Numbered from the whole stretch's first letter, positions 1 to 63,711 are shown. The stretch: DNA of 63,711 nucleotides, filler included, from Bigelowiella natans CCMP2755 (GCA_000320545.1; 8 parts of 8 records of this genome joined end to end with filler, not necessarily neighbours in it), one strand, 5' to 3'. A program made the numbers and translations. The notes: generated by a model from the letters alone, not told the origin.

Positions 1-93
1 GGGGGGGGGGGGGGGTTGAAAGAAGAAACATGATAATACGAAAACAAGAAGAGGAAAGGAGTCAAGCTAAATATTTCCAACACGCACAAACAA

Positions 94-138
<45 letters not shown>

Positions 139-285
139 TATGTATGTGTGCTTTTACCGTATACATAGCTTATGATTCTTCCTTTGTTGTTGTTGTTGTT
201 GCTGCTGTTATTGTTGTTGTTCACTTTTTGCCGTCGTATTTTCCTGAGCATCATCGCCATCATTATCATCATCATCATAACTTCA

Positions 286-316
<31 letters not shown>

Positions 317-357
317 CTTCTTCTTCTTTTTGGTCTCCCCTCCCCTCCCTAATTTAG

Positions 358-1592
358 TGGTTGGATGAGTTGGCGAATAAAATGCGCAAACTAGACAAAC
401 TCAAGTAATAATAATAATAAATAATAATCAGGAGAGTTATCATCAACAACGATCTGATTAATTTGTAAGTATATTTTTGTGGTTGATTGATTGATTAATT
501 GTTCCTGCCTAATATATAGAAGAAGGTCAGCAGAAGAAGACATGATGATGATAATGATGATGATGATATTGTTGTTGTACTATGGAAATGTGAGTAAAAT
601 AAATGGTAATAACAATAATGCTGCCGCAATAATTAGGAGACGGGAACTGACGATGGCAGCTCAATTTTTTGAAAAACACAAGGTAGTAGTACTAGTAGTA
701 GTAGTAGTGGGAGGTTGCGGATTTAGATAGAAAGCAGTAGTAGTCAATGTTAGAGTGGGTGAATGTATAAATTATTATCAGGCTCATTCCTATGCAAAGG
801 AAACATATATGAAGATTGAAGATGTGGAGGTTGCTACGAATAATAACAATAACAATAAGAGGGTGATTAGTCAATGTCGTATGATTCATCTAGTATTATA
901 ACCTGATTTATGATGTCAATCGGTGAGTGTAGGTAGTAGTTGTAGTAGTAGTAGTAGTAGTAAAAATAGTTATGATGATGATAATAATTGTATCCATAAT
1001 AGTACGTTATAAAATAATGTTTTGTTTCAGTCGCTGATGGACCTTCACATAAAGCTCGAGAAATGGGGCGATGCATTTGCATTGGCCAAATCGGTGATGA
1101 TGATACGAGTAGCAGTTGTATTAGTTGTAGTAGTAGTAGTAGTAGTAGTAGTAGAGCAATAGTAGTAATAGCAGTTTCAATAGTAGTAAGATAGTAAATG
1201 ATCCAGAATGCTTATTATATTTGTATGCTGCTTTAGTATAAAACATTGCAATATTTACTTTCTTTCGCTTATAGTAATTCTTTCTTCCAATGAATAAACA
1301 TGTAGTAGGAAATATTGCACGCCGCCATCAATCGTCTCTCGTGATATATTTGTTGTAATTATGGTCCTTCTCACTATAATTATTGTGGCGAATCATGTTT
1401 TTTTGCTGTTGTTTTTTGTCCAGCACCCTCAATATGCTAAGCGCATATTCTTGCCATATGCTCAATGGCTAGCAATGAACGATAAATTCGAGCAGGTAGT
1501 ACCAGAAGTCGTACTAGTAGTAGTAGTTGTTGTTTTTGTTGTTGTTGTTGTTGTTATCGCTACAAATAAAAAAGATGCTAAACTCACTCACA

Positions 1593-1664
<72 letters not shown>

Positions 1665-2032
1665 AATAGGCGCAGCGTGCATTCCAAGAAGCTGGAAGGC
1701 CTGATCAATCGCTATTTCTCCTCCAGCAGTTGATACATAATGCTATCACAGAGAATCGCTACCAAGATGCAGGGTTGTGAATACAAATGCAATGATGATA
1801 TTGATTCATCATCATCGTCCTATTGCCTACCCAACTGCTCTATCTATCTAACTTAACCCCTTCCTCCTTCCTTCCTTCCTCTAATCTCATCCGATGGATG
1901 ATAGAATTGGAATCATCGTCAATCAATAATAAATTCATCTCATATTTGCAGCTACTACTATTGGCTGTTAGCTCAAGAGCATCTGAAAATGGCATGTGAA
2001 GAACAGAAAAAGAAGGTAGTAGTTGTTAGAGA

Positions 2033-2067
<35 letters not shown>

Positions 2068-2220
2068 AGTTGCGATTATGAGAACGATGTTAGTACAATT
2101 TTTGAAAGAGAAGAATTATATTGCTAACGTAATCGTTTCTTGTTGCATTTGTGGGCTGCTGTGCATATGTAGAAGAGCGTATTTTCTGCATATTTAAAAT
2201 ATATTCTATATCAAATTTAA

Positions 2221-2261
<41 letters not shown>

Positions 2262-3449
2262 TCATTATCAAAAGGCTGAGGGCAAGGGTCTAGGCAATCG
2301 AGAGGGTAGATTGCTCAAGCGATTTTTAGATTTCTCATCAAAGGTAGTAGTAAGTAATAGTAAGAGTAGAAGTAGTAGTAGCTGTAGCAGTTCCAAGTTA
2401 TTGTATGGAACAAGTCTCAATAATCAAAAATTCAGATTATTTTGTAGTTTGTATCATATTAACTAATCGAGGATACTAATTTATTGTGTGCAATTTGTAA
2501 AATGATGATATCATCATCTGTCTCCAAACAGGCCGACATCTACTACGCATTCAACTCAATATTTGATAGCGAAACCCAACCTTTCACAACCTTATCTCCC
2601 CAAGAGATCTTTGACACATCTTTGTTCCTTTTGCGGTCATTATCTGCTCAAGGATATGAGGTTGTAGTAGTAGTAGTAGTAGTACCTACTACATTATGAC
2701 AGTTTGAGAATGATGATGATGATGATGATGATATTGATAAAGACATAGTCATGATAATACAGCTCTAATTACCAGGCTTTTGTCTGCATTCTTCATAATA
2801 ATTTGAGGAAATGAATGTGATGTTATTCTTAGAACCTCCAAATAGAATGAGAGAAGAAGTAGTAGTAATTCCTACAAGCTACTGTTCGTAAAAATCCATG
2901 CGACCAAAACAAAAACACTTTATTTATATATAATGTTTGTGAGTGACAACTTTTTCTCGATATATAATGCAGGTCCCGTATGGAGTATCTTTAACGTATT
3001 GCTTATATGCTTTGGCAAAACAATGTAGAGAGTTACGTGCATTCAAGTTAGCAAGAAAGGCTTTTAAGCGTTTGAGCGATTTGAGACTTCCAGCTCTTTG
3101 GAGGCGTTCCGTTGAGCTTGACAACTTAATGATTCGCACTACGCAGTTTGCAGACAAAGAAGAATTGTTTTGCCCCAGATGCGGCTCAGCAAACCCATTG
3201 CTTAGCGATGACAAATTATCGAATTGTGTCGTTTGTGGACATAAATTCATGTATTCGTTTATTTCATTTGAAACCCTGCCTCTAGTGGAATTTAAGCTTA
3301 CCAACGACCTAACTGACGAAAAGGCAGAAATTCTAATGAAAGAGGTACTATAAAACTATAAATTAGTGATCAAGCAATACGCGAATATCATGCCATTTTC
3401 TTCTTTTTTACAGTGGGTTTACAGTGTGCTAGAAAGTGCGTATGCATAT

Positions 3450-3494
<45 letters not shown>

Positions 3495-3993
3495 GGTGCC
3501 AGGCATAGGAGACGTTGGGAGGGCAGATGAAGGAATTGAATTTACTGATGACGGAGAAGCACAGACGCTACAAATAGGCGAAGGCAGTGCTGAACCTGAA
3601 ACTGGTGGTGGTGGTGGTGGTGGTGGCAATGATATGTTCACCAAACAATTGATGGACATGGATCATGGTACTTCAAGCGAGTGGCCGATGATTACAGTTG
3701 ATGCTAAAACACTTGCTGGTTTCAATCCACGAGAGGTGTTCAGGGTTTATTATCCTCATAAAGCTCTCCCTACAAGATACTTTCGAGCTATAATTTCATA
3801 CCTTGATAGGCCTATTGTACAATGTCCACGGTGCCAAAAACTATTTGAAGAGGATGAATTTGAAGCTTATGTACTTAAATGCGGAAAATGTCCGGTGTGC
3901 CGTTTTAAGCTGACTAATTATACAAAAGAGAAGGATGGAAAAGAAGATGATGAGGACGATCCGCTTGAGATGATCGATAGCGATGTTTATTGA
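358..3993 (+). CDS. IFT122: Intraflagellar transport protein 122 (IFT-A), 5'-truncated, multi-exon
   Basis: Spliced GT-AG exons give AHSYAKETYMKIEDVE/SLMDLHIKLEKWGDAFALAK/HPQYAKRIFLPYAQWLAMNDKFEQ/AQRAFQEAGRP..LIHNAITENRYQDA/YYYWLLA/VPYGVSLTYCLYALAKQCRELRAFKLARKAF..CPRCGSANPLL..FMYSFISFETLPLVEF..CPRCQKLFEEDEFE..CPVCR. This matches the IFT122 C-terminus. Stop TGA ends at 3993. Confidence 0.95.
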
Positions 3994-4229
3994 AATCAAT
4001 GTTTTTAACTTAATTGTTTGAAATCAATCAACACAGCTTCATCAACTTCCAGAGATGCAGAACAGAATTTGAAGAACATTAGATCGACCCAGAATATGAT
4101 TTTCTCATTTCCTTTATTTTTGTAAGACCATGATTGGTGCTTGGGCATAGTAAGGAGAGTAATAAGCGATGATCGCATCCTTTCACTCCCGACGCACTCA
4201 TGATGTGTGGAAGTAAAACAGCCTGAGAA

Positions 4230-5720
4230 GGAGGAGAAGAAATGTATTCATCGCTCTCGCCGCTGGGCAGTCCATGCTAGCATGAAGGCGTGCCCACTGG
4301 AACTCAGCCATAGCACAGCATGCCTTCATTAGTTGCTAGCAGGAGCGTAGTCGCCGTGCAGCACGCGGTGCGTTACATTGGTGTGCGCGTGACGAGGCAC
4401 TCGCTGTGGCAGAGCAGAATGTATCAGCATGCATGCGGGGGTTCGCATACCTGGCTCTGGCCTATATACGCCTGCTGCACAAGCTGCATGCTTTAGTTTA
4501 TTAGTGATGCTGGCATGTGTGACGCATGTCATGCGATATTCAAACGAAACAGACTGGTAGCGTGGTGCTGCATGGCTAGCAGTAGATGGGACGCCGAGGC
4601 ATGCAGTCGCTCATTCGCCGGTGCACAATGACAATGACGACTGATCGACCCGCATGCGCGCGCAGCCGCAGCAAAGAACACTGAACAGCTCGCTGGCAAC
4701 AACGTACGTGAATCCCCAGGCTTCGTTGAAAGAGTTTGCACGCGCATGCATGCATGCACCGCCAAAACTGTGCCAAAAAAGAGCTTGCAAAAAAGCGCAC
4801 TCAACAAGCACTCATAATCGAGCGCTTATAATTGTCGAAATCGCTCATGTCCACTTTTCTACCGCCCCCCCCCCCCCCCACCACCCTCTAGCTATGCGCA
4901 CACAAACACACAAATAACTAGCGAACACCACGGAAAACACAGCTTCGCTTGCATGAAAGCGAAAAATTCTGGCACAGTTGTCATGTTTATTAATTTCATC
5001 TTGGTCAATTCTAGAAATGCACAAGAAAACGGGAAAGTTTGAAATGAAAAAACGTTGAGAGTTTAAGCGTTTTCAAAGTGCTTTTTTGAGTGTTTATTTT
5101 TTTAGTCTAGTAAGTGCTTTTTGGGCGCACTCAGCACTGGCTAGCTGGCTATACCAGGCTAGCAGAGTGCGCATGCGCTTTTTCAACGAATAAGCCCCAT
5201 CTATAGCCATGCATGTGCGCACTTCTAGACCTAGCTAGAGACGTTCTAGAGCACAATGTAATGAGCACGTGACGTTGTCATGACTTATTGACTTGCTAGC
5301 TTCACCATCTCTGTCGCGTACTACTGCAACAATGGACACACAATGTACTCTTTGGCTAAAGTGACGAGGCAGCTCTAGAGCTGTCGTCATCGCACATTGT
5401 GTTGCAACAGCAGACTCAGCATGCATGTGACTTAGCTTGCTGCTTGGCTCTGATCTAGCGTACGTCACTGCTAAATGGTATGACAAGAATGGTGGTCTTG
5501 CAAGCATTGGGGCCACGCAGAGTGCTAGAGTGTGGCAGGTGTCATGTGGGGCTTACATCAGATTTTTCGGCTCTTTGTGTATTTCAGGCTGCACCAACTG
5601 ACAAAATGCTGCCCTTATTACAGGCACGACGTACAGATCATGAATCTCGTATTGTTGCACTGAACGATGCTAATTGTATCTTGAGGCGAGTGGACGCGTT
5701 CACATGAACACAATGCACAA
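4230..5720. other. CTAG/CATG/TGCA micro-palindrome-rich intergenic patch (convergent region 1)
   Basis: Dense GCTAGC, TCTAGA, GCATGC, ATGCAT; lies between the IFT122 (+) stop and a minus-strand gene stop at 5759. Confidence 0.8.
4769..5130. mobile_element. Possible degenerate MITE (imperfect ~55-bp inverted arms)
   Basis: 4769-4828 (tgtgccaaaaaagagcttgcaaaaaagcgcactcaacaagcact) aligns by eye with the reverse complement of 5064-5130 (gtgcgcccaaaaagcactta[ctagac]taaaaaaataaacactcaaaaaagcact). No TSD identified. Confidence 0.4.
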
Positions 5721-5758
5721 TGTGCAAATTCTTATTGGCTTCACAAATGCAATGAGCC

Positions 5759-7201
5759 TTATTTAAATTGGCTACTTTTCTCAAGTATTCGCTCCGAGAC
5801 TGTGTCACTCAATCTACTCTTAGCACCATTCATTATCTTTAGGACCTCCTTCATTTGTGAAACACTCGTCCTCCCGTCATGCTCTCCCTGAAAAGTATCA
5901 GTTAGTCTGAGAATTATGGTTTACATCTGTGCTTGACAAACCTGTTTCGGTAACTTTTGTTGTGCAATAATTTGCTGTGCGTTACTCATTTTTGTTGTAG
6001 CTGTCATGGCCTACAACAGAATCGACATCTGTGATATCATGATAGATACGACGTAGATGCAATGGTGTGAAATACCTCGTGGTAATATCTCATTTGCATG
6101 ATATTCTGTTCTACTTCACGCTCTAGCTCCTCCATCATATTAGAGTGTTGATGCAAAAGTGGATCGACGTTCTGAAAACTGTGTGGTATTTTGAATTAGA
6201 CAACATATTGATTCAACACTAGTCGTCTACTAGTAGTGATTTGTACGTACTTCTGCATGAATTGTCCAGCCGAGACGATAGAGTTAGCCCACTTTTCCTC
6301 AAGTGCGCTGACTGCAGAACTCAAGTATGGGTCCTCACATTCTTCTTTTCTTGCACATGCCTTTACCCTCATGTCAGTTTCGTGCAGTACTTCCTTCCTG
6401 ATTACATTAGGCTATTCACAACTGCTACTCAGACCTCGTGGCAAAGAACTAAACATACATTTGATTTAAGTGCCTCTTCAACTCTGAAACATCCGGAGAA
6501 TTTGGTTTTTCATCGTTTCCTATCACTAAAATATCTGGAGGGAATATCCTGCAGCTGCAAGGAAATATCTGTGCATGTCTGGAAGCAACCTAACGAAAAG
6601 AGTCTGGTTTATATATTTGCAAAACTGCTCCCTCTACATAAATAGGTATTTACCTTCTCCCTTAACTTTGATTCACACATCCATGCGCTTACTGAACCAT
6701 TTTGTGTCGCCACGTTTTCTTGGTGTATTGTGAGGATATCGAGAAGACGGCAGAGATAATTGCGCGTTCGAACTACTTCGGATTTAGCCTACAAGTGTTG
6801 AGAATATGATTATTTTGAAACAAAGGCATATAGCGGCTGTCCACCTCAAGAATATCAAGAGCTTCTTCTCTTGAACAAAGTGCAAGGACCTCGATCAAAA
6901 TATCGACTCCAGAAAAATCAGACATACTTTCGTTAACCACATGTTTATAAAGCTCCTCGTCACATCTGACATAGAAAATAAACGCAGGTGTCAGAAATTA
7001 GTAACTGGCATTCAATTTTTTATTCGTTGTTCGGAAGGAGAATACAGTGAGCACGAGTTCCCTGTCCCCTTCGCATGGTTTTGCTAGAGTTGTAAATACT
7101 ACCTCTTTAGGGCCCACTGTAGTTTTCTCACTAGAGCTATTTTTTCCTATTAGCGTGGGTGATTTGAATATAACTTGATAGATAGACGACTGATGTTTCA
7201 T
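5759..7201 (-). CDS. Hypothetical helical/coiled-coil protein, multiple short introns
   Basis: Minus-strand exons between short GT-AG introns: MKHQSSIYQV.., AKSEVVRTRNYLCRLLDIL.., KEVLHETDMRVKAC..ALEEKWANSI.., FQNVDPLLHQHSNMMEELEREVEQN, ..SERILEKSSQFK* (TAA at 5759-5761). Start uncertain. Confidence 0.6.
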
Positions 7202-7337
7202 CTTACATGGGAAGTCGTCTGGCTGCTTTTCATTCGTTCCAAAGGGAGGAGGTCATCATCGCTGAGTAATACACACATTCGTAGCCTCAGTTAATACAAT
7301 GTAGAGACAATCATGCTTAAATCTGAGAAGCCATTTA

Positions 7338-7524
7338 AGTTTACAGTAAAGAGTTTTTCCTAATATTACTTCTTCTTCTACTACTACTGCTACTACTACT
7401 ACTACTACTGCTACTGTCTACCGATCACGGTGAGTTTACAGTAAAGAGTTTTTCCTAATATTACTTCTTCTTCTACTACTACTGCTATTACTGCTACTAC
7501 TACTGCTACTGTCTACCGATCACG
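7338..7524. repeat. Tandem duplication, 95-bp period, 2 copies, containing (CTA)n
   Basis: agtttacagtaaagagtttttcctaatattacttc...ctgtctaccgatcacg occurs at 7338 and 7433, between divergent genes. Confidence 0.9.
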
Positions 7525-7935
7525 ATGAAGGTAATCCTCCATGATAGAAGAATACGAAGTGGCTGTCTACTTGATGTCGCAAATACATAATCACCTTAAA
7601 ATGATGCTGTGAGACAACCTATAGCGTCAACAAATCCGAACACTGTCCCGCCAGAAATGGGCATTGCTTGAGAGACTCCAAGCAAGAATTCATAGAGTCC
7701 GACATATTCTTTTGATGTCGCTATGATTGAATCAAGGACATTTGCTTCTTTGTAAGTAATAACACCAGAGCACCAAAGCAGTAGCAGCACGTGTAATGAT
7801 AATGATAGCCACAACGAGGAATCGAGTGTAGATTCTATGAAATGTGTATCGATGCTTGCTCGAGCTAATTTTCAGATTATTAGTTTTTTCCTTCCCAATT
7901 AAATTATAAACTACTGGAACATCCGCATTTAGAAA

Positions 7936-9085
7936 ATGACGGACTGGCGGGCAACTTACGAGCAAAAGTGCAGAGAGCTTCAGGTACAGCATTGGGAATT
8001 AATTAACGTTGAATTTTAAGTTTACATTCCGGCAGGCTTTGAAAGAGGAACATGTCGAATACAAAAATTCTATGGAGCAGGTAGCTTCACGAGTAGAAAG
8101 ATTCTGCAGGAGAGTATGTGGGGGTGAAATGCAGTGCACGGGACACTGGTATTCTTGTTTTCTTTCAGGTTGATAAGCAATTAGAGTCACAATTAGATAT
8201 GGCCACAAAGAAGGTAAAAGATATCCGTGTGAGATATAGCCACCAGCTAACTATTTTGCGATGCACGAGAAGGCAGAAAGGCTCGAAAATAGACTGGAGG
8301 AACTGACTAGAAGAATTGATGCTGAGAAACAGAAAGTCGAGGTAGGTGGAAAAATCATTCCTGGATTAGATAACAATCACAAAAAAATGTTAAAGCCCCT
8401 TATTTTAGATGGAAAGTAAAGGGGAAGCTCAGCTCCGGCGAACCATTGAAAAACTAGAAGAGAAAGCCAGACTTCTACAATTTCAGCATGACAAGGTGGC
8501 TGGGTTCCCACAATTTGGCTAGTGTAGATTAAGTGAACTTCAACAAAGTGTGCATTCAGTCTAATGTAAAGGAAGAAAGTTCAAGAATTGGTTCAGCTAC
8601 AATTGTATGATTGTCTTTCCAGCCTGTTATGGTGATTGCTATAATATGTTCCAAAAATGCAAATAGCTCTTCGAGTCTAAAGTTGAACTGGATCTTGTCC
8701 GGACAAGAGTGGTAGCACATTTTCAATTGATCTGGTGGAGTGATGAGAAACTCTTTCTTAGGCGAAAGAGAATGAGGAGTTATCGGAGAAACTTAATGAT
8801 TGCGAGGAAGAAAATGTAAATTTTAAACATTTCATAAAGAAGATGTTGGCGGTTTATATCTTCTCCAAAATTTCTCAGGTTCTTTTGCAGCAAGATTTGG
8901 AATCTGTTCAGCAAAATAAATCAGAGAATGTGAAATAAAGTTAACTAGACGACATGCGTGCATTGTGATAAACTATTTGTCTTCAGGTCCAAAGGGTGAA
9001 AGATGAGCTTCGCGACGTGCAACATGAACTGTCTGCAATGCTAATGGACGTGAAGAGAACAAGAGCTCCAAATGACCCCTTTTAG
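7936..9085 (+). CDS. NudE/NDE1/NDEL1-like coiled-coil dynein regulator (short form)
   Basis: Exons MTDWRATYEQKCRELQ/ALKEEHVEYKNSMEQ/VDKQLESQLDMATKK/AERLENRLEEL../AKENEELSEKLNDCEEEN/VLLQQDLESVQQNKSEN/VQRVKDELRDVQHELSAM..PNDPF*. The last exon matches the NudE signature VQRLKDEARDLRQEL. Confidence 0.75.
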
Positions 9086-9199
9086 ACAGAAGTAGGACGG
9101 AGAATTCACGAAATAGGTTTCTGAGTGCTAGTAGCTACAAGAACAATGTCGTCGTCTTACAGGAGGCGGCAAGGCTAACGAGAACATGAAAAAATGAAC

Positions 9200-9601
9200 A
9201 ATGCATCGAGAACATTGCATAGCTCTAGAGCTAGGTAGCGCAACCGTGGCGATATGTCTTGCACAAACGTTTATTTAGTCATGCCTAGTCATCTAGTCAT
9301 CATCAGTAGCTCTAGAGCTCTAGAACTACTAGACTAGCTGAATCATCAGCACAATCGAGTGCGCATGCATTGAATGTGTGCGCCTCTACCAGACCTGTCA
9401 GCTGTCAGCACTAGCTAGCTAGCTCTAGAGCTAGTGTCTAAGTGCAGTCGATGCATGCGCGCGTGACTCTAGTAGGACAGTAGGACTATTCGTGCGGAGT
9501 CACCACATCTCACATGCTAGAATGTCCATCACCTCTAGACCTCTAGACCTAGTCATGCACTTAGCCAGCTACATGTAGCTAGACTAGTCTAGTAGTAGAT
9601 G

Positions 9602-9640
<39 letters not shown>

Positions 9641-10330
9641 GTGTGCATGCGCATGCGTCTTGCTAGCTAGCTAGCTCTAGAGCTTGCGATGCGCACGTCA
9701 GTCACACACCTACGTACCTAGAGCACGTGCGACAGCCAGTAGGGATTATTCCAGGAGTGCTGTAAATGGGTGTAAGCTTTACCCTCTGCTTGGCTACTGT
9801 AGCCCTGAAGCGCTAACATTTACACCCTCGCGTGAACAATTTTCTGCATTTTGCTTTGATCACTTTTGTTTGCTCGCACAACGCAGACCGCCCTGAGGCT
9901 CTAATAAGTACACACCCTCAAATCTCCGCTAGCGATAGAATAATCCCTGGCGACAGCACTAGCTACCTAGAGCGGTGTGCGCATCTGTGGCAGCTAGAAG
10001 CATGCAGATAACTAAAGAATGCCGCCACATACTCGGCTAGTCAGACGACATCACAAGCAGATCGACTGGATGATCAGTGAGAGTGGCACGTATCGTACTA
10101 CGAGCAAAATGTCTAGATGTGCAGGCTGCCTCTGTCAAAGCAGATCGAAAAGTGGCAAGTACAATGCATGATGCAACGTAAATAATGATCACTCAACACA
10201 TATGTAGCAATTGAACGTTCTTACATGCAGCTGCAGTCGCAGTAGCTACCTAGCTATGCATGGCATGGCTATGAATGTGCGTACGACGAGACGAATAGCA
10301 CACATAATAGTGCAACTCTGAATGGTTGAG
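9200..10330. other. CTAG/CATG micro-palindrome-rich intergenic patch (convergent region 2)
   Basis: About 26 CTAG by hand count in 9221-9722 (roughly 2 expected); runs such as ctagctagctagctctagagctag. Confidence 0.85.
9737..9949. mobile_element. hAT-type MITE, 213 bp, 8-bp TSD GCGACAGC
   Basis: GCGACAGC at 9729-9736 and 9950-9957. Termini CAG(TAG)GGATTATTC ... GAATAATCCCTG resemble the Ac-type YAGGGAT end. Subterminal ACACCCTC/GGGTGTA motifs recur. Confidence 0.85.
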
Positions 10331-10485
10331 TTAAGATTTTCTATCTAAAAATCATATCTTGGTCTAATATACGCTTGTGTGGCATAGAAGTGCGCATATG
10401 CATTTAGATTAGTGTTGAAAAATACTACCAAAACATTTGAAACTCTTATTTAGCTTTTGACAACATCAGTGCAAATAATTTCAAA

Positions 10486-11543
10486 TTAAATGCTACAAAT
10501 TCCTTTCTTCAAATAGTCTGTCCAACTTTTAAAGGATAGTGAAATAAATACTTGTGGTTTATCAACCAGACTGAAAGTATGTTGGTTCAAGATCTGCCTG
10601 AGTGGGGGGAAAGAATTAGTGTTAGAAAACCTTCTCCTAATAAAAAGTAGAACAATAGTGAAATTATAACCGGTAAGAAGATTCCATATCTTCCCTGCCA
10701 ATGCACAAAAAGAGGGCTATGACGATCTGAAGATAAATAAAATCTTATAGTCCTTGTTTAATTTAAATCATGTACAAATCTTCTACCAATAGACAGATGA
10801 CTACTTGAAGAAACAGCCACCTCCCATTGGAAACAACCGGATCCTGTAATCAATGAAAATGGGTCAAACTGTATCGCTCATTTATCAGAGATACCGACCT
10901 CCATTTTAGAGACTTCGTTAGAATTGCTTGAATTTTGCGTGTTTCGTATGACCATATAGGTGTTCTGTAGAGCAAGGCTAGCTGCAGCCTAGTCATACAG
11001 AATTGTGGTGATTCACTGAATTACTACAGTTGGTTGAAGTATGCAGCATCTACTTACTACGCGATGGGTGGTACCGTGGGAAAAGCTTCCAATATTGGGC
11101 TATCAGGCTGCTGCTGCTGTAGTTTATTGATAGGAGCAGGAGATTTCTTCTGCTCAAGTTCGCTGTATATTTGCTGGTATCAGAGTTTTATTTTGAAATA
11201 GAATTTTTGGAAAAAATGACCTCTTTTTAGTTGGGAATCTGACCCTTAGTCCTTTCTTTGCGGAAAGCGGCGTCCGTAAGACTGATTTTGCAACCTGTAA
11301 TATTACGCAGGAGGTGATATACCTATCAGGTTGATCAAACTGCTGGAATTCCAAATAAGTGATACGTACCTTTTGCGGAGCAGGGGTAGCCCTTGATCGT
11401 AATGGTAACACACTAGAAAGGGCAGCTGCTGCTGATGCTTTAGATGGGCTATCTCCTTTTACTGCACGACTTTTTGAAATATGATGATTCTCCTTCTCCT
11501 TGGCCATCAAGGAATATGAGCGTGTGACTCGTCGAGAGATCAT
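10486..11543 (-). CDS. Hypothetical basic, Ser/Pro-rich protein with short introns
   Basis: MISRRVTRSYSLMAKEKEN..PAPQK/VAKSVLRTPLSAKKGLRVRFP../RRFSNTNSFPPLRQILNQHTFSL/SWTDYLKKGICSI*; GT-AG introns; no family recognised. Confidence 0.55.
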
Positions 11544-12739
11544 TCGCGTAGATTTTTTTGCCGAGGTAGTTTTCTAGATGAAAACGATATTTTGGACACT
11601 ACCATTAGTCTCTCTGTTCACGAAATCTAAACAACAGTAGCTAACTCACCGCGACCAATTTCTTCTGTGTACCAGAACAAGATCGTCTGCTCTCTAATTC
11701 TGCGTACGTGTTGGCATTCCTAAAAATGCGTTCCACGATGAGATCTAAACAATATTTCTATGGAAATCTAGATAAATTCTTACTTTAGCTTTGATCGGGC
11801 CAGAGTAGAGACACGTCGCTTCGTTTCAAGCGCAGATAAAGACCTTCTAAATATCAGAAATGCAAGGATATTATAAACATAACAGCCAGGTAGCACTAAG
11901 TAATGCTTGACCGATAGATAGAATCACACTCAGCTGCCTAGTAGTGTCAATGCGTTATTATTTGCAAGAGGAGGCACCTGCGAGGCACCCTAGACTTTGT
12001 TTTTGAAGTCGTTGTAGCACTCGAAGGCACAGATATTTGAGTCGGTTTCAGAATTCGGGAATTCTTTAATTTCTTCAACTTTTTAACCTAAATATAAGTT
12101 CTTTATTTTCACATTTTTTAAATTAACATTGACGAATGACGACTCAATACCGTATTGACACCATTGTGTCTTGTGTTCTCCTTTCCAAGGAAGGAATCTT
12201 ATTAAAAAGACAAAGCAGAGTTCATTCGTCGCTGAAGAGCTATAGTATTATGTCAGATCAGACAGACTTGGCAGAACCTTGTAATTTGGAAGCCCCCAGA
12301 GATCGCCTCGCAGAACGGGTGAGAACCATGGTACGTCAGATAGGCTGGCCGCGTGGACGTTTATTTTTAGGATCCTAGTAGTAACTGGCTACAAGTAGAT
12401 CGATATATTTTAAAGGTGGTATTAGAGTCTATGACTAATGGTTCTCCTCCTCCTTCAATAGACTCCTCCTGTGTTGAATAATGGTGCGTCTACGACGACG
12501 ACTGTCAAAAAATAAGCCTGTCCAGAAGGTTTTGCAGCACTTTTTGTGCTATTTCCTGCCGTTTTTATTTAGCGTCAAGTTAATCAACTCAAAATGTCTT
12601 TGAAGTCTCATCCTATCATCTAAGAGTACTGATTTTTATCCGTTATGACCCAATTTGACTGGAATTTAATCTCGGGATTCGAGATTTCAAGAGTTCCAGA
12701 GACAGTTCGAGAGTCAGAGTCCTGGCCGGCCATGTTGGC

Positions 12740-13870
12740 ATGGACAGAATTTTGGGGAAAATCTATGGAATGTCCAAGATATTGATGATAAGAGATATCA
12801 TCGGACAATTATTTGAAAAAGGCCTATATTTATGTAGTATGACTGCAACAAGATCTTGTCGTACATCAGAATTATCTTCACGCCGCACCCCAGGCCCCCA
12901 ACCCACCGGGGCATCTACTGAGCTTTTTTTCGTCACCGAGAGCTCGAAAATGCCATACCATACCATTTTTCCAGATGCAGAACATTTTACAATGTTGGGC
13001 TTATGCATCTCCATGGGCGTATGTAAGTATCAACTGCGAAATTAAACTGGGAAAATGGTTAGACTTAATTCTTGCCAACACACAGATGGATGGATTCTAC
13101 TTACAGCTGCGGACATGATCGGGGATGGAGCCGAGTCGTTGCTCGAAGCGATGCCCCGACATGGAGCTTTGATTGGAGGTCTATTGGTTCCTATTTTGGG
13201 AGCGATACCAGATGGTATGATGATTCTACTATCCGGAATGGGTCATGGAACGAAGGATGAAATTCAGCGACAGTTGAACGTTGGAGTTGGAACTCTGGCC
13301 GGGTCTACGATTATGCTTCTGGTAAACACCAAGAATTTAATATGAAGTCTTGATTAATGAATGAGTGGTGTCTCGGTTATTTATTTACTCTTTCCGTGCT
13401 ATTTTAGACCGTTCCATTTGGAATCGCATTTTTTGTTAATCGCTTATTTACTACTACTTCCGCGCTATTTTAGACCGTTCCATTCGGAATTGCAATTTTT
13501 GTTAATCGCCGTCCTGTGGAAAATGGAAGAGCTGTAAATATGGAAGAAAAACCTAAGGAGGGTGGAGGCGAGATGTCGTTCACAGCCAATGCTAAAAGAT
13601 TCCAAAAATTTACGATGAGGTCTATTTTCACGCGTGAATACTGGAAAACCGAGGACAACAATGGCAACTTATTTCCCATCGGAGCGTCTGTGGAACAAAG
13701 TTTCCCTCTTTCAGCACGTATTATGATGGTAGTAATACTCATAACTATCTTAAATAATTTCCCATCGGAGCGTCTGTGGAACAAAGTTTCCCACCTTCAG
13801 CACGTATTATGATGGTAGTAATACTTCGTATCATCTTAAATTAACCGTGTATGCTTTTACTGTGTATTAT

Positions 13871-13906
<36 letters not shown>

Positions 13907-15071
13907 CACAGGGAAGTACCGTGACATATCTCATAGTTCAAATTCCAGCTTTCTTCGCATCAAGAGAAATTGTTCAGGACGCTGCATTTTTGTCCTTCAT
14001 CGCCAGCCTCGTGCTACTAGGCATGTACTGTTATCATAATGCCACCCAACAGGGGGCAGAAGAAAATTTTGGTGAAAATATTCAATTGCGGAGAAGATTA
14101 AGACGAAGAGAAGATCTAAGGTTGGCAAGTGATGAGATTTGGATTATGTTGCGGATGTGTTCGCATGCCCCCACTTAATTTTATATTCATTTTATAGGCT
14201 TGAGCAGCATGCGCAAAATTTTAGAGCATTTGCTAAAATTGGAAAATCAATCGATGATGTTTTCAAGTCACTCACCAAAGGGTAAAAACCTACTACCATT
14301 AAAATTTTTGAAGATTAGGTTTGAATGTGAAATAATAATGATCAATTGTGACTCTACTTAGGAAACAAGGACTCAACAAAAAGGATGTGAAAGTAGCATT
14401 TCAGTCGTTGGGATTGAACCTTGGGGACATGAGCTTGGAAAAGTTATTCTGCGAAATCGATCTGGACAACAACGACATAATTGATTTGACTGAGTTCAAG
14501 CAATTCTTCATCATGTACATCTCAGAATTTGCATCCGGAAGTCTCGATATGGAGCAAGTCAAACAATGTGATGATGATGACTAATATAATTTAATGTATG
14601 TTACAAGAAGAGATTGTAAATATGATTTAAAAGTACTAACTCTCCACTTCTTCCTTCCTTACACATGATAGATGAGGAAGATGATGTCAAGGGAGGAAAC
14701 AACTCTGGAGATAAAGATCCGAACCCAGAAATCTTAATGACACTGGAGAAATGGATGGTCAATTTCTAATTATCTGTATGTAGTAGCAGATATATTGCCT
14801 ATGCTTCATACATCTTCTCATGACTTAAAATCTTACAACGCAACTGTAACTTTGTCGATTGTGACTTGTTTTTGGGATACTAACATGATACATGGTGATC
14901 GTCATTTACTACTACCACTACATCATCATCATCATCATCATCATCATCATTATCATATACTACATTAGGGACATGAACTTGCTTTGGAAGGCTACGGCGG
15001 GAAGCAGAAAAAAAAGGGCCAAAGCTTTATACTATATCTCAAGAATCTGAAGAAACTTGAACGCAAGCGGG

Positions 15072-15110
<39 letters not shown>

Positions 15111-15509
15111 AAACAATGAGATTGATTGAATAATTGACTATAACTACTACTATTGCTACTACCATCAGGTACATCGTTGGTGTAATCGTAAGGAAGAGGA
15201 AATTCGTCAAAAAAAGGCATCTTATACAATCCAGCATTACTCTGAGCCTTACATTGATGCTGAAGATTTCACCAAACCAAAGAGGCGACTGAGGATAGAA
15301 TTATGTACAATTGAACATGGAAAAGCCCGTTATGATCCCAAGCTTCATCGATGGTTGGCAATCTACTAGTATCTATCTATTATTCTAGCATTATTCATAT
15401 TGCTATCAACGAAAAAATAATAATAATACATGGCAGCCAGCATGATGTGACAATTTTTATTATTATGATTATTATTATTATTATTATTATTATTGAGAAT
15501 AGTTGTCGT

Positions 15510-15541
<32 letters not shown>

Positions 15542-15884
15542 TTATTATTGTTACTATTCGGTTTGTATAGGGCGTGTGCTAGTGGTGAAATCCAAAAGTT
15601 CTGTGTAAAGAAATTCCAGAACAGAGATTTCGATACTTTCTTCGCGGAATGTCTCTCGTTTGTAGGAAAAGGTGGTAGTAGTACTGCTCAAGATAGCAGG
15701 TACTAACAACTAGTATAGCAGTAGTAGAAGTAGTTAGTATAGAAGCAGGTCCCAATCAAATCAGTGATGAACAAAGGGTGGTGGTGGAAGAATAATAATA
15801 ATAATACCTGCCGTCTGTGCGCTTTTTCTCATCCATCTTCTGATCGCCCATGGCATGGATTGTTATTGAATTGTTGTACTACTG

Positions 15885-15915
<31 letters not shown>

Positions 15916-16242
15916 TACTAGAATTCTTTCCGAGGATGATGTAGTAAAGTTGAGTAAGAAATGGAAGCTACCTGTATGCATGGAATATCAAGATGAGAAG
16001 AAGCAAGGTATTATTGTTTTTAGGGAGTGTGTTAGTAGGTAGTAGTAGTTGTAGTAAGTAGCAGCAGCAGTAACAGTTTATTCTAATTTACTTATTAACT
16101 TATCCATTAGATGCTGCAACCCGGTCTGAATTCCAAAAAATCCTTCACCGCTACCAACGACAAGAAGAATCTATGACGAAAGATATGTTCAAACGTAATA
16201 ATTACTATCATTGTAGTTGCCTACTTTCTCACATATAATATT

Positions 16243-16288
<46 letters not shown>

Positions 16289-18438
16289 CAACCTGCTATC
16301 ACTTATTTCTACTACCACTAAGCAGTACTGTTGTCTCTAAAAAATTTAATTCTAATTTTTCTCCTTGTATATGTGTAGTGTATTTGGAAGGAATGGTACT
16401 TATCGATAAAGATCATTGTAAAGCGACGATGCACAAAGATTTCGGAGCTTCCTATCGTAACGTGAACAACAACAACAACAACAACCAAAAGACTGCTGCT
16501 GCTGCTGCTGCCTCAAGACAGCGCAAAACGACCACGACTTACCCAGCGGTTGGTTATGTTATCATTCAAGCAATAGCGCCATTTCAACAATATAACGGCG
16601 ATGATGATGATAATGATGATGATGATAATGATAATCACAACGACGAAGAACGCGATAACGGCTATGACCCCTAGAAAAACGATGTGATGTGGTGGTGATG
16701 GACATCCTATATATAATTGATATTGATGGCATGCATACGCCTTCACACCAGAATACTATCATCGTAACGGTATATTAGAAAGTGATGATACTGCTATTCC
16801 AATCCATCTAATAATGTAGAAATTGAGAATGTTGGTGGGGCATTCACGTATGAGAACAAACAAATGAAAAAAGAAAAGAGAGAAAACTGAGAAGAAGGAA
16901 TCGGACTATTCTGTATTGTTGTATCTTTCATTTCTCTTGTTCTAATCCCCTCCTGCAAACCACTATCAGGCATCATACCAAGCGGATGAAAGTTCTTCCT
17001 TAAAAAGCATGTTTGGTACTAAACATGGATACAATTCGCTTGAGGTAAGGATAATGATTTATTACATATTAACACCTTCCATTTTGTCTCTTTAACTATT
17101 GTATTTTTTCGAATGAAATGGAGAGGAGGCCAGCTGAACAACGATAGATAGCAATTACGTATATTTTTCCGTGCACTCGGGGAAAGACAATATTATGACG
17201 ACATCTAGCAAACATTACCGCTCGCTTTTCCTATTTTTCGGTTTAATGGACTTTTTAGCACGTTATAGTTATTTTAATATTGCATTTGTGATTGCTAATT
17301 TAAGATATTATTCCTCAAGTTCGTCCTTCTCCTGTGTTCTAACCTGCTGCTGTTACTTGCTGCTGCACCGATTAGGAGGGAAATATTGCTGTTGAATTGC
17401 CAGAAAAAAAGAGTCATGATGAGCAGGAGGCTGGCGAAAACAACAAAGATGAACATTCGATTAAGGGTCCATTGCTCTGGATGCTTTGGGGCTCTATTCT
17501 GGTCGCAGTATTCTCCGATCCAATGGTAGTAGTTAGTGTAAGTAATATCATTTCTTCTACTACCAGATAAACTGGAAATGTTTATTCTCCCTGGCATTGT
17601 AGCAGTAGTATCACACATATAGTGTGAATCTGTCATCATAATCTTTTAATCATCCTGTTTCGTAGGTGGATATGATTGATGAATTCTCTAATCGAGTGCA
17701 AATCAACGCGTTCTACGTCTCTTTCATCGTGACTCCTTTGGTACAATATTTTCACATCTAAAATATCAAACCTTTCGATTTTCATCATTCAAAAATGTCA
17801 AATATACTTGATGATGGTGGGAGAATGACGATGATTATGATGATGATGATGATGATGATGATGATGGTTTGATCCAGGTTTCCAACGCGTCTGAAGTTCT
17901 CTGTGCGGCGAAATTAGCATCGAAACTCACCGACAAAACGTTGAACTGTAATACAATTATAATAGTATAGTTGAGTAGCCATATTATTAAAGATTGATTT
18001 TCAATTATAAGTCCCATCATTTATCTTCTGTTGTTAGTTGCACTTTCGACTTTGTATGGAGCTGCGGTGATGAATAGCACGTTCTGCATGGTAAGAAACT
18101 ACAATGCTGAATGTTGCACAAATTTTGCAACTTGTCGCTGATTGCGTGAGTTTTCCAGGCTATTTTTGCTGGTTTAGTGTATTTCCGAGGGCTTGAATGG
18201 AATTACTCAGCTGAAGTGCTCATCATAATCATAGTGAGTGCAACGTGTACCTAATTTTTCATCTCTATCCATTGATTTAATCGTGTTTCCTCTCAAGGTA
18301 ATGTACGTCATTGGGGGTCTTGGATTGTCAGCACCGAATCAAACTTTTTCCATCACTGCAGCTGGAATTGCTCTTTCCATGTTCCCTTTTTCGTTGGTTT
18401 TCGTTTTTGTTTGCCAAAACGTAATTGGCATGGCATGA
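12740..18438 (+). CDS. NCL/EFCAX-type Na+/Ca2+ exchanger-like protein with EF-hands (CaCA superfamily)
   Basis: alpha-1 region GWILLTAADMIGDGAESLLE..LIGGLLVPILGAIPDGMMILLSGM..QLNVGVGTLAGSTIMLLTVP; EF-hand DLDNNDIIDLTEF; alpha-2 region GSILVAVFSDPM/VDMIDEFS..FYVSFIVTPL/VSNASEV..LSTLYGAAVMNSTFCM/AIFAGLVYFRGLEWNYSAEV. Start codon uncertain (12250-12950). Confidence 0.92.
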
Positions 18439-18505
18439 TGTCAAAATCCCAAAGTTGATGCGACACCGAACATTCTATACATTCCTCGTGTGATTGAAAC
18501 GATTA

Positions 18506-19311
18506 GTTCAACATTCAACATGAAAGAGTCAGTCAGCAACACAAAATGCAAACGAAAACGAATCATGTCAAAGCTGTGCAACTTGTTTGTCAAATTGCAG
18601 TCATTGCGACAACGACACAAAGTTTTCACATGCAATTTTTGGTTGCCACAACAGCGGGTGCATCTGACCAAATGCATGCATGACAACAAGGCAAATGAAA
18701 TCATGACAAAGCATGATTTCCGAGTATGCGGAGTGCGGACCATCTCTTGTAGATCGAAAGTGTTGCTGAATTTGCGCATTGCGCGTGAAATTTTACATTG
18801 TGGAAGTAAAAACAACATGACCATCATCATCCACATGTTCCGAATCGGGAAGCTTCATTTTGTTGCCCACTGCCTGCTTGCAAAAGCTCGCGATAGCGCA
18901 GGAGCTGCATCGCATGCACCCGGCGTCCCAGGTGCGAGCAAACGATCTCTTTGTTGCTTGCATTTTATTTTCAAACGAATGACCTTTGCAAATGCACAAC
19001 AATGAGCTCAAATGAAAATTTGTGCAAATCATGGACAAAAGCAATTGCTTCCATGTCCAACGAGTTGGATCTGCGTGCATCACTGTGATTGCAGCTCGTG
19101 CATGATGCACATTCCCAACACCAATGCTCAACTTGTTCAAACATCAAAATGCACACATGATCGAGCCAATGCAAGTTCACAACACAACATGTGCTTTGCA
19201 CAGGGAGGAGCTGTCGCGTCAAACGCCAACAACAAACCCAGGTCATCCAAACCAACACCAGTGGTCAGAATCAGTGCTCCACATCCAGGCCTCACCGGTC
19301 ACAACTTCACA
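18506..19311. other. Subtelomeric TpA-depleted domain
   Basis: Only 6 TpA in ~806 bp by hand count and none in 18968-19311; CpG still common. Confidence 0.9.
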
Positions 19312-19496
19312 TAGGTTGGGATGAGAGGATTGGGACAAGAGGGTTGGGATGAGAGGGTTGGGATGAGAGGGTTTTGAAGAGAGGGTTAGGATGAGAGGGT
19401 CATGATGAGAGGGTTGGGATGAGAGGGTTGGGATGAGAGGGTTGGGATGAGAGGATTGGAATGAGAGGTTTGGGATGAGAGGGTTTGGATGAGAGG
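19312..19496 (+). repeat. Telomere-associated ~14-bp tandem repeat (GATGAGAGGGTTGG)n, ~13 copies
   Basis: Degenerate copies directly abut the TTAGGG array. Confidence 0.9.
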
Positions 19497-19548
19497 TTAG
19501 GGTTAGGGTTAGGGTTAGGGTTAGGGTTAGGGTTAGGGTTAGGGTTAG
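19497..19548 (+). repeat. Telomeric (TTAGGG)n array, chromosome end
   Basis: 8+ perfect TTAGGG units run to the contig end with the G-strand oriented outward. Confidence 0.92.
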
Positions 19549-19549
19549 A

Positions 19550-19649
19550 NNNNNNNNNNNNNNNNNNNNNNNNNNNNNNNNNNNNNNNNNNNNTTAATTA
19601 ATTAANNNNNNNNNNNNNNNNNNNNNNNNNNNNNNNNNNNNNNNNNNNN
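19550..19649. other. Artificial contig spacer N44-TTAATTAATTAA-N44 (also 22813-22912, 25704-25803, 40334-40433, 47923-48022, 52442-52541, 62281-62380)
   Basis: Identical 100-nt linker with six-frame stops, seven times; adjacency across it is not biological. Confidence 0.99.
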
Positions 19650-19730
19650 CGAAGAAAAGAGACGCGCGAGACGCGCGGGGGGTCCGTGCTACAAGTCCTC
19701 ACTCTGCGTGTCGTACCGATCATCACAAAC

Positions 19731-19900
19731 CTTGTAAACTTTAGGCATCGGAAAGTCGTTTCGCATGAAGAAATCCATCATCTCGCACTTGTCTTTCTCA
19801 ACCCTGTAGTCGTCTCGAGCATGTTCCTCGAGGAGAATGGCCATTTCCTACACACACACGCACACACGCACACACGCACACACGCGCACACGCACACACG

Positions 19901-19938
<38 letters not shown>

Positions 19939-20900
19939 CACATTTTGGTTAATATCAAACAAAATGCACAGAGCAGCACACACATATGAACAAAAGCACG
20001 TGCTTCTAGATTCGCAGCATTGAGCAGGCTCCGAGGTTGCGGTACTCCACGAACGAAGGGGAGAGCGGAAGAAACACAAAATTGACACCTTTGCTCGAAA
20101 GCCTATTATCTCATACCACCCGATCTGAATGAATGGGGGGTAAAAACAGACGGGTGAGGGGAGGAGAACAGCGTCCATTACATATCAACCGAAGATCTTA
20201 TCATTTAGCTCTGACGATGCAGACTGTCGGCACACAGACACTCTTTCGGCATCACCATGTACGCCACCACCATCATCATCGCAATCGCACTCACGCACGC
20301 TCGCATCGTACCTTCTTGGTAGTAATATGCTGCCGCACCGAAGCAAAATAGCTGTGGACGGAGAAGTTCTGTGCCGAGGCTCTGATCTTCGGTAACTCCG
20401 AGAGATAGTACTGCTGAGCCCGCAGCCATGTTTGGTGCGCTTCACCATCTATAATCGTCCAACCCTGATGGTCACGAGAAGAAGGCGTTCATGACTCGAT
20501 GCGCGCGGAGGGCGGGCAAAATGTTCAGCTGTACAACCTCAGTGAAGTATCGGTTTTGGCCAAGAATTCGCGCACGTCTTATGACAAATCTCCGAGCCTT
20601 CTCGAGGGTTCTGATGAAGTGTGTTGGCACCAGTATAGCATATTATCATAATCCCTCTTCCCCTTCACCCCTATTCATCCGTAGCACCCGCTATACAACG
20701 AGTGATTGTGGCGCAATTATCACCAAAGATCCCAACCCCCCTCCTCCCTCCCGCCTGGCACCTACCCTGATATCCCTAGAAGTGTAAGGATGACGACTCC
20801 TAAAACAATGTTTCTCCTGCTTATTGTTGGAATCTTGACGCCGGAGAACTGCCAGCGGCGACTCCGAGAGCTCTGCTCAGAAAGCACAAGAAGAGAATAG
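19731..20900 (-). CDS. Hypothetical type-II membrane protein, possibly ATP-grasp-like, 3'-truncated
   Basis: Exons ..ISRRNIVLGVVILTLLGIS (TM), IGWYEIIGFRAK, EMAILLEEHARDDYRVEKDKCEMMDFFMRNDFPMPKVYK; the DK..M..F.....P.P pattern resembles ATP-grasp N-termini. Confidence 0.35.
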
Positions 20901-21758
20901 GGTCAGGGGAAAAGGTAAGGGCGCCGGCGGCGGGGGGATGTGGCTTGTTTATACCAAAAAAGACATCATATTTTGTGTAAAGTGATGAATTGAGTGAAAA
21001 AAAGAAAAAGTTCCACGGTTGGGATTGAAACGTGCAGGCCCTTCCAGGGAGAAACCGGCATGTACACTACGACGCAATGGGGAGGGGGGGGGGGGATCCT
21101 AACCACATTTTTCGGGGATGTATCAGCCTTTGAGCTTTCAGTTTGGCAAGAGGCTGGCCTCCGGCTCCTCAGATCCACTAACAATACCACCCACATCAGA
21201 CAGGCCCTTTGATGACGTGGCCACCCAGGCAGGAGGGCGGCAGACGAAGCTACGGCATCATCCAACGCATCATTGCATGCATAAAGAACAGACCATCCGT
21301 GCGCATACGAGAGCCAGCCGATGCGCCAGATAGAGGGTGTGGGATGCGAGACTGCCTCTGGTTGCGAGAGGGTTTAGGTAGCTGGGGTTGTAAGTTTCGG
21401 GGGGGGGCGATCGATCTCGTCTCTATTTCGCCCGTCACTGCCGGGAACAATAGCAACAATAATAACAACAACAAAATAAATTCAACAATGTTTAGTAGTT
21501 TATAGGAATACATTTTCGACCAAATATGACTTTTCCACAGTCGGTCTTGGGAACTACTTCGGTTGCGGATACGTGGCGAGGACGCCCCGAGGATATCTCG
21601 AGATATCCTAGGAAAAAGATCTATCCCGATTGATACTCCCGATCGTATTATTTTCGGTCTGGCGACATCATTGTAAAGCATGTCGCAGGACCAAAATCCT
21701 CGGAAATTCTAGGCGTTTCTTCTGCCATTCCCGAGAGCATCGCTCTCCTCGATATGCA

Positions 21759-22180
21759 ATGGCGTCGCGGCCGAAGGGGACTGCTGCCACCTATGTGAAA
21801 ATATGCCCCGACAACGAGCCTGTGTCCATCCCCTTGGGCGGCACGGATCAGGGCGCCGTGCTAGTTCTCATAGGATCGAATCCAATTACGTGTGCGCTCG
21901 TTGACAGGCATGGAGATGTCGCATCTACGTGGCTCTCGAAATACGGTAACAACAGCTCAACGGCTCCGGCATAGTAATTGCGCGAGGCTGAGGAAGGCGA
22001 TTGATGTTGCATACAGATCTTCGGAACGCCAGGAACTTCTTTGAAAGATCGGGATTGCATCCAAACGGCTTGGGTCCTTTCAGTTGGCTTCGAGTACTTT
22101 CGTTCTTACCTCTAGTGGAGCACGCAGGAGCCATTGCAAGGGTACTACGTTCTCGTCTAGCCACTACAGAATGTACAACA

Positions 22181-22235
<55 letters not shown>

Positions 22236-22390
22236 CGTTGTGGAACGTCGGTAGGAAAGGCACGTCACATAGTTGAAACTGAATTAACTCTCAGGTTTCT
22301 AAGTTTTTCTTCCGTATCTTACACGATGAGGTGAGTAGCTATTGGCTTTGGATATTTCGATAGGTCATTTTTTCCTTTCCCACTTTTACG

Positions 22391-22425
<35 letters not shown>

Positions 22426-22800
22426 CCCCCCCCCCCCTCCCTTTTTTTTTTCTCTTAAACCCTCTGGAGAAATTTCATCCCCCCCCAAAATAGTAATCTA
22501 ACATATGTCCACTCCTGGAGAAAGACTGCCTGCTGCAACAAACGCATAGCTTCATCATTGCATCATCAGCCATCGAATCGACTCATGGCTCCAAGCCAGC
22601 AAGCTGAACAACACAGACGGCCCGCGAAGAGGCGCCGGAAAAATCTTCAACTTAAGAGTGTAGATGGTGAGAGCGCCCATCCTTTCTCCTCTCTCAGTGG
22701 TGCAAAATCAGTCAAGACCATTTCGATGGAATCAGTCTCAACTGCAAGGTCTCTCTCACGTTTCTGTCTCGAATATCAAGATTGGTTGAATTACTTCCAC
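21759..22800 (+). CDS. F-box domain protein, 3'-truncated
   Basis: Spliced MASRPKGT../..GLGPFSWLRVLSFLPLVEHAGAIAR/VSKFFFRILHDE fits the F-box pattern; downstream NLS-like RPAKRRRK. Confidence 0.6.
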
Positions 22801-23200
22801 CCCCCCCCCCCCNNNNNNNNNNNNNNNNNNNNNNNNNNNNNNNNNNNNNNNNNNNNTTAATTAATTAANNNNNNNNNNNNNNNNNNNNNNNNNNNNNNNN
22901 NNNNNNNNNNNNTCTCAAAGTAAGGGATGAACAATAAACTCCTGGGAAAAAACCAACAAATGGATGCGAATTCGTCTCTGCTTTCCAACAAATTCAGCTT
23001 GAATTCCATTCGGGTTGGTCCTCAGGGTAATGAGGGCAAAACGTGTTGTCGCAGGCAATAAACCGCATGGTATTGCTGTTCGATGATGCAACAGTAACTT
23101 GCAGCTGTCCGAGCCTTTCCTTCATTGGAAAATGATCGATCTATGAGTATGTAGGCTAGAGCTGCTTTGCTAACTCTATACCTCTAGGACAGATAATTAG

Positions 23201-25632
23201 ATGCAGCTGCTGCTGGCTGTCAGCCTGTTGCTGGGCTCTTCCTCTCTGTGCTCACTTGCTACATTAACGGAACTACAGGTTTGATACAAAATCTTGACAA
23301 TGCAATTTACACCCTGCCCATGACTCATTCAGTTCTTCTTCCGTGGTATACGTACAGGGGTTTTCCCATCTTTACGCAGAGTCAACGTCTCCAAATTCGA
23401 GGTTGGCAACTTTAAGCAAAATCTGTTTTTTTCGGATGTTAATTTACTAACGCAAGCATCATCAATACAGGCATGTTGAACAAACTAAGGAATTCGATAC
23501 CTTCGTCAATGCATCCGGTGCCTTGGAAATATATTTCTCGGCGTGGGATGACTTGACAGTGGTAGATGTAACTCTCTGCATTCAATGGGGAGTGTGTTAT
23601 TTACTGATATCTTTTCGGATGAGAGTTTTTACAAACATTCTATTTTATGTGCTCTATGCACGTATTTGTGGATGACGACGCATCTCATAATGTGCCGCAG
23701 TTTGGTCGGTTCACCAGTGGGTCGACGTACGACTACGATATCTTGGTGAATCATTCATCTACAGGAAGGATAGACGGCGCATTAACTACAGGTAGTAATG
23801 TATAATTTGTCCGTAGATGCTATTCTTTTCTGCATTCTTGTGAGAGGGAGAGGGGTATGGGTGGCGAGCAAGCGACGATGATGTGAGAGGATTCTTACAC
23901 ATCTCTTATATGGGTGTGATAAAGTGGTATACATGTTGGTTGCTCGATTTTCACAAGTAAAATAAATGGCTCACCATGTTTGACCCCGATATATTGTCAC
24001 GATTTTTGTTTGTTTGTTTGGATAGCCCGGTTTGATAAGCCCAAAGGCATTGCGATAGACCCTTCGATCACTGACCGGCCTGTGATGTATATAGCTGAAG
24101 AGGTTGTTCAGTGCTCAATCTGTTTTTTTACCTATTTCCCGTCTTTATCAAGAGATCATAACTTGCTCTTGCTGGCTCTTTTCTTCTTCTTCTTCTTCTT
24201 CTTCTTCTTCTTTCATATGAAAATCAAGAGGAGGGGAGATAAGGGAAATTCATCAGATGTTTAGCGGTATAGATATGTTGTTTCCAATTCCTCACAACCA
24301 ATGTCGTCGTCGTCGTCGTCTTCTCAGGGCAACTTTGTCATTCGTCGAATGGATGTATTCGGCGATGATGTCACAACCTTTGCAGGAGATGTACGTTATC
24401 CAAATATTCTATGTACTAATGTCTCTAGCAGCAGTATTTGAGATTATTCAAAAACAACCAAAAGATCACACACAAAAATCGCTTTACTACTCCGTTGATA
24501 CTGCGTCTCGGTCATGCTAAAATAATGAATGGAGTAAATAAATAAATGAATAAATAATGCCCTACCCGCTCCATTTTGTTACACATCCAAGTGGACTCAT
24601 CATCGAGCCAATTACTTCCTTTTCTATACGTACACTAGCCATCATCATCGACTGCAGTCGATGGTTCAACATCTGTCTCAAGATTCAACATTCCATTCTC
24701 TCTACAATTCAACTACTACGGCGGTTCGTACACCCTCTACATCAGTGAAAAGGTTGCAAGAAGCATTCGTTTTGTTTTTGCTGCTTCTCTTTTCATTTCT
24801 CTCGCTGTTTGCAAAGACGACGACTTCTCTGATGAAGTAGTGTGAAATTTGCTACAATGAAGAATCTGACGACGATGATCTTTATTTTTGGCACGTAACC
24901 GTGGATAAACTATGGTATAGTAGTTCCATGTTTATCATCTTACATTGCATTTTCTTCCTCCCTCACAGGTGAGCGGCGCAATACGCACAATAAACATGGG
25001 CACGCAGATAGTGAGTACATTGAAACTTTCAACCACGGCTGGTAATAGAGATGGGCCCCTCTCTTCGGCACAGTTTAACGGCCAAAGTGTAATTCATTTA
25101 TGGCGATTCGGATCCCAGTTGATGCTATACAAGACAGACATGCGTACTTACTGCTGCGTGTGCAATGCATCTAATACGCTCAATGCATCTAACGTGCAAA
25201 ATTCTCTGCCTTTTCGATATATCACTAATGGTGTCATGATCATTATTATACCGTATGAAGACAATCGTTCTACATTGATCCAGATCGTAATATAATTGAT
25301 CCAAATCGTAATATAATTCTCTATGTGAACACAGTGAATCACAAGGTTCGAGCTATTAACTTGCAAACGAATGAAGTAACGACGCTAATCGGCGGGAACC
25401 AAGGATATGGAGATGGTTGCTTCGCATGATGATACGCACACATATGAATTTTGATGGCTGTTAAAAAACCTTAATATGATATGTTTTATCTTCAAATGTA
25501 GTTATATCTATTTGTATCTCTGTGTGGTGTGTGTGCGTATATAACAATGTATGATTTACTGTCACACTTCATAGCTGAAGTCATCGTTGCTATTTTAGGG
25601 ATCGGAACGAACGGCTATTTTGATAAACCAAG
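23201..25632 (+). CDS. Secreted NHL-repeat (beta-propeller) protein, 3'-truncated
   Basis: Signal-like MQLLLAVSLLLGSSSLCSLA; NHL repeats ARFDKPKGIAIDP..MYIAEE/GNFVIRRMD..VTTFAGD, DGPLSSAQFN, NHKVRAINLQTNEVTTLIGGNQGYGDG. Confidence 0.8.
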
Positions 25633-25647
25633 GCAATACACACACAC

Positions 25648-25690
<43 letters not shown>

Positions 25691-25803
25691 ATACATACTC
25701 AAANNNNNNNNNNNNNNNNNNNNNNNNNNNNNNNNNNNNNNNNNNNNTTAATTAATTAANNNNNNNNNNNNNNNNNNNNNNNNNNNNNNNNNNNNNNNNN
25801 NNN

Positions 25804-25845
25804 GATGACGACGGGAACGTAGAATAGCAATGGGATGCCGCTCGC

Positions 25846-25886
<41 letters not shown>

Positions 25887-26203
25887 TACGCGTAATCAAC
25901 TTTTTCGAACCACTCTTAGCCGCCTCCTTCTTCCTCTTCCTAATGATCTACATATCTATCTATCACCACACAGGGTCGGTTTGATACTCCTCCTCCTCCT
26001 CCTCCTCCTCCTCCTACCACTCCTACTACTACTACTACATTACTACTACTACTACTATTACTACCATGAGTGATAGCCATGGCCCAGAGAACGAGGAAGA
26101 TGATATCAAACCGACCCTGTGTGGTGATAGATAGATATGTAGATCATTAGGAAGAGGAAGAAGGAGGCGGCTAAGAGTGGTTCGAAAAAGTTGATTACGC
26201 GTA

Positions 26204-26244
<41 letters not shown>

Positions 26245-26284
26245 GCGAGCGGCATCCATTGCTATTCAGTTCCCCGTCGTCATC
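25804..26284. repeat. ~180-bp inverted duplication at contig start (probable fold-back artefact)
   Basis: 25804-25986 is the reverse complement of 26104-26284; mismatches are confined to the contig-terminal ~30 nt. Confidence 0.9.
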
Positions 26285-26476
26285 ATCCTCATTATCGTCC
26301 CCTCCCCTCCCAGTTGTCGCTGCGCCGGTGCGTTGCGTATGCACGTAGGCTGCGGCATACCTTGCACACATGGAAGAATCCGATCATGATGGGAGTTACG
26401 ATGATGGCGGACACGAAGAATCCGATGTTAAAGATGTTGTTCATGTGCTTGACCTGACAAGGAGAGTGTGAATAGC

Positions 26477-26515
<39 letters not shown>

Positions 26516-26740
26516 TAGTGGTAGTAGGAGGAGGAGTAGGAGGGGGATGGGGATAGAGGAGAAGTGAGAACGAGCGGCACCGATTACTACAATATAAGGA
26601 GGCGCTAGAACGACAGAAGAGACGGAGGCATCATCATAATCATCATCATCATCATCATCATCATCTTCGAAATCGTACCAAAAAAAGGGGTGGGTGGCTG
26701 CCAGCACAGCACTATTAAATCTGGTAGCTAGTTACTTCCT

Positions 26741-26777
<37 letters not shown>

Positions 26778-27471
26778 TACTACTTCTACTACTACTTCTA
26801 CTACTACCTCTACTACTACCTACCTCTTCTGGGGTTGCAAAGTACACCATTTGGTCCGTGAACGTGGCCACGTAGAACTGAAGGCGCGTGTTGATGGTGC
26901 CCATAAACAGCAAGTGGAGAAGGTATCTCGGCTGTAGCACGAGGGTCCATCTATCATATGTCAGGGGGGGGGAGGGGGGGGAGGGAGAGAGAGAGAGAGA
27001 GAGAGAGAGAAAGGTGTCGTGGATCAGCATCTAAGTAAATCGGAAACGAGGGAGATCTACTGGCTAATTGAGTCGCTGGGTGGAGGGGATAGGGGAGGGG
27101 GGGGGGGGGGGGAATGGTGCCTCGCTAAGGCAGCACAGCAACGAGAAGTAAATGTAGCAGCGAGCTCTGCCGCTTGACGCTGATCTAAGGGGCGACGACG
27201 AAGATGTTTGTTTTATTGGCCAACATACAGAGAGGGTGATGATGCAGCTTCCGCCCCGTCCGTCTTGTTAATGCCTCTGCTACAGCGGGCAATAGATGAT
27301 TGATATTAATTTAGACACGAAGAATGATTACGAGGATCATGTGGTGACAATACGATCATAATCTGCTGCATGGAAGAAACAGTCACCCTGGCCATTCTCT
27401 CGCGGAGGGCGCACATTCACCCACTCACGCATACACACACATACAGCGCACACGTATACATACACACACAG

Positions 27472-27505
<34 letters not shown>

Positions 27506-27766
27506 TATATATATATATATATATATATAAGGAAATATAGCTTATAGAGTAACTTACCTCTGCTGTAACATATTATCGATCGTCGCGTTCTTCACGGATA
27601 CAGGGGTGGAGACGGGGGCTTTTGGGCCTCCTGTCGTCGTTGTTAATAAGGAATTTGGGAGGAAGAGGCGAGGAATCGTATTTGCTAATGATACAGGAAG
27701 GCTTCTTCGATAGTCAATGGCTCGTGGTTTCATGCAGACAACGTACACACTGCTGCTGTGCCTCTT

Positions 27767-27811
<45 letters not shown>

Positions 27812-28679
27812 CTCTCTCTCGGTAGGTATCTAACTAAATCATCCCAAGCTCTCTGTTCTCAGGGTGATGGGATGGACCCTCTTCACGTCGTATATCTGCC
27901 CTATTCTCTCCTCCTCTCTGCTAGCACTACCACCGAACTACTAGCTACTACCCGAATCATACACAAACCACACACTACACACCGCACACCACGCGCTGCT
28001 GTCGCCATTATTACTGCGTCCTTCGTCCATACATTTCGAAAATACCAGCACGCAGCTTTCATGCCATTGATTGTGTGTGGGTTGATGATCACCTTCCTCG
28101 TGATGATAGTTATTCATCGACGCCGTCTTGCTGTACGGCTGCTGCTGGGGGCGGGGGTGCATTGTGGAGCTTTCGCCGTGGCAGATCATCGTCACCATCG
28201 TCTTCGAGGAGGACGATGATGAGCAGGTAGATACAGTCGAGCTGCTTCTGACACTAGTAACAGTAGTAGCGGTGGTGATGACAGGGGTGGGTGTCGGGGC
28301 TGGAGCATCAGCGGAGGCGCCAGGATGCTGCATTTGATTGCCTTGATTGTTAGCTGATGCTGATGATGACGGGGGTGTGGATGACGTGGAGGAGGGTTGA
28401 TTATATTGCTGGTATTGCTGCCGGGGCTCCAAGAACGGCTCCGCCTTCACCTCCTCCTTCACCTCCTCGCCATGGGTGTCAGGTCGCAATATCATACTGC
28501 CATAATTTTGTCGCTGTTGTTTGAAGTGGTCCATTTTAACGTTATCGTCTTTACCACCACCATTATTATTATGATCATTATCATCATCATTGCTGTTGTT
28601 GTTAGTATTGTTGGCATTGGCTTCAGCATCCGCGCCATGGACATTAGCACTGTTGAAAACAACCAATCGAGGAAAGGGA

Positions 28680-28749
<70 letters not shown>

Positions 28750-30844
28750 ACGCATAAAACACACGCAGGACACAACAGCAGAAATCGAGAATTAGTTGGT
28801 CGAATCGCGATAGACGAGGATTGTTTAAGGAAGCAGAGGTAGTGTCAAGAGAAGAGTCTAAGAGGAAAAGGGGGAGGTGGAGGAGGTTCTCCGACACCGG
28901 GAAAAACACGGATGCCATTGTTCCTGTGACTGATGCGCATGTTGTCGCAACAATTACTACAATACATACATTTTCGTTGTAATCTGTAACTGCATCACCT
29001 GCTGCCATTTTGCTTGTTAAATCGGTCAATATCTCTGGCTTCTTGTACAGTCAGAGCTCGCATTCTGGTGTCACATCATCATCAGCAGCAGAGCATCTTA
29101 CGTCAGCGTAGTCGCTGCCGTCTCATAATCGTTGAATATGTGTTTGGATGGTGTTTTTTTGCATTTTTTGTGAGGTGGAAGAGTGCAGGAGCATTTACCC
29201 AGCCAAGAGACTTAGAGTTGTCGTAGCAACACAGAAGATCATCATTGAAAAGGGGAACGACTGAATAAATCAACGAATTATGATAATGACAATGACAACG
29301 AGACGCTGATGATGATGATGCTAACAAAACATGGTAAGGAAAGAGACACAGAAGCAGGAGTAGCAAGCATTCACAATCTTTTCATCGTTACCAGATACGT
29401 CGGTACCACCACTGACAGGAGAAACATGAACATCGGCGACACCTAATTAGTTAGTGGCAGCATTTCGATCAATAACACATAACACAACACAACACAAGCT
29501 CTGCACAATTCCAACTTAAAATCTCTGTATAAACTCCTCCTGCCCTCTCCCCCCCCCCACCTCACAAGTGTACTCCTTCTTCCCCTTTTCCTACCTCGTA
29601 GCTCAAGGCCACCAGCGACGATATGTAGAACGTTTTGGAAGTATCTTGAAGCATCTTGGCGCTGAGATTACCGCCCATACAAACGCAACGTACGTCATAT
29701 GAGCGCTCGTGCCGCATCTCAACTGAATTTTGACACTACTAGGATTACTAGTAACATCAAGCTCGCTCTCACCATATTGCAAGAATCAAGCCGGCTAAAT
29801 CGACACGAGGGGGGAGGGATAGATCACGAGTTCTACCTCGCCAAGGCAACGATGTATGTGCCAATTGGTGCGGCAGCAATAGCTATCAATCCGATGAGGT
29901 AGAAGGCATGGATCTGAACGTATTCGAGTGAAAACGAAGTATAACGTTATACGTTCGTAAGAAAATTCAAACATATGCAGTGTTGCGTGGTAGCCAGCAT
30001 GATCTTGATTGTTGGGCCACAACGTCCTTTACGCAACTAATTCTAACCTTAAGTTGTGAGGCTACTGCTAAAAAGCCAAATCCAACTCCATAGAGACATG
30101 AGAAGCTCATCGTCAGGGCCCTACAATTTGTTGTTTACTCATCGTGAGAGCACCATCTCTCTGTCATGCGGTATGATGATTCGTTAGTTCAATCCATGTT
30201 AGATGCGGAACTGCCATCATCGCTCATGATTCAAGACAAATAGAGATGAGACTCGTCTTTATCTTTACCTTAGACCGAGGGAGTCGAGCAGGAATCCGCA
30301 AGGCAGAGCGATCACATCGACGACGAAGAAACAAAGCGTTTCTACGAGGTTCAAGGCCAGTCTGTTGTTAGTCATCCATGATGAGTCGGGTGAAGGAATA
30401 CGTGTTTGAGGCATCAGGTAAAGTATAGATATTTATTGTTAACATTGACCAACGAGGATGTTGCTAGCTATATGAAGAGGAGTGAATGAAGGATTTCAGC
30501 GAGTGGATGTTTTGCAGAGAGAGCGGGAAAGAAATGTAGCACTTTTGCTCGTCGCAATTAGTCTCTCCTTCTTCACAGAGATCAGCGTGTGCACCGTCCG
30601 CAATGAGGACGGGTCGTAGAGCATTATATCCGTAAACTGATCCAGCCCTGACGGAAAAAATCATCATCATCATCATTATCATCATCATCATCATCATCAT
30701 TATCATCATCCCATAATTCAACACATAACATTTTTCTCTCTTCAATCTGTGCTAGACATACCCTATTAGGAGCAGAAGGATGTTAAGAGAGATGACGTAA
30801 ATGGCCCTTGATAAGGTTATCGGATGCCTGTACAGTGGCTCCAT
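26067..30844 (-). CDS. MFS transporter, SLC43/FMP42-like, 3'-truncated
   Basis: MEPLYRHP..LNILLLLIG/AGSVYGYNALRPVLIADGAHADLC..CDEQ/..ALPCGFLLDSLGLR (MFS motif A)/../PRYLLHLLFMGTINTRLQFYVATFTDQMVYF/VKHMNNIFNIGFFVSAIIVTPIMIG. A long low-complexity central loop lies at 27550-29030. Confidence 0.8.
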
Positions 30845-31886
30845 TGAACCAACACGAGTATGGTATATTCACCTACTGCTGTTTGTGTGTTTGGTGCCGA
30901 GTCGAACTCCCTCCTCGTAGCCTAGCTCTTCGTAGCCAAGCAACTTCCGACCTGAAAATTTTAGAGAATCGTTTATCACTTAGGTAGGGAAACACCAACA
31001 TGACGGAAGATGGAACAATTACGACTGCAGCGATGGCCCTCTGCGACTGTGTGTTGCATGCAACAGAAGTTTGTGTGTACTCACACACCCACTGGTGCGA
31101 ATAACATGCTTAATGCTGAGTATCTGCATGTGGGATGCATGTGAGACAAACTACCGGTCGCTTTTAGTAAAGCTGAATGCGTTTAAGGGGCCAATTGCAG
31201 CCTGCCACCCTGTCAGCAAAGGCGAGTAAGTTGTTTCGGCGCTGGAGAAGAGCACAGGAGGCTCGTACCTCGTACCGTTTCCAGAACGATCTCTGTTTAT
31301 TGAATGCGACAACATCGGATGCAAAAATTTAAGGGAAAAAAACCATGTTTTTTTCTCTCGTTGGGTGCATCCGTCCGTCTTCCAGATCAACACAATAGCA
31401 ACGATCTTCATGGAAGACCCCGAATTCGACCCAGATTCGAGGTTGTTGGGCATGTCTCTGTTCTATATTGTAATGCGTTTTGCTGCAACTTTCAATTCTC
31501 TGCAGACTGAAGTTCTCTCGTGTTCGACACGGGGCTTTCCTGTGAGACCCCCATTCTGTGGCGAGGTCATATCCAGGGGAAATGCAGCGTGAGACTGCAT
31601 TTTTTTACCTTAAATTCTAGAATTTTCCTCTGCCGATGTGTTACGAGTACATGTACACAGATCGATTTCTCTTTGATTCGATGCGTCTCCATTGAAAATC
31701 CGCAGAATCTTCAGAGAATCTCCAGGGAGTCTCTCAAAACACCGCACAAAGCTCCTTGCGCCTACTCGTGAAATCCCAGCCGACCGGAATAGGAGGGACT
31801 AGGGTGGGTAGATCCGCGTGCTTCATCTCTAAGATCATCGCTGTTTCGGTGTTGCAGTTCACAGAAACAATTATCCCTTTACACGA

Positions 31887-33965
31887 ATGGCGACGAGGTT
31901 CCCAGCCCTGATGACCAATGCTGGAGGAATGGTGCCATGGAAGCTGTTCTCAAGGCGGATGACGACCTCATTTCCAAGGAACAACACGCTGAAACAGCTA
32001 CCCGGATTATCCTTTCCCAGAAGTTGTTCACGACGGACTCGGTCACTTCTTTCAATGAGGAGCTTATTCACGACTTCCGATCGATCTGGGAGGACAGCGA
32101 GTGCCGCACTAGGGACGAGACACGGATACTCTTCAGCTCCGGCCCCAGCCACAGCACAAGACAATGAAGCGCGAGTTTCCTCCTCACTCCAAGGAGCCAA
32201 GATATCCGTAGCAGAAGGCGTTCCTAACAGTAATGAATTATTAGTAGATGAATCAGCTCGACCAGGAAAAAATATCATCCGAGTTCGCGTGTGTTGTGTT
32301 GTGTGGTGTGTATTACTACTACTTTTTTTAATTAGTTTAATTTTTCTTTATTATTATTGTGTTATTATTTTATTACATTTATAGTGGGGGTCGGACGGAG
32401 CGTGTGGGAGAGTGGTCTTCGAATGGTCGACTATCTTGAGAAAAACGTAATACTAATTAACATAATCATCATCATCTTCTTCTTTCTTCTCCATTACCAC
32501 CGCCTCCACGATATAAGTACCAATCAAACAATCCATCATGGCCTCACAACTGTGGCTGCATCCGCAAACCGGAATCGTATATTTCGGGTCGCTCAAGCGA
32601 TTCTTCTACCCCTTCCTTCCTCTTCATCTACTTCTGCCCTGAGACCCCTCTAAGAGGTTGTATTCTTCTGTTAGAATCGAGACTCACTTCGTGGAGCAAA
32701 AGTGCTGGAGTTGGGAACAGGGACGGGTAAAGTCGAAACCGAGTGTAGTTACTCTAATCTTACCGACCGAGGATCTGATTCTGCAGCATATACTGATGCA
32801 ACTCACGCATGCACGCATCCATGCATACAATTTACTTTCTTGGATAAAGAGCGACGTGTTTACTATTTAAAGAGGGCTTTAACCTCGCCTCTTCCCGACC
32901 CTGTGGCCGCAATATACAGGCATTGTAGGAATCAGTGTGGCCTCTCTAGGCGCAAATGTCGTGCTGACAGACAGGTGTGCAGCACAGCAGTCATGAGACG
33001 ATAGAGTAGAAAGTAAATCAATCAATCAACCTGTTAAATTATTTAAACAACAGGGAGGAGAAACTATTGGGCTTGGTGAACAAGAACATCGAGGCCAATA
33101 GAAAGGTGACGACTACTCCACCCCCACCCCCCCACCCGCCCTCGAAAATGGGCATTAGCAGTGAGATCAACTCCTACTATTGATGGCTCCTCCTCCGCAC
33201 TCGTCATCATTACCTCGTCATCATCATTATCATCATCGTCGTCATCATCATCATCATCATAACGACCACATCGCCTATGTCTTACGTTGAACCACTTGTA
33301 CGCGCTGCAACACCTTGTACTACTTCTGCTGCCACGGCAGGCTATCAAGGCCGGGGGGGGGAGCGCCAAGACGGAGATCATGGATTGGAGCAACAGGGCC
33401 GGGACTTCCACTGTAGTAGTAAAATATAGACTCAAATCTAAGCTGTTTTGACACGCCGAAGATGGTGCCGTTTGTGCTGTGTTTGTGCGACATTGTCGCA
33501 CCGTCGTTTTCCGTCCCATGCTGTTTCGTTACTCGTTAAGTGATGCGGATCAAGCGTATTCACCTTGTTTCCGTCGCTTTCCCATTCAATTTGTCATTAA
33601 AGGTCGCTCTGACTGAGGGCCCGTTTGACTACATCATCGCTTCTGACATATTATACAGGTAAATATTTTCGCGATTTTGACGATATCCATCACCCCCCCC
33701 CCCCCCTTCCCTTCTCCTTTCTCTCTTCTCTTCTTCTTCTGTAACCCCCCTTTCGCTGCTTCGATTTTTGCTATGGGGGGGAATGGGTAACCATAATACG
33801 TTACTCTGCATCTCTTTCCGAGTCTTCAAGTTTTTGATATTGTAGTAAAAGAAGGAATGTTGTCTGAGCGATTGTCACAACTACCTCGATTGTTTTTTTA
33901 TTTGAACGTTTTTTAAAACCTCGCTCTCTACATATTCTCTGTCCTCCCCCTCCTCCTCGTTGTTA

Positions 33966-33999
<34 letters not shown>

Positions 34000-34953
34000 A
34001 CACAGCTCGCCATCTCACGGCATGCTGCTAGAGACCCTCTGGCAATGTGCATGTGTGGACACTAAGGTAGTAGCTGAAAGAAAGAGCAAACGAGAGCCAT
34101 AATAGCAGCAGCAGCAGTACTAATATATGATGTTGATGTTGGATAGCAGAGTTAGAGAGAGGGCTCGAGGGGGGAGAGATAAGTTAGATTACATTGTTGT
34201 ATGTGCTGGCCTCACGAAGCCTTCGGTAGCTGCTGCTGCTGATGCAGCTGCTTTTCGGGATGCAGATGGCTCAGTCAATTCCCCCCCCCCCCCCGCCCCC
34301 CTTCCTCAAAATACTACTCAATATGGATCTCATCATCGGCTGCCTGCCTCCTCTCGTCGTCATCTATCTAGGTCTTGATTGCGTATCCTTCCCGAGACCT
34401 GGAATGGGAGGTACGGAGCAAAGGCGTGGATCCAGTGCCTCCAGATGAGAGGTAGTAAACGATGATGATGATGGCACATCACGACGACGACAAGAAGCTG
34501 GTGCTTGGAAACCAGCGAAGTCGAGAATCAACACCGCGCCGCGTCCTCTCTCCATGAGCGCTTGATCTCTCTGTGAAAACGTTCAAAACTGAAGTGATTC
34601 GCTGGTGTTTCTCTGCCTACTCTCTCGCATGAGCCCTTCCCCCTGTCGGGCGGTGCTCTGATCGTCTGCAGCCCTTCCGCAAGTGCTGCCATACAACCCT
34701 TTCTCAACGCCGCGTTAATAATTGCTGCAGGTGCATGCACAAATTCTCGCAATTAACGGCCCAAAGGTTCCACATCGAGATCGTCAGCTACTACCCCCCC
34801 TCTGAACCTCGACGAGGTAATTCATTCATTCATTGGACGGCGTGACGACGACGACGACAGCGGCGAGCAGAGCACACAAATACTAAACACGAAATCCAAT
34901 GGTCAATGATTCTGTATCTCTAGAGATAGATAAAAAGAATGCAGGCTGCCGTA
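31887..34953 (+). CDS. METTL21/Methyltransf_16-family protein lysine methyltransferase, probable mitochondrial presequence
   Basis: Exons VGVGRSVWESGLRMVDYLEK, LRGAKVLELGTGTG/IVGISVASLGANVVLTD, LLGLVNKNIEAN, IMDWS, PFDYIIASDILY, VLIAY. Arg/Ser-rich N-terminus ending RHGYSS. 3' end approximate. Confidence 0.85.
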
Positions 34954-34978
34954 AGGCGGCTCGGAGTATTTATGTATA

Positions 34979-35012
<34 letters not shown>

Positions 35013-35419
35013 TTATATATATATATATATATAATCCGCTGAGTTTTCTCTGTATGATGGCATGTGAATTGGACAAACAGGGAACAAGGGCTACAGCGTG
35101 TACGTGATGTCGATGCAACTCAAGTAGTCGCAGTTGTAGTTGTAGTAGTGATAATAGTAATGGCAGCAGCAGCAGCAGCAGCAGCAGCAAAAGTAGCACC
35201 AGTAGTAGTGCGGTAGTATGTAGAAGAAAGAGAAAAAGAAACGGTGTAAAATTTGAAGATGTAATTTGAACGCAATTTGTAGTCGTAGAAATATCTAAGA
35301 TACTTGTGCAATTGAAATACCTTTTGTTGTAAACGACAATTGGAATATGCACGTACAAGGCAGGTGGTGTGTATATAGATCATGATAACAGTGCGAAGGA
35401 AATTATCCATAGCCTCGGA

Positions 35420-35900
35420 TGCATGGTGATGGTACGGTATTGTAGGGGCTTGTATTCCATGCATGTGGGCGCGCGTAGAACACATGTGCATGTTGGTTGT
35501 TCATGTGCACGAAGTAGGCACATCTAGACATGTACACTTTTCACATCCACATATGCACCACATAGCTAGATAGGGACTATTAGTCCATGTAGCAATTATA
35601 GTATGATGATGATGAAAGAAATCGTCATGATTCAGATCAGTAGAACTTTTCCTGCTTTACTGTTTCACAGACGAACGACCATGGAGTCGCGATGTCATGT
35701 GCCTCGTGCTAGCGTGCTGTCGATGTGATCTGTGTGCGCTACATGTCGTACTAGCTACTGCATCGCCGCGAAAGCGTCGGCAGTGCGCTGCTCTGCAGGT
35801 TATTTTGGCACAGCCACACGACATTGCGCATATACGTAGCACGATGGTTACTGTTGCGCATGCTCGCTTTATTCATACACCAATTTTCACTGCATCTACT
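35420..35900. other. CATG/CTAG micro-palindrome-rich intergenic patch (convergent region 3)
   Basis: catgcatgtg, acatgtgcatg, catctagacatgtac, atagctagatag, gctagc, actagctac between two gene 3' ends. Confidence 0.7.
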
Positions 35901-36008
35901 TGGCAATCCGACGGCACGGCGTCGTGGAGCAAGAACAATCCTTGTTCTACTAAAACAACTACAAGCTGCGATAATGCGAACCATGCAGCAGGCTGGCTTT
36001 ATTAGTTG

Positions 36009-36978
36009 CTATCTCACAGTCCATGCATCGAAGAAGCCGACCCTGTCATCAAATAACGAAGATGGCCAAGACAAACTGCTGCTGATGAGGCGACGGCAAC
36101 GTGAAAGCTGGCCACCATCCTTCTCGCTGGGCCTTCTCGTGGAATCTTCGCTGCTGTGTCTTTGACAACCCGTCATCAGCGAAAATACGGATGCATATTC
36201 AGGCTCCATTGATAGCCCTCGACCCTGGCCTTGCGCTTTACCCGTCTCTTCTCCCCCGTCCTCTCCTCTTTTTGATGAAGAAGCAGCAGCAGCGGTCGTA
36301 GCTGTTTTGGTCTCCGTCATCTCTCGTGTGCTTGCCGTTGTTGCCATGATTCTCCGCAATATCATCTGAAGCTGCGACTGCAGCCTGTGACGAAACCCGC
36401 CACACATCAGATGCTCTCGGTTCTGGAACACATGCGCACCACCAACAATAGACGGGACGACATCGAGGGGGGGGAGAAGGAGGAGGAGGAGGAGGAGGGA
36501 GAGGAGGGCGAGGAGGAGGAGATTGAATCAAGAGATATCTCTGTCATCGAATGAAGCAGTAGTGATACTTTTAGCTGCTTTCACCATTCCGTGGATCGCA
36601 CGACCCCTGCTACTACTACTACTACTACTGCTGCTGCCGCTACTACTACCAGCTATTTGTTGTAATATCGCTACTCATTGGCTCATTGGTACACATCGTG
36701 CACAGCGTATTACCTTGTCCGCGATTCGTTCTAACATCTCCCAATCGGCCTTCTCCAGTCTCTGAATGGCAGAAAGCATGCGGAAGATGCGACTCTTCCC
36801 GGGGGAAATAAACTGCTGCTGGTGCTGATGATGATGCTTATGCGATGGAGATGATCTATCGTTCTCCTCCTCCTCCTGCTGTTTTAAGTCTTCCAGGTTC
36901 ATGTCACCGAATCTATTGAAGGAGAAATGGCGATAAATGTACAACCATGACGAGTAGCATGATGATGCTAATGATAAC

Positions 36979-37010
<32 letters not shown>

Positions 37011-37734
37011 CGACGACGACGATTTCAGCGACGGGGATGCTAAAAGAAGAAGAGGAGTACCCTTCGTCGATGACCCTGCCGAACGTTTCGAATCCAAATG
37101 CACGTAACGCCTGATAGGAACGACCAAGGACGGATATTTCAGGGATATTACGTCAGCATATGGTCGTTCAAACGCGCAAGCCAACAGCTGTTACGGCTAC
37201 ATTTCTGCATTCCTATCAACGGTGTTTCCACTATTGCTACTACTACTACTAGTAGTACTACAGCTGTGTCGCTTCCAACCTTATACGCATATCTTCCTGC
37301 CCCGAGCAGGATAAAGGGGTGTCCTCCAAAGATGGGCTTCAACACCTTTTCGGTGAGAAAGACGCGGTCCTCCACCTCATTCAGTACAGATTCGAAGACG
37401 ACGCTGAGCCGCGTCGTGCGGTACTAATGGTGGTGCAGAGGGGGTTTTAGGTCAATGGAGATGTCACAGACGACGACGACGATTCAAGTTGTAGTGTGCG
37501 GATAGTGGTAATAAGGGCGACGATGCTACATGATGATAATAATCGGTGAGAGAGAGGATTCTTATCTTATATATAGTCATCACCCCCCTCCCCGCCTCGT
37601 CGTCGTCGTCGTCGTCATCATCATCATCAATATCATACTAGAGAGGTGTCAGGAAAGCTTTTGTCCTTGTCTTCAAAGTTCCCCACCTGATATGATATTA
37701 ACGATGACGATGAACCGTTAGAACAGAATGGTTA

Positions 37735-37778
<44 letters not shown>

Positions 37779-37972
37779 CAAAAAAAAACATACATCAAAT
37801 AGCTTCACATCCTACAAAACATCACCCAGAAAAACTTTTATCTCTATCCTTCTCCCCCCCCCTGCCCTCTTCCCTTTCTACACCAAAGATTACATCAATG
37901 TCAAGATTTCTGGGAAACTCTTTGCAAAAGTCCCCAAGATCCACATCAAGGGGCGGGAAAGGAGATTCCTGA

Positions 37973-38009
<37 letters not shown>

Positions 38010-38127
38010 ATCTGGCCCATTAACAAATGGTGGGCAGTACTCTCCGCCAATGCCGTTGTCATCGTTGTTATTTTCGTTGAAACAACGTCATCATATTATG
38101 GCAAGCACGGAATGCGGGCTGATATGC

Positions 38128-38182
<55 letters not shown>

Positions 38183-38335
38183 GGCGCACCAAATGCGACC
38201 ACACACTATCTACGCCGCACCCCCCCACAGTCTTTGGGCGTCTGTAAGCTCCACCTAGCGTCCTGAGGAAGGGGGAAGGGGAGTCCGTGCATGCGTGTGT
38301 GTGTTGCGTGTTGTGTGTGTGTTGTGTGTTGTGTG

Positions 38336-38370
<35 letters not shown>

Positions 38371-38561
38371 GCGTGTTTTCGAAACGTCCTTAAACAATGA
38401 CTAATACTCCCTCCCCCATCCCCCACCCCCGGTAACCTACTTTCAGGTAATTGGCACGATAAAGCGACCACAGCAAGTCGACTCGCATAGGCCTCGCATC
38501 CCTGATGCATTGTAGTAATGTTTTCTCCGATATGCAGCAGCGACAACAAAAACAACTATTC

Positions 38562-38597
<36 letters not shown>

Positions 38598-39324
38598 ATA
38601 CTAATACTACTTACCCGCCAAGGATGAGGAAGGTCGAAACCTCCTCTGCTGTGACGCTGCTATTAGCGGAGGAGGAAAAGGAGGAAAAGGAGGAGGAGGA
38701 GGAAGGAGAAGACGACGGCTCAGAATGAATAGGGCCCTCCTCGTGGCGACTGCTGGTGCGGCAAACATTGGCCGGATGCTTCTCAGCTTTGAGCAATAGC
38801 ATCCACCAGTAGTTGTTCCAGAAAGCCTGTGCCGGATGGGAGTAAGGGGGGGGGGTTAAGCGCTCTTCTCCCTCTTGCGCTACCGTTCCCTCCTCTGCAC
38901 CGGCGCTATTAGCTCTATTTTCCATAATGGACTCCTCCTCCTCCTCCTCCTCCTCCTTATCACCATCACCCTCCTGTGGATAGATAGTAGATGCATGATT
39001 AGACATCACGGCAAGGATGATGACGAGCGACTTCGTTGATGATGACGACGACCACGAGGAGGAGGAGGAGGAGGAGGAGGAGGAGGAGGAGGGGGAGGGG
39101 GAGGGGGAGGGGGATCGATGGGTGTGTGATAATGGTAATGATAATCATGATCATCATGAGGTCCAAGGCCAACTCACACTGCATAAGCACACACAGTGTA
39201 CTATCATCAAGCAGCCTCTTTTTAAAAGAGAAAGTCGGAGCTCTCTTGCTCCCCCAAAAGGCAGGCCCACCTTAAACAATCGAATCTCGCGAGAACCAGG
39301 TGCCAGGAGATCCCCGAGCTATGG

Positions 39325-39358
<34 letters not shown>

Positions 39359-39744
39359 CAGCAGCAGCAAGATTAACACGATAAGCACCACAGCAGAGTG
39401 AAGAAAAGAAAACTTTCCTTGTTTCGAATCACTAATTCCAATATAGCTACACGTATATGGTGTATATCTATTTGCGTGTGTGTGTGTGTGTGGCCGTTGT
39501 TACTGCTATTGCTACAACTACTACTACTGCTACTACTGCTGCTGCTATTCTGGAGGACAACAGGGCGAGCACGGTCCACTCACCCGGTAGTGAAGGAGAA
39601 GTGTGTTTTGCGAGTGGAATCCGGAGTCATATATCCAGCTCAAGGTCTTCTGGATGTTTCCCCTGTAGCCCCTGTCGTAGTCGGGATGCAGGGACACCGA
39701 CACCAAGAGCGAAGCAAACCTGGAAACATAGTATTTTTGAGCGT

Positions 39745-39821
<77 letters not shown>

Positions 39822-40130
39822 TGTGTGTGTTATACGAATGTGTGTGTGTTACGAATACATATAATTCAATGAGTATCTTCTTCAACCTTTGTTGCGACAT
39901 AAACTTAAGGACTTCGAAAAGTTTCACCCGAGATGCAATGCGCCAGTCGGCGGTAGCGACATCCTTGCCTGCACTTCTCCTCCTCTTCTTGAACCAGGTG
40001 TCGTCTTTTTAACCAGAAACAGCAGCACGGAAAATAGCAGCAAGAATTAAAATTTACTTACATAGAGTAATAACCGACACAACCACCACTGCGCCCACAC
40101 TCGCTATAAGGTTCGTGAGAGGTGTGATGT
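36009..40130 (-). CDS. Glycosyltransferase family-10 (fucosyltransferase)-like protein, 5'-truncated
   Basis: TFLILGG/DARPMRVDLLWSLYRANYLK/DARWS../FPRNLDID/../YRTTRLSVVFES..RVFLTEKVLKPIFGGHPFILLG; the F.TEK..K......P...G motif is GT10-like. Confidence 0.6.
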
Positions 40131-40241
40131 TAAGTGCTACTACATCATCACATGCTGTGGACATATGCATGTAGAGGTGTGTGTGTGTGTGTGTGTGTGT
40201 GCGTGATTGTGTGCGTGATTGTGTGCGTGATTGTGTGCGCA

Positions 40242-40294
<53 letters not shown>

Positions 40295-40433
40295 GTCGTT
40301 GTTAGTACGTACGTTACGTTATAATATATATATNNNNNNNNNNNNNNNNNNNNNNNNNNNNNNNNNNNNNNNNNNNNTTAATTAATTAANNNNNNNNNNN
40401 NNNNNNNNNNNNNNNNNNNNNNNNNNNNNNNNN

Positions 40434-41433
40434 CAATGAGAAATGTATTCATCACCCCCTCCCCCGCTCGGTGTCTTTTGTCCCCGTATCGTAGTCATAA
40501 TCGTGTAAGGTCAGGTAACTGCTCGGTAATATGGGGGGGGAATACTTGGTAAGAAACACATAAAGCATTCCTTAGGTTCATTTAGAGGGTTGGGGGGGGG
40601 GGGGGGGGGAATGAGGAAGAGAGAATTTCTTTCTTATATCGATCTTTGATACTGAAACAAAACAATACGACAAACACCAAACGATGGTATTTTCCTATCT
40701 GTGAGCTCCTGGGTAGGGAGATTAGGTGCTATCATGACAAGGATTATGAGGAGAAATGGGTATTATTATAAACTAGCACTTGCAATGAGGATGCGACCTT
40801 CGCCCTAGCCTTAATTTGCGCCGCAGTCGTCTCCAGCCTAGCGAACGCGTTGGACGAAGAAGGGACCATTAAGAATGACGGCAAGCGATTGCGTGAGAAT
40901 TGAATTAGGGAAGAGGAAGGAGAAGCGGCGTCTTTTTTTGGTAATAAACTTGATGTACCCCTTTCTCTTCTCTGCAGCGAAGTAATCGACTCCTGTTTCC
41001 CTGGATGGCCGCAAATGAGAGAGTTAGCCACCGCCTCCCCTCAATACATTGCCGCGATACTCACAATTACCAGAAATGAGTGATGCTTGCGAGGCGCCTG
41101 TACATGTACGTCTCCCATAGAAACCACTGCAAAACAGCAGGTGTTGCAGCAGCAGCAGCAGCGAATGTAACAACGCTGGATGAACGATATCTCTCGATTT
41201 CGGAGTTGGATTGCAATACATGATACACTCGAAAGGCTCTGGGGGAAGGGGGGGGGGGGGGGGGGGCGGGCAACAAACCGGTGCTTGTGACCACGTCGCC
41301 TTCCTGTCGACGTAACCTTTCAGGGCGGTGTTCCACTTCGTAAAAGAGGATGGAGAAGAAGAGGTGATGAGCCCAAATGCATACAGCATACGCGTGTGTT
41401 TGCGTGTGTGTGTGTGTGTGTGTGTATGTGTGT

Positions 41434-41467
<34 letters not shown>

Positions 41468-41830
41468 ATATCTCTTTAAAGAATCACAAAATACAATTTC
41501 ATATCATTGCAGATGTAAATTCTGGGGAAAACAAAGAATGGGGCGATAAATAGCCCCGTGGAGACTTACTTCGTCAGCATCATGTTTAGCGTCGGTGATG
41601 GGTTGCAGCGGCTTGTCGCCCTTTATCTCCTGAATTAGTGCTTCTACTCCTTCCACCTTGGTGTAGAGGGGGCGGTGAGGGAAGGAATATCAGGCTACTT
41701 TTTCTACATAGGGAAATTGTGAAGATATTTAAAAGCATACAGACTCTACAAACCGATACATTTGTTCGTGCATTATGTGTCCACCGCTTTTCATCAACAT
41801 GCAAATACCTCCATCTCCTCTCTCTCTCCC

Positions 41831-41880
<50 letters not shown>

Positions 41881-42126
41881 ATCCCCTTCTCCTCCTCCCC
41901 TCATACGAGCACATACATTAACAACAACACGTGTGCGCACATACAAACCGACATGTTGAGGCTTCAACTTATCCTTGCTATAATCCAGAGTCCGCTGTAA
42001 AATCTGTAGCGAAGATGGTTGTAGAGCGGTGATGGAGATTACATACTTGTTACGAACTACTTCGGCCTGATTTGAACTACACGCACACGCACACGCACAC
42101 ACACACACACACACACACACGCACGC

Positions 42127-42164
<38 letters not shown>

Positions 42165-42800
42165 TTTACCTGAGGTATCCTGTTCTTGAAGGTGTGGGAA
42201 ACGAAGGGGGAGCTGATTTCCAGTGGTGCCGAAGGAAGAACGACATCTATCACGGAAATCAGATCAATTATTTCGATGCGAAACACCTCCACTATGTTTC
42301 CCCGCCCCCCTCACCGATGTCTTCATTGTCTCCTTTGCCAAGCGATATCATCGATGCCAGGAAGAGCCTAACGACAAATGTGAAGCACAATTTATCAAAA
42401 AAGATCAGAGGGGCCGGTCCCTTGCATCGAATGTAAGTAAGTACCTTTCGAAATATAGAGCCCCGCTTAGTCTCAAGTCCAGCACGCTCGTTCGGGGGGT
42501 GGGCGGATTCGAATCTGTCAACCGTGATGCTCCGGCGACAGCTGCAGGCAAAATGGGACTGGATTGTATCACATTTAATCCATGCGACAACTAAAGAAAA
42601 TCGAATTTAAGACTTGGATCGCCTTGTGCTTTGAGCATCGGATTTCCACGGGCCGACACTCAATGCAGGATGTCGCACGCAATGCAAACCGGGGTCGGCA
42701 AGTAGCTTAGTCCAGGAGAGAAAAGCAAAGGAAGAAAAAAGAAAAACGTCGGAGAAAACACCAGAAGAAAGTCCGTGAAGTCCATGGAAGGGCCATGGAA
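40434..42800 (-). CDS. Hypothetical protein, multi-exon, boundaries uncertain
   Basis: Exons bounded by GT-AG such as DVVLPSAPLEISSPFVSHTFKNRIPQ/AEVVRNKYVISITALQPSSLQILQRTLDYSKDKLKPQH; no family recognised. Confidence 0.35.
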
Positions 42801-43567
42801 ATCGAAATGGCCCTCCATCCTTTCGAGGAGCATATTTTCTCTTGGAACGAGGACGGACGGCTTCGCGCGAAAAGACCCTAAAAAAAATAAAGAAGACCAG
42901 GGAAGAGAAACGGTATCTGTATCGGTTGTTCGTGGGGGACTCGACGGCCAGATACCCCATGCAGAAGGCATGTAGAAGGCGGGAAATCTCGATTGCAGTT
43001 TTAGGCCCTTTACATTGCGTGGTTTTGCATCTTGCGACATCTGAATATGCGTGGATAGGTCTTATTTGGGTTGGTTTTACCGCGTAGAGCCACCCCCCCC
43101 CCATTCCTATTTTTGAACGACCAGCATTTCCGCAAAAACGAGTTGCATTTTCGACCATAACCAACGAGAGGGCACGGTGGATTAAACTCGAATGTACGGC
43201 ATCTCTTGTATATTTTCTTACGACCTGCAACCCAAGAGTTTGGCTCATGGGAAAGGTGCAATTTGCTTGAAAGTATGGGGAAATAATAATGCGACATGTC
43301 CTTAAATTGTATCTGATTCAGAATTTGCACTTTTTCGCATAAACATGGTTCTTATTTAGATCTGAATCTCGTGTTGTGGAGGTTCCTCTCTCCTCACTCT
43401 CTTGACTGAGAACTACCCGCTCACTTTCTATCCGGTTGTGCCTCTCCCATCACAAAAAATTTCCAACCACCGGACGAAGCGTATACAATCCCTGTGACCC
43501 AAGTACAAGGATCAAGTTCAAAGCTTTGTTGGCTGCAGTGAAGTGTTGCTTTCACGAACTAAGAAAT

Positions 43568-43963
43568 ATGCCCCTTAAAAGATCGAAGAGCTCGAGAAAC
43601 GTCAGTCTTAGCTGTTTGTTCAAAGATCAAGAACAACCACAGAGCTTTGCACCAAGGAAGCGAAATTCCTTGAGCAGAGATGAAAATAACAACAATCTAT
43701 CACAGACCTCATCAATCGAGAGTTTTGGCGGGGAGCAGCTCGAAAGCAAAAATCCTAAACCTGTTCCGAGTGTGAGACTGCTTAAGAGAGCGCGGCGGCA
43801 GCGATGCGAAGAGGAGGATGATAAATTTTACAAGTGTGCCGGCTGCAAGCAGCGTAGACTTACGTCTGGTTTTTTCATGTACCTCGATCGTTGCTTTTGC
43901 TCGGAGGGATGCCGTAACGAGGCTATCACAATGGACGAAATACAGTTTCTTCAGCTTACATAA
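43568..43963 (+). CDS. FCS-like zinc finger (FLZ/DUF581) protein, intronless
   Basis: Disordered N-terminus followed by FYKCAGCKQRRLTSGFFMYLDRCFCSEGCRNEAITMDE, i.e. CxxC..MY...FCSxxCR...I.MDE. Confidence 0.8.
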   Translation: MPLKRSKSSRNVSLSCLFKDQEQPQSFAPRKRNSLSRDENNNNLSQTSSIESFGGEQLESKNPKPVPSVRLLKRARRQRCEEEDDKFYKCAGCKQRRLTSGFFMYLDRCFCSEGCRNEAITMDEIQFLQLT

Positions 43964-44639
43964 GATGATGCTATAATCTTGGCAATTTAGAAATTGTACA
44001 TAATTATCAGATATCGTTTTCAGCCCATACTTTATCCCCTCCTCTTTCAAAATAGAATAACCAGTAGTTACCTGTAGAGATCAATCGAAAAATGATGACG
44101 CCAATATAGTCAAATTCTTGCTTAAAGAAATGCTGCATGTACCTAAGGACCTAGTAAAACGCCAGGCTTTCAACCTGAAGGTGCCTTAGGCCATCGCTTG
44201 TTTTTAGCTCCGTTAACTGACCACGGAAACAAGGCCTGGTCGCAGTATTATCGACGTTGGCGATACACTTCTCAGAAATAAATGAAATAACCCTAGGGTG
44301 GGCATTATACTTCATACTTAATTTTTCCTTGTCACACCTGTGCTTTCTTTTTTAAAAATTAGAACCTCAGTAGGTCCAGCAAACCTAGTATTTGGTTTGT
44401 ATTCCATTTTCTAAACATTGATGATGATTACCCCGAATGAATCAAATATCTACACAGGACGATAATTCGTCCACTCTATGATGTGTCGACAGATTAACAT
44501 AGTTATGAGTCTTCATTATCCTTTTACTTTGTAGAATAAATTCACACATAGTCTGCAATGCTAAAAGTCGCCTAAATTGGAGTGTACTCCAGATTCTGGC
44601 ATTAACAATGCAATATATTTTCACGGAGACATTTATACA

Positions 44640-45229
44640 TGATGCTGGTGTCTGTCCAGCTCCGATCCTGCACGCTTACAAAGTATGGTACTTGCTCCGT
44701 GCAACTTCGTACATGCTGAAGGAATAATGAAGCAACTCGCAAGGCTCGCTTCGTGCATACTGACTTGCTGGCGTACCGCGCGCTACCATATATAGCTGTT
44801 CTGTATCTAGGTATCTAGATGTGGCCATCGCAATAACGTTAATTGCACATGGCGCATTTAGATTATAAGATATGCAGTGCATATTTGCATCGTATGCGAT
44901 GTATGTGTGCAGCATGTCTAGCTACTAGCTGTAGCAGATGTGTGGAATAAACGAGAAGAAACTTGCCTGTCATCGAATACTGTGCGATGCGTACACGCAT
45001 GCCTAGCTAGCTAGATCTAGAGATGCCATGCTAGTACATATGAGTGGTATGTGTACTTCTATATACTACTGGCCATATTTATTACACTGCATGCACACGC
45101 GCGCTAGCGCGTGCTACGCGCTTACGTATATGTGTAGGCGCTGGCATGCATGCTCCAATCAGTTGTCAACTTTACGTATATGTGTAGGCGCTGGCATGCA
45201 TGCTCCAATCAGTTGTCAACTTTATAGGC
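44640..45229. other. CTAG/CATG micro-palindrome-rich intergenic patch (convergent region 4), with 51-bp tandem duplication at 45122-45224
   Basis: tatctaggtatctagat, gcatgcctagctagctagatctagagatgccatgctag, cacgcgcgctagcgcgtg. Confidence 0.8.
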
Positions 45230-46520
45230 CTAATCCTTAATCATTATGCGTCGTGCCTGATGCATCGCACCATGCCTCTTCAGGTGCGAATTTTGAGTGA
45301 AAGCTTCGGGGCAGCTCTGGCATTTGAAGGGCCGCTCTCCACTATGAATCAACCGATGCCGATTTAAGTGCCCAACTCGGCTGAAACTGGAACTGCCGTT
45401 ATCATAGAAAAAGGATTTACATTCTAAGCACAGCAGTAGCATCACCATGCACCTTCCTATCGAATGTCAAGTTATGTACGGAGGAAATCAAGACGACTGT
45501 TTACATCATTTTTGGGACCGACTTGCATATGTCGCACGAGTATGGTCGGAGAACATTATGAACGGCATCCACGTGGTCTTGAAGCACGCGCTGAAATGAT
45601 GGCGAAGAATAGGTTGAAGAAGAGGAGACAGAAGAGGCTCACACTCTTATATGGCAAACATAAAACGGTCAACCGCAACCTTCGTGCAATATAGCTTCGA
45701 GCACTTCATACAGTAAAATCTTAAGCAAAGTTGGCTGCGAAGTCGATGTAAACAGATTAAGTAGATCAAAGTCAGATAAAAGGTCACATGTTTTTTCTCC
45801 TTTATGTGTCTTCTCTCTCACTCCCTCCGTCTCTCTCTCTCTCACCAGAGTTGTGGCAAGACACCGCCGGTCAACGAGATGTACGTCCTGATTCTGCAGC
45901 GACGAAAAGATTGCTCATTGAATTACGACGCCTTGCTTCGATGTGGCGTGGGATATAATACTTCCCGTGTTAGTAACTTTACCTTGTTGAAGATGATCCA
46001 AGTGAAAACTTGCACTTCCGACACAGCGAACTGAGATCCCTTTTTTTAATGGGTGAATTTCAATGTCAATGACTTATCGCCTCGGGGAATTATTACTAAG
46101 CTCACCCGTGCTTTCTCTCGTGAAGGATTCGTTTCCTCCTAAAAGGTTTGCTTTAGTCAGTAACACAATTCAACTCAAGCAATTTGTACGGGTTGCTGCA
46201 GCCCCTCTCTTCCCCTCCTTTTCTTGCTCTCTAATCCAGACTCTGTGCGTTTCTTCAATTGTGACATTTCAATGCTTTAAGTTGAATATCCACGCTCCAC
46301 TAAAAGCACAGTTACTATTCCTACACTTACGTTGTTGGGAGAACTCTAGAGCAGACCCCACACACCGATCTGTTGATGGATGGCTTGGATCCTGGAGGCT
46401 GTCTTCCTACAGCAACCTTGGCGTTGCTATCAAGAACAGTGACAGCATGCTGCCCTCCCCACCCTCCAGAGGTCCCCAGACAAACATTCATTGCCAGGAT
46501 GAAGGCGCTTGACATCAACG
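45230..46520 (-). CDS. C2H2 zinc-finger protein (at least 4 fingers); start uncertain
   Basis: Spliced CGVCSRVLPTT/RKRILHERKH, FYCMKCSKLYCTK/RVLQDHVDAVHNVLRPYSCDIC/SSFSRVGHLNRHRLIHSGERPFKCQSCPEAFTQNSHLKRHGAMH; HSGERPF linker. Confidence 0.85.
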
Positions 46521-47060
46521 CAATGGGGTGAACAGGGCTCTGCAGCAGTCGAGCATCGGCTGCCGGTCGGGGTCCGGCTACTCAGATGAGCCGGAGGCAA
46601 AGGCGGAAGTATTTTTTTATCCCGGAAAACATCTTAGATTCCTCTAGCAATCGCCAGCCAAATGTTGGAAGCATGTTGTCGCAGCTGCGTATAATTACAG
46701 GGCAAATAAATGCGCCGAGAATATCTGAAGGATTCCGCAATTTTCGTGTGGCTCGGCACGAACCGGCTTGAGAAGGACCTGTCTGTCGCAAGTCTGCAGG
46801 ACGAGGCCAGTGTTCCTGCGACACCGATTTGCGGATGTTCCCCGCATGAAAAATGCGATATATCCACGGTGCTTCTCCGTGCTTCCCATGTCGCGAGTCT
46901 TTGAGAATGAATTGGAAAGAATAGACAAAATTATCATGCGAGAAACATCGTAAATTGAGACTTACATATATAAGTATACACTGGGAAATTAATCTGCGAA
47001 GACCCTAACGCGCTTCTGCCGATCCCCTTGGATTCGATGGAAAGCCCACCCGGATGAAAC

Positions 47061-47884
47061 ATGGCGATGGCAGTCTCTCGCCTTCCTGTAGTGTTAGCCC
47101 TGACTCTTGTCGGGCTGATACTGCTGCATGAAAGCGATGGGGGGCGTCACGGCGGCAGTGAATCCTGGGGGGGGGCTCCGGTGGGAGATCATAGGTTGGC
47201 TGCAACCTTGCTACGCCGGAAGGACGCTCAGAGAGCAAAAAGGGAGAGAATGCCCATTAGTCGAAGGAAAGGAGTCGTAGAAAACACCTTCTTGCGTTTA
47301 CAAAGGCTCCGAGGAGGCAACGGGGTAGGATTCGATAGAAACGGCTGCGGTGCCATACCTCCTAAATCAGATCAGGATAATGCCAGTTGTCCCCGCGACA
47401 AATGCGACGATGAAGCCGGCGCCAGGTTCAGCCTGTTGCGTTTTCTGGGATACGACACCGATACCGACCTTCCCAAGGTCGTCGCCGCATTTCATCATCC
47501 ATCGGATAAACACGGCTTCTCACAGCATGCTACACACGTGCAGAGCAAGTTCTCGACTCGATCCTCTGTTTTGCCACGAAATTGATTTCCACACTATGTA
47601 ATCATATACCTTTGGTTAGCCGTCTACTCTTACTCTTCCGTACATTGCCGCAAAGCCTCTCCTACATCATAGCTAGTTGTGATGCCAAGTGTTGCATTTA
47701 CCCTTGCCCCTCCCCACCCCCCACACACCTTCATCAGAACTACGACCGAAGTGTGGAGCCGAAAGTCCAGGAATGGTGGGAGGCGCACCGCTGTTTCGAG
47801 CCCAGAGAAGGAGAGCAGCAGCAGATGTGTGCGGAGAAAAGGAGAAACTACACGATTCCGATGCCTCCGCCGAACGTTACCGGG
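47061..47884 (+). CDS. valS: Valyl-tRNA synthetase N-terminus with bipartite (signal + transit-like) presequence, 3'-truncated
   Basis: NYDRSVEPKVQEWWEAHRCFEP..YTIPMPPPNVTG precedes the ValRS HIGH motif; N-terminal MAVSRLPVVLALTLVGLILLHES. Confidence 0.85.
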
Positions 47885-48022
47885 TAGTATGCTTTATCAA
47901 TCAACAAACGATATATATATATNNNNNNNNNNNNNNNNNNNNNNNNNNNNNNNNNNNNNNNNNNNNTTAATTAATTAANNNNNNNNNNNNNNNNNNNNNN
48001 NNNNNNNNNNNNNNNNNNNNNN

Positions 48023-48094
48023 TGTTGGGGTTGAGCGGAGAGTAAGCTTCGAGGACCATGCCGTTGGAGACCACATCAGGCGCTGAGAGTGGGT

Positions 48095-48136
<42 letters not shown>

Positions 48137-48347
48137 GGAGAAGTGGCTAAGTATCATGCACCTCGAATATGACATTATCATCCATCATCATCATCATCAT
48201 CATCATCATAAATATTTATTAGTCGTACTCCCATCACCGCCAACCTCACTTCTACTATTTTCATGCTCCAAAGCTCTCTGCTTCAAAGCACCTGCAAGTC
48301 GTCTCTTCCTCCCTCCCTTTCTTCTTCTTCTTCTTCTTCTTCTTCCC

Positions 48348-48398
<51 letters not shown>

Positions 48399-49813
48399 TG
48401 TACCCTTGGCGAGCAGTTTCTTGCTTGTTGCGACCGAGAAGCCTTCGATAGGAAACCCCTGCGGGATCAGCCTCCCACCGCACACCTTCACCACATCAAA
48501 CCGCGCCGTCCCCAAATCCGTCTGGAGCATCACAGCAACGGTGGTATTGCCCTGCCGCATGCACGTTAGCTTCAGGGACACGATTGCATCGTCCTTGCCC
48601 TTTTCTACGGTTACACCCCTCCCACCCCCCCCCGCTGTGGTAGTTGTCGTCCTGCTTCCACCGAGTAGTAGGGTATCCACGTTTACGACGCTGGAGTTAA
48701 GAACCAAGGTATTCACCTCGATTATTCGCAACGGTCTTTTCCCACCTGTAGTAATAGCAGGAGGAGAAGAAGCAGTGGCACCGCGCTTGACGACGAGACT
48801 GGCGAAGTAGCTTACTGCAACGACGTTGGCCGGGATGATAATAGTGGAAGATGAAGAAGACGATAGGGAAGAAGAAGAAGATTCACCCGTCCCGTTCTTA
48901 GCGCTGTTGGCAGAATGATTGTTATCATCATCGTGGACTTTGTCGTCATCGTAGTCGTCATCGTCGTCGCCGTGCGCTACTGTCGGTTGTATTCGATACG
49001 CTTTCGCTACGATACCGTGGCTGATCACATCGTCTCCACCGCGTTCAGTGCCTAAGAATCATCATTATCATCGTTATCACCAGCAGCACAATGCAGCTAT
49101 GTTATTATTGTCAGCAGCAGCAGCAGCAGCAGTAGTAGTAGATAAACAGTACCAATGTTCAAGTCATCGATCACAACAGATTGCTGATTCTCCGGCGACT
49201 CGCATCGTTTCGGTAGCCTAATGCGCAGCTTTTGGAATTCATATCGAGGGGGGGGGGGTATGCTGCTCCTCCTTATCGCCTTGTTTCTCTTGCCTTTTGT
49301 CGTCGTCTCATTGCCACCGATGCTACTACCATCACTGATTACCTGTCTTCTCGTCTGGAAAATGACGTTGGCGTGTGTGAGACCTTTCTTACGACATTTA
49401 AGCTGGATGAAAAACTCCGCGGGAAGGATCTTGGAGTTCTTCATCCTCCTCCGGCTGCTTGCCCCCCCCCTCCTTTTCCCCCCGGTTGGGGAGTAGTAAT
49501 AGTTTCCCTCTTCGTCCTGCTGCCTCCACTCGTCCTCATCGAGTGTCGCAGTGGCGATTGATCGGTCACGGACAAACACGGCAGGGCGTTCTAAGAAGAT
49601 CGTAGCTGCGGCTGCGGCCTTTTCTGAGTAATTAGCAGTCACCACTGGCGCTGAAGGGGGGGGGGCGAAGACGCGGACGCGCACAAGATGGGTCGAGGGT
49701 GGGATAGCGCGTCTTATTTCCTCTTGCTCTTCTTTCTCCTCTTCCTCGCTCTTCCTCCTCTTCATTACAGCGCACCGTGCTGTGGCGATAACAGTCACAC
49801 GTCGTCGTTTAAG

Positions 49814-49847
<34 letters not shown>

Positions 49848-50258
49848 AACGACGACGATGGTGGTGGAGGTGGGGATGAGGATGGTGATGACGGATCTTC
49901 TTCCTCCGCGAGTGTATGCACGCCCCCTCCTTGCACCGAACCTCTTCCTGTTATAAACGGGCTGTTTTGATGTGGTTTCTTCTGTTCTGATATCGATGTA
50001 GAAGAATGATTTGAAGATGCTGTCGCCGCTACTTCCTTGTCAACTATGTTGTTGTTTTGCTTGTACTGCGCGACGCAAGTCCAGCCTACAGGATCTTCGC
50101 TCGGAGCTCCGTGCAGCAGCTCCAGGTCTAATAATTGCAAAACAACGATTTGATGTAATTGGTGATGGCGTTGTGACTGACTTTCTTGTGTTGAAAGCAT
50201 GGAAGGTGAAAGTTTGAATACATTTATTCATTCATAATATTTTATATACATATATATT

Positions 50259-50324
<66 letters not shown>

Positions 50325-50756
50325 GTAGATTTGCAACATGGAGCTCCCAGGTTCACATATCTGAATCACATATGGTCTTCCACACAGCGACTGGAGAGAA
50401 GCATGCCGCATACGACGAAATCATCATTGTCTTGAGATGTTCTTTCCCTCCTCCTTCTCCTTCTATTCTTAAGTAAAGCGATTCATCTACCTTCCGATAA
50501 GTGGCAGGTGCCCCCGAGCACATATACGGCATTCTTCTCCATATCAATGCCACTAATGGATAGTAATCATGAGTATGAGAAGGAAAGGCAATCATCACAT
50601 TAGATGTCGTTGATGATCGTAAGCTGTAACGGCTACATGTTGCAAAGCATTTCATCCATCCCCCTGCTATCTATGCACGTGCTTTTGTTCTCAGCTACCA
50701 CAGCCAAGAGGCTGAATGGTGGTGGTGTTTAGTCGATGGATGGTTGGAGCAACTTA

Positions 50757-50790
<34 letters not shown>

Positions 50791-52157
50791 CTAGTGTTGC
50801 ATATTGCTTGTGCTGTGACAACAGTAGTAGAAGCCCCAACATCCTTACTCCTTTCCCCTTTTGCTTTCCCTTTATGATGTTTTTTCTTCTTCTTTCTATT
50901 CTTCTTATTTTTCTTCTTGTGATGATGGTGTTTTCCCTCCTCCTCCTTCTTCTTCTTCTTCTTCTTCTTCTTCTCCTTCTTTTTCTTCCTCTTTTCCGTA
51001 TTCCCCTCCTTCTCCTCCCCCTTCTCCTCCACCTCCCCCTCCTCCTTCACAGCCAATATCTTCACTGCGTGTTCGGGGTCAGCACCATAAACCATTTCTT
51101 GGGTCTCGTGGACTAGTGGGAGCAGCCGATAGTTTGCGTCTTACGTATTGTCCAAATTAGCATATTATTATTACGATACATCCAAATTAGCATATGATTA
51201 TTACGATACAACAATAAGATTGCTTCGTGCATGGGAACGCAGACATATATATTTGGCACCACCTAGCTAAAGGTAAACCGTTTCAAAGAAACGGGAAGGA
51301 AAAAAGGAGGGTGTGGGAAAGGAGGAGGAGGAGGAGGAGGAGGAGGAGGAGGAGGAGGAGCACGGAAATTATTACTCTTTTTCCGGGCACAGACCCCATG
51401 AGCAACCTAACGAGTGACGACGAAGACGACGACGATTATGATTCTTACAATGTCAGTTGTTGTAGCACTTAGATGACGACGCCTCACTGTAAAACCGTAA
51501 TCGCATATCTGACATATACCTCCTGAGCAGGGCAGCTGAAGGAAGTTTCCGAGAAATTTCCCGCCAATGTTCCGTGCTCCTATGTCGTTCATACATGTGT
51601 GCGTGCATATGTGCGGGCTGACGGGGATGTCGGCGGTCGCAAGCCGTGCTTCGCTACTGCTGCAGCAGATGTGATGGTGATGATGATGATGATGATGATG
51701 ATGAGCAGCACTAAAATAGACCACAACCACAGATACAATTCCTCACATTAATAACAAAAAATGTTCTGCGAAGTGCTATCTGATACGCCAAAGATCCCTT
51801 CATCACAAGATTTTGGAGTAAGTTGCTGTGTTATTTCCTCTTACTGGTTTTCTACTGCTATTGCCGCTGCTACTACTTACTACTACTCCTACTACTACTA
51901 CTACTACTACTACCATTGATTTCTCGCCATCCCGTGCACATCCCCCACTGAGGACTAAAAGGTCTTCGGGGCATCTGAACAACGGGGTTGTCATGATCTT
52001 GATGATGATGATTATGATAATGATGACGATAAGGAGCACGATAAATACAGCAACTATGACTATTACTTTTCTCATAATCATGGGGATAACAATTAGGCTG
52101 TTCCTCAACGACAACAACAATTTATCGAGCAGGTATGTAAAACAAACCCATACATAT

Positions 52158-52226
<69 letters not shown>

Positions 52227-52320
52227 TTATTATCCCCGGCTAATCTTTTCAGCCTCACTGGAAGTTGTTTGGAGCCCCGACTCCTTCGTTGTTTCCCTTT
52301 TCCATATTCGAGAAGTGGAA
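48023..52320 (-). CDS. Large hypothetical (probably extracellular) protein with Cys-bracketed internal repeats; truncated by contig ends
   Basis: Repeating pattern: LKCRKKGLTHANVIF..LPKRC..DLNIG/TERGGDDVISHGIVAKAY and LTCMRQGNTTVAVML..VVKVCGG..GFSVATS../APDVVSNGMVLEAY. Confidence 0.5.
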
Positions 52321-52541
52321 GCTAGGAGAGAGGCCGATCTGCTCTGGTGCACAAACCGCAACTACCGAACCTTCAGGATTACAACAACGTGGATCGTTAT
52401 TATTCACAATATTCAAATCTTGTCATCAAAATTGAAACTAGNNNNNNNNNNNNNNNNNNNNNNNNNNNNNNNNNNNNNNNNNNNNTTAATTAATTAANNN
52501 NNNNNNNNNNNNNNNNNNNNNNNNNNNNNNNNNNNNNNNNN

Positions 52542-53029
52542 TGCAATAAAATGGGGCTGGTGTCCCGCTACTGGCACGACTCCCGGTAGTATCAGCCTGC
52601 GCGCGGCGACGATTTGGAATTTGTTTTGGCTCAAATATCCGCTCGCTATCGCTGTCGTGCTTGAAGCTTGCACATTCGAATTAGTCTATTTTTTGGTCGA
52701 GGGGACATCTTATTCGGGAATTCGCTGTTTCGTCAAATATGAATATGCCTATTGTTAATTCGGCACATCGAGAGGAGGGGGGGGGGGGGGAGGAGGGGGC
52801 TGGGAATGCGCTTTAAACTGATGTCCTTCGATCATTTGATGCCGTTGATGATGTTATTTCAAGAAAACATGAATATGCATGTGCGTACGGAGCAAAATAG
52901 ATACACACATGATGCGTATTGTTTTTAAAAAAATTAGATGTGAAATTTGCATATTATATTTGATTCTGATTTGTTTAAAGGCCTTTTCCCAACATTACAC
53001 CCCATTCACTTCGACTCTCCCCCCCTCTC

Positions 53030-53080
<51 letters not shown>

Positions 53081-53297
53081 GTGTTCTTTCCTTTAGTTGG
53101 GTACTCCTATCCCCACGCCTAAGCAGAGCGACATAGATGAGGATGATGACATTGCTGGGGGGGGAGGAGAGGAGGAGGCCGACAATAGTGACGCACACGT
53201 CAAAACCAAAAACAGCAGCGACCACAAGAATATAAGCAAGAGGAAAGAAACGAAATTCGAGTAATACACAAACACACAAACACAAAAACACACTTAT

Positions 53298-53338
<41 letters not shown>

Positions 53339-53885
53339 TCATTCATACCTAACTGCCCCCCTCCCCTTTGAAATGCTACACAAACAAAAGCTACACAATC
53401 GATCTCACTGCCGCTGGAGGAGACAAAGAAGGCCAGGGTAGTAGTGTAATCGGCCACAGCAGTAGCTCAGAGGGCAAGAGGACAAATCAAAGCGATCGAA
53501 GTAGAAGCTCCTTGCAGCCTCCCTCCTCGTCCATCCTCCCTGAAAACGTGCAAGGTCTCGAGGAGGAGGGGGAAGAGAAGAAAAACGACAATAAAAAGCA
53601 GCAAAATAGCTGCAATAGCTGCAGGTTAAGCGCGGACTCCATCGAGCAATACTGTTCTATCGACTTGAATAGGTAGGCGGGTGTGGGGGGGGGAGTTAGG
53701 AGAGTGGTAAAATGCAGTAGCAGCAGTAGTAGTAGTAGTAGCAGTGGCAGTAGTAGTATTAGGAGGAGGAGGAGGAGGAGGAGGTGGGGGGGGGGGAAGG
53801 AACATGGTGCAGGTGAAAGAGGAAGGGGATTTGAATATAGAGAAGGTAGCGGTGATAAATTTGGGAAATCGATACGAAATCAAAC

Positions 53886-53957
<72 letters not shown>

Positions 53958-54722
53958 GTATTATATATATCATATTCTCTTTTATGGCGGCCATCACCGT
54001 TATTGGTCGAGCGCTTCTCACCATTAAGAGACCCCGTGGATTGCATCAGCGCTTTCCTTTACACCCTCCCTCTCTTGACCTCTTTCCACCTTTGCTCCTT
54101 CCCCCCTTCTCCCCACCCTCCCGATAGATGTGCACATCTGCTGAAGGAGCTCCAAGGCATGCTGGATGATAGCAAAAAGGGGCGCAGAGGGAAGGGGGGG
54201 AAGGGAGGAGAGATGATGACGGCATCAACGAATAACGTAAGTAACAACGCGCAGTAGCAAGTAAACATACACGTCTGCACCCTATGCTTCCGTACTTTCG
54301 CAATATAGCAGACTATACGCGACTGAAGGACATTCGGTTTGCGGGGGGGGGGGGGACACAACGTTGGTCTTGGAATTCTCTTGGGGGTGACATCGATCCA
54401 TCCTTGACGCCATTAGAGCGATTTTTATCATTAACATGATCGTTGCAGCACCTTTCTAAATCCTTCCTCGCCTCATTTTATGACCGCGCATGCTGTTTCC
54501 TTCCCCCCCCCCCCTTCCTTCCTTCCCTTTTCGGTAGAGGCATGTTGTGTTTTGCCACAACGACTTGCTCTGTGGCAATATCCTCAAAGCACCGGGAAAC
54601 GAATCGGTGAGTCAAGCCGTCTCTTCTCCTGTCAGAACTCGAAAGCCAATGTACATGTATCCGAGAAACTAATTTAGGACGTATGGAGAGCGTGTGTTGA
54701 ACAATAAAAGTAAAATTATATA

Positions 54723-54765
<43 letters not shown>

Positions 54766-55185
54766 GTGTGTGTGTGTGTGTGTGTGTGTGTACGTATGAA
54801 TAATAGGTGAAGTTAATCGACTTTGAGTATGGAGGACTGGGGTGAGTTCGCTGCATCTTCGAATTCCTCCGACAGTTTTTGTTACAAGGAGATCGGGAGG
54901 GGGTTAGGAGAAGGCATTTTGGAGGTTAGGCAGTGCTCAGGTAATTTCCCTGTTTGTTGTTGTTGTTGTTGTTGTTTTTGTTGTTGTTCTTCAGTTATAG
55001 AGGTTTTGACATTGCCAATCACTTCAACGAATGGGCAGGAGGCACCTTGACGGTGAAGATGAAAGAAATGATAGCGACGATGATGATGATGGTTGGTGAA
55101 TAAGTCGATGGAGGGTCAGTAGGAACTTTTCTGCATAAAATTGCTACTGTTGTCACTTTCTCAGTGTTCTTCCTCCGTATCTCTC

Positions 55186-55233
<48 letters not shown>

Positions 55234-55848
55234 TTTGTGTGGGGGGGAGGGGATTCGTGCTTTCAGGCAGAGGAAGATGCTCCTGGATACAATGGGGTAA
55301 GTTAATACACACATGATGTCTGACGATATGCCCTTCCTGGAAGCTAGGGAGAGGATTCGTCAGCAAACCGTTTCGATCAGAAAAGGCTTTGCATTGCTCC
55401 AGGCCTTCGTTTCCTTAGTTTTTTGGTGTTACATTCCTCCCGCCTATCTTTCCTCTGCGTCATGCTGTCAATGCCCATGTCTTCGTTCGCGTTGCCACCA
55501 TTCGTTTCTCCCCGTGCAGGTTCCCGACTACTCGCACTTCCCAACCGATCGGTCGGCGTTTTGTTAAGTCAGATTCAGCGCGCAGCCCCTGCGCAAAGCT
55601 GCGTGTCGTCAGTTTGTGCATGCTCGGGTCCTGGAAGTTTGTGCCATTGGTTTGCCATTATTCTTCGATGAATGCGGATAGTGCGTACACGTCGTGCATC
55701 ACCCACCTGAAACGCACGTCTTTTCAGGCAGCAGCGCTCGTTTTGCGCTGCGTATTTGACAGAATTCAACGGCGGAATCGCCCCGAGTGCCGTGCAGCTG
55801 GAGAACCTGCTGAGTGAGGTTGTCTCTTGAAGGAAAAAAGCAGAGCTG

Positions 55849-55886
<38 letters not shown>

Positions 55887-56317
55887 GCAAATGATGTCGT
55901 GTTATGCTGTGGCAAACCGTTTCTCACCTCAAATTGATAGCTTACACATTTTTTATACAAAAGCGTGTTGCATCTCTGCAAGTTAAGCAGCGATTGAGGT
56001 TTGCTGTGTGGTTTGTGTGTGTGCTGCAGGTCGGACGTTTCGTGTCTCTGAACCATCTATACTGGGTAGGGAAGACTTTATTGCTGTGCATGTTGCTGCT
56101 TCTCCCGTTGTCTAGATGCGATGGTGATGGATGCTGCACGATGTAGTTCTCTTCGCCGTTTGTATGCCATCATTTCACTGAAGAGAATCTCGGATTTGAT
56201 CAGGGTACATGGGCTATTAATCGCGCGTTTGAGGAGGGTTGTGACGAGTTTGATTACATGCGCTACGCCACCATTCGTATCATGCGCGGGCTGTTAGGGG
56301 ATACTGAAGCAATGTAG
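52542..56317 (+). CDS. Choline/ethanolamine kinase, 5' part uncertain or truncated
   Basis: HVVFCHNDLLCGNIL (Brenner motif), VKLIDFEYGGLG/YRGFDIANHFNEWAG, VPDYSHFPT/QQRSFCAAYL, HLYW/GTWAI..FDYMRYATIR..*. Confidence 0.93.
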
Positions 56318-56329
56318 AAGTGTACATGT

Positions 56330-56970
56330 GCGAATCACGTGGCCTGCGGCGACGTAGCCAAGCACACACATGTAGACATGGGAGTCCACGTTATTTGTTT
56401 TATTTTCACAGCATGGTTGCTGATTTCGTGCAGCTGCATCGTACATGGTGAGTTGCTATGAATAACGAGGGGGTTGATTGTTTTGCACAGCATTGTTACG
56501 CCGTCTAGATGTGTGTGTGAGTGTGTGTGTGTGTGTTCGCCGAACAACAAATCTGGCAAACTCCAATGAATCCAAAAATGAACCATTCGAGTATTGCCTA
56601 GATCTAGAGATTGGAGCTTGCGTCACGACTGAGCTAGATAGAGTAATTCTCGGTAGCAAGCCTCACTACTAAAGTTGTATGTCTATAGATCTAGAGATCT
56701 AGAGGTGTCGCGACATCTAATCAAACCTAGAAACACATAGAACGTCAAATTTTGGGCTCGAGCCAGTTGCATGGTCATTCTAGCATTGCATGCATGATGG
56801 TTGAACGCTCTAGACCTGTGAATGCCTCTGTCTAGCTGTGTCTTTAAATCTAACACGCGCTGACTTCTCTAGTTCTGATGAATCCACTAGTCTAGCCAAT
56901 ACTAGAATATGCGACACCGATCTCACAAGCTAGATCACTGCTGATGCTATCATGCCTGCATGCAAAGTCA
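56330..56970. other. CTAG/CATG micro-palindrome-rich intergenic patch (convergent region 5)
   Basis: cctagatctagag, gagctagatagag, tctatagatctagagatctagagg, cactagtctagcc between kinase (+) and FKBP (-) 3' ends. Confidence 0.8.
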
Positions 56971-57199
56971 ATTACAATCCTCAAGGGGCACACCAGCAAT
57001 AAATGCCAAAGTCAAATAGCTAGATAGGCAATTACGCGGCGTATAAGGAATTTTATCCTGGAGCATCGCAAGTGTGTTTATAGCCGACAATGAAAATACA
57101 GTGGCAATACACGGGCATCCGCATAAGAAGAAGCTGTCACACAAAAACACATCGAGACATACATTAAGCATCTACGATATATTGATATACACATATAAT

Positions 57200-57248
<49 letters not shown>

Positions 57249-57272
57249 TATTTCATAAATTTTAACCATACG

Positions 57273-58969
57273 TTATCCAGATTGTTTGTCGTCTGATTGC
57301 AACAGTTTTGTTACATCATTAATGCTCAATGCAATCTCGCTTTTGAGCCATTCTTCATATCGATTCCTGGACTCATACTAAAAGCACCAGCAGCAATTAA
57401 AAAGAACAGATGAATTGAAACATAACTTCGGAAGGGGGGGGGGAGGATACACATGGGTTGTTGAGTTTCATTGACAGCAACAGGCCATCACACATGCAGA
57501 AAGCACGATGAAAACTAAAATTGAAGATTGAGCAAACAATAGCTGCACACGCACATACACAAACACATGTATATTGTAAATATCTATCTCTGTAAAAACC
57601 CGCTTGTTCCTTCTCTTCCGGAAATTCTCATCATCATCATATCTTCGTAGCTTCTTCGCTGCCCAAGCTTCCAGTCTCCCCCTGAAGGTGTCAAGATTCA
57701 GTGAAAGGCACGTTCCGATTATCCAATGATGCATTTATTTGTCCATATGCTGCAGTTAGTTATTTCCAAGTTAATAAACGCTCAAAATGGGTACAAATAA
57801 CACATAAATATTGCAGCAGAGCTGCTTCTTCCTGGTATGATGACGGACTTACGTGAAATCATCGAATGTTTTCCGGCTGATGATTCTGCCGCCATTTATA
57901 CTCACGAGTTCCATATCGAAGACAAGGTCTGCACCGGGAGGAATGCTGCAATATTTCTTCCCTCTGGTCGCTTTCACCCCCTTCTCTCCGTACGCAAGGG
58001 CGCTGTGTACGTGGAGCAGTGCCCGCTCTCCAAGGGACATCAGAGGAATTGCCTTTTCCCAACCTTGTATAACGCTGTCGCTGCCAAGCACGAACTCGAA
58101 AGCTTCGGGGCCGGCCAATGGATCCCCTTCGCCATTGCTATCGTCATCCTCTGTGCTCGTGTCTCGGGTGTTATCGAACAGAGCCCCGGTGGCGGCCAGC
58201 GCCCCAATGAAATGCACGCCGATCTTGTCTCCCTAGTTTACGGTTTGTATTCCACATGTGTATGTTTATGGTAGTAAATCGAATGCATATCGTCACCACA
58301 ACGAAGATACCCCCTTCCTTCTCCTCCCCCCTTCCCCCCTCTTACGATGAATGTGTTTCTAACACCTTCTTCGGATGGAATCCGTTGCCACGCCTTTTTA
58401 CCTGAGGGGTTATGTGCGCAATTAATTGCACCTATTATTTATGCAAAGTGGCCGCTCTCTCCCCCCCTCTCGAGGAAGTTTTCTATATTGGCTTTTTGTA
58501 CTCTGTCACAGAACTTAAAACATCTGCTTGACGTTTATCTTTTATCATTTCACCCAAGTTATAACTCCAGGAAGTCGGCCCGTGCATCATTTCAGTAACA
58601 ATAGAAAGACTTAGAGAGCGAATTAAGGGAGCAAACCTCTAATTTGAATCCCGAGCTAGCTTTCCGTTCGTCCTCCCCCTTCTCCCCAGCTTCTTTTTTA
58701 GCTTGCTGATGGCCCCTCTCCCCATCTACAAGGTCGGCATTGGAATCGAATTGTGTGTTGGCTATGCCTCCAATTACATCGGAGATATTGCATATCTTCG
58801 GCGCCTTTGCTTCGGTGTCTGTTTCCTTCATTGATGTGTTCTTGGTTTCTCCCCCACCATCTGCAGATTTCACAGTGCCCTCCTCTTTCTGTCCTTCAGC
58901 TTTCTGACTGTCCTTTTCGATAGGATTCTCGTCATCGGCATCGTCGCTTAGACTAGGCGTGTCCTCCAT
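57273..58969 (-). CDS. FKBP-type peptidyl-prolyl cis-trans isomerase with acidic N-terminus
   Basis: GNGFHPKK/GDKIGVHFIGALAATGALFDNT..FEFVLGSDSVIQGWEKAIPLMSLGERALLHVHSALAYGEKG..IPPGADLVFDMELVSI; short helical C-terminus ..SDDKQSG*. Confidence 0.9.
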
Positions 58970-59727
58970 GAGTAAATCAAGTTCTTTAGAGTCAAGATCG
59001 AATACATAACTTCTGTTTGTTCGCCCTAAATTATGCGAAAGAAGTTATCAAGATGGGGGAAAAGAAGGCCTATGGAGACACGGGCAAAATTTTTGAAAAG
59101 GCACTTCCAGACAATAACAACAACATAACTGCTGCAACCACACAAATACAAAACACTTCGAGCTTTTACCACATAAACCAACCTTTCGTGGCGTAGATGT
59201 ACAAGCAATACATGCTTGAGGAGAAAGCAATTCGCGTGCTCGCCTTAGCTACGTGTTTTCCGACGTGATGGGCAAAAATTTGGGATCCGTTGCTTCCTGT
59301 TGGTTTCGAACAAGGCGATTCAATGGCCAGGGAGGAATGTCCAAAACGAAGGAGGAAGAAAAGGACCGTCTTTGAGAAGCAGCCTCCCCGATCGAGTCAA
59401 CACCGCGATTAGGCTCCCATCCATGGATATCGCAGTCAAGTCTACGTTTGCCTTCGCCATTTTGGCCGTGGAAGATAATTCGTTTCTTTAGTGGGCGTGG
59501 GGTGAGTTCCTAGATCTAGTATCCGCACGGAGAATGAAGCCGTTCAAGAAGATTTCCCCAAGAAACCCGTTTTCAGAAGGCCGAGCAACTCGAGATGCCA
59601 TCAAAATCCGCCATCAGATTCGGTTTTTAATAGTCTCAGGCCATCATTTCGTGTCGCATTGAGAGAATCTAGGACGTTTGGGGTAGTTTGCAAAATTTGC
59701 TCCGTATTTCGAATCTGTTTTTGGTTA

Positions 59728-61060
59728 ATGAGTTTTGAGGAAGCGCTGCAGTGCTTTGGGGGCCAGATCTGGTGTCCCTTCGACTGACAAAGAAATTGAC
59801 AGGGCTTCCCGTCAAACCATTGTCCTGCTTGACAATTTTGCTGCTGTTCGCCACTCCAATTGCCAGTTTCAGTTGCAATCCACTCACATTTCAACGGCAC
59901 CAACAAACAGCATCCATGGCAACTTCATCCCTTGTTCCGGCTCCGGCGCTTCAGATGGGTAGCCATGGAAACTTCATCCCTTCACGCGGCTTTTTTGGAG
60001 CCTCTGATGGGTTGTCAGCTGGTTTTTGTGTCTCATCACCAACAGGGTGCTGACAAGTCCTTGCAACGAGAGTTGTTGAGGCTCTGCTGCATGCAAACGC
60101 CTGTCTCCCATGGTTCTGGCGCACGCAGATTTGATCAACGCTTTGTTCATTGTTCATTGTTCATTGCGTGTTTCCTTCTCATCGGAAGTTGATCTTTTCG
60201 CTCACTGTTCGTCGTCGCGCATTGCCATGCTAGCATGGCTAGCTAGCTAGGTGGCAGTGAGCTGGTCCCTCAAGCGGTGTTGATTTGCGCAGTGTGCGTG
60301 TGCAATGGGAAAGAAAGCAAGTGATCAACACCTTCGATGTCACAGGTGATGCAACACGCTAGCTGCGCAGCGTGCTTGTGCATCTGCTGTGCACATGCCT
60401 CTTGAAAATTTGAAGTTGCCAACACAACCAGGCGAAACTCGGTGATTTCACGGTTTCGCACGTGTCCTGCCAGCCTTCCACCGGGTTCAAGTGCAAAAAA
60501 TGACTCGTTTTGGCTTGGTGCAATGCTGGAATGGCTCAAGGAGAAAAAAAACTCAATTTTTGAGTGTGCTGGAGGTCAATCAGTGACAAACTTGAGGCCT
60601 GAGAAAAAAACGCGAAGTTTCGAATTCACTGAACTCACGCCTCAAAACTTCGTGGCTTTCTCATTTTTGTCATGCCTGGTGCTCCCGGCTGTCCATCAGG
60701 ATGATCACGTGCTCGCAAGCGTGGTGTTTTCAAAATCACTTTTTGATCGTGCTTGGCCACACTAGATCGCACCAAAATCACCAGAATTTTCTGTTTTTTT
60801 TGCTCTCCTGGAATTTTTGGGCAATTAGCCCACTTGTGAACGTGTCACACGTGTTTCGCGCGTGCGCTGCGCACGCATCTAGGCATGCTGGCATGCATGA
60901 CTAGCCAATCATGCAAAATTCTCACAAATCACAGGTTCAGAGCTAGTCTAGCAGTGCTACATTGCAGGTGTTCAGCACACACACAACATGGCGGCAGATT
61001 TTCAGCCATGCTAGCATGACGTGTGCACAGCAGTGTGATTGGACGACCATGTGACCCGCG
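59728..61060. other. TpA-depleted domain (probably degenerate repeat/TE remnant)
   Basis: 14 TpA in ~1333 bp by hand count, 11 of them in CTAG; 60362-60762 has none. Confidence 0.9.
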
Positions 61061-61832
61061 CTACATCGAAGCTGCTTTTTCTTTCACAGCCTCTAACAAT
61101 CGTTCGTATGATTCGAAACATTGGTCCTAAAACAGAAAAGCGAGTCAATTCTCTCATTCATCAGATCTTTCTCCGATACAATGTGGCCTTACATGTTCTT
61201 ACCCAACACCCAACGGTTCCACTACCTTGTCGTTCACGGCGCGAAGAACGTCTTTGATGGAGCCGCCATTGAGCCCGTGTTTGCTAAATAAGGATGCTCG
61301 CACCAGCCGCAATATCTGAACAAAATGGTGAAAACAGACACGATTTAGTTACCGGCCGTGACGACAAAAAACAAGTGCACAAGTAGATCTGATTCATCCT
61401 AAAACAACCAGCATCGCCAACATAAAGTACCGCAAGAACAACCACCAAGACCACTTCCATCACCCCCATCGCCATCGCCACAGCGACGATGCTTGACCGC
61501 AAAAATGGCGCCTCACCTGTGGCTTTCGCACCGTCGTGGCCGAGGTAAAGATGAGCTCTACGGACAGGAACTTCACCTATAGACAAGGTTGCGACACGCA
61601 CACACACATACAAACACACACACACGCGCGCGCGCACACCTGCGTGAGCAAATGCACAAGAAGAGATCGAAACAACGACAGCGCTCCATCAAGAGCTCAT
61701 ACTTACCACTTCCTGCACCTCATCGCTTTCCCTCGCCATCAACGTCTGTCAGCAGCAGCAGCAGCAGCAAAACACAGAATGATAACTTAGATGATAAACC
61801 GCCACTCTTCAAGTCGTCTGCGAGCTATGTTC

Positions 61833-61876
<44 letters not shown>

Positions 61877-63121
61877 TCCACTACTTCTACTAGCACCACT
61901 ACTGCTACCCTTTTTGTTGCTTGCAGGCTGGAGAAGACCCTATTGAAATCCTTTTCCTCCTGATATGATACACAGGGCAGCAGGTTGCAGCACGACGGCC
62001 CTTATCGGGGGGGAAGAAGGCGAGGGGTACAGAGCAGAATCATGCAGCTCGTTCTAAATCATTATTCTCACCCCAACCACGACTGGAAGCAGACTCATCA
62101 TGTTATCGAGACGATGCGGAGCCAGCTGAGCCTACGCGTTTTTTGGTAATGGATTACTTGCAGCGAGCACATCAATTCCCCCCCCCCCCCCCCCCTCCCC
62201 TTATGGGGGGTCTTTTTAAAAAAATAAAAAGGGGGCAAAAAATGGATTTTATGGCCCGCCTCATCCAAAAAATTGTGAAANNNNNNNNNNNNNNNNNNNN
62301 NNNNNNNNNNNNNNNNNNNNNNNNTTAATTAATTAANNNNNNNNNNNNNNNNNNNNNNNNNNNNNNNNNNNNNNNNNNNNGAACTTCACCCCCCATCGTT
62401 ACAATTGATTTCTCGATCCTATAACTGATGAAAGATGGGGGAGGCTAATGCTTAGTACCAGAGGCAATGATCAACGGAGAATTTCTTGCAGATTACCACA
62501 GTCTAGTAGTAATAGTAGTAGTAGTAGTAGTAGCAATAGCCAACACATCACATCATATCGTTGTGCATATATCAAGTTGTGAGCATCATCGGCCATATAG
62601 GTGACGACGTACGTACCAATATACACATTTAAGAATAATTTGCACTTGATTCTTTATTCAATTCACTTATGATTGGCCTTAACACATTATTATTGTTCTT
62701 TATGGGGTGAAGGGGGGGAGGGGGGAGGCTGGCTTGTCCGTCTGAATTGGTTAAAATCATTACTCTTGAAAATACGCTAATAATAATAATAACAATAATA
62801 ATAATAATGATAACTATAATAATGAGAATGATATGGTTTGATGAGTATTACCACTGACAACCCTATTTCCTGGCATTGTCCTTGTGCCCCCGAGGCTGCG
62901 CAGGTCTGTCATCATCGATGTGGTGTCGGGAATGTACATAATATAGCTATTAACAGAGGAAAATCAGAGGAAAGAAGAAAGGTAATAGACGATCTAGTCT
63001 TTGGAGAAGGGTGGGTAGGAGAGGTAGTGCACCCCGTATGATTCAATCTTGCTTTTTTCATTTCCTCTCATTGGAACCTAGTAGTAGTAGTAGTAGCAGC
63101 AGCAGTAGCAGTAGAATTTAG

Positions 63122-63152
<31 letters not shown>

Positions 63153-63157
63153 TATAT

Positions 63158-63195
<38 letters not shown>

Positions 63196-63316
63196 GTACT
63201 ATACATATTGAATATACATTATACTCGTGATAAAAAGTACTCCAAATCTATTAAATATTTATGTGTATGCATGTGTTGGTGCTACTGGTGGTTTATGGTG
63301 CTCCGAAGAAGAAGGA

Positions 63317-63351
<35 letters not shown>

Positions 63352-63440
63352 AGAAGTGACAGTACTTACACAAGCAAGGTCTTTGCCGGTATTTACGCCC
63401 TTACTTAGACATCTGCATTTATATGTATTATGAGGTTATC

Positions 63441-63473
<33 letters not shown>

Positions 63474-63629
63474 ATCAGTATGCATACAGTAGAATCGTGA
63501 TATGATGATGAAAATGACGAGAATGATGATGGTGATGATGATGGTGATGAAGAAGAAAAAGTACAACGATAAGATATGTTGTTTAAATGTGATGCATCCA
63601 AAATCTCTTCTCTTTTCACCCCTCTTCTC

Positions 63630-63682
<53 letters not shown>

Positions 63683-63711
63683 GAGAGTAGAAGAGTAAGA
63701 GAAGAGAGAGA

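Follow-up and report, generated by a model that had tools for sequence, protein, structure and literature searches.

CTAG and CATG patches in the tail-to-tail gaps of a stretch of Bigelowiella natans DNA

Results

Genes and features of the window

The DNA analysed here, called the window, is a stretch of 63,711 nucleotides from Bigelowiella natans CCMP2755 (GCA_000320545.1), in which eight parts of the genome are joined with filler. A preliminary description of it had reported patches of CTAG and CATG micro-palindromes in all five tail-to-tail intergenic regions, spread over four contigs, and the count of contigs is right. A protein match also gives B. natans as the host, IFT122 being 99.4% identical. 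The features are as follows:

4230..5720, no strand: patch P1, flanked by IFT122 (+, stop 3993) and, on the minus strand, a HAUS/NMP1-like gene
9200..10330, no strand: patch P2, between a coiled-coil gene (+) and an unknown gene (-)
18450..19300, no strand: CATG/TGCA-rich stretch that follows the lone 3'-end of a Na/Ca exchanger gene
35420..35900, no strand: patch P3, flanked by a METTL21-like gene (+, stop ~35126) and a gene on the minus strand
44640..45229, no strand: patch P4, between a zf-FLZ-like gene (+, stop 43963) and a C2H2 gene (-, stop 45230)
56330..56970, no strand: patch P5, between a choline/ethanolamine kinase gene (+, stop 56317) and an FKBP gene (-)
59750..60165, plus strand: high-copy repeat, the strand taken from RNA reads that possibly come from other copies
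60170..61030, no strand: single-copy block, stripped of TpA, that lies in a tandem gap
61062..62132, minus strand: spliced gene with three CT..AC introns and minus-strand reads at 60667-61316, its stop read from the sequence

Regarding the orientation of the genes, stranded RNA reads gave it at 4230-5720, 9200-10330 and 56330-56970, and Pfam matches placed IFT122 and the choline kinase on the plus strand and FKBP on the minus strand. At P4 the orientation comes from Pfam matches to zf-FLZ on the plus strand (E 3e-4, below the cut-off) and to C2H2 on the minus strand. The plus-strand gene at P3 was recognised by eye from METTL21-type motifs (Pfam E 0.017), and its minus-strand neighbour from seven homologues of an exon, and splice-site counts add to the orientation at P3; a 48-residue exon query found no homologue, and a search of the full library then gave the seven relatives. 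The names NudE, for the plus-strand gene at P2, and GT10-like, for the minus-strand gene at P3, are labels of the preliminary description. In the head-to-head gaps at 21.0, 30.9, 42.8 and 46.6 kb, part of the evidence for the partner genes consists of reading frames only, and splice-site counts are ambiguous for three of them. Runs of marine metatranscriptomes in which the share was small served only to place introns.

Enrichment of CTAG and CATG

The enrichment of CTAG and CATG in the patches is real. Taking the rest of the window as the expectation, the five patch intervals hold 79 CTAG where 7.1 are expected and 72 CATG where 16.9 are expected; the observation is confirmed. In 500 dinucleotide shuffles per patch, the excess of CTAG had p=0.002 in four of the five patches and p=0.036 in 35420-35900, and that of CATG had p=0.002-0.054 across the five. 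The patches are composed of CTAG, CATG, TGCA and AGCT words, at about 47% GC.

In order to avoid hand-picked edges, whole stop-to-stop and start-to-start gaps were compared. CTAG reached 4.5-26.9 per kb in the five tail-to-tail gaps and 0-4.6 in the six head-to-head gaps (Mann-Whitney p=0.007), and the figures for CATG were 9.2-16.9 and 0-7.9 per kb (p=0.002). A scan for clusters of at least four CTAG, blind to orientation, found seven in the window, five of them in four tail-to-tail gaps and two at 60.2-61.0 kb. None fell in any of the six head-to-head gaps, so that these are free of CTAG clusters as had been described; nevertheless CATG reaches 7-8 per kb, about twice the background, in three of the six. 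Summed over 12 gene ends, CTAG per 200-nt bin rises from 1-4 before the stop to 13-39 after it (the windows of tail-to-tail pairs overlap), whereas around 13 starts it is flat at 4-7.

The patches differ in their make-up. P1 is CATG-rich in its left half and has a cluster of 11 CTAG sites at 5107-5528; a single contig at single-copy depth covers 3501-7357. P2 has two CTAG clusters, at 9225-9721 (26 sites) and 9929-10116 (6 sites), and a low-copy repeat near 9.8 kb with a variant at 9833 (depth 642/765 vs about 120 for single-copy DNA). P3 is a CATG patch (27 per kb) and has no CTAG cluster, its largest group counting two sites, so that the earlier description is borne out there for CATG only. 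P4 has one cluster (8 sites, 44918-45107) and has not lost TpA. P5 has one of 14 sites at 56598-56933 and is also crossed by a single contig at single-copy depth; reads of opposite strands overlap at 56442-57091, at a depth of only about 2.

Gene 3'-ends, the tandem gap and the surviving CTAG

The block at 59.7-61 kb had been thought possibly head-to-head. Actually the gap is tandem (minus, minus), as the CT..AC introns and minus-strand reads of the gene at 61062..62132 indicate; the 3'-end of this gene, at about 61.0 kb, faces the block at 60.2-61.0 kb. This gap to FKBP, at 59.5-61 kb, carries a real CTAG patch, with clusters at 60230-60250 and at 60879-61014, the latter in the 3' region of the spliced gene at 61062..62132, and one contig at single-copy depth crosses 60140-61172. 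The adjoining repeat at 59750-60165 exists in hundreds of copies, about 1000 at its peak (mean depth 41,495 vs 97), is stripped of TpA and ends in three TTCATTG units; it is likely the 3'-end of a retroelement, although it has no Pfam match. The CATG/TGCA-rich stretch at 18450-19300 is TpA-poor and free of CTAG, and runs into multi-copy subtelomeric DNA and then into the TTAGGG telomere.

Since the tandem gap is patched and a CATG-rich stretch lies at the lone gene end, the patches appear to follow 3'-ends, a comparison that covers one tandem gap and one lone 3'-end in the window. The proposed link with orientation holds in the window as an association with gene ends, and the window does not establish strict convergence. 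With the plus-strand repeat facing it, the tandem patch may lie between convergent transcripts. Low-depth reads put the CTAG clusters in or beside 3' UTRs, a position compatible with a putative terminator role; the reads are sparse and show no pile-ups of read ends.

Three stretches carry the signature of TpA loss. At 18450-19300, 59750-60165 and 60170-61030, rho TpA is 0.14, 0.04 and 0.23, and rho CA+TG is 1.79, 1.63 and 1.60, respectively. Copies also vary as TA/TG at 18794-5, CA/TG at 18997-8 and CA/TA at 60016-7. This scar, at 18.45-19.3 and 59.75-61.0 kb, is real and matches the TpA to CpA/TpG hypermutation reported for B. natans, as described in a 2026 preprint (10.64898/2026.01.13.699255).

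In the block at 60.2-61.0 kb, 11 of the 13 surviving TpA lie within CTAG, and TpA in C..G contexts survived at 11 of 20 sites, compared with 2 of 160 in all other contexts (Fisher p=1e-10). The surviving CTAG are spread over about eight separate places, whereas in the repeat and the subtelomere, likewise stripped, CTAG persists in 0 of 9 C..G contexts (p=0.005). TpA hypermutation has likely removed nearly every other TA in the stretch. Either the mutator skips C-TA-G or selection keeps CTAG, and this survival could be the mark of a signal that is protected or needed.

Sequence architecture

Palindromes and repeats were counted in six regions, with long TG/CA runs collapsed, against shuffles that preserve 4-mers. 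We found 21 palindromes of at least 12 nt vs 4.2 in the shuffles, and 32 8-mers repeated within 30 nt vs 7.9, values that 0 of 100 shuffles reached in either case. CTAG pairs within 20 nt lie at even spacings in 46 cases and at odd ones in 15 (19 and 14 in the shuffles), with peaks at 4, 6, 8, 10 and 14; a 10-bp spacing of nucleosome type is not seen. A strand-specific RNA motif was also discarded, as the flanks are roughly symmetric (a weak test, the windows overlapping).

Discussion

The excess of long palindromes together with short direct repeats points to local duplication, and copying is likely the mechanism. Our best explanation, which we hold tentatively and regard as quite possible, is that each patch is simple sequence rich in palindromes, essentially in single copy, at and just past 3'-ends, produced by local slippage and fold-back copying, densest in tail-to-tail gaps and overlaid by TpA hypermutation near repeats or the telomere. 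Repeated rounds of such copying of self-complementary words of 4-12 bases would build the patches. Tail-to-tail gaps would be the densest because two 3'-ends meet there. Palindromes holding ATG or TAG would be purged from coding, intron and start-proximal DNA and persist at 3'-ends, since a palindrome with ATG or TAG cannot hide on one strand. This purging argument is weakened by the introns, which are weakly constrained and hold TA, TAG and GAT microsatellites, including sense-strand TAG runs, and among which no CTAG or CATG tandems were found. In gaps bordering a repeat or the telomere, TpA to CpA/TpG hypermutation has likely been overlaid and would add CA/TG words. A neutral model does not predict the survival of CTAG at 60.2-61.0 kb.

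The patches could instead be what is left of one or several old and decayed transposons, which gather in promoter-free gaps. Repeats are indeed present in gaps, near 9.8 kb and at 59.75-60.16 kb, and short inverted arms flank the 60.2-61.0 kb core and the centre of P1. However, the candidate terminal repeats are only short arms composed of these palindromic words: at 60226 and 61004 the arms, 15 nt long, consist for the most part of a single 12-nt palindrome, which is present at 4273 as well. The 10 patch ORFs scanned had no Pfam match. The preliminary description had allowed for copies of one transposon family; this does not apply, because no alignment between patches exceeds 30 nt and they are essentially at single-copy depth, and we consider transposon remains very unlikely. 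It had also proposed a DNA mark (hmU/J-like, or guided by small RNAs) at zones of convergent termination, whose mutational scar makes the patches. B. natans has a regional TpA mutator (10.64898/2026.01.13.699255), stripped DNA lies at a subtelomere as base J does in trypanosomes, and the overlapping opposite-strand reads at P5 agree with such a mark. Moreover, rho CA+TG is 1.40-1.58 in the five patches vs 0.95-1.13 in the head-to-head gaps, and TA/(TA+CA+TG) outside C/G flanks is 0.19 vs 0.30 in genes (p=1e-9). Nevertheless TpA stands at 66 per kb in the patches vs 68 in the background, the five patches show no TpA depletion (rho TpA 0.72-1.41), and CpG is not depleted either (49 vs 41). Furthermore, the most enriched word, CTAG, itself contains TpA, its excess of about 16.6 per kb is larger than the background supply of CCAG+CTGG+CCGG (6 per kb), and point mutation makes neither long palindromes nor direct repeats. 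With TpA and CpG undepleted and CTAG in excess of its possible precursors, a point-mutation scar cannot explain the patches, and we judge a mark of this kind unlikely as their origin. For the same reasons CpG decay was rejected as the source of CATG, and CHG- or CCWG-type deamination as the sole source of CTAG, one-sided TAG contexts also showing no increase (0.29 vs 0.33). CCGG is low in the patches (0.2 vs 1.3 per kb), which means one site where about six are expected.

A selected 3'-end signal would consist of CTAG-centred sites bound by protein, or of inverted repeats that exclude nucleosomes, kept in order to end transcription or insulate facing genes. The clusters are found within or next to 3' regions covered by reads, some 12-mers are shared between patches (one at 5 sites and another at 3, each in 2 regions, and one at 4 sites in 3 regions), CTAG is kept in the stripped block as described above, and inverted repeats next to yeast poly(A) sites reduce the occupancy of nucleosomes (PMC6420913). 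Against this, the two of the five patches that were folded have no common hairpin (z=-3.1 for P2 vs 0.0 for P5), a comparison with Rfam gave no match, the well-covered 3'-end of the Na/Ca exchanger gene is CTAG-free and P3 has no cluster. P5 is not a clean stop because reads of both strands overlap inside it, and in other eukaryotes these words are found mostly on the upstream side of genes. We therefore hold such a signal to be rather less probable than not, yet a serious candidate. A narrower version, which we find improbable, is that a sequence-specific protein or a base modification on CTAG marks gene ends and shields them from the TpA hypermutator, forming a termination or boundary signal that would prevent the spread into genes of silent chromatin and of the anti-foreign-DNA mutator; other algae would have taken up this word independently for DNA on the promoter side. 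An exemption of CTAG, or selection to keep it, would give a direct clue to the enzyme behind TpA hypermutation in B. natans. Should CTAG be under selection, a rhizarian would have a candidate 3'-end or boundary element, of which the literature covered here describes none.

Comparison with known systems

The literature that we covered, with few subscription papers, yielded no account of CTAG in Bigelowiella, of CTAGCTAG in algal intergenic DNA, of an over-representation of CTAG/CATG palindromes in intergenic DNA or of CTAG patches in other eukaryotes, and nothing relevant, among the papers listed, on Bigelowiella together with JBP or transcription termination. Motif and repeat scans for further B. 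natans DNA found none in viral contigs and none in prokaryote genomes, and among metagenome contigs gave 28 loci with the motif, none of them with B. natans microsatellites or homology to the window. Regarding a link with a viral methyltransferase, the motifs given for ChlorV DNA are TGCA, RGCY and CANNNNNNTG, with neither CTAG nor CATG (PMC13196603).

CTAG patches, discrete and non-coding, were found on contigs of other microbial eukaryotes, including a Mamiellophyceae-like green alga. An identical 20-mer occurs in patches of the window and in the CTAG patches of unrelated eukaryote contigs, which suggests that the word pattern arises repeatedly. These patches differ in lying mostly upstream of starts, with little CATG and no CA/TG excess (rho 0.96), and one group of contigs has a second palindrome that is absent from the B. 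natans window. Of the tail-to-tail gaps there, 2 of 18 have clusters, compared with 8 of 12 among the head-to-head and 9 of 12 among the tandem ones; these counts, confounded by gap length, speak against a general 3'-end rule.

The B. natans hypermutation preprint, in its accessible part, sets as thresholds a rho of at most 0.43 for TpA and of at least 1.52 for CpA+TpG, and has 124 TpA-poor clusters and a list of 231 new mutations (10.64898/2026.01.13.699255). The blocks at 18.45-19.3 and 59.75-61.0 kb reach or approach these values, one of them being a high-copy repeat, whereas the five patches are not TpA-poor. The words CTAG, flanking, context and trinucleotide do not appear in its main text, which likewise lacks an analysis by gene orientation; its supplementary table of mutations could be informative here. 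Kinetoplastid base J, which lies at convergent strand-switch regions and telomeres, is alike in its location at termination zones, and a T-linked anomaly lies beside the telomere here too; however, base J is a modification between polycistronic units, while here we deal with single spliced genes.

Yeast offers a similar pattern. In Saccharomyces cerevisiae, inverted repeats cluster after stops and are sparsest in divergent gaps, denser in tandem and densest in convergent ones (PMC2908449). The window has a similar excess of inverted repeats (21 vs 4.2, as above), and its comparison of five tail-to-tail with six head-to-head gaps, together with one tandem gap, may fit a higher density at 3' than at 5' sides. 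Clusters of palindromes at gene ends are thus known from yeast, and it is the vocabulary that differs: the repeats at yeast poly(A) sites are rich in ApT/TpA or A/T tracts in the accessible texts (PMC2908449, PMC6420913), whereas those of B. natans are made of CTAG, CATG, TGCA and AGCT.

CTAG and CATG in gaps of different orientation

We considered the following features, with plus-strand genes named first where a patch lies between two genes:

4230-5720, patch P1, after IFT122 (+)
9200-10330, patch P2, after a coiled-coil gene (+)
35420-35900, patch P3, after a METTL21-like gene (+)
43406-43963, zf-FLZ-like single-exon gene, Pfam E 3e-4, below the cut-off
44640-45229, patch P4, between the zf-FLZ-like (+) and C2H2 (-) genes
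56330-56970, patch P5, between choline kinase (+) and FKBP (-)
59.75-60.16 kb (59750-60165), repeat with plus-strand RNA reads, mean depth 41,495 vs 97
61.06-62.1 kb, minus strand, spliced gene, from RNA reads

The preliminary description reported patches of both words in all five tail-to-tail gaps. With the rest of the window as expectation, the five patches held 79 CTAG (7.1 expected) and 72 CATG (16.9 expected), and in four of them CTAG exceeded every one of 500 dinucleotide shuffles (p=0.036 in the remaining one). The enrichment is therefore real at all five sites, although CATG predominates in the 35.4 kb patch. Regarding whole gene-to-gene gaps (13 gaps in the sample), CTAG reached 4.5-26.9/kb in the five tail-to-tail gaps vs 0-4.6/kb in the six head-to-head ones (p=0.007), and CATG 9.2-16.9 vs 0-7.9/kb (p=0.002). 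The clean separator of gap types is CTAG; the supposed lack of dense patches in head-to-head gaps holds for this word, and CATG stood at twice background in three of them.

Strand alternates between neighbours almost throughout: of the 12 adjacent pairs, 5 are tail-to-tail, 6 head-to-head and a single one tandem. Some of the orientations, including those of several head-to-head partner genes, were called from reading frames only. Strand evidence came from one stranded, 3'-weighted RNA run, of which about 6% was used (344 and 243 reads placed). Plus-strand reads peaked at 3901-4550, 8451-9750 and 18201-18850, and minus-strand reads at 5201-5850 and 9751-11050. At 56442-57091 reads on both strands, at a depth of about 2, suggest overlapping 3' UTRs of the choline kinase and FKBP genes. 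Orientation at the 35.4 and 44.6 kb gaps was taken from Pfam, motifs, homologues and splice-site counts; the zf-FLZ family is mainly known from plants. The window consists of eight contigs separated by spacers. The last 166 residues of the IFT122 gene matched at 99.4% a protein labelled Bigelowiella natans, which identifies the host as this chlorarachniophyte or a strain conspecific with it, and the introns of the window genes are GT-AG and packed with microsatellites. Separately, near-exact recent tandem duplications of about 50-95 nt occur in intergenic and intron DNA (7345-7532, about 13670-13830 and about 45125-45222), and one contig carries at its start an inverted repeat with two identical 154-nt arms (25833-25986 / 26104-26257), which may be an assembly fold-back.

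Convergence or gene ends

The 59.7-61 kb block had been thought possibly head-to-head. Actually, the spliced gene at 61.06-62.1 kb is on the minus strand, and therefore its gap to FKBP is tandem. This gap contains the repeat, which is nearly TpA-free, has hundreds to about 1000 copies and a TTCATTG x3 tail, and gave no Pfam match. The single-copy block that follows has CTAG clustered in two places, 60230-60250 and 60879-61014; the latter lies beneath the 3' reads of the spliced gene. The Na/Ca exchanger gene has no facing partner, and 18450-19300 beyond it is rich in CATG and TGCA with no CTAG; 18750-19549 comprises multi-copy subtelomeric DNA, including a 14-nt tandem repeat, and then TTAGGG telomere.

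With these two ends included, every one of the window's 12 gene ends adjoins a CATG-rich zone, and for 11 of them CTAG is raised in the gap. Summed over genes, CTAG climbs past stops and is flat around starts. Thus the tie to tail-to-tail gaps stands for all five patches but is not exclusive, and patch placement fits a 3'-end rule. For CTAG, convergence may be an alternative rule, since the tandem patch faces the plus-strand repeat and the lone end has no CTAG.

A 20-mer of P2 matched 28 metagenome loci, none from B. natans; one (L018) is a Mamiellophyceae-like green alga, 85% to Mamiellaceae sp. RCC2288. We kept 12 loci, each carrying two or more oriented genes, the other 16 being redundant, too short or without two such genes. 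In their 42 gaps, from loci chosen by the motif itself, clusters of at least 4 CTAG occurred in 2/18 tail-to-tail, 8/12 head-to-head and 9/12 tandem gaps (p=1e-4); CTAG per kb was equal (8.2-8.4, a figure driven by one gap) and the tail-to-tail gaps were short. The word pattern is thus found again across eukaryotes and is not bound to convergence. Six metagenome loci (L017, L018, L020, L025, L012, L015) combine dense intergenic CTAG patches with a recurring 12-nt palindrome centred on TTCGAA, in most cases upstream of a gene start; on other eukaryote contigs the pattern lies immediately upstream of start codons (L001:891-1086, L008:3989-4075, L011:10001-10041).

Origin of the patches

Local amplification of simple sequence is the most likely reading, held tentatively. 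Across 60170-61030 and the five patches together, 21 palindromes of at least 12 nt were counted vs 4.2 in shuffles preserving every 4-mer, and 32 8-mers recurring within 30 nt vs 7.9. CTAG pairs lying close together had even spacing in 46 cases and odd in 15. Slippage and fold-back copying would produce all three signatures. That the patches are instead a selected 3'-end signal is possible but rather doubtful; P2 has a more stable fold than its shuffles (z=-3.1), and for P5 there is no difference (z=0.0).

A mutational scar left by a DNA mark, as proposed before, is unlikely. CA+TG is high in 5/5 patches (rho, observed/expected, 1.40-1.58), and TA outside C/G flanks makes up 0.19 of TA+CA+TG vs 0.30 in genes, which speaks for a partial scar; however, P4 has no TA loss (0.35), and a simple scar was rejected because neither TpA (66 vs 68/kb) nor CpG (49 vs 41/kb) is reduced and the CTAG excess, about 16.6/kb, is greater than the 6/kb background of one- and two-step precursors. 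Old transposons are more improbable still, and a single family was rejected: no patch-to-patch alignment exceeded 30 nt, P1, P5 and 60140-61172 were each crossed by a single contig at single-copy depth, and ten patch ORFs had no Pfam match. P2 was covered by two contigs of single-copy depth, with a low-copy insert inside (about 9680-9900; depth 765 at 9833 vs about 120). An Rfam search of the window gave no match.

Comparison with known systems

TpA to TpG/CpA hypermutation of integrated viruses, with 124 TpA-poor clusters, is reported in B. natans, and an adenosine deaminase is proposed behind it (preprint, 10.64898/2026.01.13.699255). Three window blocks match it (rho TpA 0.04-0.23), unlike the five patches. 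Copy variants in reads are TA/TG, CA/TG and CA/TA pairs: subtelomere copies differ at 18794-5 (TA/TG) and 18997-8 (CA/TG), the pattern that TpA decay with two possible outcomes would leave, and at 60016 in the repeat two thirds of the depth has T, giving TA, where the window copy has CA. In 60170-61030, TA survived in 11/20 C..G contexts (CTAG, at about eight separate places), 2/46 one-sided and 0/114 others (p=1e-10); the TpA-stripped repeat and subtelomere kept it in 0/9 C..G contexts, against about 2 expected were CTAG immune at background frequency. This one block leaves two readings: the mutator spares CTAG, or the word is retained close to gene ends. CTAG survival would offer a cheap and decisive test of the newly reported mutator.

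Kinetoplastids are reported to carry base J at termination sites and telomeres, and B. natans one H3K9me3/H3K27me3 state over transposons and repressed genes (10.1101/2025.03.17.643675). Our literature searches found no description of such CTAG/CATG patches. The patches are a real feature, a 3'-flank palindrome clustering in a form new to the literature searched. Their nearest known kind is the yeast 3'-flank inverted-repeat clusters, where inverted-repeat density is reported to decrease from convergent to tandem to divergent gaps (PMC2908449) and repeats near poly(A) sites to exclude nucleosomes (PMC6420913).
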